In this document: piece by piece, positions 1-64,000 of the stretch
Layout of the letters: each line of letters starts with the position of its first letter
How positions within the stretch are numbered: position 1 is the first letter of the stretch
From: Malassezia furfur
Lineage: Eukaryota
Assembly (NCBI GenBank): GCA_052055015.1
Contig: JBQJIT010000012.1
Reading direction: 5' to 3' (one strand)
Length of the DNA: 64,000 nucleotides
The notes under the pieces: generated by a model
Told to the model about the DNA's origin: nothing
What the model saw: only the letters and a program-made list of their open reading frames with translations
The model's database searches: none
Translations under genes and position numbers: made by a program

Positions 1-62
1 CCCCCCTTTGGCATGACCCATGCACGGCCTGCCATAGTAGCCCAACGTTGCGTCTATGCACG

Positions 63-1455
63 CTACGGCTTCATCCGCGCAGGCACCCAGCGGCGGATGC
101 CCACCTCTTTCACACGGAAGAGACCCCGCTGCAATGCGACAACCAGGTCGCTCGGACGAGCAAGGTCTAGCCCGGCGCAGTCGACGCGCGACGGTACGAG
201 CACATGTGCGAGGATCAGGGTCTGTTGTCAGTCATACCACCTACTTTTTGCACTTGGCTGTTGACGCGGTTCACCATGCTAAACCACACCCAGCTCTTGT
301 CGCCCTGGTTGTGGTGCACACCAAACGGAGAGTGCAGCGCATCGGCCTCGTCCACGTACTCGGGCACGACCAACACCGCAAACTCCGCATGGCTAAACAC
401 CGGCCCGCGCTTGTACAATAGGTAGTCCACACAGAATTTTGACCCGTTCTTCACCACCCAGCCGAGGCTGCGGAAATGGTGGTAAACAATGTACGACAGC
501 ACAAACGGGTTGTCTGGCCTCGACCACACCTCCTTAGGCGGCGACTGCGCCGACACACTCGGAGGCAGCCGCGAAGTCAGGCAACACTGGTACAAGGCTT
601 CCACAGACATTCGCTAGATCGTCAGCATCGCGGCCCACTTACCCGGTCTTCGCCGTCGTACACGTCAAGGCACCCCAGCATCCCTGCTAGAAAAAATGCC
701 TCAACAAGTGTCAGTTGGAAGTGTTCCACGCCTTCAATTTCCAATGGATCATCCACAAGATCCGAGGCAGCGACACGCGCCATCGACTCTGTGTCTTTCT
801 GCGCCAGGTCCGCCGAAAAGTGCTTCAAGCCTTTTACCCGCGCCACGCCGGCTTGAACTTCGGGTAAATCTTCGTCGCCGCGCCAAAGCTGGGTATGCGC
901 AGCGCCGGGCTCGTTCAAGTCTCGTGCAGCATCGTCGTCCGGTGTACCGCCCAAGGCGGTAATCCCGTCGGGGAGCTGGATGCCTGCCTTGACGGCGGCA
1001 CGCGCACGCTCGATCTTGAGCAGCTTGCGCTCCTCGCGACGCTTCTGCGTCATTTGTTCCGCAGTCATCTCACCACGCTCGCGCGCTGTATACTCGGCTT
1101 CTTTGCGTGCTTTCCAGGTGGGTTCGGACCGGCTCAGGTTGCCTTTACCAAAGAACCCATGCGTCCAGAGCTCAAGAGCATCTCCGGTATCATACATCCA
1201 CACAGACTTGGTCACATCATCGTACCATGCTTTGTAGATAGGGGCATCCTGGGTCCGGTCGTAAAACCACTTCGTGCATGCATTGAACCAGTCCCACCAG
1301 GACTGCGCCCCTGGGGCAGGCCTGAAAGCAGGTGAGTGACCAATGGGCAGCGGATTTGCATACAGCTGCCGCTTGGCCTGTGTCGCTTTCTTCCCCGCAC
1401 CTTTGACGTTGGGCAGCGGCGTCGCCTCGGGCATGGCAGGCGCGCTCCCACTCAT
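63..1455 (-). CDS. SEN2: tRNA-splicing endonuclease subunit Sen2 (3 exons)
   Basis: Motifs GFFGKGNLSRSEPTW, EHFQLTLVEAFFL, YHHFRSLGWVVK.G.KF.VDYLLYKRGPVFSHAEF. Introns 614-642 (29 nt) and 222-244 (23 nt) restore the frame to C-terminal RRWVPARMKP*. Confidence 0.92.
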
Positions 1456-1712
1456 GGGCCACGAAGTAAATGTGGAGGCGGACAGATGGACGCGGCAGCG
1501 CAGGACGCTTCGGCGCTTGCTCCACACGCATGCCACCAAGGGCAGAAGGCAGCGCTCGAAGTATAGATAAAAAATGCACAGGTTGTACTCATTTATGGGA
1601 CAGAGAACTAGAAACAGGGGGGACAACAAGGGGATTAGGGAAGAAACACACGGGTCAGGGTATGTGGGTCATGAATCATCGCAAGTCGGACACAAGAACA
1701 TGGGGTAAGCAT

Positions 1713-3530
1713 TTACTCCTCGTCACAGTCATCATCGTCGTTCCCCGTTGCCTTGGCATGCTTGCTCGAAGAGTGGTGCTTCGTAGCATGGTGCTTCGAA
1801 GAGTGGTGCTTCGACGAGTGATGCTTCGACGCGTGGTGCGACGAGTGGTGGTGGTGCGTCGAGGAGTGGTGCTTGTCCTTGTCCTCGTCACACGGCGTGC
1901 TGGTGTGCTTGGCCGACGAGCTCAACGTAGACACCACATGGACCAACTTCTTGGTCGAAGTACGGGCCTCATCATTGTTAGTACTGATGTTAGCATTGCG
2001 CGCAGAGGAAGTCGGAGACGAAGAAGCAGACGACGACGATCCCGAGGTAGAGCTCGTGTTAGAAGATGATGTGGGGATGCAGTGCTTTTTCACCGCCTCA
2101 CTAACCTTGCTAGCGCTCGGGAAGTTCTGAAGAAGGGGCGGCAGCAGACTGTCGTCCGTGTCGTCGCACGTGTCAACATCGTCACCGGAACCAGAGCTGG
2201 AGCTGGAGTTCGAACCAGAGTTCGAGCTCGAGTTCGAGCTCGAGCCCGAGTTCGAGCCCGAGTCGGAGCCAGAGCCCGAGTTCGAGTTCGAGTTCGAGCT
2301 AGAGTTCGAGCCCGAGTTCGAGCTCGAGTTCGAGCCAGAGCCCGAGTCAGAGTCAGAGCTAGAGTTAGAACCAGAACCAGAGTTCGAGCTAGAGTTCGAG
2401 CCCGAGTTAGAACCCGACCCAGAGCTGGAGCCAGAGTTGGAGTTGGAGTTCGAGTCCGAGTCAGACTTGGAGTTCGACCCCGAACCCGACTTCGACCCCG
2501 AGCCTGAGTGCGAGTTGGATCCCGAGTGCGAGTTAGAGCCAGACTTCGAGCCAGACTTAGACCCCGAGCCCGAGTTCGAGCTCGAGTTCGAGCTCGAGTT
2601 CGAGCCCGAGTTCGAGCCCGAGTTCGAGCTAGAACCAGAGTCCAGACCAGGGAACGAGTCAGAGGACGAGTTGCTACCCGAACCGCTGTCCGAGTCGCTG
2701 CTCGAGTTGCTACCCGAACCGCTGTTCGAGTTGCTGTTCGAGTTGCTGTCGGAGCCGCTGTTCGAGTTGCTGTTCGAGTTGCTGCTCGAGCCGCTGCCCG
2801 AGCCGCTGTCCGAGTCGCTGCTCGAGTTGCTACCCGACCCGCTGCTCGAGTTGCTGTTCGAGCCGCTGCCCGAGCCGCTGTCCGAGTCACTGCTCGAGTT
2901 GCTACCCGAGCCGCTGTTCGAGTTGCTGTTCGAGTTGCTGTCCGAGTCGCTGCCCGAGTTGCTCGTCGAGTCACCGGTCGAGCTAGGCACCGAAAGAATG
3001 CTCGACACGCCCGGGTCCGAGCCCGAACCGCTGTCCGAATCCGTACCAGTCAAGCCACTGCCAGATCCACCGGCCACAGCCGTGGGCATCGCAGCAACGC
3101 TACCGCCCTCACCCTCCAGGGTAATGGTCTGCGCCAGCGTCGCCGTGCGAGTCCAGGACGGGTTCGACGTCGTGGTGGGCGTGTAGGTCGTGATATAAGT
3201 ACGGGTGCGGGTGCGGGTGCGGTACTTGGTCTTCGTCTCGCTCTTCGTGCTGCCCTGCTCGTCCGTCTTGGGGATAAGCACAGTGTAGGGCTCCCAGGTC
3301 GGCTCCTCGTGCACCTTACGGCGCTGAGCACGGAGCTTGCCAGCCGTCACGCCCATGTCGCGACGGGCAAAGTCAGGAAGGGCATCGTGCGCCGCAACAT
3401 CGCCAGCGTTGCCGCGGGCAACGAGACCTGCCTGACCATTCTCCATGACGACAGGGGCAGCGTAGGCCTGGCTCGCCAGGAGCATGGCCACGCAAACAAC
3501 ATTAAGCATACGCGTAACGGAGAAAGCCAT
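1713..3530 (-). CDS. Secreted Ser/Asn/Gly-rich low-complexity protein with His-rich C-terminus
   Basis: 605-aa ORF with signal-peptide-like N-terminus ([26 protein letters not shown]), Thr-rich stretch, ~300 aa of S/N/G/D repeats and SKHH repeats. Confidence 0.75.
2190..3080 (-). repeat. Coding tandem repeats (SGSNS/SNSNS/SDSDSG)
   Basis: Visible 6- and 12-nt periodicity (ttcgag/ctcgag; gctgttcgagtt) inside the secreted protein ORF. Confidence 0.9.
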
Positions 3531-3963
3531 TGTGATAGATGAGGTGTGTGTAGGGTCGTGTCCAAAGAAACCAGTTCTCCAAGATTGAAACAGAGTACAA
3601 CAGTGCAGAGCAATTCACCAGGAACGCTCGAAAGAAACAAGAAGCTTGGGCTGCCGGAGCCCTTGCAAGAAACAGAGGACGGTTGGGACGGGGTGGGTGG
3701 ATGTGGGGCAACTGACGCAAGTGTGCCTTTAAACATTTGCATGCCCGTAGGCGGCACTGAACATGTCCAACATCCAAGCTGTGCACACAAGATGCTATCC
3801 GGCCACGCAGACAATCGTATTACGCAATTGGTCTAACCATGTTGAATGATGTCTACCGAGTGCGACACGTTGAAACATCTACGGCTTGGCGGACGACTCG
3901 TGGAGCTCCACATGCACTGTGGAATTTGGTCGCGCGGATCCTCACGTTTTCCACGTGCTGGGA

Positions 3964-4491
3964 ATGAGCGATCCAGAACTCGAGGCGATTCGCCGCGCAC
4001 GTATGGCGGAGCTGCGCGCCGCTAGTGGTGGTACGTGCGCAGTAGAACTGGGGACTTATCGACAGGTAGCAGTGGCCCCCGCGTGCCTGGCGGCGTGCCA
4101 GGCGCCGGCGGGATGGGCGGCCAGGCTGGCGCCGATGCGGATCGCGAAGAACAGATGGCGCAGCAGGAGGAGATGAAACGCCAGATGCTCTCGCAAATTT
4201 TGGACAGTGATGCACGCGAACGCTGTACGTTTACAGGAAGACTTATGCAGTGTCGCGCATCGCTCTCGTCAAGCCACAAAAGTCAAAAGCCGTTACAGAC
4301 ATCCTCATCCAGATGGCACGTAGCGGCCAAGTTCGTCAGCGCGTGAGCGAAGCACAGCTCATTTCGCTCTTGGACCAGATCGACCAGGCGCAGCCGCACG
4401 ACACAGGAAAAATCACGGTATGTTGCGCCTGCTTACACAGGTCACGCGCAAAAAGAAGGTGGAAAGCGACGACGAGGACTGGGATATCTAA
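3964..4491 (+). CDS. PDCD5/TFAR19-family protein (4 exons)
   Basis: MSDPELEAIRRARMAEL...MLSQILDSDARERLSRIALVKP..A..V...LIQMARSGQ. Introns 4031-4065, 4225-4250, 4418-4440. Confidence 0.9.
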
Positions 4492-4665
4492 GTAGTCTAC
4501 ACCAAGCGTTTGGCTGAGTTCCGCTGCATCATGCTGTGCCCGCCATCGCACTCGCGTGCGCCCAACGACCCAGACGCGGTCCACGTGGCACCCACGTGCA
4601 CGAAATCTTCGGGGGTACGTCGCCGCGCTCCGTTGCGAATTAATCTTTCAGTGTTTGCAGGCGAG

Positions 4666-5471
4666 ATGCCGCGACTGTTTCTACGCCTCCCGAAGGCGTC
4701 GTTGCAGGCATACATCACCTCGTTCCTTGGTTTTATGGACATCAAAGTTGGCAGTCAAATTTTGACCCTATTCTCTCTTTTCAACAAGATTGCCGGTATC
4801 TATGGGATCATTGCCATTTTCCAGGGCGGCACCATCGCGCAGCTCTCGCTATACATCTACTCTATCGCGACCATTCCTATCTTCATTTGGGGCCTGAAAT
4901 CCATCAGCGACGTACGTACCGTTTTCTCACCGTGCAGGAGCAGGCAGGCTCCGTGCTCCGCTATGCGCACATTTTCATCTTGGACCAAATGATCTCGACG
5001 GGCTGGACCTTTTTGTTCGCGTTGTGGTGGTTCGTGTATGCCACGCACGATGGCAAGCCCATCACAAACTCGAGCCACCAAGCAGGACTGATGAAACTCA
5101 TCGAAGATCTCGAGTCCGAGTACCGCACGCCCGAGGAGATGGCCAAGTACCGTCACAAGGAATATGACTTCAACACGCCCGAGGGTCAGAAGGAGGCCGC
5201 GCGCCGTGCTCAAGCTGCAAATGCGACGTGGATGGAGGAACGCGACTTTGCCATGGCTGTGCTCATCGGTGGCTGGCTGATCAAGCTGTACTTTGCGATG
5301 GTGCTGTATGCATACGCGTTGCATCTGCGCCATGGCACTTACTGGATGTTGCCGCTGTCCAAGTCGCGTACAGCGAATGAGGCCCATGCGACATACCAGT
5401 CGGTTCCTGCAGAAGAAGACGAGGTGAATCTATCGGGGGACGAGGAGAACAAAGCCCCCGAGCATGTATAG
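4666..5471 (+). CDS. KEI1: Inositolphosphorylceramide synthase regulatory subunit Kei1 (DUF1753)
   Basis: SFLGFMDIKVG...FNKIAGIYGIIAIF, several hydrophobic segments, KLYFAMVLYAYA. Intron 4912-4937 (26 nt). Confidence 0.85.
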
Positions 5472-5477
5472 TCTGTC

Positions 5478-5743
5478 GCGGTTTTCACTATACCCAATCC
5501 TATCAGCATGATGCAATGTATCCCTGTTTGTCACACAATACCCCAAGAGTCTCTGGGGACTGGTTTGGCTGATGGGTCTGGTCGCTTTCGGACGGCTCCT
5601 TCGCGGACAACGCGTGGGTCGTTGGCCTGCCCGCCTAGTCTGCCGTCCGTGGGTACTGATTAGTATACGTACAAGTAAATGCGTTTGTATTGCTCGCTCC
5701 TTGCTATTCCCATGTAGGGGGCGTTTCAATGGGCGCGACAGGT
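5478..5743 (+). ncRNA. Box H/ACA snoRNA, candidate guide for the 18S sites equivalent to human Psi109 and Psi572 (SNORA42/SNORA80-like)
   Basis: Hairpin-hinge-hairpin-ACA(5738-5740)-NNN. Pocket 1 (ACUAU 5487-91 / CUGAUU 5656-61) fits 18S AAUCAG-U-U-AUAGU. Pocket 2 (UGCU 5691-94 / UUUCAAU 5724-30) fits AUUGGAA-U-G-AGUA, 14 nt from ACA. rRNA sequences recalled from conserved fungal 18S. Confidence 0.75.
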
Positions 5744-5904
5744 ACAGCCCGCCGCACCTAAATCCATAGCACCCCGTTGCTCTTGCCGCTCGCTTCAATC
5801 ACCAGGCCACCTGTGCAGGCCAGACAATCAAATAGGAGGGCGTTTTTTTTTCGGCTGACTCTGACACATTCACACGCACGTCACATCGTCACAATCGTTG
5901 CTCG

Positions 5905-8900
5905 CTAGGCAGAGTGACTGATCAACGCATCCTTGAGAGACTCGGCCGCCTCGTTCGTCTTGACCTTGCAGCGCAGACTGCTCGGTTTGGCATCGATCAT
6001 GCCCACGAACGACACGACGCTCTTCTCACAGGTGACTTTCATCCCGGTATACAGCAAGAAGTTGAGCACCACATTCCCGTTCACCGCGTTGCGAGCCAGC
6101 ACTCGGCACTTGCCAGTCTCCTGGTTCTTCTTGATCCGGAACACGGTCACGCCCAGGTCTTGCCATTTGCCGTCCTCCAGCTTCCAAATCTTAGCGCGCA
6201 CCTCATGTTCGGTGTCTTCACCTTCTTCGCCCTGTCCCGTAGAGGTAAGGGTGTTTTCGCTCTTGTCAGCAACCGCGTCGGCAGATTCAGCGGGTGCCGA
6301 TGAGGTGTCTTGCGCTGCACCCGTGCTGGGAGGCGCAGCGGCCGGTGCAGGGGCCGCAGTGCCGCCGAACGAAAACCCCGATGCGCCGCTAGAAGGCTTG
6401 CTGAACGAAAAGCCTGACGACGCTGGTGCCGCGTCCGAAGTCGGCTTGCCGAACGAGAAGCCTGATGAGGCTTCCGAGGACGGCTTGCCGAACGAGAAGC
6501 CCGGGGTCGACGCAGGCTTCTCTGCGGGCTTGCCAAACGAGAAGCTCGGGGCAGACGCGGCCGGCTTATCCTCCGCAGACTTGCCGAAGGAGAAACTCGG
6601 CGCCGAAGCCACTGGCTTGTCTTCGGCAGGTTTGCCAAACGAGAAGCTCGGCGCAGACGTCGCCGGCTTGTCCTCGGCAGGCTTTCCGAAAGAGAAGCTC
6701 GGCGCAGACGTCGCCGGCTTGTCCCCAGCCGGTTTCCCGAAAGAGAAACTCGGCGCAGGAGTTGATTTGTCTTCGGTGGGCTTGTTTTCTGCCGGCTTGC
6801 CGAACGAGAACCCTGGCGCAGGCGCCACTGGTTTCTCGGCTGGCTTGCCAAACGAGAAGCTAGGAGCAGGCGCCGCCGGCTTGTCTTCCGCGGGCGTACT
6901 GAGCGAGAAGCCCGTTGGCGCCGGCTTGTCCTCCTTGGGCTTGCCAAACGAGAAGCTCGGCGCTGAGGCCAGCTTGTCCTCCGCGGCCTTGCTGAAGGAG
7001 TTCGGAGCGGGCGCCGCTGACTCGGTCGCGGCAGGCTTACCAAACGAAAAGCCCGTTGTGGTAGGCGGCTTGGTCACATCGCTGGGCTGGCCCAGCGTGG
7101 CTATCGGCTTTGCCGAGCTGGAACCCTTGTCGGGTGAACCGACGTCCACGGCCCGCGCCGGAGTAACTTGGAAGGCAAACGTCGGAAGCCGTTCGTAGGG
7201 AACAGCCGCTGCTTGGGACGCTGCGTCCGACGAGCGGTCCTGCGTGCGCTTGGCGGGTGGTCTAAGGATCGCCCAGTCGGGGACGTCTCGGAACTTTTCC
7301 GGGAGCGCCGCAGGAGCAGCCGACGCGGGCGAGGGTGCAGCAGCTGGCGCCGCGGCGGGCGGCGCCGTGGCCTTGGGTGGCGCGGGCGCAGCCGGTGTTA
7401 CACTCGCCCCGAACGAGAACGATTTGGCAGCCGGCGCTGCTGGGGCCGTCGGCGCCGCTGGGGCCGTTGGCGCTGCTGGGGCCGTTGGTGCCGGCTCGGC
7501 CTCGTCCTTGCGTGGCGTCGGCAGCGGCGGCACACTGGTCTCCGGACGGGCGTCGGTTTTGACCGCATCTGTGTCGGACACATGGCTCTGCGCCGCCTCC
7601 TTTTCCGCAGTGATGGCAAGCGGCGAGGGCTTCTTGGGCCTGTGCTGCCACGCGGCCTTGGGCGCCTCGAGCAGCTCCGACTCGCCCGCCGCGCCGCGCG
7701 GCTCTTCGTCCTCCGCGGCGTGCAGACGCCGCGAGCGCCGCGGCGAGGGCGCTACCGACGCAGGTGCTGTACGCTCGACCATATCGAGGAGCGACACTTT
7801 CGGTGGTGCATCGGTATCCTGGGCTTTGCTCGCCGACGCATTCGTCGACGCGCGCTGCCGAGCCGCCTCCAACGCGCGTGCACGCGTCGACTTGGGCGTC
7901 TGGGTCCGTGTGGGTGACGGCGCGGGCGACGGTGATGCGCGCGAGCGCGTCTGGTACGGATTGACCACCTCGGGCACCGGCGGTGTATAGTTCCGCGGCG
8001 CGGTCGTCTCCAGCACCGAGCGCATCGTCGAGGCGGCGCGCGTCGTGCGCGGTGACGGTGCCTCAGCGGCAGGTTCAACGGCGAGCGGCGGCTCGCCGAT
8101 CGCGGCACGGATCGTGCGCAGAGCATCATCAGCACGCTCAACGGTCTCGGGCGCGGCGCGCTTACGTGTCGGTGCGTTTGCGGGCGACGCTGTGAGTGGC
8201 ACAGAGGGTGCAGCATACTGCACCCGGAACGCTGCGCTCGGCGACGCCTCCGTCTTGCGCCGCTTGGGGTCGTCGGTGGGCGGCAGGGCGTTCATGGACC
8301 GCGATGCGCTGAGATTGGAGCGCATGGGCGAGTAGTGGCTTGGATGGGGCGAAGCACCGCCGCCAAAGTAGATCGGACGGTGCCGGCGCCCGGTGCTGGG
8401 TGCAAAGGGCGAGACAGAGGCCATGCTCGACGAGCGCGGCGGGGCACGCCGTGTGGGCGTCTCGAGCGAGCCCGGATGGAAGGGCGACGCAGGCTGGGCC
8501 GGACGCTGGGCAAGGGGCGACGGATTCGACGCAATGGACGAGTCCGCCTGGTATACGCTGCGGGGCAACGCCCATTGTGTCCCGTAGGTGTCGCGCGGCG
8601 GAGCGTCGAGCGCCGCAAAGTCGCCCGCCGGCGACGCTGCGGCGAGCTGCGCGCGCTCGTCGCGGCGCACCGGCACGTCGCCACCGACAGGACGCAGCGC
8701 CGAGGTGCTCTCGGTGCGCGGGATGTGCGCAGCCGGTGGGGTGGGCAGCGCACGGAAGCTCGTGGTGCTCGGCAGCCGAGACGGTGTGTGGGCGGCGCCC
8801 AGCTCGTCGTCGGCACTCGGCAGGTGCGCGGCGCCGGCCTCGCCGCGCTCCGCATCTTGTGCATGCGGTTGGCGGAACGGCGAGATCCAGCTGAACAGCC

Positions 8901-8961
8901 CGCCGAGCCTCGACGAGGAGCGGCGCATCCCCCCCCCGTCCTCGTCCGGACGTTCTTGCAT
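5905..8961 (-). CDS. FxFG-repeat nucleoporin with C-terminal Ran-binding domain (Nup2/Nup61-like)
   Basis: About 13 FSFG motifs and a RanBD (GEEGEDTEHEVRAKIWKL..WQDLGV). Start taken at MQERPDE (8961); the ORF-track extension is antisense to GCD6. Confidence 0.85.
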   Translation of the reverse strand: MQERPDEDGGGMRRSSSRLGGLFSWISPFRQPHAQDAERGEAGAAHLPSADDELGAAHTPSRLPSTTSFRALPTPPAAHIPRTESTSALRPVGGDVPVRRDERAQLAAASPAGDFAALDAPPRDTYGTQWALPRSVYQADSSIASNPSPLAQRPAQPASPFHPGSLETPTRRAPPRSSSMASVSPFAPSTGRRHRPIYFGGGASPHPSHYSPMRSNLSASRSMNALPPTDDPKRRKTEASPSAAFRVQYAAPSVPLTASPANAPTRKRAAPETVERADDALRTIRAAIGEPPLAVEPAAEAPSPRTTRAASTMRSVLETTAPRNYTPPVPEVVNPYQTRSRASPSPAPSPTRTQTPKSTRARALEAARQRASTNASASKAQDTDAPPKVSLLDMVERTAPASVAPSPRRSRRLHAAEDEEPRGAAGESELLEAPKAAWQHRPKKPSPLAITAEKEAAQSHVSDTDAVKTDARPETSVPPLPTPRKDEAEPAPTAPAAPTAPAAPTAPAAPAAKSFSFGASVTPAAPAPPKATAPPAAAPAAAPSPASAAPAALPEKFRDVPDWAILRPPAKRTQDRSSDAASQAAAVPYERLPTFAFQVTPARAVDVGSPDKGSSSAKPIATLGQPSDVTKPPTTTGFSFGKPAATESAAPAPNSFSKAAEDKLASAPSFSFGKPKEDKPAPTGFSLSTPAEDKPAAPAPSFSFGKPAEKPVAPAPGFSFGKPAENKPTEDKSTPAPSFSFGKPAGDKPATSAPSFSFGKPAEDKPATSAPSFSFGKPAEDKPVASAPSFSFGKSAEDKPAASAPSFSFGKPAEKPASTPGFSFGKPSSEASSGFSFGKPTSDAAPASSGFSFSKPSSGASGFSFGGTAAPAPAAAPPSTGAAQDTSSAPAESADAVADKSENTLTSTGQGEEGEDTEHEVRAKIWKLEDGKWQDLGVTVFRIKKNQETGKCRVLARNAVNGNVVLNFLLYTGMKVTCEKSVVSFVGMIDAKPSSLRCKVKTNEAAESLKDALISHSA
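6365..7055 (-). repeat. FSFG nucleoporin repeats (~17-aa unit PAEDKPxxSAPSFSFGK)
   Basis: Repeated aacgagaagctcggcgcagacg..gccggcttgtcctc units on the + strand. Confidence 0.9.
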
Positions 8962-9033
8962 CGGGGGAAAAGCCACGGGCAGGCGCGCGGCCACAGCTGA
9001 GTCAGCAGCGGCGGGGGCCGTTTCGAGTCCGCC

Positions 9034-11397
9034 ATGGCGCACGAGGAGCTCGGTGAGGAGGACCCGCTGCAGGCCGTCGTGCTGTGTGATGTGTTCACGC
9101 AGCGCTTCGCGCCGCTCACGCTCGACATGCCGCGGTGCTTGATGCCCGTGTGCAATGTGCCGCTGATCGAGTGGACCATCGAGACGCTGGCACGCGCCGG
9201 TGTGCACGAGGTCTTCTTCTTGGCGACGTGGCACGTCGCGCAGATCCGCGCGTACCTCGAGGAGAAGCACCCGGCAATGTGCAAGCCCCCAGCTGCACGC
9301 GGTGGCTCGACCAACACAACGTCGCTCCAGAAGCTCACGCTGATCGCCGTGCCCGAAGCACGCAGCGTCGGCGACATGATGCGCGAGCTCGACGCGCACC
9401 AGGTCATCAAGTCCGACTTTGTGCTGATGCACGGTGATGCGGTCGGCAACCTGGACCTTGCGGCGGTGGTCGCGGCGCACAAGCAGCGCCGGCGCGTCGA
9501 CCGCAACGCGATCATGACCGTGTGCACCATGTCGGTCGCGGAGCATTCGCGCGCGCGGCCGTTTGGCGACCAGTCGGTGTTCACCATGGCGCCGAGCACC
9601 TCGCAACTGCTCTACTACAACTCTGTGCCTGCGATCCCGCGCAAGCCGTTCATCAAGCTGCCACTCGAACTGTTCGACGATGAGAGCGCGCAGAGCCTCA
9701 GTGGAAAGGGCGCCGAGATCGACGTGCGCAACGACCTCGTGCACTGCGGCGTCGACGTGTGCGCGATCGACGTGCCGCCGCTGTTTACGGAAAACTTTGA
9801 CTACCAGTTGTTCCTGCGCGAGTTTGTGCAGGGCATTCTCACCTCGGACCTGCTCGAGGCCAAAATCTTTCTCCACGTCGCGCCGCCGGCCAACGCATCG
9901 TCAACGTCGTCGGGCACACCGTGGGACGCCACCGCCAAGGGGCTTCTCGGCTCCCCCGCCTATGGCGAGGGCTACATGCTGCGCGCCTCGGGACCGGGCG
10001 CATACGAGGTGGTGAGCAACGATGTGCTCACCGGCTGGACCTATCCGTACACGCCGCGCCTGCGCCTGCCGAACAGCGCCAACTATACGCACCTCAGCTC
10101 GCTGCGCTTCCTCGGAGAGGGAGCGACCTATGCGCTCTCGGCGCGCATCGGTTTCCGCAGCCTGATCGGCCCCGCGTCGCGGCTCGAGGACGAGGTGGAT
10201 GTGCACCACTCGGTGGTCGGCGCGCGCGTCAGGATTGGCGCACGCTCGCGGGTGCACCACGCGTTCCTGTGGGACAACGTGACCGTCGGCGAGGACTGCG
10301 AGCTTAGTGGCTGCATCGTCGGACACAACGTCACCATCCTGGACCGCGTGCGCCTCGACCGCGGGACGATTGTCGCGCCAAACTGCGTGATTGGGCCAGA
10401 TGTGCACCTCGAGCGCGGTGCGCGCGTGTCGCTGCACCCCTTCCGCGAGAGCGAAGACGACGACGAGGAAGACGAGGAGCGCAGCGGCGACGCCAGTGCG
10501 CTCGGTGCCAACGGCAAGGGCTACCTCTGGGAGCCGCTGCACGCCAAGGTTCACGATGCGGATTCGGACGAGGACGACGCGGACGAGATCGAAAATGCCG
10601 CAAACGCACAGCTGTTTGGCATGGACGCGGACCTGGCCGAAGTCGACCTGAGCGACGCGCCATCCGACCTGTCGTCGATCGACGCTGACTCAGACCCCGA
10701 GGCGTTGCTTGGCGACGACAGCGAAGACGAGCTCGACTCTGACTCGGACCTCGACTCGCCCGACTCGCCCTCGGGCTTTGGCAGCGTGTCGCTCACGCTG
10801 CCGGATGGCACCGAGTCGCAGACATACGGCGAAAAGGTCGAGACCGAGAACCGCTTGTCCGAGTTCCGCGTGGAGGCCAACGCGTCGCTGGAGCGCGCAT
10901 TTGAGGAGAACCACGCGGCGGAAAATGCGGCGATCGAGCTCAAGACACTGCGTATGGCCAGCAACGTGCCGCCCAGCGAGGTGCGGCGCGTGGTGATTGC
11001 ATTTGTGCTGGCGCGCTGCGATGTGGAACGCCCCAAGGAGACCGCCGACCTGCTGGACAAGTGGGGAGCGCTCTTCCGCGAGGTGTCGCACGACGACCAG
11101 GTTGAGGCCATTGCGGTGATGCAGTCGTACTGCGCCATGCACCTCACCCACACGCGCCTCTTTTTGCCGCTGCTGAAGAAGGCGTACAACGACGAGATGG
11201 TGTCGGACGACGCAATCCTGGCGTGGTGGCGCCACCCGTCGAGCCGCAAGGTGGTGTACGAGCTCGACGAGAAGCGCGAGGCAGCTGTCAAGCCCGTCGT
11301 GCTCGAGCTTCGGAAACGCGCCGAGCCCGTCGTGCGCCACATCCTCGAATCGCAGGAATCGTCCGAGGAGGACGAGGAAGAGGACGACGACGAATAG
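9034..11397 (+). CDS. GCD6: Translation initiation factor eIF2B epsilon subunit
   Basis: LQAVVL.D.F..RF.PLT...PRCL.P..NVPLIE; LFTENFDYQ; hexapeptide repeats; ELKTLRMASN and C-terminal W2 domain. Confidence 0.96.
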   Translation: MAHEELGEEDPLQAVVLCDVFTQRFAPLTLDMPRCLMPVCNVPLIEWTIETLARAGVHEVFFLATWHVAQIRAYLEEKHPAMCKPPAARGGSTNTTSLQKLTLIAVPEARSVGDMMRELDAHQVIKSDFVLMHGDAVGNLDLAAVVAAHKQRRRVDRNAIMTVCTMSVAEHSRARPFGDQSVFTMAPSTSQLLYYNSVPAIPRKPFIKLPLELFDDESAQSLSGKGAEIDVRNDLVHCGVDVCAIDVPPLFTENFDYQLFLREFVQGILTSDLLEAKIFLHVAPPANASSTSSGTPWDATAKGLLGSPAYGEGYMLRASGPGAYEVVSNDVLTGWTYPYTPRLRLPNSANYTHLSSLRFLGEGATYALSARIGFRSLIGPASRLEDEVDVHHSVVGARVRIGARSRVHHAFLWDNVTVGEDCELSGCIVGHNVTILDRVRLDRGTIVAPNCVIGPDVHLERGARVSLHPFRESEDDDEEDEERSGDASALGANGKGYLWEPLHAKVHDADSDEDDADEIENAANAQLFGMDADLAEVDLSDAPSDLSSIDADSDPEALLGDDSEDELDSDSDLDSPDSPSGFGSVSLTLPDGTESQTYGEKVETENRLSEFRVEANASLERAFEENHAAENAAIELKTLRMASNVPPSEVRRVVIAFVLARCDVERPKETADLLDKWGALFREVSHDDQVEAIAVMQSYCAMHLTHTRLFLPLLKKAYNDEMVSDDAILAWWRHPSSRKVVYELDEKREAAVKPVVLELRKRAEPVVRHILESQESSEEDEEEDDDE

Positions 11398-11401
11398 TCC
11401 G

Positions 11402-12201
11402 CTACGATAGCACTAATCCGAAATACTCGACGACGTGCGCCACGATCGCGGTCCATTCCATCATCGCACCGTTGCCTGCGTCAGCCAGTTACGTACCCAA
11501 ATCGCCGCACGCCAACCGTTTCTCGATGGGGCCAAACACCTCGTAATGCAACGTATCGCGCAGCACATCCAAATGCTGGTCTGTGAGGGGATGCAGGTAC
11601 ATGAGTGTATTCATGGCTGGGTACACCCACGTAGGCGTATCAGGCGACAGCGCGCGCAAAAACGAGGTCACGACATTGTCGCACAGACCATGCGCGATCT
11701 TGGCCAGGGTATTGGCGCTGCACGGCGCAAGGAGCACAACGTCCGCCCACCGGCGCAGCTGCGTAAGCGTCACACTACGCACCTCGATGTGCAGCACGGG
11801 GTCGCCGAGTACCTTCCACGCGCCCCACTCATCGGCATCGGTCCAGAGCCGAAGCCGAGGGCCATGCGGCATCGTCGCCTCGCCGCCCTGCGCAATCGTT
11901 TCGGCGGCCTTGTTCATGATAGACAAATCCTTTACAGTATACCTCTCGTCATTCAGCCCACGAATCGCGTCACGGTCGACAAAATGCAGTGCGTCGCGTG
12001 TCGCAACGATCTGCACTTGGACGTTGGCGTACTGGTGAGCGACGACGTCCATACCTTGAGCAGTTCCTTGGCTATTAGTGACACCTTGACACTCGCGACG
12101 CTCCCTGTACATGCTAATACTACATGCAGCGGCCGCTCGGCTGTCGGCGGCACTTGGAGCTGCGCGTACATCGACCGCAGCGAGCGCGGCACGTCCGTCA
12201 T
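11402..12201 (-). CDS. Phosphopantothenoylcysteine decarboxylase (Hal3/Cab3 flavoprotein family), 4 exons
   Basis: VLACTGSVASVK, HIELRRWAD..L.APCSANTLAKIA.GLCDN, PAMNTLMY.HP, LACGDLGNGAM. Introns 12032-12054, 11759-11782, 11476-11496. Confidence 0.92.
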
Positions 12202-12217
12202 GCTATGTGGAGGCTAC

Positions 12218-13588
12218 TTACGCATCGGGTGCGGGGGAGGGCCAACACAGCTCGTTGACCTGGGCGTCTTGCAGCGTACGCCGCACCATACCTTCAAACG
12301 AAGTAAGCTGATGGTAGAGGGTCTCGTATTTTTCCTGCAGGGATGCATCCACGGGATAGGTGCCCAGTCCGGCAGTCAGCGCACGGAACGCCGACAGGGC
12401 GACGTGCACCTCTTCGGTGGTGCTCATTCCCAGCAAGGTCGGCACCGCTTCCTTGGATGCCGCATTGCGCAGACCAAACGACAAGGCAGTATAGCCCAGG
12501 ACATTGTCGCCCGTCACAGGTGCGATATCGGTCACGCTTGCAGCATTCTTAGCACGCGCATGCGCCAATTGAACGGCTTCGAGCAGCTTGGGATTGGCAG
12601 GGTGCCAGGCCGGCGGGCCGCGATCAGAAAAAAGACCCATAGAGAACGGAGACGCATTGATGAGCATGGGCGGCTCCCAATTCGCTTCGGATGCACCCGA
12701 CGGACGCGTAGCAAACAGCGGGCGCCATGCAGAAAGCAAGTCGGCATGGAGGGTGTCGTTGCTGTAACTGAGGATCACATCGAGCGGGCGGTACGGTGGA
12801 TGAGATGCAATCAGACGAGAAATGCGCACGAGTTCGCCCAGTGGATACCCACTCATGCCCACATTGCGAATCACCCCTTGATCTTTGAGTTTAAACAAGG
12901 TTCGCGCTGCTTCCAACACGCGCTCATCGCCCGGACCACGAATTTTTGCCGCGTCCTCGGGTGCAATGCCAAGGAGATGGCGTGCTTCATCTTGGCCGCG
13001 CGGCACGCCTGCACATGGCAGTCCAACTGCCTGTGCCGCAAGCGGCGCGCCCTCAGGGAGCAGTGCGATCTCTGGCTGATCCGACACGAACTCGATGTCG
13101 TGAAGAAGCGCTGCATCGAGGTAAGTGGTGCCGAGCCGGTTCAAGCTCCGTTGAATGGATGCCTCGATCCGCTCGGGCGAGTAGTCAAACTTGGACTTGT
13201 CCAAACCATAGCGACCGCACTTGGTAATAAGAAAGTAGGAGGAACGCGGGTATTCAGGAGCGAGAATGCGCAGCGCGCGACCTAGAACAAGTTCGGATGG
13301 TTCATAATAGGCCGAAGTGTCCAGTGCGTTGATGCCGTACCGAAAGGCGAGGCGGAGAGCGCGTACGGCAGCATCGCTGTACAACAGCGTGTCGTCGTTA
13401 TACTTGCCGTGCCCATACACGCCACCGCCGAACATCAAGGGCGAGCATTGCGTTTTCAGGTCAGTGAGGACCTCCGGTTTGGGCCATGGTGCCGTACCGT
13501 CGCGCAGAGGGGCCTCCTGCAAGCTCGCAAGCGGCACAAGCTCACCAAACGCCTCGATTGGCGGATCTTCTGGCAGCGGCGTCGGCAT
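12218..13588 (-). CDS. Aldo/keto reductase, D-arabinose 1-dehydrogenase (Ara2)-like
   Basis: GINALDTSAYY..SE..LG.AL, LITKCGRYG...FDYS, SL.RLGT.YLD...LHDIEF, GMSGYPL. Start at MPTPLP. Confidence 0.85.
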   Translation of the reverse strand: MPTPLPEDPPIEAFGELVPLASLQEAPLRDGTAPWPKPEVLTDLKTQCSPLMFGGGVYGHGKYNDDTLLYSDAAVRALRLAFRYGINALDTSAYYEPSELVLGRALRILAPEYPRSSYFLITKCGRYGLDKSKFDYSPERIEASIQRSLNRLGTTYLDAALLHDIEFVSDQPEIALLPEGAPLAAQAVGLPCAGVPRGQDEARHLLGIAPEDAAKIRGPGDERVLEAARTLFKLKDQGVIRNVGMSGYPLGELVRISRLIASHPPYRPLDVILSYSNDTLHADLLSAWRPLFATRPSGASEANWEPPMLINASPFSMGLFSDRGPPAWHPANPKLLEAVQLAHARAKNAASVTDIAPVTGDNVLGYTALSFGLRNAASKEAVPTLLGMSTTEEVHVALSAFRALTAGLGTYPVDASLQEKYETLYHQLTSFEGMVRRTLQDAQVNELCWPSPAPDA

Positions 13589-13717
13589 GGTGGAGGGGCT
13601 GCGCGAAGCTTCGATAGGATTATGTAATACCTGCGCACCTACCACCGGCGTTTCCCGGGGCCGGACCGTGGGGAAGTCACGGGGCGCCCCTCGCCTAGTC
13701 TTCCTACCGGAACCATC

Positions 13718-14968
13718 ATGTCTCTTACTACGAAGCTTGCTGTTACCGACCTGGACCTCGCAAACAAGCGTGTGCTGATTCGCGTGGACTTCAACGTTCC
13801 CCTGGACGGTGACAAGATTACCAACAACCAGCGCATTGTCGCGGCGCTTCCCACAATCAAGTATGCCATTGAGCACAAGGCCAAGGCGGTGGTGCTCATG
13901 TCGCACCTCGGCCGCCCCGATGGTCAGAAGGTGGACAAGTTCTCGCTGAAGCCAGTTGTGCCGGAGTTGAGCAAGTTGCTCGACCGCGACGTCGAGTTCC
14001 TCGACGACTGCGTTGGCCCCGAGGTCGAAAAGAAAGTGAACGAGGCCAAGGACGGTCAGGTGATCCTGCTCGAAAACGTCCGCTTCCACATTGAGGAAGA
14101 GGGCAAGGGCAAGAACGCGAGCGGTGAGAAGGTCAAGACCGACAAGGACGCTGTGGAGAAGTTCCGCCAGGAGTTGACCAAGCTCGGCGACGTGTATATC
14201 AACGACGCGTTTGGCACGGCGCACCGTGCGCACTCGTCGGTGGTCGGTGTGGAGCTGCCGCAGCGTGCGGCGGGCTTCCTGGTGAAGAAGGAGCTGGACT
14301 TCTTCTCCAAGGCGCTCGAGAACCCCGAGCGGCCGTTCCTGGCGATCCTGGGTGGTGCCAAGATCTCGGACAAGATCCAGCTCATTGAGAACATGCTGGA
14401 CAAGGTGAACATGCTCATCATTGGCGGTGGTATGGCGTTCACCTTCAAGAAGCAGATTGACAACATGAGCATTGGCAGCTCGCTGTATGATGAGGAGGGT
14501 GCCAAGAAGGTGCACGAGATCATGGAGAAGGCCAAGAAGAACAACGTCGAGGTGCTTCTGCCCGTGGACTACGTGACCGGCGACAAGTTCGGCAAGGATG
14601 CCCAGGTCGGCCACGCGGATGACGCGAGCGGTATCCCCGACGGGTGGATGGGCCTGGACATTGGCGAGAAGAGTCGCAAGCTCTTCGCCGATGCGATTGT
14701 CAAGGCCAAGACGATCCTGTGGAACGGCCCGCCCGGTGTGTTTGAGTTTGACAACTTTGCCGGCGGCTCCAAGGCGCTGCTCGACGCGGTCGTCGAGGCC
14801 GAGAAGAAGGGCAGCACGGTGATTGTCGGCGGTGGTGACACGGCGACGGTCGTGGCCAAGTACGGTGAGGAGAAGAACATCTCGCACGTGTCGACGGGCG
14901 GTGGTGCTTCGCTCGAGCTGCTCGAGGGCAAGGACCTGCCCGGTGTGTCCGCGCTGAGCTCCAAGTAG
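13718..14968 (+). CDS. PGK1: Phosphoglycerate kinase
   Basis: [42 protein letters not shown]. Confidence 0.99.
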
Positions 14969-14985
14969 ATGTGTGACTAGCGAGG

Positions 14986-17415
14986 CTATTCGTTCTGCAT
15001 AATGAAGGCCAGTTCTTGCTTGAGCGTCTCGTTGCGGTACTGCAAACGAATGTTGGGCACGTTTGTCTTGGACACGTCGTTCCCGTCAGGCCCCGGCCGG
15101 AAGAAGTGGGTGCCGAGCCAGTGACGCTTGATTTCCATCTCCCAGCCGGACTGGAGCACACTGTTGCGTGCCAGCTCGCACATGTCGGTCGATGTGAGCT
15201 TGTAGATTTGTGTCGCGATACTGTACTCTTCGAGCAGCGGCTCCTTCGACAGATGGAACTGGAGCGGGTCGTCGGTCGACAGTGTGACGACGAGGCCCTT
15301 GCGGAAGTACTCAGGGAACGGGTTCCGCTCGTATGCCAAAAAGAGTGCATTGTTGCTCAGCGGTGACATGGCGAGCGGAATCTGCTTCAGGTAGTAGAGG
15401 TACTGCAGCACAGGCACCTTGCGGAGGGTGATGCCATGCGAAATCGACTGCGAGGTGAGGTACGCGGCGGCCATATGGTCTGGGTCGCCCGCCTCGCCGG
15501 CGTGCGGCCGGAGAACGAGCGTAGAAAAGCCGCGCAGGCGGCGCCACTGGTTGAGCGAGGCCATGTTGGCGTACATGTAGTACAGCCAGTAGGAGTACGG
15601 CGGGCTCTGGCTGTAGTTCCACTGACGCGGTGGCGGGAACTGTCGGAGGAAGCGGCGCTCAGGCTTGCTCTCGTCATCGACCATATCGAAGCCGATCACG
15701 CGCTGCAAAAAGATGTGCAGCTTGGGATGCGTCTGTGGGTTCTGTGTTACCTCAAACAGCGGCTGGAATATGTTGTGGAGGAGGTCCTGGAAGTTGGCCA
15801 CGTTGTTGTTCGCTTTGTACACCTCGTACAGCCGCGGCACCTGGATGAGCCACCGTATGTTGGGGTTGAACAGGTGGTGGTCCACGACCCAGCTCGCGAG
15901 CTTGTCCCACTCGTCCGGGTTGCGTCCGTAGATCGAGATGCGGTACTCGGACATTTGGTATTTGCTCTGCTCGAGGTCGTGCGCAATCTCGCGCGTAATC
16001 TCAGCAAGGTAGCGTCCATTGATGTAATTGTTCGTTTTGAGGAAGATTTCGCGGAGCTGTGATTTGCCGATCGGGTTGTACTTGAGGTTGAAGCGGTCGA
16101 ACCGATGGAAGGCGTCTTGGTGTGCGTGCATGTCGAGCGTGTCGATGCTCAGGTCGTACGCGGTGAGCCCGAGCGAGCGGAACACGTCATCGAGCGTAAG
16201 CGTTTTGCCGTCGCGCTGCAGCACAAGGTCGTCCGGGAAGCGCTTGATCTTGGACTTGATAAAGCGCAGCAGGTGCTTTTGATTCATGCTCGCACTGTGG
16301 TGGACGTGGGTATCAACCTTACGCACGTTGTAAAAGTCGCGATGCGGTACCTTTTTGATCGCATCCAGCTCGCGGTACTCGTTGAGCAGCTTGTACAGAT
16401 TCCACTTGCCCTCGAGGTACTTGAGACGACGCCATGCAAACGTCTTCGCGGGGCCATCGACCGTGAACGTGTGCAGGAAGTCGAGGTCGCGGAAGTACTC
16501 GTCGCTCGTCGGTACCTTGGTCACGTACCGCCGCGTGCGGTGCGCCACGACGCCCGCCTCGGCGCGGCCGTTGCGGGGATCGCTGTCGTCGCGGTCGAAC
16601 CACACCTGGAACACGCCGTGATCCGCCTCAAACTCGAACGGCCGATCGCCTAGCATATGCGGACCAGGAATCTCCATGTCCGACATGCGGAACACGCCGG
16701 GCTTGCCGCCACTGCTTTCGAGCAGCTGCTGCGCGGCGAGGACATTGGCGTGCGATGCGGGCGGCATCGGCTCCGGCAGCCCGCCACCGGCGTCCGGGCG
16801 CACGAACGACGACGCGGGAGCGGGCGTAAAATGTTCCCAGTGCGGCCGTGGCGGTGCGGGGTACACCTTCCACGGCTTGGGCCGCTCCGCTGCGTCGTCC
16901 CATGCGCAGCCGTCAACTTTTACCGCGCCGTCCTCGACGTGCTCATCAATGACCGGGAGCGATACGCCTGCGGCGCGTGACCATTCCTCACAGTACTCCG
17001 CATCCCAGTTCTTGGGGTTGTCGAACAGGTTGCCCTGCAGGCTCGTGTCCATGTACTTTTCGCGCAGTTCCAAGCACCGACGCAGATTCTTGAACAAATC
17101 CTCGCACTCGGATGGCATATGGTGCGGCATCTTCAGGATCTGGCTCACGACGTGGTCATCGCCGAACTGCATCTCCTCACCCATCGTGAACGCGGTGCCG
17201 AGCGTCGCGGCCGCTTCGGTCGCGATCGCCGAGTCCATGGCGGAGAGTTTCGCGTCGACCTCGTCGTGGTAAGGCGCGCCATTCTCCTCCTCGTCGGCGA
17301 CCTCATCGGCAATTGCCGCATGCCAGCCCTCGCCGACGCCACGCTCCAGCGACGCCTCGCGCGACTGTGACTCGTACTCGGCAGGCTGCCGAGGAAAGCG
17401 GCCGTACGCGCTCAT
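14986..17415 (-). CDS. AMD1: AMP deaminase
   Basis: HRDFYNVRKVDTHVHHSASMNQKHLLRFIK, RPHAGEAG, SLSTDDPLQFH-like motif. Start MSAYGRF. Confidence 0.97.
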   Translation of the reverse strand: MSAYGRFPRQPAEYESQSREASLERGVGEGWHAAIADEVADEEENGAPYHDEVDAKLSAMDSAIATEAAATLGTAFTMGEEMQFGDDHVVSQILKMPHHMPSECEDLFKNLRRCLELREKYMDTSLQGNLFDNPKNWDAEYCEEWSRAAGVSLPVIDEHVEDGAVKVDGCAWDDAAERPKPWKVYPAPPRPHWEHFTPAPASSFVRPDAGGGLPEPMPPASHANVLAAQQLLESSGGKPGVFRMSDMEIPGPHMLGDRPFEFEADHGVFQVWFDRDDSDPRNGRAEAGVVAHRTRRYVTKVPTSDEYFRDLDFLHTFTVDGPAKTFAWRRLKYLEGKWNLYKLLNEYRELDAIKKVPHRDFYNVRKVDTHVHHSASMNQKHLLRFIKSKIKRFPDDLVLQRDGKTLTLDDVFRSLGLTAYDLSIDTLDMHAHQDAFHRFDRFNLKYNPIGKSQLREIFLKTNNYINGRYLAEITREIAHDLEQSKYQMSEYRISIYGRNPDEWDKLASWVVDHHLFNPNIRWLIQVPRLYEVYKANNNVANFQDLLHNIFQPLFEVTQNPQTHPKLHIFLQRVIGFDMVDDESKPERRFLRQFPPPRQWNYSQSPPYSYWLYYMYANMASLNQWRRLRGFSTLVLRPHAGEAGDPDHMAAAYLTSQSISHGITLRKVPVLQYLYYLKQIPLAMSPLSNNALFLAYERNPFPEYFRKGLVVTLSTDDPLQFHLSKEPLLEEYSIATQIYKLTSTDMCELARNSVLQSGWEMEIKRHWLGTHFFRPGPDGNDVSKTNVPNIRLQYRNETLKQELAFIMQNE

Positions 17416-17469
17416 GGTGGAGAAAATAGTGCGCACGTGGCACCGCGCGCGTTGCTGCACGCGTCGACG

Positions 17470-19250
17470 ATGGACACGCACCTGGACGCGCTGCAGCGCA
17501 CGCTCGATGCGCTGCACACCCAGCTTGCGTACACCAAGGAGCAGCAGCAGCATCCGTCGTACTTTACGAATGCCGTGCTGCGCACCAACCAGCTCGATAT
17601 CCTCGAGCTGATCCGCGACGCCGATCAACTCGAAGCGTCCTTGTTTGCCTACCCCGCACGCGACGACGGCGCCGAGCGGGGCCGCGAAGTGCCGCTTGCG
17701 CCCCAGCCGCGCGCAGTGCACATCCCCACGCCGCTGCGCCGCAGCGCAACCGACGCGCCCGGTGCACACAGCGCGCGCTTCTACCTGCAGGCCGCCGAGA
17801 AACTCATGCAGAGCTAGTACGTCTCATGCACTCACGCAGCCACAACGCACCGCGCGCGCGCAAGCACATCCGAATGCTGCTCAAGCGTGACGGCGAGGTA
17901 CAGCGGCACATCCAGCGTTATTCGTCCACCATCGAGCACGCGAAAAACACCCAACCGACCCCCGCCAAGGCCCGGCCGAACCGCGCTCGGGTGTCGGACA
18001 ATGACGAGTTGCGGCATCTCCGCGAGGAGATCCAGCGGGAAAAGATGGAGATCGTTGCGCTGGAGAACATGCTCGCTGAACTCGAGACGGCGCCGGCGCC
18101 GCAGCCCGCCGAACTCACCGACGCGCCCGCTGCCGAGCCGGCGCGTGGACCTACTGCATCTCCCTCCAAGCCGGAACGCACCGCGCGCGCACAGCCGTCG
18201 TCTTCGCGGGCTGCTACACGCACACCCAAGACGCCCGCGCCCAGTACGCCGTCCAAGGCGTCCCTGGCGCAGTCGGTGCGTACACGTACTCCGGAACGGA
18301 CACCAGCGACCGCACGTCTTCGGCGCACCTTGGATGGCACGCCGCGCTTTGCACAGAGCGTGTCGCAGCCTCCCAGTACGACTCCAGCACGTCAGGCACG
18401 CCGCCCGCTTGCACAGAGCGTCGCGTCGCCCTCAACGCCAAACCGCCGCGCACCGCCCGCCTCGCCCGCCCGGGCCCAGGGCTCGCCGGCGGTGCGTACG
18501 CCAGCATCGCCTGCGATACGTACCCCTGCCTCCCCCGCTGTACGCGTGCCGGCGTCCCCGGCCGTCCGTGCGCCGGTGTCCCCGGCCGTCCGTACACCGG
18601 CGTCCCCGGCCGTCGGCCGCGCCCCTTCTGGAACGCCGACGCGCCCGGCGCTGCTTCCCCTGGGCCAAGTCCCGCCGGCGTCTTCCGAGCTAGAACGCAT
18701 TACGGCGCTGCTTTGGACGCGGTTTGGCGAGGCACTGCGGTACGTCAGTGCCGAGGAGCGCGCTTCTTTCACCGCCACATTTGCGCTCCTTGCATCACTT
18801 GAGTGCTGTGGGCAGGACCCCAGTGCGCTGCAGACGGATGCGGCGGCCTCGGCAGACGACTCGGTGCGTGCACCGAGCGGCGTGACCTCGCTTGCGACGC
18901 AGAGCAGTGCGGGGGTGCCGCTGAGTGCGCCGCTGAACGTCAATACGGTGGTGATGGCACACGTCATCCTGCTCCTCTTCCGTGCGCCGGCGCCGCACAC
19001 CCTCACGCTGCCCACGATCAAGACACTCACCGAGTCGTGGTGGCGGCAGCGGGGGCAGGACGTGTTCCGTGCGACGTCCGCCACGCCAGCCCTGTCCCAC
19101 GCCGAGGCCGTCCGCCAGGCGGGGCTGGACGCGTCCGAAGTCGAAATGGGCGGCGACACGCTGGGGTCGCGCGCTGTGTATGGTCTCGTTGCCAAGAAGC
19201 TGCTGCGCATCCACCGCGCAGGCGGCGCAGCAACGATCCAGTTTGCATAG
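17470..19250 (+). CDS. SPC34: DASH/Dam1 complex subunit Spc34-like, with long C-terminal extension (585 aa)
   Basis: N-terminal YFTNAVL...LIRDADQLEASLF and PTPLR match Spc34; intron 17817-17839 (23 nt) joins the two ORFs. Confidence 0.7.
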
Positions 19251-20764
19251 CTATTCGAGTACCTGGATTTTCGGAGCGGCACCCATCCGCTGCACGCGGG
19301 GGTCCATACGACCCACTGTCGCATTGGCGGCCGCAATGTGTGCGAGCTGTTCGGCGTCGTCACGCTCCTTCTCAAGGCGCGCAACCTCGCTGTCGAGCTG
19401 CATGCCCACAGCGAGCTGCGCTTCACGTGGAGCTGTGGTGTAGGCGTGTGCGTAAAATGCCAGTTTCTTGGCGACGGCACGGTCGGTAGTACCCAGCAGT
19501 GCCGCCACGTCACCTAGCGCGTACACCAGCACCGGTGCATCGTCCGCGTCACGGACGCGGGGAGGCGCAAGCAGTGGGCGGACGTCGCGCAAAAGCATCG
19601 CAAGCAGCGCGGCGGCACTTGGTCCTACATCGTGGGGACCGAGCATGTGCAGAAAGTAGAGCCCGGCATCATCCACACTCGTCAGCATAGTGCTTGCCAG
19701 CTTGGGCTCCGTGCGTGGATGCGCAAACACAAACGGGAGGAGGCGGCGGAGAAGCGTGCGTAAAGCATCGTGCGTCTCATCCGACTCTGCAGCAGCGTCC
19801 AGATCGGCGCGGGGTATATGGTTCAGAGGGGGAGATGGGGGGGTATCAGGCACGTGAGTGCGCGCAGGATCAGGGGATGTCGTAGCCGCTAGCACCTCGG
19901 CGTCTTCGAGTGGCGGCGGCTCACCGTCGCTGTCGTCATCGTGAGGGGCCGCAGAAGCGACATCAGGTACGCTGGCCGGGGGCGGACTTGGCACAGGTGC
20001 ACAACCCGACTTCTTGGATGGCTCGGCTTGGCGCATGCGGCTCGGTGCCGCCTCCACAGGCAGGCGCGAAAGCTGGCCGTGGCGGAGGGCATAAGCATAC
20101 GCCAGGAGCACGGCAACGACATTGTACCGCAAATCCGCACGGACTGGGACGTTGGACTTGGTAAGCTTCTCCATTTCACGCGTGAAATCGGCCGTGCCAT
20201 CGAGCGTGGTCCGCTCGGCCCACCACAACGGCACATCTTCCTCGTCTTCAAAGTACATGCGCGCCGCCCGCGACGGGTCACGCAGCAGCGACTGGAAGCG
20301 CTCGCGGTCTGCAAGCGAGAGCCTTGAAAGCAGCTCATCTGGATCGCTCCCCACACCCTGATCGGTGTCGTGCATGGTGCCGTCTTCGTGCTCCGCGTCG
20401 CTGCTCTCGTCGCTCAGGACACCTTCGCCGGTCTCGAGTCGCCAGAGCAGCTCCATGGTTTTGCGCCGCTCCGCCTCGTCTACCGACACATCTTCCTTGG
20501 AGAGGTTATCACGCGCCGACTGCTGTGCGAACGGCTCCGAGCACGCACGGTGCACATTCGCACGAAAGCACGCAAGCGAGCAGTAGGGGAGACGGCACGT
20601 CGGACAATGGTACTTGGCTTCGCGAAGGAAGCAACTGCGTGAGCACACTTACACACATACATTCCGCATATCCGCGCCGTACCCGGCTCGGTACGCTCAA
20701 CCTCGTCCCGCGACGAACGACGCACACGACGCGCCACCCGACGCACGTCAAAGAGATCGGCCAT
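19251..20764 (-). CDS. HIT-type zinc finger protein (ZNHIT2-like)
   Basis: After splicing 20635-20660: CGIC...AKYHCPTCRLPYCSLACFR..VH..CSEPF; later LRYNVVAVLLAYAYALR. Confidence 0.8.
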
Positions 20765-20803
20765 GAATGTGGAGGGAAAAGCTGCGTACGTCTAGATGCG
20801 GGG

Positions 20804-21936
20804 TTAAGTGGAGGACGCCGTGGACGCGAGTGGCGCAGTCCAGCGCGGCCGGTAGTGCACTTGGGGGTGCAGGATATCGCCGGCGCTCTGGATGATACGC
20901 AGCTCCCGCATCCGCATGATTTTTACGCGGTCTTCTTCGCTCGCGAGGTGCGATGGCTGCAGCGGATCGAGGCCTTCCTGCTCGCCGAGCGTCTCCATGG
21001 CGCGCGCCGTACGGATGAGTACCTGCTGCAAAGACGCCACAGCCAGCGTCACGGCGCGTGCAATAGGCAGTGTGCACTCGCCTTCAGTGGGCGTACCATA
21101 CCCGTCGTACGCGGCACGGGCTGGCGCAGGAACATCCTCGTCATGCTCCATAAACCGCGCCACGGTCAGTGCGGAGAACAGGTCTCCCACGCCGCTAAAG
21201 TACTCGCCGAGCGACGGGAATTGCAGAAACCACGGCTGGAGCTCCTTGGTATCCGCATTCCACGTCGAACCGACCAGCAGCATTGCTGGCTTGCCATCCG
21301 GCATGCTTGGCATCGCGCCGATCGCGGTAAGGTCGTCCTTGCTCAACTCAAGCGAGGTGATGAGTACATGCGGCACTTGGTATTCGTCATGCAGCTTGGT
21401 CAGCGCCGCCTTCAGCGTCGGGATCGAGCGAATTTCAATGCCGGACAGCACCTGTGCCTCAAACTGGTTCGGACAGATGATCGAGGCGAGGTGCAACATG
21501 CGCCGGTAAATTGGCAGCACATCCGGGTTCACATACATCCCCCGGTCCATATCTCCCATGACCGGATCGAGCAGATACACCATATGCGGGTTCTTTTCGC
21601 GCTGCGCGCGGATAAGCTTTTCCACTTCGCCGAGTGCCTCGGGCGAGGGTGTGTAGCCCGTCAGCAGCCGGTTGTGACGCAACAGTTTGTTGCGGTCCAT
21701 GTTGGCAAAGACATCAGCGAGGTGCGCGGCATCAAACCGCAAACCGCCCCAGCGGCCATATCCCGTATGATTCGAAAACTGGACCGTATTCACGGCGTCA
21801 ACGTCCCAGCCCAAGAGCTGGCAAGGAAACGTAGCTGCACGATTCCCTTGGGTGAGACATTTCACGTACCGACATAGCCCGTAGCGACATGGCTCTGGAT
21901 TGTGAGCAGCCGGTAGGACGCCGTGTCGCTGCTCAT
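20804..21936 (-). CDS. BUD16: Pyridoxal kinase
   Basis: Spliced LLTIQSHVATGYVGNRAATFP.QLLGWDVD.VNTVQFSNHTGY, LDPVMGD, FSGVGDLFSAL. Intron 21847-21869 (23 nt). Confidence 0.93.
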
Positions 21937-21970
21937 TGAGAAAAGAAGGTGTTGCTGACTCAGCACGGCC

Positions 21971-23185
21971 ATGGACCAAGACGCGTTCCGGCAGCTGGTC
22001 TCGGCGCCCCGCGAGGAGGTTGTGGGGCGCGGACAGGGATACGATCGTAACTTCGGCCAGGCGTCCTACAAGAATCGGGAGCGACGCCGTGCGCAGCGCG
22101 AATCGCACGAGTCACAGCCGGATTGGAAGCCCCGGCAGGTAGGTGGGACAGAATTTCGTGGCTCGCACTCCAAGCATGCCTACATGGATCGTGCAGAGAT
22201 GCGCCGTCGTGGCATCGAAATGCCGCTCGATGTACGGTTACCGTCGCTCCCTGATCCGGAAGCCGATCCTGCGGGGTCCGAGAACGAGGTGCCCCCCGTA
22301 TCAGACGCAGATTTGGAGCAGGCCTGGGAGTCTGGTCGTACGGAACCGGGCGTGGTCGCCTCCAGCTCTGGTGGCACCAAGGCTGCATTCCGTCCGATTA
22401 CAGAGGCCAAAGAAGCACCAGATGTGATCTATGTTAATGGAAAACGTATGCGAAAGAAGAAGAAAAAGGCCCCAGAGGCATCACTAGAGCCTCTCGTTGC
22501 CACGCCCGAGGAGCCAAGCCATGCTACAGCATTCCGCCCTCGCAAGGCAACTTCGACGCAGGGCCATACACAGACGCCTTTGTCCAGCCACTCACCCACT
22601 GCAAAGAACAGCATAGCAGAGAGCTCTGCGCCTTCCTCGGATACCCATGCACTTCAGCGTTCTGCTTCTACAATAACCGGTGAACAAAAGGAGTCCAGTC
22701 CTACCCAAGGTACGACATCACCTGCAGACCCTTCCACCGCATCGGTGACTAGTGCTGGTGTCGAATCATCAGATGCACCCAAGGCGCGTCCGCCGGCGCG
22801 GCCCACCTTTGTGCCCGAAGTCGACGATGACGACGACATTTTCGCCGACGCTTGCGAATGGGAGGGCCTTTCGGATGAAGAGACGCCTGCCACCAAGGCC
22901 GCCCCGGCCAAGCATGGCGACTGGTTTGCGCCCAGCAGTGCGGCGCCCACGGACCTAGCCTCGCCGGCAGCGCCAGAGGCACGCACGCCGCCTCCACATT
23001 CCCCACGCTCCGCAACGCCCGATACGCCGCCGACGCGCTTGGAAGGACTGAGTACGAGCGCGCTTCCGACCGAAATGATCCGCAGCCTACTTTCTCGCGA
23101 AGACGAAGCACCCGCGCGACGCTCAGGCGCCGCGCCGAAGCGCAAACGCAGCAAAAAGGGCCGTGGCGACCCCGATTCGCCCTGA
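21971..23185 (+). CDS. Low-complexity protein with RED/IK-like N-terminal motifs
   Basis: MDQDAFRQLV and YMDRAEMRR resemble the RED N-terminus; basic NLS-like tract; DDDDDIFADA.EW. Confidence 0.5.
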   Translation: MDQDAFRQLVSAPREEVVGRGQGYDRNFGQASYKNRERRRAQRESHESQPDWKPRQVGGTEFRGSHSKHAYMDRAEMRRRGIEMPLDVRLPSLPDPEADPAGSENEVPPVSDADLEQAWESGRTEPGVVASSSGGTKAAFRPITEAKEAPDVIYVNGKRMRKKKKKAPEASLEPLVATPEEPSHATAFRPRKATSTQGHTQTPLSSHSPTAKNSIAESSAPSSDTHALQRSASTITGEQKESSPTQGTTSPADPSTASVTSAGVESSDAPKARPPARPTFVPEVDDDDDIFADACEWEGLSDEETPATKAAPAKHGDWFAPSSAAPTDLASPAAPEARTPPPHSPRSATPDTPPTRLEGLSTSALPTEMIRSLLSREDEAPARRSGAAPKRKRSKKGRGDPDSP

Positions 23186-23290
23186 GCGCCGGCGCGCGTC
23201 CATAGATTACGTAACGCGTAAAGCGCGTCGCGGCACGCGTCTCGCGTGGAATTCCCGGCTTACCGTGACGACGATCCGCGCGTAGGAGCG

Positions 23291-26200
23291 ATGGCGACGC
23301 GAGCACAGAGGCTTGAAGCCCTCGCAGCGCTGAAGGCCTCGCGCACGGGTGGCACACGTGTGCATGTACGTCCCTTTTCTGACGCAGCCGAAAACCGAGG
23401 ATGACGACGTGATCTACGACGAAGTCTCTGAAGAGACGTACCAGTCGATCGTCCGCGGCCGGATGATGGAAGACGACTTTATCGAGGATGACGATGGGAG
23501 TGGCTACGTCGACCATGGCCAGGACGAATGGGAGACGCGCGAAGAGAGCGAACCGGATACCGAGGACGAGCAAGAATACTACGAGCGCACTGGGCGCCGA
23601 AAGCCCAAGAAAGGCGCTAAGCGCTCGCGGCGGACAGCGGCGGGTCAGTTGGACTACATGGGTCGCCCCAAGAGCGATGCATTGCGTCCTCAGCGTGAAA
23701 CCGGCCCGAACAAAGAGTCGGAAGACGCGTTCATGTCGCAGCTCTTTGGCAACTTGCAAGGGTCGCTCGCGACGCCGGCACGCCCTGCTGTGTCGAAGCT
23801 GCAAACGGGTAGTTACGAGTCGCCCTCGGCGATGCTTGCTCGGAAACGCAAGCAGCTGCACGCCACATCGCTGCCGCCACTGCAGGACAGCTCGTCGTCG
23901 ACCGAGGCGAGCAGTGACCCACCCGAGCTTGGCCAAGAGGCGTGGACAAGCGATGTGCACGTTGCCGGGAGCGACTCGCCTCCATGGGACATGAGCAAGA
24001 TGGACGTCGTCGAGACGCCAATCCCAGCCAAGAAGCTTAAGAGCGAGCCGGCTGCCGACGAGGAGGAGGAGGAGGACTTTGGCGTGATGCATGTCGAGGG
24101 CAAGCGGCTCGACCGGCTCGTGAGCGGCAAGGCGCAGGCACCAGTGCGTGCCGAGGTGCGCCCGCCTGTACCCGCGACGCCCGCGACGCCCGCGCCGGTG
24201 GCACGCCAGGCGCCGCACGCCAAGTCGACACCGGCGCACCTGCAGTCGTGGCATACCGTGCACGAGGGGCTTGACTCGGCAAGCTCGCCGGCGTCCATCG
24301 TGGCATCGCCCAAAGATGTGGCGCAGGTCGGTGCAGGGGCGTCGCAGATCGAGTGTTTCCAAGAGGACCGGTCGGTGCACTTTTTCTGGTTCGACCATTT
24401 TGAGAGCCAAGGGACTGTGCACTTGTTCGGCAAGGTGTGGGACCAGAGCAGCAAGCGCTACGTGAGCTGCTCGGTGAGCGTGGGCGGCATCGAGCGGTGT
24501 GTCTTTTTGCAGCCGCGCGACCGGATGCTGGTCAACGGGCATCCCTCCGACAAGGTGCCCGGCGAGGACGACGTGTACGAAGAATTTGACGCGATCCGTG
24601 CGCGCCATGGCATTCAGGCGTGGCTCGGCAAGTGGGTCACGCGCAAATACGCGTTCGAGCTGCCCGACGTGCCCGCGGAAGGCGAGTACATGAAGGTCAA
24701 ATACGGCTTCGACGAGCCGCAGTTGCCAATGGACGTTAGCGGTGCAACGTTTGCGCGCGCGTTCGGCACCAACACGTCGGCGTTTGAGCTGTTTGTGGTG
24801 AAGCGGCGCATCATGGGTCCCTGTTGGCTGCGCATCGAGAACGCGAGCGTGCGCAACGACGCGCCGCAGACGTGGTGCAAGCTTGAGCTGGAGGTCGACG
24901 AGCCCAAGTCGGTGGCGCCGTTTGCAGACACGGACGCCAACGCCCCGAAGGAGATGCCGCCTGTGACGATCATGAGTTTGTCGACGCGCTCTGTGGTGAA
25001 CTACAAGGAGAACAAGCGCGAGATTGTCGCATTGAGCGCCCGGACGTGGCGCGACACCTCGTTGGAGAACCCCACACCGCCGGAGCAGCTGCCCTCGACA
25101 TCGTTCACGGCCGTGCGCCCGCTGGGTCCCTCCTTCCCCGCGCGCTTTGAACAAGAGGCACGGCAAGGACGTACCAAGATCCAGGCGCTCAAGTACGAGC
25201 GCATGGTGCTGAACAGCTTCCTGGCGCAGGTGCACCTGAACGACCCCGACGTGGTGCTGTCGTACGACTTTGCAGGTGCGAACCTCGATATTCTGCTGCA
25301 CCGTATGCGCGACCTCAAGTGCGAGCAATGGAGCAAGCTGGGCCGCCTGCGCCGCACCAAGTGGCCGCTGCTCAAGCAGGGCATGAACACGCGCGTGCTT
25401 GCTGGCCGCTTGGTGTGCGACCTGTCGAGCGACACGGCCAAGGGCATGATCAGTTCGACGACGTGGTCGCTGAGCGAGATGTGCCGTACCTACCTCAACA
25501 CACAGCGCGAGGACATTGACCCGGACGACGTGGCGTCCTACTTTGACTGCACGGCGCCTTCGCCTGAGCGCTTGTTGACGTTTGTGCGTCACTGCGAGGT
25601 GGATGCCTACTTCCAAATGGCGATTGCGAGCCGTGTACAGCTCCTGGCGCTCACGAAGCAGCTGACGAACCTCGCGGGCAACGCATGGTCGCGCACGCTG
25701 AATGGCGGGCGTGCAGAGCGCAACGAGTACATTTTGCTGCACGAGTTCCACCGGAAAAAGTACATTTGCCCCGACAAGATCTCGGCGTGGGAGAAGAAGG
25801 CACTGCGCGCCGCCAAGGAGGACGGCGATGCGCCGCACAAGAAGGAGAAGTTTAAGGGCGGTCTCGTGTTTGAGCCGAAGCGTGGGCTGTGGGATCGGTA
25901 CATCCTTGTGATGGACTTCAACTCGCTGTACCCCAGCATTATCCAAGAGTTCAACATCGACTTTACCACGGTGGAGCGTGTGGGCGTCGAGGGCGATGCG
26001 GTGCCCGACATCCCGTCGTCGGACGTGGCGCAAGGTGTACTGCCGCACCTGATTGCCACGCTCGTCAACCGCCGGCGGCAGGTCAAGGGCCTGATGAAGG
26101 ACAAGCAGGCGCCCGCGCTCAAGCAGCTCCAGTGGAACATCAAGCAGCAGGCGCTCAAGCTCACGGCCAACTCGATGTACGGCTGCCTGGGCTTTGAAAA

Positions 26201-27689
26201 CTCGCGCTTCTACGCGCGTCCGCTCGCGGCGCTCACCACCTTCAAAGGCCGTGAGATTCTGACCATGACGCGCGAGCTCGCCGAGAGCATGTCGCTCGAC
26301 GTGATCTACGGCGACACGGACAGTGTGATGATCAACACCAACTGCGTCGACTACCAAGACGCGCTGCGCATCGGCCACGAGTTCCGCCGCGCGGTCAACG
26401 AGAAGTACAAGCTGCTCGAGATTGATATCGACGGCGTGTTCCAGCGCATGCTCCTCCTCCAAAAGAAGAAGTATGCTGCGCTCCTCGTCGCCGAGAACGG
26501 GCAGACCTCGACGGAGATCAAGGGCCTCGACATGAAGCGCCGCGAGTACTGCCAGCTCTCCAAGAACGTCTCGAGCTACGTCCTGTCGCAGATTCTCTCG
26601 GGCGAGGCCACCGAGACGGTCGTCGAAAAGATCCACGAGTACCTCGAGCAGGTCGGCAACGACGTGCGCGCAGGCCAAGTGCCGCTTGACGATCTGGTCA
26701 TTTACAAGCGGCTCGGCAAGCGGCCGCAAGACTACCCCGATGCGCAGAACCAGCCGCACGTCCAGGTCGCGCTGCGCATGCTCGCCAAGAACGAGAGCGC
26801 ACGCAGTGGCGACGTGATCCCCTACGTCTTCTGCGTCGGGCCGCAACAGGACGCCAAGGCGACGCAGGCCGAGCGCGCCTACCACCCCGACGACGTGCGC
26901 CGCCACGCGGGCGAAGCGGCGTACGCGATCGACACCAAGCACTACCTCGCGCTGCAGATCATGCCACCGATCGAGCGCATCTGCGAGAGCATCGAGGGCA
27001 CAGACCGCGCGCGGCTTGCGGCGTGTCTCGGCCTCGACGTGCATGCCTACACCGCGCCGTCCGGCGGTGAAGTCGCCGCGGCCGGCCGCGAGTTTGCGCC
27101 GCTCGACAGCCAGGTGCCAAGCGCGGTGCGCTACGCGCAGTGCGAGCCGCTCGAGGTGCGCTGCCGCGCGTGCGGCCACGCGGTGCAGGTCGGCGCCCTT
27201 GCTCAGCTCGCGCCAGACGCGCCGCATGCGCTCGGGCGCGACAAGGGGTACGTGTGCACCAACGCGGCATGTGCGCAGCCACTCGGCCTCGCGTCGATGG
27301 TGGTGCAGCTCGAGACGGCGATCCGCGCATACATCGCGCGCTACTACCACGGCTACACGGTGTGCACCGAACCCACCTGCGGCGTCCGCACGAACCAGGC
27401 GGGCGTCTACAGCGGGCGGTGCCTCGCAGCAAATTGTCGCGGCACCACCAAGCGTGAATACTCGGACAAGCAGCTGTACACGCAGCTGTGCTACCTCGAC
27501 TACCTCTTCGACGCAGAGCGCGCGCTCGCCGAGGTGGGCGACGCGCCACAACGTGCGTATGCCCACGACACTATCCGTGCGCACCGCGCGGCGATCGATG
27601 CGCTGCACGCCGCTGTGCAAGAGTACCTTGGGCGCAACGGGCGCCGGTTCGTGGACCTGCGCAAGCTGTTTGGCTTTATGCGTGTGTAG
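23291..27689 (+). CDS. POL1: DNA polymerase alpha catalytic subunit
   Basis: MDFNSLYPSIIQE, ALKLTANSMYGCLG, YGDTDS, C-terminal Zn fingers. First exon MATRAQRL.. joined through 22-nt intron 23366-23387. Confidence 0.97.
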
Positions 27690-28584
27690 ATGCATAGGAC
27701 GCCAGCATCGCCGACAGACCAGGCACATCGTAGGGGATCGCCGACGTGCCCAGCGCGTCAGTACGCAGCAGCTGCTCGACCGCCTCGCGCTTGACCGAGC
27801 GGTAGATGTCAAGCTCCACGGCGACGTCTGCATCAGGACTCGGCGCGCGGCGAATGCTGCGTGGCGCCGGTGCTGGGGCTTCAGCCGCCTCCCCGGCCGC
27901 CTCCGGGGTTTCGGCTACCCTCCCTGGCTCGGCTGCCTCCCTCGGTGCGGCTGTCTCTGCTGCACCCTCGTAGTCACGGAGGTCTACCACCTCTTCCTCC
28001 TCCTCATCTCCCAGCACCTCGCGCCGCCGCGCTTCTTGCCGCAGGAATTCTTGCAGGTCTTCGTCGTCCTCATCAAAGGCCCGCACACGCATCATGCCGC
28101 GGGGCGCACTGGGCGCCGGTGATGCCTGCCGCGGCGTCGTCTCACCCGCCTCCTCTTCCTCTCCCTCGCCATAGTGTGGCAGCTCCTCGTGCATAAATTG
28201 GTCCAGACTCGACCGATTGCGCAACGCACGCAGCGAGCCACGGTCGCGGATCAGCCGCGGCTCGTCGCCAGGGACATTGGGCCGCCCGAGGTAAATCTCG
28301 TCCTGGTCCTCAAAGTGCGCTTCGCTGTACCGCTTCATGATGCCCTCCCAGGTACTACGCAGGCGCTCCACCGACTGGTACCATGCCCACTCGTACGTCT
28401 CGTTGCCCTGCTCGTCGTACTTGACCTTGGGCGGGCACCCCGGCTTGTACTCACGCCGCGGCGACGCGGGCATCGCACTCGAGCTTGCGCCCGCGTGGAC
28501 GGGAGGCGCCCACGCATTACCCTCGTCGCGCTGGTCTACACCAAAGCTCTGTAGGATAAACGCATTCTGGAACGACTGCGACAT
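27676..28584 (-). CDS. SCM3: CENP-A chaperone Scm3/HJURP-domain protein
   Basis: SVERLRSTWEGIMKRY....EDQDEIYL...LIRDRGSLRAL matches the Scm3 domain pattern. Confidence 0.7.
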   Translation of the reverse strand: MSQSFQNAFILQSFGVDQRDEGNAWAPPVHAGASSSAMPASPRREYKPGCPPKVKYDEQGNETYEWAWYQSVERLRSTWEGIMKRYSEAHFEDQDEIYLGRPNVPGDEPRLIRDRGSLRALRNRSSLDQFMHEELPHYGEGEEEEAGETTPRQASPAPSAPRGMMRVRAFDEDDEDLQEFLRQEARRREVLGDEEEEEVVDLRDYEGAAETAAPREAAEPGRVAETPEAAGEAAEAPAPAPRSIRRAPSPDADVAVELDIYRSVKREAVEQLLRTDALGTSAIPYDVPGLSAMLASYASTHA

Positions 28585-28664
28585 GCACCCACCGCGTCAA
28601 GCCCCGCGCGCGCACCTCCACCTCGACACCGCACGTCGGCCGATCCTCCACGGTCCGTGCTGCG

Positions 28665-29394
28665 ATGCGAAAGGAGCGGCGCGAGGCGCTCGGGTTGGTG
28701 CGTAGAGCGCGTCTCACCAGATCCGGACCCTCCTTTCGATCCTCACCGTGTACATCTACTTCCTTGATGGACTGCTCGTCATCCTGCTTGTCCGGCAACT
28801 CGTCCTATTTGTACGTTCACGCGCGCTCACACAGCAATACTGTGCGTCGCTCACCTCGCTCACGCAGTGGTCCCGACCCGCATTCCCGTATCACGCAGCC
28901 TGCCGTCGACTACGCGGTCTATGACGTTCTTCCATGTGCTGTGTGGGATCAACCAGATGCTCCAGGACACGGCGCCATCCGCGCCGCGGCTGCTGCTCGA
29001 CTTTGTGGGGCAAGGTAAGTATCCTTGGCTCACCCAAGACCACCCCACGTCCAAGCTACATCTTCTCTGTGTCGACGCCGTGCTCTGGTTCTTACACATG
29101 ATCCTGCTCACCATCGCCGTCGAGGAAGCCAAGTGCCGCGTCGATCCCCACCGACGAAACCCGCTGGACGTCGAGGCGCCGGATGAGAGCGCACGCGAAA
29201 TGAACTCGCCGCCGTATCGCGACAGTGAGGAGGACGACGTTCACGAACGTCTCTTGCCCTCCGACACAGCTTCGACCCACACCGACGGCATGGTTGACGA
29301 CCTTGAAGACATTGTGCCGACGACGCGCACCCCCATCGCCCAGGTACACTGGTCGAGCCTGTGGGCCACCGAGCCAGGTGCATCGTTTGCATAG
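28665..29394 (+). CDS. DUF1746 / Dsc4-like membrane protein (4 exons)
   Basis: Spliced YIYFLDGLLVILLVR...LLLDFVGQ...LLCVDAVLWFLHMILL. Introns 28698-28720, 28811-28834, 28842-28867 around a 7-nt exon. Confidence 0.7.
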
Positions 29395-29414
29395 CCTACG
29401 AGATACCCATACAA

Positions 29415-29565
29415 GAATGTAGGGCTGCTTCAAAACGGACATGCCATGAAAAACCGGAAGGCGTGGCCGATCTGCACAACCCATCGTTATTCCCTGCTTG
29501 TTTAAGTGGATGGCCATGGTCGACACCGAGGCGCCGCGGGCCACCACTAGATAAGCAACAGGGTT
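29415..29565 (-). ncRNA. Box H/ACA snoRNA, snR49-like
   Basis: Two hairpins (CCCUGUU/AGCAGGG; GGGUUGU/GCAGCCC), ACA at 29418-20. Pocket 1 UUAUCU/UAAAC fits 18S UUUA-U-U-AGAUAA (yeast Psi211) and GUUUA-U (Psi120). Pocket 2 GCAGA/UUUGAA fits UUCAAA-U-N-UCUGC (Psi302). Both pockets are 14 nt from their boxes. Confidence 0.8.
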
Positions 29566-29777
29566 TTGTTTCTGACACGCATGCGCATTGCATGCTTCTC
29601 ACGCTCGCACTCACACTCGCACACCGACGGTCACTCGCTCGTCCAACTGCTCATGCCTGGGCGGCAATCGCCAAGGAACTTTCATTTTCAGCTCACGCTG
29701 TAGCGTATGACAGGAAGAGTCCTAAATCGGGAATGCAATACATGGCTCTGCCTTGTCGAAACCCTCGGGTAGGATTT

Positions 29778-30260
29778 TTAGACTGCGTTAGTCGTCCCGG
29801 CATCGCGCATACGTACTGTTGCTCGGGTACAGCAGGACACGCACCGACTCGCCAAAGGCCTTCGGGGGAATGTTGTGGCGGAACTTGCTGCGCACAACAC
29901 CGTTGCCACCGTGTGTCCGGGTGACACGGCCCCAGATCACGCGGACGCGGGTGCCGCGCTTCTCGGTGGGCGCCTTGTAGATGTAGGCAATGCGCTGCAA
30001 CGGTCAGCATCTGCTCACAAGCACCCCATGATAGGGTACGTACCTTGCCGAGGTAGAACTGGGCGTCCTTGGCGCTCTCCACGCCCTCGATCTTCACCAG
30101 CGTCACGTTGGGGTGCTGGCTGCGCTTACCCCGCCTGTGGCCCATGATCTTGCCCTTGCTGTAGAGACGAGTCTGTGACGTTAGTATGTGCACACAATAG
30201 GCGCGCACGCCGCGTCCCAAGCACGCTAGGGACGACAGCGCACAACCGCGTACGCACCAT
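29778..30260 (-). CDS. RPL33: 60S ribosomal protein eL33 (L35a)
   Basis: M|TRLYSKG...KIEGV....[15 protein letters not shown]...[20 protein letters not shown]...LYPSNI*. Introns 30173-30257, 29995-30043, 29783-29816. Confidence 0.96.
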
Positions 30261-30450
30261 TGTGGAAGCTCTTTGGAAGGAACTCCTTGAGGTGGTGAGG
30301 GACAATACCGCACCGGTGCAGCGGAGGCCTTTGCGGACGATAGAATATCACGTGAAGATCATAAAACTATAGGATCACTTCCACGTGATGCCATGTGGCG
30401 CTAGGGCCATGTGGAGATGCACCGGATTTTTTGGCAACGCCCAAGAGACG

Positions 30451-30854
30451 ATGGGACAGGTGTCCAGACGGAAGCGCACGCACCACGCCCGGCGAGGTGA
30501 GTAGCATGGTCTAACGCAGACGTCTCGCGTGCAGCACGTACGCGTGCACGTCACCTCGATTATGACCAACGTCACGAGAATGCAACGAGCTCCGCCCGGC
30601 GCCAAAAGCTCGAAGCACCCACCGAGCTCGACCCGGACAAGGCAGGCTTAGGCATGTTTTACTGTGTCGAATGCGACCGGCACTTCCCGAACAACAACGA
30701 CCGCGAGGCGCACTTGGCCAGCAAGCTGCACAAGCGCATCGCGAAAAAGGTGCTCACCGAGAAGCCCTATACGCACGAAGAGGCGATGCGTGGAGCCGGC
30801 ATCGGCGTCGATAACCGGCGACGCGATAGCCAACAAATTGAGCTGGACAACTGA
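30451..30854 (+). CDS. BUD20: C2H2 zinc-finger pre-60S factor Bud20/ZNF593
   Basis: [14 protein letters not shown]....H..SKLHKR......KPYTHEEA. Intron 30497-30519. Confidence 0.9.
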
Positions 30855-31136
30855 AGGCCTCTTTGCCCGTCGGCTCGATCGAGATACCCAACGCACCCGT
30901 TCTGGAGCGGGCTTTGTGCATCGCGTGTCAAAATATATTCATTCCGCCCATGTACCAACAAAGACGTAGCGCGAACTACCTAGACTACATGACCATGTCC
31001 TTCTACGTCGCACACCGGTTCATAGTTTCGCGCACCATGGCCGACGTCATTGGGTACGCCGACGCGTTGCGTTCCGCCACGTGGCGACTTTATCGGACCG
31101 TGCGCACGGATGGTTTATCAGTTGCATCGAAAGAAC

Positions 31137-32367
31137 ATGACGGAGTCTGCACCCAAAGCCGTAATTGTCGGAGCCGGCGGTGCGTTGTGTGGTATTGTTG
31201 GCTAATACCAGTGCTCGGACTTACTAGTGCGCTCGAGTTGCGCGCCCGTGGCTACCAAGTCACGTTCGTCGCTCGCGATCTTCCCCATGATTATCACTCA
31301 CAGGGCTTTGCGTCGCCGTGGGCGGTAAGTCTTACTGCTCACACAGGGTGCAAACTGGCTTTCGTTTGCGGGAAGTGACGAAGCACAGCGCCGTCGCGAT
31401 GCGACGACCTACAAAAAGTTCCGTGAACTGAGCAAGGAGCTGCCAGACGACACGCTCGCATTCATCCCCTTCTCGTGCTTCCACCCGAAGGAAAACGATA
31501 CCGAGACGTATTGGTTCGGCGACCTGTGCGGCGGTGTACGTATCGCAACTCATTACAGATGAAAATGTACCCGGCCGGTCAACCTAAGTCGACCGACGAA
31601 GCGCCTTACCTGTACGAGTTCGAGTCCATGGGCTTAAATGTGCCGCGCTACCTGCAATGGTTGGTGAAGCGCCTCAGTGAGCCGCACAAGGACCTCCCCG
31701 GGCCGCCTGTGCGTTTCCTGCGAGGCTATGTGCCGTCGCTTAAGGCGGCAGCCGAGCTCGTGCCGGGCGCATCACTGGTGATCAATGCGTCAGGGCTGGG
31801 TGCCAAGAACCTTGAAGATGTACGGGACGATAAAATGTACCCGATCCGTGGTCAGACCGTGCTGGTGTACGCGCCACGTTTCCGTGACCCCAAAGTTGCG
31901 CGGTGCTACAGTCGAATCACCAAGGACGGTGCGACCTACGTCATCCCTCGCGCGCGCAGTGGACAGGTGATTCTGGGTGGCACGTTTGATGTGCGCAAGA
32001 CTGATACGCTCAATCCCAAGGCAGATGTGACAGACCGGATTCTGCGCAACTGTGTCGAGCTGGCGCCTGAACTGCTGCCCGAGACGGCGGACCCCAACGA
32101 CCCAACCGCGTACGTGACGCTGGATGTGCTGCGGAACAACATTGGTGTGCGTCCTGCACGCGAGGGTGGTGTGCGTGTCGAGCTGGACAAGCCGCTCCAT
32201 GTGGATGGCCACGAGGTGGGCGTGATTCATGCCTACGGGATCGGTACGTCGTCCCTACTCACGACACAGGCCCTGCAGGGTACCAAGCAAGCTACGGCGT
32301 GGCTGCCGAGGTCGGTGCGCTCGTGGACCAATGGCGCTCGACGCACGGACCGCGCGCGAAGCTGTAG
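31137..32367 (+). CDS. D-amino acid oxidase, peroxisomal (PTS1 AKL)
   Basis: [65 protein letters not shown], ends AKL*. Introns 31180-31211, 31325-31346, 31536-31558, 32244-32269. Confidence 0.93.
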
Positions 32368-32401
32368 CGGCCAGCACGCGCGCCAGCGGCCATACGATGT
32401 A

Positions 32402-32435
32402 GCACGTGACATGCACCCCTCTGCAGGCATAAAAT
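32402..32435 (+). promoter_or_regulatory. CACGTGAC box plus A-rich TATA-like element upstream of the candidate ncRNA
   Basis: GCACGTGAC at 32402-32410 and CATAAAA at 32428-32434; the same box recurs in many promoters of this window. Confidence 0.4.
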
Positions 32436-32459
32436 GTGCCGCGGTGCGATTTTTTGCTT

Positions 32460-32895
32460 TCTCACCGCACCGGCGTGGTGAGGGTCCCTCTGGGACGCTC
32501 GCGCGCAGACCACTGAAGGGATGCGCCGACCTTTGGGTATCCATGAGCCTTAGCGGGCGAGTGGGCATTCGCGTAGACCGGTTGGCGGTAGCGGCTAGCG
32601 ACTCGCCCATGTTGTCCCCCGTTTGTTGTATGGCCGGAAGCTGCACGGCAAGCACCTTGGCACGTTTGCAGGGAGTCGGAGTATCGATCGCCGTCTGAGC
32701 TGGTCTGCTCCGGGTCCTGAGTGGCAAGACGGCTACCGTGTATGTGGGTCATGCACGGCGGGTGTGTCGCATGGGATGGAGGACCCCCTAATTTCATGGC
32801 CTAGAGGCAGCCGCTATGCGGCAATGACCTGTCGGGTCACAACCTAGGGTTGGTTACATTTTTGCCAGACTGTGTTGTGCTATTCCATAGTTTTT
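32460..32895 (+). ncRNA. Candidate structured ncRNA of unknown class (Sm-like site, three-way junction)
   Basis: More than 8 nested helices with G-U pairs valid on +, AUUUUUG at 32858-64 followed by a hairpin, and upstream CACGTGAC. No convincing ORF. Confidence 0.55.
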
Positions 32896-32912
32896 CAAAC
32901 ATGTGTGCCCAT

Positions 32913-33624
32913 CTAGTCGGCGGCCAGGCGGCGCGCCGAGGCGTCGCGCTTGGCCTTGAGCATAGCAAGCTTTTCTTCCTTGCTGGCATCGTACGAGACG
33001 TGCAGCTGGTTGAACGGGTTGTCCGGCGACTTTTGGAACTGCTTGTAGAGCAGGTCGTTGTACTGCTGCAGACGCAGGCCCGGGTGGTCCTCGCGCAGCC
33101 TGGGCAGCTCGCGCTCCTTGTACGCCTCGAAGGCCGCCTTGAAGCGGCGCTCCGGGTGCTTTTCGAGGGCGCCTGCCGCGGCACCGCGGCTGGCTTTGTC
33201 GCTGCGGTCGTTGACCAGGTTCATGGCCTCGAGTGCATCGTCCAGATTGGATGCACTGAACGACGCGATCTGCAGATCAAGGTCGTCGAGGTCATTGGGC
33301 CCTGCCGGTGCACCCTTGCGTGCGCTCGGCTTGGTGTTGTTGCTCTTATTGCCGCTCGACTTCTTCGACGGAGTTGCGGCATCGTCCTCTTCCTGGAGGC
33401 GGCGGAGTTCCTCGCGTTTGCGTGCCTTGGCTTCCTCCTTCTCGCGGCGCTCGTCGGCGGACGACTTGCCCTTGGCACCCTTCTGCCACTTTTGCTCCTC
33501 CTCGGCCTCACGGGCCTCGGCAGCCTGGGCGGCCTTGCGCTCGGCAGCCTCTGCCTTGCGCGCACGGCCGGCAACAGCCTTTGCATTCACTGGGTGAGTG
33601 GGGCGACATACTCTTGGGGGGCAT
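32913..33624 (-). CDS. CCDC124/Oxs1/Lso2-family coiled-coil ribosome-binding protein
   Basis: MPPK|MNAKAVAGRARKA..., EKHPERRFKAAFEAYKERELP.LR...PGLRL.QY...L.K.F.KSPDNPFNQ. Intron 33590-33611. Confidence 0.9.
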
Positions 33625-33775
33625 GGTGATGATGGTTGGGCGGGCCGTGCGGGAATCGATCGGGGTGGAGTTGTGGCGTGGTGGGAATTTGCCCAATTTG
33701 TGCAGGTCACTTGTTCATTCCCCCGGACGCACGACCGCCGACCTGTTTGACGACGTGCATAACGCAGCACTTTTC

Positions 33776-36071
33776 ATGGCGACGAGCGCAGATACTGCGC
33801 CCATCATCGCCGAGGCGCGCGGCATCGTCGAGCGGATTCAACAGATTGACCGCGCGTTCGACCTGCTAGCCAAAGCGCCGGACGCGACCGAGAGCGTCGT
33901 GTCGACCCTCGCGCCGCAAGATGCGCAGGGCCTCGCCGACCTGCCCAGTACAGCCGCGCAAGCGCAATTGCGCACGCGACGCGAGGGTACGTGTGCATCC
34001 TGACGCAGCACTTGTACAGCAGCGCGCCCAGCTCAAGGATGCTTTTGCGGCGCACGTTCGGCAATCGCTCACCTCTTCGTTACAACAGCTCGTGCCCAAC
34101 GAGGGTGGCGACGCGACCACCTCCGACGGGTCCGGCCAGGTGCTCAACGAAGAGGGTCTTCCGTTCGTCGACCCCCTCGAGGTGCTGCCCGACTCGCCGC
34201 CACAGACGCCGCAGCTCAGTGCCGAACGGTCCACGGCGCCAACAGGCAATGTACTGGGCCGTGCGCCTGGTCAAGTGGCGCCTTTCCACCCTGAGCGCGA
34301 GGTAGGTGGTGGCCAATCGCGCAAAGAATGGATGGACTCAGTTTTCGCGTCGCTCGAGCGCGAGGAAGAGGCAGAGCTCGCGGCGGCCGCTGCCGCAGAA
34401 CCTGCGGCGGCCGCTGCCGACGCCGCACCCTCAGAGGCACCCACGGGCGAGCCGGGCAAAATGAAGGCGATCCAGCGCGGCTTTCTGCAGCGCCGCGCCG
34501 AGAAGCAGGCGCAGCTGCACCCTGAGCCATCCACCGATGCGCCTGTGCGACCCAAGAAGCAGGTTCGTATCGCTGCGCCGCCATCCGACAGCGACGACGA
34601 CGACGACGAAAACAGCGACGACGAGGCGAGTGCCCCGGCGAAACGGACAGCGACCGAGAGGCGGTCCAAGTCGGTGCATTACGGCCGTCACCCCGACGAC
34701 GTCGGGGTCGAAGAAGAGGCCGCACGGATCGTCGATATGCTCGGCCCCCAAATCATCGAGGGTCACCCCAACGCAAACCGCATTCTGGCGGACCTGCGTG
34801 CCGAGCAGACGCGCATGGTGCAGCGTGCGCCGCCTGCGCCGACACCAAGTGAGCCGAGCGTACCGCCCAAGCCGGCCATTGGCGAGGCGGTCGTCGAGCG
34901 CGACACTGCGCCGCCGTCCAGTGCAGAAGCGCCGCGCGCCGCGCCGCGCAAAAAGCTGAGTGCATTCAAGCAACGGCAGCTGGAGCGCCAGGGACATAGC
35001 AGCGATGCGCCGGTGCCGCCGGTGCCTGCCGCGCCGCAGGTGTCGCACGGCGTGCCGGCCATTGAGCGCGCGGGGCGTGCGGACGAGTCGTTGGCACCGG
35101 CGCGTGCGCAGCAGGGCCTTCCGCCGCAGATCCCACATGCACGCCCCACCAAGGCGTATGCGGAGCGCCTCGCGCGCCGGCGACAGGGTGCGCCAAATGC
35201 CGATGACCCCGCCGAGCGCGTCGATGTGGCGCCCGACGTGCCGGCGGCGGGTGGCCGTCGCGTGCGTTTTGGCGCACCGACGGTCGTCGAGCCCGAGGAA
35301 ATGGACGAGGAGCATGAATCGTACGGCGTGCCGGATGCCCCGGCATCGGACACGGAGATGGACGACGAGGAGAATCCGGCGGTGCATCCGTATGAGCGCG
35401 ACTCGGACGAGATGCAGACGGACGACTCAGACGACGAGGGGCTATGGGACAGCGACGATGAATACACGCCCGCGGATCTCGAGGCGCTCAAGCCAAGCAT
35501 GTCGGAGCACCCCGAAGATGCGTTCTGGAATGAGCAGCTCGCGAAAGAGTACGCTGAGGCCAAGGCGCGCCTGTCGCTGCCTGCGACGCGTCTTCCGCCG
35601 CCGCCGGCGGGCGACGACGACGATGCGGCTGAGTCGTATGGCATCGCACCACTCGATGCGTCGCTCGCTTCCACCGCCGAGGAGCGGGGAACGTCGCAGC
35701 GCAGCCGTCCGCGCGTGTCGCAGTTCAAGGCGGCACGCATGACCGGTGCGCCCCTGCCGAACCCCCGCGACGATTACGCGGCGCGACAGGACCATGCGGG
35801 GCACGCGCTGGCCCACGAGCTGCGCGAGCACGAGCCGGGTACACCGGCACCCGTCATGGTACTGCCGAGCCTGGCGCCCGTGCGCTACCCTCGTCCCACC
35901 GACGAGGCCGGCGCAGTGGATTTGGACGGCGAGTCTGACGAGGACGACGACCGGTTGCAGGAGTTGATGCGTGCGCGGCTCGCGATCGATGCCGACGGCG
36001 GCGCATCTGCCGACGAGGCACGGCGCGCGGCGCGTCCACCCCAGGTCCAAGCCACACGAAAGGCTACATAA
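33776..36071 (+). CDS. Bud27/URI-like protein (DUF3835-type C-terminal motif)
   Basis: NEEGLPFVDP motif, acidic tracts, RVSQFKAAR. Intron 33987-34008 (22 nt). Confidence 0.6.
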
Positions 36072-36077
36072 CATAGT

Positions 36078-36755
36078 CTACGACAGCGACGGGTCGAGGA
36101 CGACCGGGTCAATCCCCTGCCGCTGCAGCTCCTTTTCGCGCTCGAATGCGTTCAGGTCAGTCTTTTCGAAGCGGCGACGGCGTGGCGCGCCGACGGGCGC
36201 GGGCAGCGACGCAGCGCGGTCCAAGGCCACCCCGACGTACCGCCGCTGCTTGTGCCGCGACGAGGGGTGTGGGCGGACGATCTCCGGGGTGCGCTGCGAG
36301 ACGAACGTGCGCTGCGGGAGGCGCAGTGGCAAGTCGCCGAGCGCTGGCGTCTGTGCCTTGGGAACGGGCGGCGTCGTAGGCTGCTTGTAGAACCACACGA
36401 CGCCTGGCTCGGTGGCATACAGGGTATGATCGCGGCCCATCTTGACATTTTCGCCCGCGTGCCACTCGGTGCCGCGCTGGCGCACAATGATCTCACCCGG
36501 GTACACGAACATGGCTGCGTGAGTGAGAGGCTACGCACATCCCGAGCGCTTCACGCCCAAACGACGACCGGCGCTGTTGCGGTTGTTCTTGGTCGTACCA
36601 CCGCCGCGCTTGGCCGAGTTACGCGTCTGAATCGCGCCGCCGAATGGGAACGCCGGCAGCGTATCCCATGTGCGTGCGAGTACCGACGAGGGCAGCAAAG
36701 CCGTCTGCAGCGGCGTCGCGACGCGCAGCGAGGCCGTCCGTACCGCACCGAACAT
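36078..36755 (-). CDS. MRP7: Mitochondrial ribosomal protein bL27m
   Basis: [53 protein letters not shown]. Intron 36515-36538. Confidence 0.93.
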
Positions 36756-36842
36756 GGCGCACTGGAAGACGAGAAGGCGAGCACGTGACGAGGGAGTGGC
36801 GACGCGGCTTCTTCGCGGCGCCTTCTTCTCTGTCGTAGCGCG

Positions 36843-37529
36843 ATGTGGCCGTTTTCGTCGAAGCAGGAGAGTGCGCCCGCGGTGCCGGCTCAGCCGCCCG
36901 CGCACGATGCAGAGGCTACCGAGTACCTGCGGAGCCACAATTTCGAAAAGACGCCGGATCATGCGCCGCCCATGGAGGCGCCGACGGCGGCGAGTTTGCT
37001 GCACCACACGGCGCTCGACCCGGCGAAGCTGCACCCGCTCGCCAACATCCGTGACGATGATTTGGAATACCTCGATATTGATGAGGACAAGCCCAACACC
37101 CTCGAGGGTGCGCGGACCGCGCTGCCGAGCCGTGGGTGGAGCGATGACCTTTGCTACGGCACCGGCACCACCTACCTGGGTGGTTTGACGCTCGGCAGCC
37201 TCATGGGCCTGCGCGAGGGCCTGTCGCGCCCGCTGGGCATCGAGAACCCCACGTTCCGCCTGCGTATGAACGCGGTGCTGAACCAAGTCACGCGGCGGAG
37301 CACCTTTATTGGCAACAGCGCCGGCGTGATCGCCATGACATACAACCTGTTCGATGCGTCGATCGATGCGTTCCGCGGCAAGCACGACATCTGGGGCAGT
37401 ATGGCGTCTGGCGCGCTGAGCGGCGCGCTCTTCCGGTGCACGTCTGGTGCACGTGCCATGATCGTCTCGAGCGCGATCATGACGGGCGCCGCGGCGGCCT
37501 GGACGGGTGCCAAGCGCGCCATGCTGTAA
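36843..37529 (+). CDS. TIM23: Mitochondrial inner membrane translocase Tim23
   Basis: LPSRGWSDDLCYGTGTTYL, LN.VTRR...GNSAG. Confidence 0.96.
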   Translation: MWPFSSKQESAPAVPAQPPAHDAEATEYLRSHNFEKTPDHAPPMEAPTAASLLHHTALDPAKLHPLANIRDDDLEYLDIDEDKPNTLEGARTALPSRGWSDDLCYGTGTTYLGGLTLGSLMGLREGLSRPLGIENPTFRLRMNAVLNQVTRRSTFIGNSAGVIAMTYNLFDASIDAFRGKHDIWGSMASGALSGALFRCTSGARAMIVSSAIMTGAAAAWTGAKRAML

Positions 37530-37566
37530 GGTGCGAAGAAATAGAGGCGATGTACTACGACGCACA

Positions 37567-39005
37567 TTAGAAACTGCGGATGCTGAGCTTCGAGAAGAGC
37601 TGGAACAAACTCTTGCTCGAGTTGGGGTACTGTCCGTGGACGAGGTTTTCGATCGTGGGGGCAAAGTCGGGGCGCGTCTTGACTTCTTCCCAGTGCAGCG
37701 TGATAAAGTCGAGGTGCGCGCGCTGCACCTCGGGGAAGCGGTCGCCAAACGGCGAGAGCAGATCGGCGAGCACCGTGCGCGAGCTCAGGTTGAGCGTCAG
37801 GTGGTCAAACGCACGCAGCGTCAGGTCCGGCAGGTCCAGCTGCTGACCGAGGCAGTACGCCGCCTTGCTCGAGAACGCCGGCGGCCACAGCGACGGGTTC
37901 TGCTTCGAGCCGTCGCCAAGCAGCTCACTCGCCTCCTCGTGCAGCGACGTCGCATCGCTATGCGGCGACTGGTGCGGGCTAGAGACAAAGTGCACCTGGC
38001 TGGTGTACAGGTAGAACAGCAGCGCCTGCACCGAGCGGGGCGTCGCCCCCGTCACGCGGTACTGCTTCACGCCGTTCTTGGGCGGCGGCATGGGTGCCGA
38101 GCTGCTGCCGCGCGTGGGGCGGCTGCCACGCGTCGCCGCACCTGCAGGCGCCCGCGCAGCGGGCGCATTGCTGCCTGCGCCGCCGTACGCCGTTGCACCG
38201 CGCGACGCCGGCGTCTGAGCGATCGGCGTGGCCGTGCTAGACGACACCCCCGCCTCTTCGTTCTGCGCCGAGTACCGCCGCAGCCGGCCCGACTCGTCGC
38301 GCGGCACATCCGCGGCGCCGCCCAGCACGTCCCGCGCCTGGTTGCCACGCTTCATGAACTTGGAAAAGATGCTCGTACTGCGGTGCGACGACGAGTTAAA
38401 TGGCGAAGCAAGGCTCGTCGTCGACTGGTTGCGGCTCGACATGGCCGACGGCGTCGCGGGCGGCTGCTGCGCTTGCGCGCGCGCCGGCGCACCTGGCGTC
38501 GGGCCAGTCGCCGTCACGACCGAGCTCGTGATCGATGCGGTGTCGTTCACCGACGCATCGTCGAACGAGTCTGTCGAGTCGTCGTCACTGAGCAGCACCT
38601 CGTCGTTCGCTGGGCGCGTCGCCACGGCGCCGCGCGAACCAGCGCCCATGCCGGAGCGCCCCGCACCGGCGGCCGGGCGCTTGGACGCAGGCTGGTCGAA
38701 TTCCATCGCATCGAGCTCGATCGTGTTGCCGCTCTGCATGCCTGGGGTTAGTGTCGCGACGTACGCTTGTACAGCATGGGGCATGCCCGCTTCGCGACCG
38801 CGCTGTGCAGGTACAGGCTCTGGTCCTTGCCCTTGTGCTTCACGACAAACTCCGTGTCGTAGAACGGCGAGCCCCAGATCGCCGCCGCGATCGCGTCCAA
38901 AGCCACATGGCTCACGGTCGCGAGCTTGGGCTCGGGTGCGGCGTCAGAGTACACCGTGTCACTCATCACGATAGGCTCGGCCGCAGTGGTCGACGACTGG
39001 TACAT
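37567..39005 (-). CDS. BTB/POZ-like basidiomycete protein
   Basis: PFYDTEFVV...LYLHS split from V.GATPRSVQALLFYLYTSQVHF...SSKAAYCL...LDL..L...AF by a low-complexity insert. Intron 38742-38764. Start uncertain. Confidence 0.6.
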
Positions 39006-39177
39006 GGTGTAGAGAGGCGATCCAGGGACCACCGCCCCAGGCGTCTGGCCGCCCTATACGCCTGATTCAGCAGCCCGAATCCCCGCGCAGGGACTTGCAT
39101 ATGTCGTACATAATTCCAGGGGGGGTCGGACCAATCTGCGTGCTACTCGAGTCCCCACGCATTTGTGTCACATTACC

Positions 39178-40068
39178 ATGGCGGCCGGCTTCGCACACGC
39201 ACCGTGCACCAAAGGTACGGTCGAAGGCTCATGCAGCGGCGATCCTCAGCCTCGCACTCACGTCGTTGGTGGTCTCGTTTGCGGGCGCGAAGCCCTACAT
39301 CCAATTCCGGATCGTGCCCCATGTGTCGACCTATCATCAGGTACGCGTGCGCACGGACTCACCCCCAGTACTGGCAGCTTGCAACCTACCCGCTCGCGTA
39401 TACCAATAGCTCCGAGCTGTTTGCGGGGTCATTGCTCACCTACTACGCGGCGTGCCCGGTAGAACGGCGGTTCGGCGCGCGCAAGTTTGCGGTACGCATC
39501 GCTAGCCCTGATGCAGCTGTTTCTCGCTCTCGTTTATACCTTGCATGTGGCCCTCTCGCTGCTCTGGGGCCTATTGTCTATTGCTGCCGTTGCACTACTG
39601 CCCGCACGCGTACAGGCGTGGTCCATTGTGGCAGAAGGCGGCGCCGGCTACCTCCCAGGCGGGCCGTTCGGCGTCCTCGCCGCGCTCACCCACCAATACT
39701 ACACGCATGTACCCCCCCTGTGGTCCATTCAGGTCTCGGACGTGGAATTCACCGACCGCGTGCTGGTAGGCATGCTCGCGGGACTCGTACGTACGCGCGC
39801 CCTCACCCAGCTCGCCATCTCGCAGCCGCCGCTGTCGCTCGTGACCTTTGGCCTGGGCATGCTGGCCTCGGTGCTGTACAGCGCACACATTGGCTCATTC
39901 ACGCTGAGCTCATACAAAATGCCCGACCGCATTGCGAGCCCAGCAAGCCGTCTGTTTGAGCCGTGGCTTGGCACGACGCGCCTGCCCTTCCGCCCGCCGC
40001 GCGCGACTTACCGCACGCTGCGCCCCCGCGATACCTCCACGTGGCCCGCAGGGGCCTCCACCTCGTAG
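39178..40068 (+). CDS. Dsc2/UBAC2-like rhomboid pseudoprotease (5 exons)
   Basis: GFAHAPCTK, YHQYWQL, NSSELF, VERRFGARKFA, GPFG. Introns 39215-39236, 39341-39368, 39492-39516, 39787-39810. Confidence 0.75.
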
Positions 40069-40088
40069 CGACCTTTCGATACCCCACG

Positions 40089-42502
40089 ATGCTGCCCTCG
40101 CTGCGCACCAGTCTGTTCGCGACGCCAGCGGGGAAGGGCGAGACGAGCTACGTGCCAGCACACGTGGATCATCTCATGATGTTTTGCCCCAGACTTACGC
40201 AGCATCTCGCCGCCGAGGACCCAGCACGGCTCACGGACCAGGTCCTGTTTTATACTTCAATCGCCAACCCTGTGTCCCACGCGACTATTGCACAGCAGAC
40301 AGCGCTCGCAAATGCCCTGATCGATTTTGCCTCGTCACAGCACAATAAAATGCACACGTCTGTACATACAGGCCTTCGCAAGGTCGCGGTCGCAACGACC
40401 GGCCGGCGCTTGGTGTCCGTGGAAGTTCACCCCGAGTACTGGATGCACGCGGTATGCCAGCCATCTCACACAGAGTATCGCGCTTCCCCGGATTGCGGAC
40501 GAAGACCTCCCTTGGAATGTCCCGGAGTGGCTGCAACAACAAATGCAGAATGCATGGGACGCGTGGCAGCTTCAACACGGCGATCCTGACACGGTGCAGA
40601 CCAAGTACGGGCGTGAGAAGCTTGAGCGAGATCTTGAGCGCTTCTTCTCCAAATGGCTATGGCAGTGGGATGTAGAGCGCCAGACGGCCTCGCCACTGCA
40701 TGCATCAGCCCCACCGCCCGCCCGCGTCGGCCTCGTGGCCGAGACAGTTGCGTCATTGGCATCGTGCGTGGATATCCCCGCATCGAGCCTCGCAAAGCCG
40801 ATGGCATGGTTTGCCAAGACATCAGAAGATCTTGTGGATGCGCCGTTCGATACACTACTGTTGCGTGATGACCAGGTGCTATGGCCTCAGGCTCACACAC
40901 ACGATGCGGAACAGAGCGCCCTGGAAGCGTACGACCGTCGGAAAATCGCCATGTATGTTTTGGCCCAATTAGTTCGCCTTGATCAGGCACGTACGGATGA
41001 TGCCAAGGCGTGGGCCCATGCGCGACAGTCCAAGCAGACGGAGTCAACCACATACCGTCCCAGCACCCTGCCAAGCACTGAGGATGTCACCAGCTTCTTC
41101 TCAGACAGTTCTTCGTGGCTCGGGTTGGACCGTATGTGGTCTGCCGCGAAAAGGACGGCCGCATACACCAAGGCATCTACGATGGGAATCGGCACGGACT
41201 CAGACAATGTGCGCCCCACTACCCCACTTGAGACGAACGCCGCGCACGAAGATCTTCGTCCGCCGGCGTCTGATGCGGTCGATGCTCCACCTCAGTCCTC
41301 CGAGCCACTGAATGCTCCCGAACCCGATAACGCTCCTGACACTGACGACGTATCCGAGCCTAATGCGCCCGAGGCAGATCTCTCAACTGTGATCGCCGAC
41401 GATTTGTCCGCGTCGGTCGACTCGTTCCCATCCATGGGCCCCAATGAGGGTCATACAACCCCCGAACCGCAGGCGCACCATATACCCTTTCCCGTGCGTG
41501 AACAAAGCGCGCTGTTTTCCACCAACGCTCCTTTCCAGGCTCTGCACGAGCAACTCAACCAGGCGCTCGGCTCAGATGACCATGACACGGCGCCCACTTC
41601 AAACTCTGGTGCCGCGCTCCAGCATTCGCAGGCGCATGCCGCGTACGCTGCGGCGAACCCGCTTGCCTCTGTGTCTCCCTCGGCGCTACAGGCACCTCGG
41701 GAGAAACCAGCAGACGCACTGCAATTCCGTTCGAAGCCGGCACTGGCGGACCGCGACAAAGACCCTGCAAAGACCAATGGAGACAAGCAGTTCCCGGCCC
41801 TGCCCGCGACGCGCAATTCCTGGTACCATGCGCCTCGAAGAACCCAGGTCGTTGATACGCCTTTCCCGCACGACCCGGCCCTGGATGGATGGGGCCAAGA
41901 AACGCCACAGGCCTGGCACAGTGCGCAACTCCATCTGGGGCAAGCAGGGCAGCCGCCCGTGTACATTACGTATACTACGGTTCGTGCCATGTACTGACGC
42001 AGCGCAAACTCTTAACCGTGATCCATGTATGGCACACCAAGCCGCAGGACGCACACGCGTGGCTGGTAGTTTCCTGGGAACTTCTGCGCCGCGTTCAGCG
42101 CGTCGTGAACGACGCCTTGCTCCGTGCGCCCGCCCACTCGGCGGACTATCTGCATATGGATGACCGATCTGCCCTCACGCTCAACCACCTGGCGCTTGTC
42201 CGTGACGCGCCGGCCGAGATGCGGGCAGGCATCGAGGCCCAGCTGCTCGCCGCTGAGGGAATGCTGCAAAGGTACGCCTTGCACACGTGGACTTACGCAG
42301 ACACCATGTCAAGGAGACACTCGCGCGCGAGGAGCACGGCCTGTATTGCGTGGCTGCACGCGCCGCGGCGCATACAGACCGCGAGAATGCCTCACGTACG
42401 TTTCTTGTGCTGCATGGAAACGAGCAGCGGCGGTATGGCATCGCCGAATGCGACCAGCAGATGCGCCGCTTGGCAGCAAAGCACAGTGCGTTCAACCTCT
42501 AG
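40089..42502 (+). CDS. Ccz1-like longin-domain protein (Mon1-Ccz1 GEF)
   Basis: DQVLFYTS...QQTALANALIDFAS, RRLVSVEVHPEYWMHASIAL, LERFFSKWLWQWDV. Introns 40452-40473, 41980-42002, 42272-42300. Confidence 0.6.
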
Positions 42503-42560
42503 AGATGATTCATAAGCGCGCGGCTAGTATAGACGGTGCACTAAGGTGCCTTGTAAACGT

Positions 42561-43206
42561 CTACTCATTCTTCTCCAGGTAGGCACGCAGCGCTTCGAGC
42601 CAGTTTTGGCGCAGCTTCATCGGCCCTTCGTGCTTCACGACGAAGCGGTACGTGTCGTTACGCTCGTACGAGTCGGGCACGAGCTTGGAGTCGGTGAACG
42701 CCACACTTCCGAAAATCGCCTCGGGTGGCGAAATGCGACCAGGCATAGCCATATGACGCGCGTCTGTATAAGTTGGAATACATACCACAAAGATGTGCCC
42801 ATCCATTCTCGCGCATCTCGGCCTCAAAAATAAGGTTTTCGTCCGATGCGATCTGGCCCTGCAGCACATGGTGCAGCGCGTTCCAAAACTCCTCGTTCAT
42901 GTTCACCTTGTCGGGGTTCTCACGAACAAACTCGGAAGGGTTTGCGTCTCCCGGCTGGATATGACCAATGACCGACAAGCCATTGGGCGACTTCGGGGGG
43001 CGTTCGAAGAGCGTGATGGCCCAGTTTCCTTGCCCCACATCGTGGTAAAAGAGACCGGTTTCGGTGTCGGTGTCGCGCTTGACCGCTTGGAGAAGGGGTA
43101 CACTGGCATGCAGGCCGCGCACCGAGATAGACGGAAACACGACCTGGGGGCGCATAGCACCCGTACGCAGAGCGCGCAAGCTTACCGAAGAACCAAAACG
43201 CAGCAT
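42561..43206 (-). CDS. Uncharacterised, probably mitochondrial fungal protein
   Basis: Presequence-like MLRFGSSVSLRALR..RGLHAS; GWAHLCDAR...GRISPPEAIFGSV...YERNDTYR after intron 42764-42785. Confidence 0.65.
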
Positions 43207-43310
43207 GGAAGAAACTGTGGACCCTGAAACAGATCTAGGGTCGCGGGGGTGGGGTAGGCCCGAGCACCTTGTGAAATTTCGTGCGTTCTTAGTCAGCTGC
43301 GCCAAGCATC

Positions 43311-44673
43311 ATGGAACAGAAGACGCTGGAGTTGGGCATCATTGGGATGGGCGACATGGGTCGCCTATACGCCAACAAGCTTCATGCTGCAGGATGGGAG
43401 CACGTTATCGTGTGTGATCGTCCCGAGAACTACGAGCGTCTCGCTGCCGACTTCAAGGGTACGTGCTATTCTCACCCAAGATTCCGGCATCACCGTCGTC
43501 CGGGACGGACATCAAGTCGCGCGCCGCTGCGACTTCATCATGTACTCAATCGAAGCAGGAAACTTGGACAAGGTCGTCTCACAGTATGGACCCTCGCACA
43601 AAGTTGGCGCCATCGTCGCGGGTCAAACCTCGGTTAAGGCACCCGAGCAGGAGGCCTTTGAGAAGTACCTGCCCAGCGATGTATCGATCATCTCGTGCCA
43701 TTCGCTGCATGGGCCCCAGGTCGATCCCACGGGACAGCCGCTGGTCATTATCAAGCACCGTGGATCGGACGAGCAGCTGCAGCTCGTGGAGCGCATTCTG
43801 GGAGCGCTCAAATCGCGTATTGTCCGCATGAGCTATGAAGAGCACGACCTCATTACGGCGAATACCCAGGCGGTGACGCACGCCGCTTTTCTGACCATGG
43901 GGACAGCCTGGAGTCAGTCGCAAGAGTATCCTTGGGAGACCGGGATGTACCCAGGTGGGATTGAAATGGTGAAAATCTACCTGTGCCTGCGCATCTACGG
44001 TGCCAAATGGCATGTCTATGCGGGACTCGCCTTGCTCAACCCCGCTGCGCGAATCCAAGTGAAACAGTATGCAGCGAGCGCAACGGCGCTATTCAAATTG
44101 ATGCTGGAGGGCAACCGGGACGAGCTGGTTCGGCGTGTTTTCGCCGCGCGTCGCAGTGTCTTTGGGTGGGCCGACGACGAGGAAGGCGCCGAGGCGTTGA
44201 TCAGTGACGCCATGCTTGACCGGTTTTACGTGATTGCACAGCGCGTAAACCACGGCGAAGAGAGCGCGGAGGAGGCCGCTAAGGCGGTCAAGTCGCTGAA
44301 CCCGCCCCCCAATTCCCACCTATCGCTCCTGGCCATCGCCGACTGCTGGCATGTGCTCAGCATCGATCCGTACCGTCATCTGGAGCTTGCTGCCACGCCC
44401 GTGTTCCGCATGTGGATCGGCGTGACGCAATACCTGTTCCGCAAGCCGGAGCGCCTGCTGGACGCATGTCGCGCGGCGATGGACATTACCCAGTTCCGCT
44501 CGGATGACCTCGAGTTTGTGGTTGCTGCGCGCGGTTGGGCCCAGGCGGTGCAGTTTGGTGACTTTGACGCATACCGCAAGCGGTTTGAGCTAACGCGCGA
44601 ATTTTTTGCACCGCGTCTCGCACAGGCCAACAAAGTGGGCGCCGAAATGCTCAAGCAACTACGCATTCCGTAG
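43311..44673 (+). CDS. TYR1: Prephenate dehydrogenase (NADP+)
   Basis: GIIGMGDMG..YA, GQTSVKAPE, CHSLHGP, HD.ITANTQAVTHAAFL.MG.AW, KWHVYAGLA. Intron 43459-43480. Confidence 0.95.
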
Positions 44674-44678
44674 CCTCC

Positions 44679-45713
44679 TTATCGCTCCAATACCCAGTCA
44701 CGATAGGCACGCGTGGATCCCCATCGCGAGTCCAGCAGCGTGTAATCGAGCCATCGTTGCAAGGCCCTTCGACGCGTCTCGAGGAACGTCGGCATGTATT
44801 TATGCCATAGGCCCGTATGACGAGGTGGCAAGGCAGGCAGGGCACGGGCATACTGGGGCGCCTCTGCCGCCAGCCGCTGCCGGAGCTCCATGAAGGATGT
44901 ATAACGTTTGTACAATTGTAGCACAAGGCCCTGGGTAAGCGGGACACGTACCGACTTGGTGGTGACAACCACCTCGTAAGCGACCCAGCCTCGGGCGTAC
45001 GACCCGATTCGCTGCCAGCCGCGGATCCTTACTTCGTTCGCAAAACACTCCTCTGGAATATCTTCTTCTGTCGATGCAGCGGGCGCGAGGGTCTGCGAGC
45101 GCCTTTCGCGTTGAAGCGTAGGCGACGGCGGCAGCGGCATAAGGGACACCAGCGAGCTCGAATCGGGTAGCCCAGGCTGGAACTTCGGGACGGGTGTCAT
45201 AGAGCTTGATTGCTCGTGCGGAGAGTGGTGCACTGTGATGGATTCTTCCTGATGAGGTTCGGTGTCTTGCACAGATGTTTCGTCCGGTGGGGTAGTGTCT
45301 TGTGTCTCGTCCAGGGCGTTCGTTAGTGCGTCGGGGAAGCTCTCCATAAAAAACGAGGGCGGTTCCTTGATACATGGTACATCTTGTAGCGGTGGAGATT
45401 TGGAAACACACTGGCCGGCGAACAAGCGCGACCGTGCAGCCAGTTCCTGCTGAATTCCGTCGTGGAACGCCATGTGCCGCGGAGGCCGAGGTGGGGTGTC
45501 GGTATCCAGCCACGTCCCTGGTCCAAGAGGCAGTGAGCTCCAATCGCGGCGTCTTGAGCGTGCTTGGGTTGAGGAGGTATCCGCATCGCTGGCATCCCGG
45601 CTCCCTTTCGTCTCTTTGTGATCGCGCAAAACGATCAGATGCGATGTGTCGCTAAAATGGGGATTGCGCTTGGGCCGCCCCGAAGATGGGGCAGATGGCC
45701 CGGCTTCTGGCAT
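44679..45713 (-). CDS. PX-domain protein, Ypt35-like
   Basis: C-terminal PX domain: KRYTSF.ELR..L...LPALPP...FLETRRRALQRWL...LLD. Probable 21-nt intron 44931-44951. Confidence 0.75.
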   Translation of the reverse strand: MPEAGPSAPSSGRPKRNPHFSDTSHLIVLRDHKETKGSRDASDADTSSTQARSRRRDWSSLPLGPGTWLDTDTPPRPPRHMAFHDGIQQELAARSRLFAGQCVSKSPPLQDVPCIKEPPSFFMESFPDALTNALDETQDTTPPDETSVQDTEPHQEESITVHHSPHEQSSSMTPVPKFQPGLPDSSSLVSLMPLPPSPTLQRERRSQTLAPAASTEEDIPEECFANEVRIRGWQRIGSYARGWVAYEVVVTTKSVRVPLTQGLVLQLYKRYTSFMELRQRLAAEAPQYARALPALPPRHTGLWHKYMPTFLETRRRALQRWLDYTLLDSRWGSTRAYRDWVLER

Positions 45714-45880
45714 CTTCGGGTCTGTATAAGCTTCGCGTGGTCCAGCAGCAACGTGATCCGCGGAGCGTTGTCGACGATATGTTGGTCAGTGATGTCGACC
45801 CCAATGAGGCCTCGCAATAGGGACGTGATATTGTTCGCACGTGGCGAGATCTGTGCGTCGATCGTTACGCACGGGCGTCG

Positions 45881-46603
45881 ATGCCCTGGATCAGCTCCGT
45901 CGCATTGGCGACGGTTGTACTAATTGCTCTATGCTGTACACTGGCAATATTACGGCAAAGGCACAGTACCAAGTTGCGTCCTAATGCACCTGTTCGTCTC
46001 GCAGCTCTACTCGGGTCAGGTACGTCTGGCGCTCATAAAAGGTGGGCACACATCCGAAATGCTCGCGCTGCTGAGCTCCTTGCCCGCCGATCAGTATGCG
46101 CCGTTTCTGTACATGGTGTCTTCTGGAGATACGCACAGTTCCGCGAAAGCATGCGCCTTTGAAGAGCAATACCGGGGCACATCGAAAGCCCGTGAGGGGC
46201 TTTGTGTGGCCGTTCCTCGCGCTCGGTCGGTAGGACAGAGCTGGCTCACGACGCCCTTCACGGTGGCCTGGAGCTTGGGATTCTGTATGTGGGCGTTTGG
46301 ACTAGCGCCACTATATGCCCATTGGCGGCGCGGCACGCGGCTTCCCTTTGTTGATGTGATCCTGATGAACGGACCGGCGACGTGTGTGCCCGTGGCATTG
46401 GTTGCCTATGCGCCCCGCGTACGTTTTCTAACTCACCCCAGCTCATTGGACTGCCCTCACCACGCATAGTGTACATCGAGTCCTTTGCACGTGTGCGGTC
46501 ACTGTCGCTCACTGCGCGAATTTTGCGGCATGTCGTGGACGAGTTCGTGGTGCAATGGCGCACGGCTGACCCGAGCGCTACGTATTGTGGCCTATTAGTG
46601 TAG
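45881..46603 (+). CDS. ALG14: UDP-GlcNAc transferase subunit Alg14
   Basis: LGSGGHTSEM, PRARSVGQS..TTP, NGPATCVP, YIESFARV.SLSLT, VVQW. Introns 46020-46041, 46419-46441. Confidence 0.94.
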
Positions 46604-46626
46604 CTCATTACAATGTACAGGAGAAT

Positions 46627-46981
46627 TTACATCTGTGCGGCGGGGGCAATGTGCTGCTGCGTTCCAGCGGCGGGCACATTCATGGGCACAGCTGTGCCCG
46701 TGGGTGCCACCATGGGTGTCACGGTCGGGTAGGCGGCACCAGAGCTTACCGTTGCCTCTTCGTCATAGAGGCGGCGGTTTGCCTCGCGCTCGAGCTCGTG
46801 TTGCCTCGCCTCTTGGCGGTAGTCGTCTGTCGGCAGCGGCTTGTCGCCGCGCCATCGGTCTCCGCAACAGTTGATGCGGTCGCAACACGGGCAGATGTCA
46901 CCTCCCCACCGACCTGCATGTTAGGTTGAGCAACGTACACGGCAAGGACCACAAGAGAATTTCACAGAACGCGTCCGCCAT
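46627..46981 (-). CDS. Small Cys-rich hypothetical protein (109 aa, 2 exons)
   Basis: ATG 46981; canonical 25-nt intron 46914-46938 (GTACGT..CTAAC..CAG) joins it to an open exon ending TAA at 46627; CACGTG at 47020. Confidence 0.65.
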
Positions 46982-47214
46982 GATGATCGGGGCCGGACGA
47001 ACGCGTCTCCACGGCTGCCCACGTGACGGTTGTGGGCCATTCGCATCGCGGTGATCCGCCCAGCCCGCTGCGCCTGCTGCCCATGTAGGGTCCCCGTCCT
47101 CCGCGTATGCACACATCGTTCGCAACTACACATCCACAACTGCCGAGCGGGGCAGCAGGCACGGACATTACATAGAGAAAGTATGTGCCCTGCTGGTCTC
47201 GACGGCATTCGAGT

Positions 47215-48536
47215 TCACTTGCTCGACGAGCAATTGCCGCCGCCGCAAACTCCACCGACGACCGCGGCAATGATGATACTGATCAGCACGACTGTGTAAG
47301 CACTCGAGTGGCCACGTACCCAAGATCCAGAAGCAGATCCAGCGCATCTTGCGGCGCTTCTTGGCCGAAATAACCGCCTTGTCCGTCTGCTGACGTCTGT
47401 CTGTGAGTGATGCACACGTACGCTGCTTGGACCTCTTGCTCGGTGTGCTGCGCGTGGTCCTTGATCACGTTCAGCTGCTCGTCCTGCTGCTCGACCAGGA
47501 TCGACATCTCCTGGAAAAGCGCGGCAAGCTCAGTGATCGTCTGCTCAATACGCTGGATATCGTTGTGGCGCTCCTGCACCTCGCGCAGCGCACCGCGCGC
47601 CTCACCCTGGCGGTTCGAGTTGCGCAGCGCCTGCGCAAAGATCTGCTGGCCGCCCGACGAGCCGTCTAACGCGCCCTGGATCTCCTCCTGCGTCGCGTCC
47701 GGCTTGACAATACGCAGCTGGCGCTCGGTACGCTGGCGGTATTTGGTGCGGTACGCCTTTTCGACCTCCTGGTAGCGCAAGATGGTCTCCTTGAAGCGGT
47801 TCTTCGCAGCACCGATCTGCGTGAGGCGCACGTTGCGGTCGATGCCCTCGGGTGCGGGGCCCGATGCGGGGATCTTGACGGCCTCGGCCTCGAGCGCCTT
47901 GATCCGGTTCTTGACCGCGTTCGTCAGGCTGCTCGTCTCCTGCGCAAGCGCGGTGAGCTGCGACTCAGCCTCGAGCTGCGACGCCTCGCCAACGTTGTTG
48001 AGCGAGCGCGAGTGCAGCTCCGAGATCCGGTTGATGTTTTGGTCGATCTGACGAATGGCGTCCTGGATGCCGCTAATCTCGCTGAAGAACGAGCCGCTGT
48101 TGCCGTCGGGCATGTTGATCGCCGTGCTGCCCGCAGCGCCCGCGCCGTACGACTGGCCAGGCGTGGCGCTCGCGTACGTCGCCGGGCCGAGGCCATCGCC
48201 GCTCGTCACCACGTTGGTGTAGCGCGGCTGCATCTCGTACGAGTCCTGCGGCTGCGCCGAGACCGCCGACGCGGGCACGTTCGGCTGCTGGAAGACACCG
48301 TGCGAAGAAGGCGTGTATGCAGTCGTCTCCGAGTACACGCCGACGGGCGTCGCACCCACCGCGTTGCTCGTCCGCGGCAGGCCCGTTGCCGGGTCGTAGG
48401 GGACGCCGCTCGTCTGCTGCGTCGGGAAGAGGTGGTCGCCGTAGCCGTTGTTACCCGGCCCGGTCTCCGCGCCGCCGTATCCGCCGGACCCAGCTGCCTG
48501 CTGGGCCCGCATCGCTGCCAAACGATCGCGCGCCAT
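47215..48536 (-). CDS. SSO1: Plasma-membrane syntaxin (t-SNARE)
   Basis: MARDRLAAMR, Habc region, SNARE motif ALREVQERHNDIQRIEQTITELA.LF.EM..LVEQQ, C-terminal TM. Introns 47397-47421, 47292-47319. Confidence 0.92.
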
Positions 48537-48635
48537 GATGAAGAGAGTCTACTGCAACTGCGCGCACAAAGAGAAGCACCTGACCCGGCCAAGGAGTTCG
48601 GGCAACCTACAATATTGCAAAATTCTCCCGCGGAC

Positions 48636-49486
48636 CTAGCGTCGCGGCGCGCCAGCTGAGTCAGCGGCATCCGCCGCTGCACGCTCCTGGGCATCGCGCA
48701 AGGCGAGGTAGCCGCGGTTGTTCGGCGACGAGTACCATAGCAAGTCGCGCTTCGACACCGGGTCCGCAAAGTGCGGGAGCGGCTTGTTCTTGAGGAGCCA
48801 CTTGTGCGGCTGCAAAAGCGCACGCAGACTCGTAGCGTTGTAGTAGCGGCACACGATCGAGCCGCCCGCGGCCTCCACGGCCTGGATCGCCGACTGCGAC
48901 GCACGCGACACGACAATCTGGATGGGCGTAGTAAGGTGCGATGCTCCGTCGCCCAGCAGCTTCACGCCGTCGGCCACGCGGTGGATGCAGCGCGACTGGT
49001 ACAGCTCGCGGATCGTAATCGGCTCAGTAGGGTTCAGCCGCCCCTGGTCAATCCAGTACTGCAGACGGTCCACATTGAGCGGGACAAGTGTCTGTGCATG
49101 GCTGCGTCAGTCAGCACCGCGGCACGCACCTATTCACAAAGCCCCGCTTGGGGATGAGCCGCGTGAGCGGCGTCTGGCCGCCCTCGAAGCCTGGTTTCGG
49201 CTTGCCGTTACCCGCGCGGGCCTTCTGGCCCTTGTGGCCACGCGTCGAGGTGCCACCGCGGTCGGAGCCGTCGCCGCGCCCGAGACGCTTGCGCTGTGTG
49301 AGCGAGGGGGCGACGTACGTTCTTCTTGGGCTGCGCCGGCGTCAGGTTGCCGACGCGCACCGGGGACACGGTGGCATAGTTGGCCATTGCGATGCGAGGG
49401 AGTGCCGTCGCCGTCGCGCCCGCGCGCACGGTGGGCCGCGCGAACAGCCGCAGCGGCGCCGCCATCCACGACAGGACACTGGGCAT
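48636..49486 (-). CDS. MRPL10: Mitochondrial ribosomal protein uL15m
   Basis: [57 protein letters not shown]. Introns 49294-49318, 49102-49129. Confidence 0.92.
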
Positions 49487-49517
49487 CGTCGAAAAGACGA
49501 GGGTGCACGTGACCTCC

Positions 49518-51378
49518 ATGCCGCGCTCGGTGTCGGAGCTGTTGGCGCAACAGGGCGGCGCGGCGCCCAAGGTACGTGCGCACCCTACTTACCCAGCCGC
49601 GGTTCGTCTCGAAGAAAGAGCGCGAGGCGCATCGCGACCAGGAAAAGCAGGCCGAGGCTGCCGCGGAGGCGGAGCGGCTGCAGCGCGCCAAGGATGCGCG
49701 TCGCGCGTGGGAAGGCCAGGCGGCCGCAACGTCGACGCCCGACGCGGCGCGCGCGCCCGTCAAGCGCGCCGCGACCCCGAGCGAGCACGATACCCCCGAG
49801 CCGAGTGACGAAGGTGGCAGCGATGCGATCCGGCAGCGCTACCTCGGCACGCGCCCCGACCGCGCGCGCAAAGTGCGCCGCTCCAACGACCCCGCGAAGC
49901 GCTTCCAGTTCGAATGGGACCAAACCGAGGATACTACCGACCCGCACCAGCTTGCCCTTGCCGAGTCGGTGCAGACACCTGTGCTTGCCGGGCGCGCAGG
50001 CCTGGAGGGCTCCGAGCGCCGCGGCGGCCGCCCCAGTGTGCTCAAGTCGACCCTCGACGAGAAGCACTGGACCGAGAAGCCGCTGAGCGAGATGAAGGAG
50101 CGCGACTGGCGCATTTTTCGCGAGGACTACGGCATCGCGGTCAAGGGTGGGGCCATCCCCCCGCCGCTGCGTTCGTGGCGCGAGTCGTCGATCCCTGCGC
50201 CGGTGCTTGAAGCGATCGCCGAGATTGGGTACAAGGAGCCATCGCCCGTGCAGCGGCAGGCCATCCCCATTGGGCTAGAGCGGCGCGACCTGATTGGTAT
50301 TGCCGAGACCGGCTCGGGCAAGACGGCGTCGTTTGTGATCCCGATGCTGGCGTACGTCGCCGAACTGCCGCGGCTCGACGAGGAGAATGCGCATCTTGGC
50401 CCGTACGCGCTGATCCTGTCGCCCACGCGCGAGCTGGCACAGCAGATCGAGGCCGAGGCGCGCAAACTCGTGACGCGCCTCGGCGTGTCGGTGGTATCGG
50501 TCGTGGGTGGGCGCGACATTACCGAGCAGGCCTTCCACCTGCAGCGCGGCGCCGAGATAGTCATTGCGACGCCCGGTCGTCTCAAAGACTTGCTGGAGCA
50601 GCGCATCGTGATGCTCGGGCAGTGCCACTACCTCGTGATGGACGAGGCGGACCGCATGGTTGACATGAACTACGAAGCGGAGCTGGACTACATTCTTTCG
50701 CACCTGCCGCGCGACGCAACCGAATCGCGCGCGCGGCGCGTCACGATGCTCTACTCCGCGACCATGCCGCCGTACGTCGAAAAGATTGCACGCACCTACC
50801 TGACGCGCCCCGCCACTGTGCTCATCGGCAATGCGGGGCAGGCGGTCGGCACCGTCGACCAGCAGGTCGAGTTTGTGCACGGCGAGGAGAAGCGCAAGGC
50901 GCGTCTGCTCGCGGTGCTCGACAGTGGTCTGCCGCCGCCCATGATTGTGTTTGTCAACCAAAAGACCACCGCGGACCAGATTGGCCGCGAGCTGCGCCGC
51001 GCTGGGTGGCGCGTCGCTGTGCTGCATTCGGGGCTGTCGCAGACGCAGCGTGAGGCGTCCATTGCGTCGTTGCGCGAGGGGCGCAACGACGTGCTGTGCT
51101 GCACCGACATCGGTGCGCGTGGTATCGATTTGCCCGACGTGTCGCTCGTGGTCAACTACCAGTTCCCCACCAACTTCCCGTCGTACATCCACCGCATCGG
51201 CCGCACGGGCCGTGCGGGCAAGGCGGGCCGTGCCGTGACGTTTGTGGACGACGACGACGCGGAGCACCTGTTTGCACTGAAGCAAGAGGTGGCCAAGTCG
51301 CCCGTGTCCAAGGTGCCGATGGAGCTCGCGCGGCACCCCGCGGCGCAGGCGCCGCCCGCCGCGGCGCGCGGCGCATAA
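49518..51378 (+). CDS. PRP28: DEAD-box splicing helicase Prp28
   Basis: PKP.F.SKKER, KRFQFEWD..EDT, HW.EK.L.EM.ERDWRIFRED, AETGSGKT, DEAD, SAT, HRIGRTGRAG. Intron 49572-49596. Confidence 0.94.
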
Positions 51379-51427
51379 GCGTGCGTGTGTATGTGCATTC
51401 CGTAGCCGTGGTCCCTAGGTGATTTCG

Positions 51428-54400
51428 CTATGGTCCGGACAGCAGCCGGGTGCGCAGACTCTCGTCGAGCTCGGCGATCTCGGCTTGGAGCCGCGCGAGG
51501 CGCGCCTCCTTGCTCGCCGCCTCGAGCGCCGCTTGGTGCGTCTCGAGCTGCGTGGCGGCAAAGGCGTCCGCGTCCGCCGCGGTGTATTCGGCGAGCTGGT
51601 ACAGCATCGCCTGCGTCTCGGCGAGCGACAGGGCGTCGTTGGCGCGCTGCAGCGTGCGCTGCGCACGCACCTCGGCAAGGCGGCGGCGCGCACGCCAGTA
51701 GAAGTAGGAGCGCGCCTCGGACCAGGGCACGGCGCGGCGCAGCACGCCCGTCGCAAGCATGCGGCCCGCGCGGTCGTGTGCGTCCGCGTATTCGGTCGCA
51801 ATCGCAGTAAAGAAGGGCGCAATCTGGCGCTCGCGCTCGGCGAGGCGCGCTTTTGCCGCCGCACGTTCCGATGCGTCGGCGGTGCGCACAGCCTCGGCCA
51901 GGGCTGCGTACTGCACGTCGAGGCGCTCCATCGTTGCGCGCTGCTTGTCGGCACGGTACTTGATTTCGACGAGGCCCGCGGCCTCAAGCACACCGCCGCG
52001 CGCCGAGTCTGCATCTGCGCTCATCTCGATCATCCCGTTGGCATTCACCGCCGAGTCGATCACCACCCACGAGCCACCGCGCAGCTCGCCGGCGGGCGGG
52101 ATGTGGACAAACACGGGCTGGGTGTAGCTCGAGAGCGCGTCGACAATCTTGCTGCCCTGCTTGAGCACCTCGTCGTACATGTCCTGCTGCCCGCCACTGA
52201 ACCCACGCCAGTTGGCCAGCATCAGGAGCGGCAGGCCCTCACGCTGGAAGTCGAGGATCGCCTGCGCCGTCTTGTACGCCGAATTGGGGTACCACACCTG
52301 GCCCGCCTCAAATACGCGCTGCTCGTTCGAGTGCGGGTTCGCGGGGTCCGCGGGCATCACACGCTCGAGCGTGCGCGTCTCGACGGCAATCACGCCAAAC
52401 GGAATGCCGCCAAGGCGCGCGCGGCCCACCACAACGCTCGTGGCCCAGCCGGCAAGCGTCTCCTGGAACGAGTTGCGGTCAAACAGACCGGGCACGAACG
52501 TGCCGTCCGCACGCTCCTCGCCGGCAATCAAATGCCGGGGGTCGTACGGCGTGGTGCTCGGCGTGAACGCCACGGGGCGCTCGGGCGGGTCGAGCGTCGC
52601 GCCGATCGGCGGGGGGAGCCCTGCGCGCGCAGGCACGTACGCAAGCCACCGCAGGTAGGCCACCATCGCCTCGAGGTCCGACGGCACAGTCAGGTGCGAC
52701 ACACCGTTGCTGTACATGATTTGCGGACCACCCAGCTGCAGGTTGCTCGTGTACACCTCGCGACCCAGCAGCTTGTTCAGGGCTTGGAAGCCCGTCAGGA
52801 TCATCGGCGAGCTCTCCACCTGGATCACGCGGCCACCCAGGCGCGCGAGGTACGCGCCGATGCCCACGCTGCGGCCCGTGACGATCGTCGTGGTGAACAC
52901 GGCGTGGCGCGCACGGCTCATCTCGCCGGCAATCAGGCCCGAGCCGGACAGGCACTCGACACCGAGGCCGTCCGTCGAGGTGCCGATGATGTCGGTCAGT
53001 ACGTGGTGCGTCGTGCCGTCCGCGGCACGCACCGCGCGCGTCTTGACCGCACCGGGCGAGTTTGCATTGAGTTGCACCATGGCCTCGTCGTCGAGGTACA
53101 GGTACTCGAAGCCCATCGCTGGGTCGCCGTTGGTGAACTGCACCTTGAACAGGTCCATCGGCTCGGTGGCCAAACCGATGCGCGCACCACTGTTCGACGA
53201 CACATACAGCAGCGGCAGGCCATGCGTGCGTGCCTCGCGCGCCATCGCCGCAAAGAAGGCGTCCTCGGCAGGGCCAAACGAGCCGGCCTGCCACGTGACG
53301 TCGTTCGCGACGAGCAGCAGCGTGCGGCCGTTGGGGTACTCGGGTGTGTCGAGCACGAGGCGCCAGCCGACCATGCCGATCGTGTTGGACGCGCGGGCGC
53401 GCTGCACGGCGCGCAGCACACCGTCCGTCAGCACCAGCTCCTCGGCGCTGCGCACGGGGTCCGCCGGCGTGGCCTCCACCCCGAGCTGCTCCGCGTAGAT
53501 GCGGCGCAGCGCCTGGCGCAGCGCGTCCACCAGGTCGTACACAAACGTCGTGCCCAGGCGGTACGCCCGCGCGCGGCGCATCTCCGGCATCGGGCGGTTC
53601 TGGTAGGCACGGTGCGCGCTCTTGCGGTGCAGCGGCGCACTGTGCGGATCCGCACCGAGGCTCTTGAGCACCGCCGCGCCGTTCGCGTCGATCACCTCGT
53701 CGTAGACATCGTAGCGCTGCGTAAAGGTGGTCTCCGTCGAGACAAACACGCGCACGGGGCGCGGACCGGTGGGCGTCTGCAACACGATGCGGATCTCGGC
53801 CTCGGTGACCTGCAGGCGCGTCAGGCGCGAGTCGTGGCGCTCCACAAACTCGGCGAGCGTGCGCATCACGTCGGGCAGCTCGATCTGCATCGGGTACAGG
53901 AACGAGATGAAGATGTGCGACGCGTCCGCATTGCGGAACTCGGCGCGCCCGCGCGACACTTCGAGCATGCTCAGAATGTCGTTTAGGATCCGCTCACTCT
54001 CGGTGGTGAGGTAGAGCGGCACGTCCGCCTGCGGACGCCCGGGCCGGATCAGCGCACGTACAAAGAAGCGCACATCGGAGCGGTTCGTGTGGCCCTGCGC
54101 GTAGTACAGGTGCACACTCGAGCTGCTCATCGGCACGGGAACCACGTCAAAGTTCTTCGTGATGCGGTCCAGCTCGAGCTGGTACGACAGCGCCGGCTCC
54201 ACGTTCTGGATCGCGCGCTGCTCGCGCCACTCGCCCGAGTCCATGCGGCGGAGCGTGACGTAGAGCGGGTAGACGCCCGCCTGGCACAGCATCACCGTGA
54301 CACGGCGCAGACCCGCGGCGTTCAGCTCCGAGCCACTGCGCATGACAATCTCGGCAATCGCGGGGATCAGCTTGGGGTCCTTCAGCTGGGGCTGGTGCGT

Positions 54401-57400
54401 GAGGGCGATGTAGAGCACATTGACGGGCTCAGCGGCCTTGGGCGCAAAGTACTTCATCGCACCGTGCAGTGCCGTGGCGAGTTGCGAAAGATTGGCGCAG
54501 CTCGTCATCGCACCGAGACGCAGCTTGGGGCGCGTGCGGCGGTTCATGTGCTCGGCCAGGTCCGTAGTAGAGGCCTGGCGCTCCTTGTCCTTGGCGCGGT
54601 TCAGCAGCACGTCCTGCGACATCTGGAACTGCCAGGTGATCAGGGCGCGCGTCTCGTCGCCGCTGGTCGACTCGCTGGCAAAGTTGAACGAGACAATGTC
54701 GTAGGCACGGTAGGCGCGCATCACGTACGTCACCAGTGCCGCGTACGCCACTGCACGCTGGGGGTGCGCAAAGAAGGTGTTCAGCACGTCAAACACATTG
54801 TACGGCGTGTCGCTCAGCTCGCGCAGGACCGCCAGCGACGGTGCACGCACCTCGTCGCCCACCGCGTCGCCCGCAACACTAGCCGCAAGAATCTCCTCGA
54901 TCTGCGCCTGGCGGTCGCGCAGCGAGGGCAGCTCGGCGCTGAGCAAAATCTCGCGCGACTTGAGCGCCACGGGCGCCGCCTGCGGACTGCTCAGCTGCGA
55001 CAAGTTGCGCAGAACATTGACCATGCGCTGCGTCTGCTCCGTCTTGTTCACCATCCCCGTCGCCTTGACGTGGTGGTCGAGCAGCAGCAGCAGCAGATCG
55101 TTACTGCGACGCAGACCCGCGTGCGCAATCTGCAGCGCCACCACCTGGTTCAGGTCGCCCTCGACCGCCGCACGCAGGCGCAGTAGCGACTCGGGACCCG
55201 CAGCAAACTGCGTCTCCACAGCATAGTAGCGCTCCAGCAGCCGCGCGAGCGTCGTGATCTGGAAGTGGCGCAGCGAGCCCGAGCCGTAGGCATCGAGCAG
55301 CGTGTAGAGCGGCGTCACATTGGTCTCTAGGTTCATGCGCACCGTCGCGTCCGCCGTGTTGGCCACCGCCAAGTCGAGCTCGGCACGCAGCTGGTCGGCA
55401 GGGAAGGTGCCTTGGCCGGGTGCCACGGCGTCAAGCGTCGCACGCAGCGTGTCCTCCAGGCGGCCGGGCAGGCGGCCGTGCAGGCTCGCGAGGATTTGGA
55501 GCACCTGGTAGTACGGCAGCTGCGGGTCCGACATGGTCATCATCAGCTCGTTGACGCTCTCCGGAACGCGCTCCTGCTCGTCGTACCCGTCCAGCACCGA
55601 CTCAAGAACGCGCAGCGCGGCCTCAAAGCGCTGGTGCGGCTTCGAGCCGTGGATCTCCGGCAGGCCGTAGTCGGGCAGGCGCCCGTCGAACGGCACCGCA
55701 CGCTGGATCTTGCTGGCGTCGTCCACGGTGAGCACACCGAGCAGGTCACCGGGGTTGAGCGACACGCCAGGCGTCTTGACAAAGGTGATCAGGCCGTCTT
55801 CTTGCGCGAGGAGCGGCAGATACATCTTCATCACCTCAATCTCCGCAATCGTCTGGCCCGCTGTGACGTGGTCGCCACTCTCCACCAGCAGCCGGACGAG
55901 CTTTCCGGGCGACGGGCTGCAGATCTGCGTCGGGTCGTTCTCCTCCTCGATCACGCACGTGCGCCCATCGATGGTGAGGCGCGTCTGACCGACCTCGTCG
56001 AGCCAGTACGTGGGGTACGACTTGCCGGCCAGGCCGATCAGCAGACCTCCGTCCGACAGCGTGTGCAGCGACACGCGCGTCACACCGCCGTTCAGCTCAA
56101 GCGTCCAGTGGCCCGGCGACGCACGCGTCGCGGTGAAGCGGTACTTGTGGTTCTCGTAGATGAACTCCACTGGGAACGTGATCCGGATCGTATTGCGCGG
56201 TGGCACCTGGCCACGGTGCAAAATGCGCTTAAACTCTTCGACGCACTCGCTCGCCTGTGTATGCGCCTTGATCATCGCGCCGCAAATCACCGCGAGGTCG
56301 CGCGGCGGACGCTCGGCGGTAACCTGCTCCTGGATCAGCCCATCGAGCCAACCGGTGGTAATACGGTTTTCAGCAAAGGCCTCCATCTCAAGCAGCATGA
56401 TGAGGTACTCGACCGTGGTCCGGAACTCGCCACGGATCGAAATCTCTTTCAGACTGAAGACCATGTGCTTGCGCGCCTCTTCACGGTCCTTGCCGTACGC
56501 AAAGATGTGACCGAATTGCGAGTCGGCATACTCGTGCAGCGCACCACTGGTGCTCACGCTAAAGTAGCCCCACGTCGACGTGCTCGAGCGGAAGTTGAGC
56601 TCGGACAGGGAACCCACGCCGGGCTTGAAGCCCGTGTCAGGGTTCTCAGCGGTAATACGACACGCAATGACGTGGCCGTGCGGCTGCGGCTCGCGCTGCT
56701 CAGCGGTGCGCAGCGCGGGGTTGTTCTCGTCAAAGTCGATCGACGTCGTGCCCTCCATCTCAAGGCCATACAGCCGGCGGATCTCGGCAATACGGTTCAG
56801 CGGGATGCCCATGGCAATCTGCAGCTGCGTCGCGGGAATGTTGACGTCGGTCACCATCTCAGTGGTGGGGTGTTCGACTTGCAAGCGGGGGTTCAGCTCA
56901 AGGAATGCAAACTCGTCCGTGTCCGGCGAATAAAGCCACTCCACCGTACCAGCGGAGACGTAACCCACCAGCTTCGCAAGGCGCACCGCAGCTTGCTCCA
57001 TCTGCTTGCGGGCAAGGGGCGGAGCCACCGTCACGGGTGCCTCCTCAATGATCTTTTGGTGACGGCGCTGCACGGAGCAGTCGCGGCCGAACAGGCTAAT
57101 CGCATTGCCGTACTGGTCGGCAATCAGCTGCACCTCCAAATGCCGTGCCTGGCCGGCAAGCTTCATGATGAAGATGGGCGAGCCAGGAACCTCACCAACA
57201 GCGGCATGGTAGAGCTGCGAGAATTGCTCGGGCGCCATACACTTGCGAATGCCCTTACCACCACCGCCCTCGCTCGCCTTGATCATCACGGGGAAGCCAA
57301 TTTTGATGGCACAGTTGAGACCCTCCTCGGCGGAGTGCACACACGCACGCTGGTACACATCGTCCGACACGGTCAGGTACCCTTCCTTGCCGACCATTGT

Positions 57401-57993
57401 CTCCTTGATCCCGGTGCCCGACCACTGCAGGCACGGCACGTCAGCGTGCTGCGCGACGATCGTCGACGAAATTTTGTCGCCCAGCGACCGCATCGCCGAG
57501 CCGGGCGGACCGATAAAGAGGATGCGCGGCTCCAGACGCGCAAGCGACTCAGGCAGCCGGGGGTTTTCGGACGCATGGCCCCTGTCGTCAGTGGGTGTCG
57601 AACGTACCATCCTGCCCACACCGCATGCACACCGGCGCGTTCGGCAACGTCGACAATCAGCTCGACGTTTGCGTAGTTGTTGCCGTTCGGGCCGCCAGGC
57701 ACTTCGACGTAGTTGTCTGCCATCCGAATGTACTCTGCATTCACGCGAAGGTCTTCAGGCGTGGCCATCACGGTGAACTGGATGGCGCGATCGTCGCCAA
57801 ACGTCTGATACGCCCATTTGCGCACCGAACGGATCTCTTTCACGGCTGCAATACCGTTATTGCAAATGAGGATTTTCGTGATGACACTGTGACCACCGTG
57901 CGAGCGCACAAATTCAGTCACCATGCCCGGCGGGGCGTCGCGGAGCGTGGTCCCACCATAAAAATGCTCATCGACTTTTGGAAGCTCGGTCAT
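51428..57993 (-). CDS. ACC1: Acetyl-CoA carboxylase
   Basis: [25 protein letters not shown] (across intron 57582-57607), EVMKM biotinylation site, CT-domain [10 protein letters not shown]. Confidence 0.98.
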
Positions 57994-58555
57994 TTTCACA
58001 GAAAAGGCACGAGTTGGGGATGCTGGGTGTAGCACCTTGCGCCTCCTCGTGTATTTCCAGCGCGTCTAGACACGGTTCTGCTTCTGGGGATATGATCCAC
58101 TGCACGACGAAACCGCAGCCCAGAAGACGCCAAACCGGCTCGACTCAACAATGTTAGGAAGACCCTATGTTCGTGCGCGCGCGCCGCCTGTCACCGCCGA
58201 AAATAGCTTACGTGAATATTCCGGCGCCAACAGGGGCTTCACGGCCGACAATCCAGGCCCAGCAAATCGGAGTTCCGGATATCGGACGCGCCGCCTCGCC
58301 GCCCCCGCTCAATGTGACCAATCACTGGGGTAGAATTGGCCTCCCCGGAACCAGGGGTCACAGCGGGCGCCAGCCATGACCATACGCGGTCTCGAAAAAG
58401 CCAGTGCATACTACAGGTGTATTCGACATGCGCGTCGCGCCTTGGCAGGTACACAACGTCGGCGTACCCACAGGGACTATCCAACAGGCGCGCAGTGCCC
58501 AATTGCCCGTGAACACGCAGTAGATATTCGTCGATACGAAGCTTTTTAGCCCGAC

Positions 58556-59639
58556 TTAGTGCTTGCCAGCGTTCTTCGGTGGGTCGTACACAATCTTGCG
58601 GTTCATGATCGGCGACCACTTGAAACGCTTGGTCCACACGGCCAGAGCAAACATGCTCGAAAGAAGGATGATGGCACGGAAACCAGCGCGCTTGCGTTGG
58701 TCCTGCTCGGGCTCCGAAGCCCAGTGCCTGAACGGTCAGTCGAGTGCGGGCAACGTACAAGAAGGTGACGACGTCCTTGGCCATCTGGCTCGTCGTAGCC
58801 GGAGTACCGTCGGGGTATTCCACAATACCGTCAAACAGGACACGCGCCATGGCAATCTGGGTGCCCGGGAAGAACGGGTTGTAGTTGAGACCCTCCTGGA
58901 CGTTGAAGCCCGCAGGCGGGTCGCAGTAGCCGGTAAGCAGCGAGAAGACGTAGTCAGCACCACCGTGGCGAGCCTTGATGATCAGACTCAGGTCCGGCGG
59001 CAGAGCACCAGCGTTCGCAGAACGCGCGGCCTCCTCGTTGGGGTAGGGGCTCGGCAAATAGTCCGCAAGCTTACCAGGGCGCTGGAACATGTCACCATCG
59101 TCGTTCGGGCCGTCGGTGTATTCCACCTCGGAAGCCATGTCCTTGGCCTCGTCCACGGTGTGCGACACACCAACCAGGTTGCGCCAGGCAATGCGCTGCA
59201 GCGAGTGACAAGTCGCACACACCTCCTGGTACACCTGGAAGCCACGGCGGATCGACATGTGGTCGTAAGTGTCAAACCAGCCAAGCGACGACCAGCGGTA
59301 CGCAGGCGGGTGCAGGCCCTCCTCAGCAGGGCTGCTGGCGCTCAGCGAGTCCACGAAGGGAAGCTCGCCGTACACCTGCTGATACCAGACCACCGAGCCG
59401 ACAGCGACGGCGGTCGCGGCAATCGCCGAGGTGCGCGAAGTAAGCGCCGACTGCAGGATAAGCGTGCGCTTCGCATACGTACCGAAACCTTCGACTCAGC
59501 GCGAGTGGAAGCGAAACGAACCTGCGCGGTCAGCATTCCATCCGGCACCCTCGTATCAACGTACAGGCTGCGCGGGAGCCGCCTTGAACAGCGAGCGGGC
59601 CGCAACGGCACGGGCAGAAGAAGAGAACAGCTGCGCCAT
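58556..59639 (-). CDS. CYT1: Cytochrome c1, mitochondrial
   Basis: [16 protein letters not shown] heme motif, [29 protein letters not shown]. Introns 59522-59564, 59451-59482, 58728-58758. Confidence 0.96.
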
Positions 59640-59937
59640 ATTACAGTTAAGGTGCACGAGCAAGATACTTGGGGCTGGCGCTCCGCGTAATTGCCTTCAC
59701 CTCAATGGGTATGGATACAGTAAAACACGGGTCTCGCAAATTTCGGCCATTGCCCTCACTCCCACGGCTTCTTCGCCCGACTCGGTTTTCGCCAACCAGT
59801 CCAGCACGCGCCGATTTCCCATCGGCCGGTACGGCTGGACCAATCAGCGCACCAGCATTTCTAGGCGAGCCACGCACCGGAAGCGACCGGAAAGCGTGTG
59901 GAGGCCACGTGGAAGTCCTGACGCGAAGCGGCACACC

Positions 59938-60795
59938 ATGCCGAGCGTGCAAGAGCCAGTGCCGGGCGAGGCGTTTACGAGCGTGCGGTGCTTGCGCGAC
60001 GCAGCACCGACAGCGTGTTCGGCAGACATACTCCTTCCGGATGCACTGAGGGGACAGGGCCGCGAGGCATCCGCCTCGTCGGATGACGCGCGCATCCTGC
60101 AGCACCCTCTGGCCGCGCACGTCCCTCTTTGGACCGCGCACGTCCATCGCCTCGTCCAGTCATCCACGCAGCTTGCCCAGCTCTTCCCAGAGCTGTGGGG
60201 GCATACTGTGTGGAGTGTAGAGACCATCCTCACGTCTGACGCCGTTGCTCAGCTCTGGGAGCACGTCCAAACCATCCAGGGCACCGATACAGTGCAGCTC
60301 CGCGCCAGTCTCCGCCTTGCACAGGACGGCTCGTCTCGCGCAGTGGTGGCCGCATTTCCGCTCGAGAGTGTGGAGCCGGTCCCTGTGCGGCTCGATACCC
60401 AGCCGACTTCGCTCCAGAGGACGACCATCGCGCTCAAAACGGACCTGCGCGCAGAGTACGACACCAGTCGGCAGCGCGTGCATGCTGACCTTGCGGGCAA
60501 GCTCCCGAATACATGCTTCGACGCCTTGCTGTGGAAGGAAGGCTCCTCGGAGCGCGAGCGTTGGCTCACTGAGGCAAGCATTGCCAACATCGTGCTTCAC
60601 GTGCCGGGTCAGGGATGGTTTACCCCGCCTTTTGACGGCCTCTTGCCGGGTTTGCTTGTCCAGGAGCTGGTGCGCAGCGGTCGCGTACAGCAGCAGCCAC
60701 TTGCGGTGGATACGGTACGTGCACAGCTCGCGTCTGGCGCGCAGCTGTGGCTCGGAAATGCGGTCCGGGGACTATTTCCGGTGGTATGGGAGTAG
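59938..60795 (+). CDS. PLP-dependent aminotransferase class IV, aminodeoxychorismate lyase (Abz2)-like
   Basis: H..RL, LKTDLRAEYD, DALLW, TEASIANI, WFTPP..GLLPG, LGNAVRG. Confidence 0.75.
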   Translation: MPSVQEPVPGEAFTSVRCLRDAAPTACSADILLPDALRGQGREASASSDDARILQHPLAAHVPLWTAHVHRLVQSSTQLAQLFPELWGHTVWSVETILTSDAVAQLWEHVQTIQGTDTVQLRASLRLAQDGSSRAVVAAFPLESVEPVPVRLDTQPTSLQRTTIALKTDLRAEYDTSRQRVHADLAGKLPNTCFDALLWKEGSSERERWLTEASIANIVLHVPGQGWFTPPFDGLLPGLLVQELVRSGRVQQQPLAVDTVRAQLASGAQLWLGNAVRGLFPVVWE

Positions 60796-63128
60796 CTATT
60801 GTACATAGGCGTCCGCACGCAGCAGTGTTCCCACCTGCTTGCTCAGCGCCTGGCCAATCTTGCGCCGCGCAACGTATACGTCGTCATCAATGACTGCACT
60901 AAGGAAGTCGTCCGCAGCGCCGCCCGTTTGGGCCGCGTATGTGCGCCAGGCGCGATGCAGCGAAAGCGGCGTCGGCCAGCGTTGTACGATTTCCTGTGCC
61001 TTTTCAGGCGAAAGGCGGCGGATGCATAAGAGCATCTTGGTCCAGACATCTTGCAGCGTGTTGGCTGCGCTGCCTTTGCCGTGCAGTGCCTGGAAGGTGT
61101 GGTAAGACGTGTGAAAAGGGGTATGTGACTGCTGCGCGCGTAGATGGCTCTGCAGCGTATCGTAGTGTTCACGATCGATCATTTCGTCGCGGATCACATG
61201 CAGCGGCTGGTGGGTATACATCTCGTGCAGGAGCCGGTTCACGTTGGCAAGGAAATCGGCGGTGCCTTCGTTGTTCGCCGAACGATGCACAAAAAAACCG
61301 TCGATGATCTGGGTGCTGCTCAACGCAGTTTGGATTCGGTCGCCGTGGCGTTGCACAAGGTTTGCAACGTCCACGTCCTCAATCAAGTAGAAGATCCGGC
61401 CCAACCCAGATGCGCGGAGACGTTGCTGCGTAAGAGACGCGTCGTACCTTTTGGTCATGCCAGCGCCCATCAAAGATACTCGACGTCAGGTCGTCCAGTC
61501 GCTTGCGCTCCACGACGGCATCTAGTACCACCTCCTGAACTAAATTCCATGGCTGTGCGTCTGATGGCGGCAGGTTCGGTTTAGGACGGGCGACCCAGAG
61601 AATGTCGCCTAGCTCCAGCGCACGCAACTCGCACTCCACGCCACGCCGGCGCATCGCCTCCTCAAACGTGACGCGGCGACCGGCGTCGGGGCCATGATGG
61701 GATCTGGAACGCACTTCCCGATGGTCCATGATCATGTGGATGGTATACGAGTCCGGCGGAAGACAAATGCACCCGAGCGGCGTCCGCGCAGACTCCGGCG
61801 CAGGGGGCACCAGCTCGGCGCCGTGCACACTGGGGCTCGAGCTGATCAGCGTAATGGACGACTGCCGGTTCGAAAGCGGCGAGTGGACCACCATGGGACT
61901 GGAGCGCGACCGGTCTTGAATAATTGGAGACGAGTCGATGAGCGAGATGCTGATGCGAACCGGTTCCATCGGCTGTGCAGAAGACACATGTTCGCTCGCA
62001 ACGTAAACGTCGTCTTGGGACGAGCGCACCAGGTCCACAACGACATGTTGGGTAGGCTCCAAATCCGGCTCCACCTCGATCCCATCGTCCACCGAGAGAC
62101 CCGATTGCGTCGACGTGGTTCGTTTCCAACTACGCCGCTCAGGCCCCTCGAGAAAGTGCTTGCGCGGCGGTAAGTAGAGCCGGTTCATGGGGCGCTCCGG
62201 TCCAGCGGACGTTTCCGGGGTCGTCTGCAAAACAGCTGGTGTCGGAGCAGGTGGAAGCTGCGAGGGTAGGTCCGGGGGTCGATCGTGCGAACGCCGTGGC
62301 TGCGACGCGGTGTCGCCAGACAGGGGATCGGCCGATGGAGTGGACGTAGTCGTGCCCGCCGCCGTCACTTCTGCCGCAGGGTTCGTCACGCCCTCGGCCT
62401 CAGCAAGTACGCGTGCAACACTCAAGCCTTGCTCGCTCAGGTAAAACAGGGGAGGGTTGCCGGAGCGGTAGACGTACGCCTTGTCGATCAAGGTCTTCAT
62501 GGCGCTCCATGCCGTGATATACGACCGCCGTGATTGCGTAAATTGGCTTCCAGAGCCACGGTGGGACAGAGAAGAGGGAGCGGATGTACGCGACCCACCG
62601 CCAGGCACCGTATAGTCACTGTCGCAAAAGGGCTGGGCCCGTGCGATCAGTTCGGCCTTGCCAACCTGTGCATCATCCTGCTGGTCTTCGAGGACCTTGG
62701 TAAAAATGCCCACAAGAATGCCATGCGCGCCAGAACGTGGCTCTGGAACATATTCCTTGCGTGGCCTTCGCGCCCGCGTCGTCGGCGCGGCTCGTGGGGG
62801 TCGTGAAGCAGCCTCGCTCGACCGCGACATCGATGCTGCATGAGCGGCGGCACGTACGTAGTTCTGGAATAGAGTGACCATGCTCCATGCACCATTGTGC
62901 GTACTCCTTTTCGAGTCGCTTGGCAATCGAGTCGCCAATGCCTGCGAGGCGCACCGTTTCGCGAGGGTGTATGAACGGCTCCGTGGCAGCGGCTAAGGAA
63001 CGGTGCGCCTTTTGGTAGGCAGAGGCCGCTTTCAATCCCTTGGAGCGCGCATCCTCGGCCCAGGTCCGCAAGAATTCAAGCCATACACAGTTGGGATGCA
63101 CGTCGGCACCATGTTCGTGCGCCTGCAT
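60796..63128 (-). CDS. MUS81: Structure-specific endonuclease Mus81
   Basis: N-terminal HhH (AYQKA..SL...LAGIGDSIA), YVPE.RSGA, ERCC4 domain LELGDILW..VERKRLDDL..SI.DGR..QK. Introns 62836-62857, 61426-61447. Confidence 0.94.
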
Positions 63129-63397
63129 ACCCTAAAGGAGAGACCAACGCGCGACGCGTTCTGTCACGTGCCGCTCGACGACTTGGTGCGGCGGCTTCGC
63201 ACGACGGTGGTAGTGCAAGGATGCGGTTCAGCCAGACGGCTGCGCGGAGAGGATTGATCGTGTGCAAGGCTTTTATTTTAGATAGCACTGATATCACCAA
63301 GACCAAGCTTGGCGTGCTCTCTACCTAGAAAGATATGTGCCAACAAGAGCATAGAGAGTTTTCCGTGTGCATCAGCAGCAGTCTCTGCAAAACACAA

Positions 63398-63989
63398 TTA
63401 GTACAGAGGAATGAAGCGGCTCCTGTGGTTAGCACATCGCTGCAGGCGAGTACGTACGCATCCTTGCCCAGGCTACCCTTGCCGTGGCGCGTGGGGATGT
63501 AGCTGATAGCCAGCTCACCAAGGTAGTGGCCGGTCATCTCGGGCTTGATCTCAACGGTGGTGAAGACCTGTACGTTAGCAAACATGTTCTGGCGCTTCAG
63601 TACAAACCTTGCCGTTGTAGATACCAATGACGGAGCCGATCATCTCGGGGACCACAATCATGTTACGCAGGTGCGTGCGGACCACCGCGGGCTTCTCGTT
63701 AGGGGGAGTCTCCTTCTTCGCCTTGCGCAGCTTCTTGATCAGAGCCATGGGGCGGCGGGTGAGACCACGCTGGAAGCGCCTGCGGGCGCGAGCGTGGACG
63801 AGCTTGACAAAGTCCTCGTTGGGCATGTCCAGCAGCTGGTCGAGCTCCACGCCGCGGTACTGGAACTTCTTGAAGGTCCTCTTGCGCTTCAGCTCAGCGG
63901 CGGCAGCAGCGTCGTAGTCATCCCTGTGTATGGTCAGTATACTGTTCACAAGACGAGGCGCGGGTCGGCCTGCGCTCCGGTACGCACAT
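63398..63989 (-). CDS. RPS15: 40S ribosomal protein uS19 (S15)
   Basis: [54 protein letters not shown]. Introns 63924-63987 (splits AT|G), 63568-63607, 63423-63457. The 5' end is at the window edge. Confidence 0.95.
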
Positions 63990-64000
63990 CTTCGGTGAGT

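Follow-up and report, generated by a model that had tools for sequence, protein, structure and literature searches.

The question raised by this locus is whether the many GT...AG segments of little more than twenty nucleotides that interrupt its genes are real spliceosomal introns and, if so, how introns of this size could be recognised. The window, that is, the whole 64-kb stretch of DNA that was analysed, encodes proteins whose best named matches are to M. brasiliensis (92% identity) and M. furfur (89% identity). This points to a source within the M. furfur/M. brasiliensis group and agrees with the genus proposed in an earlier, sequence-only reading of the same DNA. As described below, the window carries about fifty real spliceosomal introns, most of them 21-26 nt long.

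Number, length and splice signals of the introns

The curated list contains approximately 54 GT-AG introns, or about one per kb. Statistics were calculated for 53 of them, since the intron at 31180-31211 joined the list later by spliced alignment. Lengths (n=53) had a median of 24 nt, a mean of 27.1 and a minimum of 21 nt, and 38 of the 53 introns measured 21-26 nt, with 2, 10, 11, 5, 4 and 6 introns of 21, 22, 23, 24, 25 and 26 nt, respectively; three further introns were of 28 nt, two of 29 nt and ten of 31-64 nt. The earlier statements that the introns number more than 40 and that most belong to the 21-26 nt class are therefore correct, and so is the minimum of 21 nt, for which there are two verified cases and nothing shorter above background. 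Lengths that are multiples of three were under-represented (7/50; P=0.0017, in this one window), and only two of the six such introns that were scored contained an in-frame stop.

The donor was GTACGT in 28 of the 53 introns, with G at +5 in all 53 and T at +6 in 45, and the acceptor was CAG in 49. A CTNAY branch motif was present in every curated intron (53/53) and, with the branch A assigned from this motif, its distance to the 3' end was exactly 5 nt in 29/53 and 4-8 nt in 50/53. The form put forward previously (GTRYGT, CTNAC, 1-5 nt, YAG) is right, as is the absence of a polypyrimidine tract, for which there is no room between branch and 3' end. All ten segments offered as examples of this form were GT...AG with GTA/GNGT, CTNAC/T and YAG on the sense-making strand, which is the plus strand for those starting at 4418, 17817, 23366, 31325 and 43459 and the minus strand for 222, 11476, 33590, 44931 and 61426. 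Confirmation independent of the motif was obtained for 11476, 31325, 43459, 44931 and 61426, while motif and frame-joining are the sole basis for 222, 4418, 17817, 23366 and 33590.

These signals are canonical U2-type: GTACGT, CTNAC, a branch A ~5 nt before the 3' end, and CAG. A typical intron of 22-23 nt opens with the near-invariant 5' splice site GTACGT, followed by 6-9 spacer bases and by the CTNAC branch site, whose A occupies position 16-18; after 2-3 more bases it ends in CAG, the 3' splice site being the first YAG ~5 nt past the branch A. Excision by the spliceosome would proceed via a lariat from a branch nucleotide whose exact position is predicted. Since there is no polypyrimidine tract, recognition would have to work across the intron, by strong consensus signals at fixed short spacing. 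It is very probable that a Malassezia yeast here carries GT-AG spliceosomal introns of the ordinary major (U2-dependent) type which have shrunk to little beyond their own signals.

A possible, though considerably less probable, reading accepts the introns as real and supposes that the U1 and U2 snRNPs cannot occupy them together, so that splicing would follow a changed assembly route or use reduced or altered early factors, for example without U2AF65-type tract binding or with U1 and then U2 acting sequentially. In introns of 21-23 nt the branch A falls at position 16-18, so that the regions pairing with U1 and with U2 would be separated by ~4-6 nt and a polypyrimidine tract could not be accommodated; moreover, passages of PMC4463651 treat steric hindrance on ultra-short introns as a recognised open problem and the human A complex is said there to fill a 79-nt stretch. 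However, canonical strong signals suit normal U1, U6 and U2 pairing, and ciliates with introns of ~25 nt or shorter are regarded as spliceosome users (PMC5014332). An Rfam search for snRNA genes in the window gave no hits.

Introns with evidence independent of the motif

For 31 of the 54 introns, the ordinary-intron reading has motif-independent evidence of four kinds: a corresponding site in two syntenic relatives (L001 and L003) that lacks the intron exactly or holds one of another length; Pfam profile coordinates that run on across the junction; gaps equal to the intron length with respect to solved structures (PDB); and motif-blind spliced alignment of homologues.

In the PPC decarboxylase (PPCDC) gene, introns of 21 nt (11476-11496, with an in-frame TAA), 24 nt (11759-11782, in-frame and stop-free) and 23 nt (12032-12054), all on the minus strand, were recovered by four of four motif-blind spliced alignments. 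When the 21-nt segment was read through with X, a gap of exactly 7 residues appeared with respect to 6eoa, 1e20 and 1mvl, and its removal restored CGDLG/NGAMME (slash, junction). The 24-nt segment corresponds to a gap of exactly 8 residues (VRSVTLTQ) versus PDB PPCDC/HAL3 chains and, at 12032-12054, the M. obtusa protein aligns gap-free.

Among the four segments that are in frame and free of stops (11759, 28811 and 39787, each of 24 nt; 44931, of 21 nt), some might conceivably escape removal at times, as coding insertions or by optional retention that gives two protein forms. The reading frame stays open through all four, and the PPCDC 24-nt segment is translated both in the public M. brasiliensis model and in the database entry for the window's protein. 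We nevertheless regard this as improbable: each segment carries the full intron motif (scores 9.1-11.7), the PPCDC segment interrupts the conserved HIE/LRRWAD, which is unbroken in the 6eoa, 1e20 and 1mvl alignments and in six annotated fungal homologues, and the segment at 44931 is missing from the syntenic orthologue. The two PPCDC models that translate the 24-nt segment look like annotation errors, because both end inside the neighbouring 21-nt intron; the NCBI M. brasiliensis protein does so after retaining the 8 residues that its orthologous intron of 24 nt would encode.

The D-amino-acid oxidase gene (plus strand) contains introns of 32 nt (31180-31211) and 22 nt (31325-31346), each found in six of seven motif-blind spliced alignments, of 23 nt (31536-31558; 5/7) and of 26 nt (32244-32269; 7/7). 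The public M. furfur model of this gene lacks a 63-residue exon and, together with the faulty M. brasiliensis PPCDC model, bears out the expectation that gene finders miss some of these introns. In the long unnamed gene at 39178-42499 (plus strand), spliced alignment with the M. brasiliensis homologue gave introns of 22 nt (39215-39236), 28 nt (39341-39368), 25 nt (39492-39516), 23 nt (41980-42002) and 29 nt (42272-42300). At the 24-nt in-frame stop-free intron (39787-39810; motif 11.2) the homologue lacks 8 residues; it is highly diverged around the 22-nt intron at 40452-40473, where the motif joins 164 and 507 codons.

Pfam profiles continued across eight junctions. Profile segments ran up to the exon ends at the 26-nt intron of a PDCD5-like dsDNA_bind gene (4225-4250, plus; 16-48 to the exon end, 50-97 from the start of the next exon), the 49-nt intron of RPL35A (29995-30043, minus; L35Ae 1-41 and 42-95, exactly), the 24-nt intron with an in-frame stop of the mitochondrial L27 gene (36515-36538, minus; L27 2-26 and 29-72), the 31-nt intron of cytochrome c1 (58728-58758, minus; 1-178 and 180-218) and the 40-nt intron of RPS15 (63568-63607, minus; S19 1-53 and 55-81). 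They met at the junction in the 26-nt intron of Kei1 (4912-4937, plus; Kei1 1-67 and 67-180), the 23-nt intron of Alg14 (46419-46441, plus; Alg14 8-120 and 119-166) and the 22-nt intron of MUS81 (61426-61447, minus; ERCC4 2-74 and 71-139). At several of these sites the relatives differ from the window: L003 has a longer intron in Alg14, both relatives have introns of other lengths at 58728-58758, the RPS15 intron measures ~26 nt in L001 and ~58 nt in L003, and exactly the 22 nt of the MUS81 intron are missing from L003, with one continuous frame in L001.

Further differences were found at other sites. Exactly 22 nt (43459-43480, plus) are missing at the syntenic locus L003, and the L003 orthologue of a PX-domain gene lacks exactly the 7 residues VRVPLTQ encoded by a 21-nt in-frame stop-free intron (44931-44951, minus). 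Likewise missing from L003 are a 28-nt (47292-47319) and exactly a 25-nt (47397-47421) intron of the syntaxin gene, and a 28-nt (49102-49129, with small indels close by) and exactly a 25-nt (49294-49318) intron of an L15/L27A-family ribosomal protein gene, all on the minus strand. The 26-nt intron of the acetyl-CoA carboxylase gene (57582-57607, minus) is missing exactly from both L001 and L003, and none of 37 fungal ACC loci had an intron at this position. In cytochrome c1 (minus), a 32-nt intron (59451-59482) is ~31 nt in L001 and apparently absent from L003, and a 43-nt intron (59522-59564) is ~27 nt in L001, with a GTACGT donor at the L003 site. The second 22-nt intron of MUS81 (62836-62857, minus; motif 10.4) shifts the frame in the window where L003 keeps one. 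Many of the window introns are lineage-specific. The claim that introns are required to rebuild conserved proteins stood up.

Introns joined by motif and reading frame, and enrichment over chance

For 23 of the 54 introns the evidence is motif and frame-joining only, the weak ones among them being those at 1322, 28811, 29015 and 63924. The gene for a tRNA-splicing endonuclease Sen2-like protein (minus strand) has introns of 23 nt (222-244; motif 9.0, joining frames of 123 and 52 codons; a PDB search gave no confirmation), 29 nt (614-642; full motif, joining ORFs of 348 and 132 codons) and, with lower confidence, 42 nt (1322-1363; gene-model script only). The PDCD5-like gene has two more, of 35 nt (4031-4065, plus; motif 10.4) and 23 nt (4418-4440, plus; motif 9.5), both with frame-joining. 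In-frame stops interrupt the 23-nt intron of a Spc34-like gene (17817-17839, plus; motif 11.7, joining 148 and 469 codons, with the Spc34 N-terminus in the upstream exon according to Pfam), that of a Phos_pyr_kin-domain gene (21847-21869, minus; 23 nt, motif 9.0, 65 and 346 codons) and those of two unnamed genes (33987-34008, plus; 22 nt, motif 11.7, 242 and 686 codons; and 38742-38764, minus; 23 nt, motif, 96 and 390 codons). Motif and frame-joining also gave introns in a zf-HIT gene (20635-20660, minus; 26 nt), a zf-C2H2_jaz gene (30497-30519, plus; 23 nt), a DEAD-box helicase gene (49572-49596, plus; 25 nt, motif 11.1, L003 alignment ambiguous) and an unnamed gene (plus) with introns of 23 nt (28698-28720) and 26 nt (28842-28867). 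The latter gene may contain a 24-nt in-frame stop-free intron (28811-28834; lower confidence, motif 11.7 only), and a further 24-nt candidate (29015-29038, plus) is of lower confidence, with only a partial motif score from the ORF-joining scan. In the DNA polymerase alpha gene, the 22-nt intron (23366-23387, plus; motif 11.7) is followed, 2 residues past its acceptor, by DNA_pol_alpha_N 20-66, so that profile support covers the downstream exon only. The motif also placed a 22-nt intron after codon 4 of an LSO1/CCDC124-like gene (33590-33611, minus), adding a 13-nt ATG-bearing first exon, and another of 22 nt in an unnamed gene (42764-42785, minus), joining 174 and 66 codons with high coding score. 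The gene-model script gave a 34-nt intron in RPL35A (29783-29816, minus; motif 10.4), a 35-nt one in RPS15 (63423-63457, minus; motif 10.4) and, from the script only and with lower confidence, a 64-nt one at the RPS15 5' end, close to the window edge (63924-63987, minus).

With the loose motif, 75 sites of 18-30 nt were found versus 31.4 in 30 dinucleotide shuffles, and 15 versus 2.7 at 22 nt. A position-weight scan (score >=7, 20 shuffles) gave 43 sites of 21-26 nt versus 4.1 expected, 50 versus 5.5 at 21-29 nt, 7 versus 2.5 at 15-20 nt and 10 versus 9.8 at 46-60 nt; training of the matrix on 24 of the window's own introns makes part of this excess circular, but the matches still number about twice the training set. 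A 15-nt match at 47817-47831 was rejected as an intron and is coding, since a relative aligns across it over 250 residues without a gap. An origin of the short GT...AG segments in chance matches to the motif or in patched sequencing frameshifts, as long random open frames in GC-rich DNA and ~0.5 background matches per length class might suggest, is ruled out for practical purposes by a tenfold excess over shuffles confined to 21-29 nt, by exact-length gaps in relatives and PDB chains and by Pfam continuity. The segments are present, far above chance frequency, and their removal is needed for conserved proteins.

Comparison with other short introns

In Saccharomyces cerevisiae, introns carry the signals GUAUGU and UACUAAC. 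The window introns resemble these in their near-invariant 5' splice and branch sites and in not depending on a pyrimidine tract, but S. cerevisiae introns are few and long (mean 397 bp; PMC8476143) while those of the window measure 21-29 nt and occur about once per kb, and the +4 base is U in S. cerevisiae and C in the window. Ciliate introns (Paramecium, ~25 bp; PMC5014332) are of similar length, with a narrow distribution and strong splice sites, and 3n lengths are under-represented there too; they are, however, AT-rich and from an unrelated lineage, whereas the window introns have a GC-rich sequence and a branch motif like that of yeast. The human ultra-short introns described in passages of PMC4463651 (43-65 nt) pose the same steric question on early spliceosome assembly, but are G-rich and rare with weak or absent signals, whereas in the window short introns are the rule and carry strong signals.

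Within the genus, the mean intron length in the curated set of M. sympodialis is 30 bp, and RNA-seq supports 5271 of the 5350 introns (99%) in that set (PMC5389616, Table 2). For M. restricta introns the median is 30 and the mean 37.2 (PMC9241646, Table 1). Annotation of the latter species set the minimum intron length at 20, then 15 (PMC6473144). Published Malassezia annotation, in the parts cited, depended on RNA-seq and on minimum-intron settings of 15-20. The cited parts of these three papers and of a review (PMC7426719) do not give mode, minimum, splice or branch consensus or a discussion of the spliceosome; the published length distribution is that of Suppl. Fig. S8. The window species, of the furfur/brasiliensis group, differs from M. 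sympodialis and M. restricta, yet its introns (mean 27.1, median 24) fall in the same size class. Placing them at the extreme end for Malassezia was therefore an overstatement, because their mean lies within the published range (mean 30, median 30). The review states that Malassezia genes have 'very short introns'. Very short introns have thus already been published for the genus Malassezia, and those of the window are a confirmation of this property rather than a new feature.

Intron anatomy and splice signals

The window, with a GC content of 0.59-0.68, is densely packed with housekeeping genes, including those for acetyl-CoA carboxylase (ACC), DNA polymerase alpha, AMP deaminase, phosphoglycerate kinase (PGK), eIF2B-epsilon, cytochrome c1, MUS81 and ribosomal proteins. 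Since the best named protein matches include a PPC decarboxylase (PPCDC) of M. brasiliensis (92% identity) and a protein of M. furfur (89% identity), the host is, as judged from its proteins, a Malassezia of the furfur/brasiliensis group; a hypothetical protein of M. brasiliensis was also matched, at 58% identity. In the output of our gene-model script, in which gene ends are crude, genes are packed extremely tightly: some 17 nt separate the stop codons of PGK and AMP deaminase, two genes on opposite strands (14968-14986), and the 3' ends of the coding regions of DNA polymerase alpha and a Scm3-like gene apparently have about 14 nt in common (27676-27689).

The sequence-only reading had described ultra-short introns throughout this DNA, and both the observation and its coordinates proved accurate, as all ten of its examples have GT...AG ends and the proposed internal motifs on the coding strand. 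We list 54 introns, 53 of which were used for the statistics. Two of these are 21 nt long, ten 22 nt, eleven 23 nt, five 24 nt, four 25 nt and six 26 nt; the longer classes comprise 28 nt (three), 29 nt (two) and 31-64 nt (ten). The median is 24 nt and the mean 27.1 nt. GT-AG ends are found in 53/53, this being itself the search criterion. The introns show an extended 5' splice site (GTRNGT) for pairing with U1 and U6, with GTACGT in 28/53, A or G at +3 in 51, C or T at +4 in 48, G at +5 in all 53 and T at +6 in 45. A branch motif of the YTNAY type, CTNAC or CTNAT, is present in every intron (CTCAC 21, CTGAC 12, CTTAC 7, CTAAC 5, CTTAT 4, CTCAT 3 and CTGAT 1). The presumed branch A, placed by sequence, lies 4-11 nt from the 3' end in all 53 and 4-8 nt from it in 50; exactly 5 nt follow it in 29/53, and in the shortest introns it stands at position 16-18. 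The final three bases are CAG in 49/53.

GTATCC does not occur among the 53 5' hexamers, and the signature of minor, U12-type introns ([AG]TATCCTT together with the branch TCCTTAAC) was not found among them. Neither were introner-like families detected in the window: the spacers have no common sequence, and the closest pair of introns of equal length found there is identical at 6 of 9 spacer bases. The introns are canonical in kind, with the signals of the major spliceosome at near-minimal spacing. A conventional spliceosome would excise them as lariats, the 3' splice site being the first YAG a few bases past the branch, with no space left for a pyrimidine tract. The sequence-only reading had gone further and hypothesized that U1 and U2 can hardly occupy so short an intron together, so that assembly may follow a different route. 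In its favour, the steric problem on ultra-short introns is a genuine open question: according to a study of such introns in humans, 79 nt are occupied by the A complex, and its authors ask how shorter ones escape steric hindrance (PMC4463651). An Rfam search of the whole 64 kb gave no family at the gathering score, hence no snRNA gene in the window.

We then compared the frequency of the motif with chance, using dinucleotide-preserving shuffles as background. A loose motif (GTRNGN...CTNAY...AG) of 18-30 nt was found at 75 sites versus 31.4 in the shuffles, with peaks at 22 nt (15 versus 2.7) and 23 nt (11 versus 3.0). With a position-weight model built on 24 well-supported introns of the window and a cut-off score of >=7, the scan gave 43 sites of 21-26 nt versus 4.1 expected, 50 of 21-29 nt versus 5.5, and 7 of 15-20 nt versus 2.5, with no excess at 46-60 nt (10 versus 9.8). 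Part of this excess is built in because the model was trained on the same window; the matches are roughly double the training set in number, and all fall within a narrow length band. The proposed minimum of 21 nt held, no shorter length class standing above background.

Support independent of the motif

Removal of the segments is shown indirectly, by conservation: for 31 of the 54 introns, taking out the segment restores a conserved and continuous protein, as judged from relatives, Pfam, PDB structures and homologue alignments. Among the ten examples of the sequence-only reading, those at 11476, 31325, 43459, 44931 and 61426 have such independent support; for the other five the support consists of motif and frame.

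The relatives came from metagenome contigs, which were scanned once with the large exon of ACC and yielded 68 loci. Two of them, L001 and L004, represent one species and a third, L003, another; gene order is shared with the window over 50.7-64 kb in L001/L004 and over 43.3-64 kb in L003. In nucleotide alignments with well-aligned flanks, the 26-nt intron 57582-57607 is missing at its exact length from both relatives. Exact-length absence with good flanks was likewise observed for 61426-61447 (22 nt), 47397-47421 (25 nt), 49294-49318 (25 nt) and 43459-43480 (22 nt), and the introns 47292-47319 and 49102-49129 are also absent from a relative, with small indels close by. Other introns occupy the same site and differ in length: the intron at 58728 measures 31 nt in the window, about 25 nt in L001 and about 73 nt in L003, that at 63568 measures 40, about 26 and about 58 nt, respectively, and that at 46419 has 23 nt versus about 50 nt in L003; those at 59451 and 59522 behave in the same way. 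In place of the segment 44931-44951, which has 21 nt, is in frame and is free of stops, the L003 orthologue has a gap of exactly seven residues within its PX domain. The same comparison disposed of a 15-nt segment with the full motif, 47817-47831 (-) (GTGCGCCTCACGCAG), which lies in frame within a syntaxin exon and is coding, since an ungapped match of 250 residues to L003 spans it. Therefore, the intron motif by itself is insufficient.

In the Pfam test, predicted exons were translated separately and the profile coordinates compared across the junction. They were continuous for dsDNA_bind (16-48 / 50-97; 26-nt intron at 4225), Kei1 (1-67 / 67-180; 26 nt at 4912), L35Ae (1-41 / 42-95; 49 nt at 29995), mitochondrial L27 (2-26 / 29-72; 24 nt at 36515), Alg14 (8-120 / 119-166; 23 nt at 46419), cytochrome c1 (1-178 / 180-218; 31 nt at 58728), ERCC4 (2-74 / 71-139; 22 nt at 61426) and S19 (1-53 / 55-81; 40 nt at 63568). 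In DNA polymerase alpha the first exon had no Pfam match, and PDB searches with the exons on either side of 222-244 gave no confirmation of an intron there. In PPCDC, the structures 6eoa, 1e20 and 1mvl leave a gap of exactly eight residues at 11759-11782 and of exactly seven at 11476-11496, where the internal stop was read as X; removing the latter segment restores the conserved CGDxGNGAM stretch.

A custom spliced aligner that uses no internal motif, and likewise admits GT-AG ends only, recovered the 23-, 24- and 21-nt introns of PPCDC with 4/4 homologues, the M. obtusa protein aligning with zero gaps. For D-amino-acid oxidase, introns of 32, 22, 23 and 26 nt were recovered with 6, 6, 5 and 7 of 7 homologues, and in the long gene 39178-42499 six short introns were found. 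Six long "introns" of 47-187 nt called in this last gene are false, insertions in the window protein having been misread under a linear gap cost. Further candidates were discarded: 11581-11630 (50 nt), across which PDB chains align straight; 31180-31227 (48 nt), superseded by 31180-31211, which was added to the list after the statistics; and 8190-8218 (29 nt), with merely 8 open codons downstream. A coding-potential filter with 60-nt flanks was too noisy, as it retained 19 of 104 motif matches and lost proven introns, and a gene model with a cheap intron penalty was discarded because it joined everything in the window into a single "gene" containing 212 introns. A stricter script returned 31 genes with 43 introns and served as a guide only; it missed some genes and made some introns overlong (e.g. 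43459-43558 versus 43459-43480).

Turnover, possible gain and length bias

The ACC intron 57582-57607 lies after residue 128, in phase 2. The 37 other fungal ACC loci compared all lack an intron at this residue, and introns after residues 46 and 261, both of which the window lacks, are common to 31 of the 37. This suggests that the position is lineage-specific and, most simply, a gain, with loss elsewhere as a possible alternative. The same data suggest that the gain came after loss of the ancestral introns. Between 43300 and 64000, 14 introns could be judged against L003. Nine or ten of them, all <=32 nt, are absent from L003, so intron content turns over fast between related species; four (46419, 58728, 59522 and 63568) are shared, and the introns that L003 itself carries are longer (about 50-73 nt). 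With 54 introns in 64 kb, the window reaches a density of about 0.8 per kb of DNA. For Ustilaginomycotina, where density was expressed per kb of coding sequence, the published median is 0.14 (PMC8476143, Table 1).

There is a shortage of lengths divisible by three, which make up 7 of the 50 frame-blind motif matches of 21-29 nt in this single window (P=0.0017; none at 27 nt) and 7 of 43 of its curated introns (P=0.010). An in-frame stop is present in only two of the six introns of such length that were scored. The same shortage is reported for ciliate mini-introns, where it has been put down to the degradation of unspliced RNA by nonsense-mediated decay (PMC5014332), and the pattern in the window resembles the frame surveillance described there. 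From the ACC position, the absences from L003, the intron density and this length bias we speculate, with considerable reserve, that the mini-introns might be largely young, lineage-specific insertions, a second wave of gain after ancestral loss, held in check by reading-frame surveillance; such restraint would explain the shortage.

Known Malassezia introns and consequences for gene models

That Malassezia has short introns is already known. The M. sympodialis study reports 5350 introns with a mean of 30 bp in the curated annotation (PMC5389616, Table 2), RNA-seq support for 5271 of them (99%), 2585 additional supported introns gained by adding RNA-seq to homology alone, and a length distribution in a supplementary figure. 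For M. restricta, the published median is 30 and the mean 37.2 (PMC9241646, Table 1), and the species was annotated with the minimum intron length set to 20 and to 15 (PMC6473144); a review speaks of 'very short introns' in Malassezia genes (PMC7426719). Since the mean of 27.1 nt fits this published picture, the window shares the short introns typical of the genus and the finding is a correct rediscovery. In the literature searched, subscription journals lying outside its scope, we found no account for the genus of mode, minimum, branch geometry or splice signals, and no paper on the Malassezia spliceosome inventory or on intron gain.

The expectation that gene finders miss such introns was borne out, as some public models are wrong. 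The NCBI model of M. brasiliensis PPCDC translates a 24-nt intron and ends at a stop within a 21-nt intron, and the 187-residue database entry for the window's own PPCDC gene has the same two faults. These PPCDC models (P0007 and P0008; window 11405-12171 (-)) thereby lack the conserved C-terminus. From the M. furfur D-amino-acid oxidase model P0128 (312 aa; window 31137-32364 (+)) an exon of 63 residues is missing; it is bounded by the 22-nt intron on one side and the 23-nt intron on the other, and was probably skipped by the gene model. Public Malassezia models carry errors caused by these introns, namely retained in-frame introns, truncations at intronic stops and skipped exons, and proteome comparisons in this medically relevant genus of skin yeasts inherit them. 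A culturable yeast in which the standard intron has 22-23 nt and textbook signals would also suit the study of the limits of splicing, and could serve to ask how closely U1 and U2 sites may be spaced and how short a lariat can be.

Follow-up and report, generated by a model that had tools for sequence, protein, structure and literature searches.

What occupies the 545 nt between two convergent genes in the window, the 64,000-nt stretch of Malassezia furfur DNA analysed here? On one side, DAO ends after a 26-nt intron at a TAG stop codon (32365-67); on the other, a CCDC124/LSO1-like gene on the − strand has its stop at 32913-15, and its protein is 91% identical to that of M. obtusa and 85% to that of M. 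yamatoensis. An initial annotation had placed an unannotated structured non-coding RNA on the + strand of this gap, starting near 32460. The gap is confirmed, and all the strings cited are present at their coordinates. The RNA itself is supported: it matches no Rfam family and shows compensatory changes in two syntenic relatives. The best explanation of these sequence comparisons is that the gap holds an independent, structured non-coding RNA gene of ~400 nt, conserved across Malassezia.

A pattern search for relatives returned 190 matching stretches, two of which were confirmed as orthologous loci. Both (L001 and L002) lie on metagenome contigs and carry DAO, a conserved spacer and CCDC124 in the same order; together with the window they form the comparative sample of three DNA sequences. 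On the + strand, ~395 nt (32465-32858) are conserved as blocks at 62–90% identity. Per 50-nt bin, identity is 0.62–0.78 across 32450-32599 and 0.86–0.90 across 32800-32849; flanking bins give 0.26–0.48 (32350-32449) and 0.22–0.56 (32850-32949), and the DAO coding bins mostly 0.5–0.75. The least conserved parts are the 55 nt adjoining the CCDC124 stop and the spacer adjoining the DAO stop. Since an RNA of 400 nt is conserved here as well as the neighbouring protein genes, an important role is likely.

Searches for known products in this interval were negative. Rfam 15 returned none of its 4227 families at gathering score on the 64-kb window, and at E values up to 10 or 5 the window and the orthologues gave stray sub-threshold matches, none of them spanning the RNA. 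The 93-nt 3’ hairpin alone, searched at E up to 10, gave no H/ACA or other family. The Rfam check called for in the initial annotation therefore assigns no known family. Inspection by eye for hallmarks of RNase P, MRP, SRP, U1-U5, U3 and C/D-box RNAs found none that was convincing; for these classes Rfam is the real test. A coding gene was rejected, because in L002 other letters stand in place of the AUG that opens the longest sense ORF, indels are not multiples of three, and the two spacer ORFs scanned have no Pfam match. A protein search with the sense ORF 32599-32844 likewise yielded no scoring candidate.

The sequence upstream suggests how the RNA may be transcribed. The CACGTG box pointed out in the initial annotation is confirmed and conserved in both relatives, and we take it to be a candidate bHLH/Cbf1-type promoter element. 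A TATA-like element lies ~34–39 nt 5’ of the first conserved RNA letters, as counted in the three loci, and the stretch separating it from the RNA is unconserved. Retention of the two elements suggests that the RNA is an independent gene. RNA polymerase II would start ~35 nt 3’ of the TATA-like element, itself behind the CACGTG box, and the RNA would begin within ~32450-32464 and end 3 nt past a conserved ACA triplet (Table 1). A Pol III gene was rejected, as a T-run terminator is absent after the RNA in L001 and L002.

Table 1 Features of the DAO–CCDC124 gap and of the proposed RNA in the window.
Feature	Position	Strand	Remarks
CACGTG box	32403..32408	+	(T)CACGTG in the window, L001 and L002; spacing to TATA-like element varies
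TATA-like element ATAAAA (TAAAAAGG in relatives)	32429..32434	+	kept in three of three loci
Proposed ncRNA, ~400 nt	32457..32861	+	block conservation 32465-32858; putative ends
Helix H1, 5’ strand (CCGCACCG)	32465..32472	+	pairs with 32586-32594
Helix H2, long hairpin, apex GUCCC-UCU-GGGAC	32473..32506	+	15 pairs
AGACCA, H-box-like hexamer (ANANNA) directly 3’ of H2	32507..32512	+	ambiguous, fits two of three species
5’-domain core: GGGAUGCGCC, AUGAGCCUUAGCGGGCGAGUG, GCGUAGACCGGUUGGCG, H1 3’ strand (32586-94)	32513..32594	+	highly conserved
Variable linker	32595..32667	+	34–58% identity; indels not multiples of three
Central long hairpin, conserved tip (GAUCGCC..GGUCUG), then conserved CUGAGUG	32668..32723	+	
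Variable segment; window-specific hairpin CCGUGUAUG/CAUGCACGG	32724..32781	+	
3’ hairpin	32782..32855	+	MFE and centroid agree in shape across the three species
ACA triplet, candidate box ACA	32856..32858	+	GUYACA kept in three of three
Excluded from the RNA: proposed Sm site and terminal hairpin	32858..32893	+	AT-richer spacer, 48% GC

Folding energies were compared with those of shuffled sequences. The + strand of 32460-32895 has an MFE of −185.3 kcal/mol (z −1.03; 15 of 100 shuffles fold equally well) and the − strand a z of +0.12, while refining the ends to 32457-32861 gives a z of −1.49, with 8 of 100 shuffles equally stable. In the shuffle control proposed by the initial annotation, the window is thus no better than its shuffles (z −1.0 to −1.5), and the single helices drawn there, with z of about −2 to −3, had been picked post hoc. 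The L001 orthologue folds with z −4.53 (0 of 100 shuffles as stable), and L002, with z −1.1, is unremarkable.

Alignment of the three species shows which helices are kept. The 74 pairs of the initial annotation pair in 76.1% of cells, with 8 pairs changing on both sides. In a comparative consensus of the + strand there are 128 pairs; 90.5% of their cells are paired and 32 of them change on both sides, although a comparison of pair counts favours the consensus, which was built from the same three sequences. Shuffled controls average 14.6 double changes and none of 500 reaches 32; slid controls give 5–10. The consensus fold energy is −118.3 kcal/mol on the + strand versus −70.6 on the − strand, where the consensus has 86 pairs and 12 double changes, and G-U pairs that would become A-C on the opposite strand are invariant in all three species. 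The long-range helices first drawn for the window (GGGUCC/GGACCC, CUCUGGGAC/GUCCUGAG and GCAGACCA/UGGUCUGC) and its 5’ hairpin CUCACC/GGUGAG are lost in the relatives.

In the consensus, the RNA would consist of three conserved modules: a 5’ domain, a central long hairpin and a 3’ hairpin ending at the ACA. The 5’ domain appears to be closed by H1, with the long hairpin H2 inside. All cells of the 8 H1 pairs are paired in the three species (100%), with two both-side changes (A-U to U-A; C-G to U-A); in H2, 93.3% of cells are paired and 4 of 15 pairs change on both sides. The 5’-domain core is 62–78% identical between the window and its relatives and 78–90% between L001 and L002, and since its internal pairings are mostly invariant, covariation is no test of them. 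The central hairpin takes the same MFE shape in all three species despite differing stem letters, and in the variable segment that follows (32724-32781) each species folds a hairpin of its own. A K-turn was considered for two tandem G-A loops and rejected, the required 3-nt bulge being missing.

The 3’ hairpin (86–90% identity) has a lower stem GAC.CCCUA / UAGGG..GGUU and an upper stem capped by GCCGC-UAU-GCGGC, separated by an internal loop in which AUUUCA (32791-96) lies opposite CAACC (32840-44), giving loop strands of 6 and 5 nt. One of its pairs is changed on both sides and five on one side. Conservation stops at the ACA, and the letters that follow are unrelated (UUU, GGA and AGU). A 19-mer of this hairpin has no match among viral contigs; its lone match in bacterial or archaeal genome contigs (L003) was set aside as chance, since the likeness ends there.

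The same 3’ element had been drawn as a three-way junction in the initial annotation. The GCCGC-UAU-GCGGC hairpin of that model is kept, but its CCUAG/CUAGG and UGACC/GGUCA arms are out-competed in the MFE of all three species. Both arms sit in invariant sequence; the junction helices pair in 100%, 100% and 86.7% of cells across the three species, and an A-U pair of the junction model that the window sequence favours is broken in the relatives. The letters that could tell hairpin from junction do not vary, which leaves energy predictions, one compensatory pair and five one-sided changes as the basis for choosing. The 3’ 75 nt are predicted to form one long hairpin of box H/ACA geometry, the three-way junction not being preferred once the conserved flanks are included. 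From the top of the internal loop to the ACA, the predicted fold counts 16 nt in the window; both relatives have 15 nt. Passages of PMC7601244 and PMC2664660 place the loop top of H/ACA RNAs 14–16 nt from the ACA, a distance found in all three predicted folds, though the invariant letters permit a three-way junction too.

Taken together with the rest of the RNA, this geometry leads us to read it tentatively, at a probability of about 0.45, as a long H/ACA-type snoRNA-like RNA. The 3’ module would then be a box H/ACA-type hairpin bound by Cbf5/dyskerin, Nop10, Nhp2 and Gar1, which would fix the mature 3’ end 3 nt past the ACA and protect the RNA, and the invariant loop strands (AUUUCA, CAACC and their neighbours) would pair with a target RNA. 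An H box conserved in all three species was not found. Directly 3’ of H2, AGACCA (window) and AUACCA (L001) fit ANANNA, whereas AUUCCA (L002), with U as its third letter, breaks the pattern. After H1, AGAAAG (L001) and AAACGA (L002) fit but CUAGCG of the window does not, and just before the 3’ hairpin a candidate, AUAGGA, occurs in L001 only. Within the last 200 nt, no canonical H/ACA unit of two hairpins was found; the 3’ hairpin has no canonical H/ACA 5’ hairpin beside it.

With H/ACA pseudouridylation guides the RNA shares a lower stem, pocket and upper stem, with the ACA next and a spacing of 15–16 nt, and the 6 + 5 nt of its loop strands would fit such a guide. Unlike the guides, it is about twice the usual length, lacks an adjoining 5’ hairpin and H box, and has an inner lower stem (CCCUA/UAGGG) that is invariant, without covariation. 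Of H/ACA RNAs, 90% fall within 148–266 nt (PMC5824354), and passages of PMC7601244 give lengths of 325 nt in S. pombe and 606 nt in S. cerevisiae for snR30/U17. At ~400 nt the RNA is outside the usual range and resembles the latter.

snR30/U17 (SNORA73) is an essential box H/ACA snoRNA for 18S rRNA processing that is also long and stand-alone. The present RNA shares with it a conserved 3’ hairpin whose internal loop is large, an ACA directly after the lower stem, and extra internal structure between the 5’ and 3’ hairpins. The two loop strands of snR30/U17 are its recognition elements and carry the motifs m1 and m2; here the corresponding strands carry AAUUUCAUG and CAACCUAG. PMC7601244 describes m1 (AUAUUCCUA) and m2 (AAACCAU) as varying hardly at all between species as distant as humans and Tetrahymena. 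In none of the three species compared here does the RNA contain either motif (ATATTCC and AAACCAT in DNA letters). The 18S element rm1 reads GGAAU and m2 lies 7 nt from the ACA, as stated in passages of PMC2664660. That spacing is matched only by an AACCUAG heptamer in L001 and L002, the window having 8 nt. As motif-level leads only, AUUUC (32791-95) could form 5 pairs with rm1, one of them G-U, and, of the 6 letters bound by canonical m2, AACC (32841-44) could pair with 4. The 5’ part is variable in snR30 but strongly conserved here. The size, stand-alone gene and invariant loop region point to a snoRNA that acts in processing or as a chaperone, like snR30/U17, or to a long pseudouridylation guide.

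The 5’ domain invites another comparison. In vertebrate telomerase RNA an H/ACA domain is fused to a functional 5’ domain, a layout in which the 3’ H/ACA module could serve stability and trafficking while the 5’ domain provides the function. The likeness is one of architecture only, as the present RNA lacks a template, a conserved H box and an Rfam telomerase match, and no pseudoknot was identified in it. By this analogy it may, with a lesser chance, be a novel type of RNP RNA shared by the genus. Its strongly conserved 5’ three-way-junction domain, made up of H1, H2 and the GGGAUGCGCC...GCGUAGACCGGUUGGCG core, would then have, together with the conserved hairpin tip, a function of its own, and the 3’ hairpin, of H/ACA type but lacking a canonical H box, would have been borrowed only for stability and for nucleolar or Cajal-body routing. 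A layout like that of vertebrate telomerase RNA would here occur in a basidiomycete; we regard this, too, as a minority possibility.

Several other explanations compete with the H/ACA-type reading. Less probable than it, but the most serious of them, is a structured RNP RNA outside the known families, in which the ACA and loop geometry would be coincidental or serve another 3’-end mechanism, and in which the 5’ domain, central tip and 3’ element would bind other proteins. It draws on the absence of Rfam matches in the window and orthologues, on the unconserved H box, on the 5’ 330 nt, which include the best-covarying helices H1 and H2 and resemble nothing that can be named, and on the compatibility of the three-way-junction fold of the 3’ element with the observed conservation. 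It has to accept that an ACA at the limit of conservation, a stem directly before it and 15–16 nt to the loop coincide in three species, which the H/ACA family predicts and chance does not, and this counts against it. An improbable alternative is that the element belongs to, or is processed from, the 3’ UTR of the DAO mRNA. The RNA lies on the DAO strand ~100 nt past the stop codon, in an order kept in both relatives, and the L001 locus has only ~15 nt from the DAO stop to the CACGTG box, which leaves little room for a separate DAO 3’ end. There is also precedent in the group for non-coding RNA derived from mRNA, as the telomerase RNA of Ustilago, and by proposal that of Malassezia, arises from mRNA precursors (PMC12506658). 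A TATA-like element kept amid unconserved spacer nevertheless fits a promoter better than a UTR, L002 has ~100 extra nt between the DAO stop and the box, and linkage to DAO is weak evidence because Malassezia genomes are largely syntenic. That the gap encodes no dedicated RNA, its helices arising by chance in GC-rich overlapping 3’ UTRs or reflecting a DNA-level element, is hardly credible. The folding energy of the window does lie inside the shuffle range, and complements of 6–9 nt arise in number in GC-rich DNA, but the blocks are at least as well conserved as the flanking coding DNA, the helices show compensatory changes and strand asymmetry, and the spacer nearest both stops is the least conserved, the opposite of what UTR elements would lead one to expect.

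The class proposed by the initial annotation, an Sm-class RNA that would be either a compact telomerase RNA or snRNA-like, with a three-way junction, Sm site and terminal hairpin, is very improbable. The strings on which it was built do occur in the window, the junction arms can still pair in the relatives, and an invariant U-rich AAUUUCAUGG (32790-99) just upstream of the junction element is conceivable as an odd Sm site. Judged by the general Sm consensus, AAUUUCAUGG deviates from the usual pattern, and it falls within the predicted internal loop. The Sm site originally named, AUUUUUG (32858-64), lies just beyond the conserved RNA, and neither it nor the terminal hairpin AGACUGUG/CAUAGUUU (32867-93) has a counterpart in L001 or L002. 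The bin 32850-32899 is 22% identical to L001 and 56% to L002, and the stretch 32858-32893 faces the 3’ end of the CCDC124-like gene. With Sm-class snRNAs (U1, U2, U4, U5) the RNA shares Pol II-type upstream elements and a structured length of a few hundred nt, but it lacks a conserved Sm site, the terminal hairpin and any Rfam match to U1, U2, U4, U5 or telomerase. Nor does it have a fixed 5’ recognition sequence like that of spliceosomal snRNAs, since each of the three species has a different 5’ leader.

Nor does the locus look like a telomerase RNA gene. All permutations of TTAGGG, TTAGGA, TTAGTG and TTAAGTG were tested, and the telomere-repeat check suggested by the initial annotation gave no match of at least 8 nt in 32300-33000 on either strand; a single CCCUAA is the only telomere-like sequence. 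MgTER, a putative Malassezia telomerase RNA, has been published at another locus, flanked on one side by NDK1 or a cysteine hydrolase gene and on the other by a DUF1115 gene; it contains an invariant AAUUUUU site, and in 18 strains its template follows the telomere repeat (Sanpedro-Luna and Sanchez-Alonso 2025; PMC12506658). Pfam matched neither an NDK nor a DUF1115 domain among the 75 window ORFs scanned. The present RNA resembles MgTER (~480–500 nt) in its similar size and in being compact, genus-wide, intergenic, found by comparative genomics and located 3’ of a same-strand protein gene, but differs in its DAO/CCDC124 flanks and in lacking a template and a conserved Sm-type site. Telomerase RNA was therefore rejected on the missing template, the differing flanks and the candidate published elsewhere; with Sm site, terminal hairpin, template and locus all failing, the earlier class assignment is left unsupported.

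Malassezia yeasts are the dominant skin fungi of humans and their genomes are small and well studied, yet their set of non-coding RNAs has barely been charted. The telomerase RNA candidate dates only from 2025, a literature search on Malassezia snoRNA or ncRNA annotation found nothing specific among the matches listed, and the searched passages of the M. sympodialis annotation paper do not mention snoRNA, snRNA or ncRNA, although non-coding-enriched RNA-seq exists for that species. If the RNA is the snR30/U17 counterpart, it would be a rare case of altered recognition motifs, which otherwise stay the same from humans to ciliates, and matching changes or shifted contacts are predicted in 18S rRNA. 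If it is not, it would be a new structured RNA, its tail resembling that of H/ACA RNAs, and a direct search for its partners is possible.

Traces of the RNA also occur in protein sets. An antisense-ORF search of representatives gave 5 matches, of which P0242 (1004 aa, 26% identity) and P0245 (688 aa, 34% identity) were judged to be unrelated long proteins. The read-through tails of P0128, P0129 and P0137 in the DAO alignment are unlike the tail of the window, which different frames or earlier stops may explain. The 5’-core block does appear as ‘shadow’ translations in P0243, P0244 and P0246, and a fourth lineage keeps 32537-32595, visible as the read-through ‘shadow’ ORF P0123. Spurious ORF calls in public protein sets can thus be used to trace non-coding conservation.

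The gap between the convergent D-amino-acid oxidase (DAO) and CCDC124/LSO1-like genes is real and measures 545 nt, in GC-rich, fungal DNA, and the strings quoted from it in the initial annotation were all found in place. With a 26-nt intron removed, DAO has an intact C-terminus (...GPRAKL, stop TAG 32365-67), identical on alignment to that of the annotated M. furfur protein P0122 and ending in the tripeptide AKL, which resembles a peroxisomal targeting signal. The best named relatives of the CCDC124/LSO1-like protein are from M. obtusa (91%) and M. yamatoensis (85%), which places the organism in the M. furfur group of Malassezia.

To find relatives of the spacer, spurious ORF calls of the locus deposited in public protein sets were used as search probes. 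The sense probe, ORF 31475-32695 (+), reads through the DAO intron into the spacer and has two read-through twins: P0121, 93% identical across 95% of the probe, and P0123, 65% identical across 86%; the non-coding tail of the latter retains VSMSLxGxVGIxVDRLAVA, equivalent to window 32537-32595, together with CACGTG and TATA-like stretches. An antisense ORF, 32465-32800 (-), matches the entries P0243 and P0244 (58% identical, residues 65-112 corresponding to 32465-32608), and its cluster member P0246 was found on 87 contigs, some from JGI. A metagenome scan with the alignment of these shadow-ORF sequences gave 190 pattern matches, two of which were confirmed as orthologous loci, L001 and L002. 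Nineteen letters of the 3' hairpin also occur once in a bacterial genome contig (L003, 1501-1519); the likeness ends beyond them, and this contig was rejected as a chance match.

The order DAO, spacer, convergent CCDC124 is kept in both L001 and L002, with conserved spacer blocks from 32465 to 32858. Identity was computed per 50-nt bin between the window and each relative; it varies most in the central stretch, 32600-32799, where it falls to 0.34-0.58 and indel lengths are not divisible by three. The upstream CACGTG box noted initially is conserved in both relatives, (T)CACGTG being present in all three loci at variable spacing, and the TATA-like element lies 34-39 nt upstream of the first conserved RNA letters by manual count. 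Box and element probably serve as a promoter, transcription starting within the pyrimidine-rich leader around 32450-32464. A coding gene was rejected: scanning two spacer ORFs gave no Pfam hit, the longest sense ORF has its start codon replaced in L002, and the conserved blocks keep all three codon positions alike while the variable parts carry frame-breaking indels.

Features of the DAO-CCDC124 interval and identity to L001/L002
Feature	Position	Strand	Description
DAO gene	left of gap	+	Pfam match (DAO)
DAO intron	32244-32269	+	26 nt, very short (GTACGT ... CTCAC ... CAG)
TATA-like element	32429-34	+	ATAAAA in window; TAAAAAGG in relatives; variable spacing
H1	32465-72 with 32586-94	+	8 pairs, all paired, 2 compensatory
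H2	32473-32506	+	15 pairs, 4 compensatory
Tandem G-A loop 1	~32521/32577		GA opposite GA
Tandem G-A loop 2	~32546/32559		GA opposite GA or AA
Central hairpin	32668-32723	+	single-species folds: same long stem, different letters, conserved tip
3' hairpin, lower stem			G-R-C, CCCUA with UAGGG, G-U-Y
3' hairpin, internal loop	32791-96 opposite 32840-44		AUUUCA opposite CAACC
3' hairpin, upper stem			UGGCCUA with U(C)GGGUCA
3' hairpin, further stem			AGGGUA/UGCUCU vs GGAAGA/UGUUCU; covaries between L001 and L002
3' hairpin, cap			GCYGC-UAU-GCGGC
CCDC124/LSO1-like gene	stop at 32913-15	-	right neighbour of gap
Identity bins	32350-32449		0.26-0.48
Identity bin	32450-99		0.76/0.62
Identity bin	32500-49		0.62/0.68
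Identity bin	32550-99		0.74/0.78
Identity bin	32800-49		0.90/0.86
Identity bin	32850-99		0.22/0.56
Most DAO coding bins			0.5-0.75

For the three sequences, RNAalifold gave a + strand consensus of -118.3 kcal/mol with 128 pairs, 32 of them with double changes (both partners altered, pairing kept), and a - strand consensus of -70.6 kcal/mol with 86 pairs and 12 double changes. On the + strand, 90.5% of pair-by-species positions can pair, and the 32 double changes compare with 14.6 +/- 2.8 in shuffles (0/500 reach 32) and 5-10 in slid controls, for three sequences of which two are close to each other, a fold derived from those same sequences and a poorly aligned middle region. The - strand structure also beats its own controls, because Watson-Crick covariation must appear there too, yet it is smaller and weaker; several G-U pairs invariant in the three species become A-C on that strand. 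H1, H2, the central hairpin and the 3' hairpin are well-founded elements of the fold. Scored on this alignment too, the initially drawn helices reach 76.1% of positions paired and 8 double changes, their long-range helices and 5' hairpin not being kept. Invariant sequence of the 5' domain (32513-32585) includes two 2x2 internal loops, both symmetric and bearing tandem G-A, that could be protein-binding motifs; a kink-turn reading was rejected, as the 3-nt bulge is missing.

The initial annotation had named folding energy no better than shuffled controls as grounds for rejection, and judged by the window sequence alone it would fall on that count: 32460-32895 (+) has an MFE of -185.3 kcal/mol against -178.5 +/- 6.6 (z -1.03; 15/100 shuffles as good), and the - strand gives z +0.12. 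With the proposed ends, 32457-32861, z is -1.49 and 8/100 shuffles fold as well; hand-picked sub-elements, selected post hoc, reach about -2 to -3. The L001 orthologue (2646-3050, -) has z -4.53, equalled by 0/100 shuffles, and that of L002 has z -1.10, not clearly below its shuffles. The thermodynamic signal differs strongly among the orthologues (z -4.5 in L001, -1.5 in the window, -1.1 in L002), and single-sequence energy tests alone would have missed the RNA in two of the three species.

The 3' module, folded with four extra letters 5' of CCCUAA and three 3' of ACA, takes an identical MFE and centroid shape in all three species. Its stem runs up to the letter directly preceding the ACA (32856-58), with 16 nt from loop top to ACA in the window and 15 nt in the relatives; the box H/ACA rule, as worded in PMC7601244 and PMC2664660, is 14-16 nt. 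As modelled, the module is laid out like a box H/ACA hairpin. Past the common GUYACA the three sequences are unrelated, and the AUUUUUG 'Sm site' and terminal hairpin of the initial annotation have no counterpart in L001 or L002. Its three-way junction is a conceivable alternative fold that pairs the same invariant letters differently: the arms are 100%, 100% and 86.7% pairable across the three species, and the only informative pair, A-U 32827/32837, is lost in both relatives. The extended hairpin picks up one compensatory pair plus five changes on one side only.

By comparative criteria the locus is a predicted ncRNA gene on the + strand, conserved, structured and about 400 nt long, with promoter-like elements of its own and a conserved ACA at its end; we put the probability that it encodes a genuine functional RNA at 0.85-0.9. 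The initial call of an unannotated structured + strand ncRNA is thereby upheld and its identity revised. No Rfam 15 family reached its gathering score in the whole 64 kb, and within 32300-33000 a search relaxed to E up to 10 brought up just two stray sub-threshold matches. Assignment to the H/ACA-type RNP RNAs is tentative, at slightly under even odds. Against a plain H/ACA RNA stand the lack of an H box canonical in all three species, of a 5' hairpin with hinge adjoining the 3' hairpin, and of any match to H/ACA Rfam families, including with the 93-nt hairpin searched alone.

Closest in size and layout is snR30/U17, a long stand-alone gene whose RNA has additional structure inside it and a conserved 3' hairpin that docks on 18S rRNA through its loop strands; a functional counterpart of it is an unlikely though serious candidate. 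Its m1 and m2, fixed from humans to Tetrahymena according to Table 1 of PMC7601244, are absent from the RNA in the window, L001 and L002, where the loop strands are instead AAUUUCAUG and CAACCUAG. AUUUC could pair, with one G-U, with the 18S rm1 motif, given as GGAAU in PMC2664660, and AACC could pair with four positions in the partner of m2; this is a lead rather than evidence. The initially proposed Sm-class or telomerase identity is very improbable. In PMC12506658 (2025) the putative Malassezia telomerase RNA is flanked on one side by NDK1 or a cysteine hydrolase gene and on the other by a DUF1115 gene; it has a template that tracks the telomere repeat in 18 strains and an invariant AAUUUUU site. 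Telomerase RNA was rejected here: the flanks differ, the 75 window ORFs scanned hold no NDK or DUF1115 domain, and the expected telomere-repeat complement did not appear, with neither strand of the locus matching TTAGGG, TTAGGA, TTAGTG or TTAAGTG, in whatever permutation, over 8 nt or more. Four telomere-repeat 8-mers occur elsewhere in the window, none 9 nt or longer.

No published description of the locus was found in the literature searched, and the passages of PMC5389616 searched yielded no snoRNA, snRNA or ncRNA annotation. The supplement of a fungal snoRNA survey (PMC5824354) may include H/ACA RNAs from Malassezia; if so, the novelty of this RNA would be affected.

Public collections hold 'proteins' translated from the non-coding locus (P0121, P0123, P0241, P0243-P0248), either sense read-through of the DAO intron or antisense ORFs, and spurious as proteins. 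The DAO intron site is intronless in L001 and carries an intron of about 50 nt in L002. On the other side, conservation falls to 0.20-0.46 in bin 33300-33349, and the CCDC124-like gene (-) has an apparent short first exon (MPPK...) followed by a putative intron beginning near 33590 (region 33590-33700).
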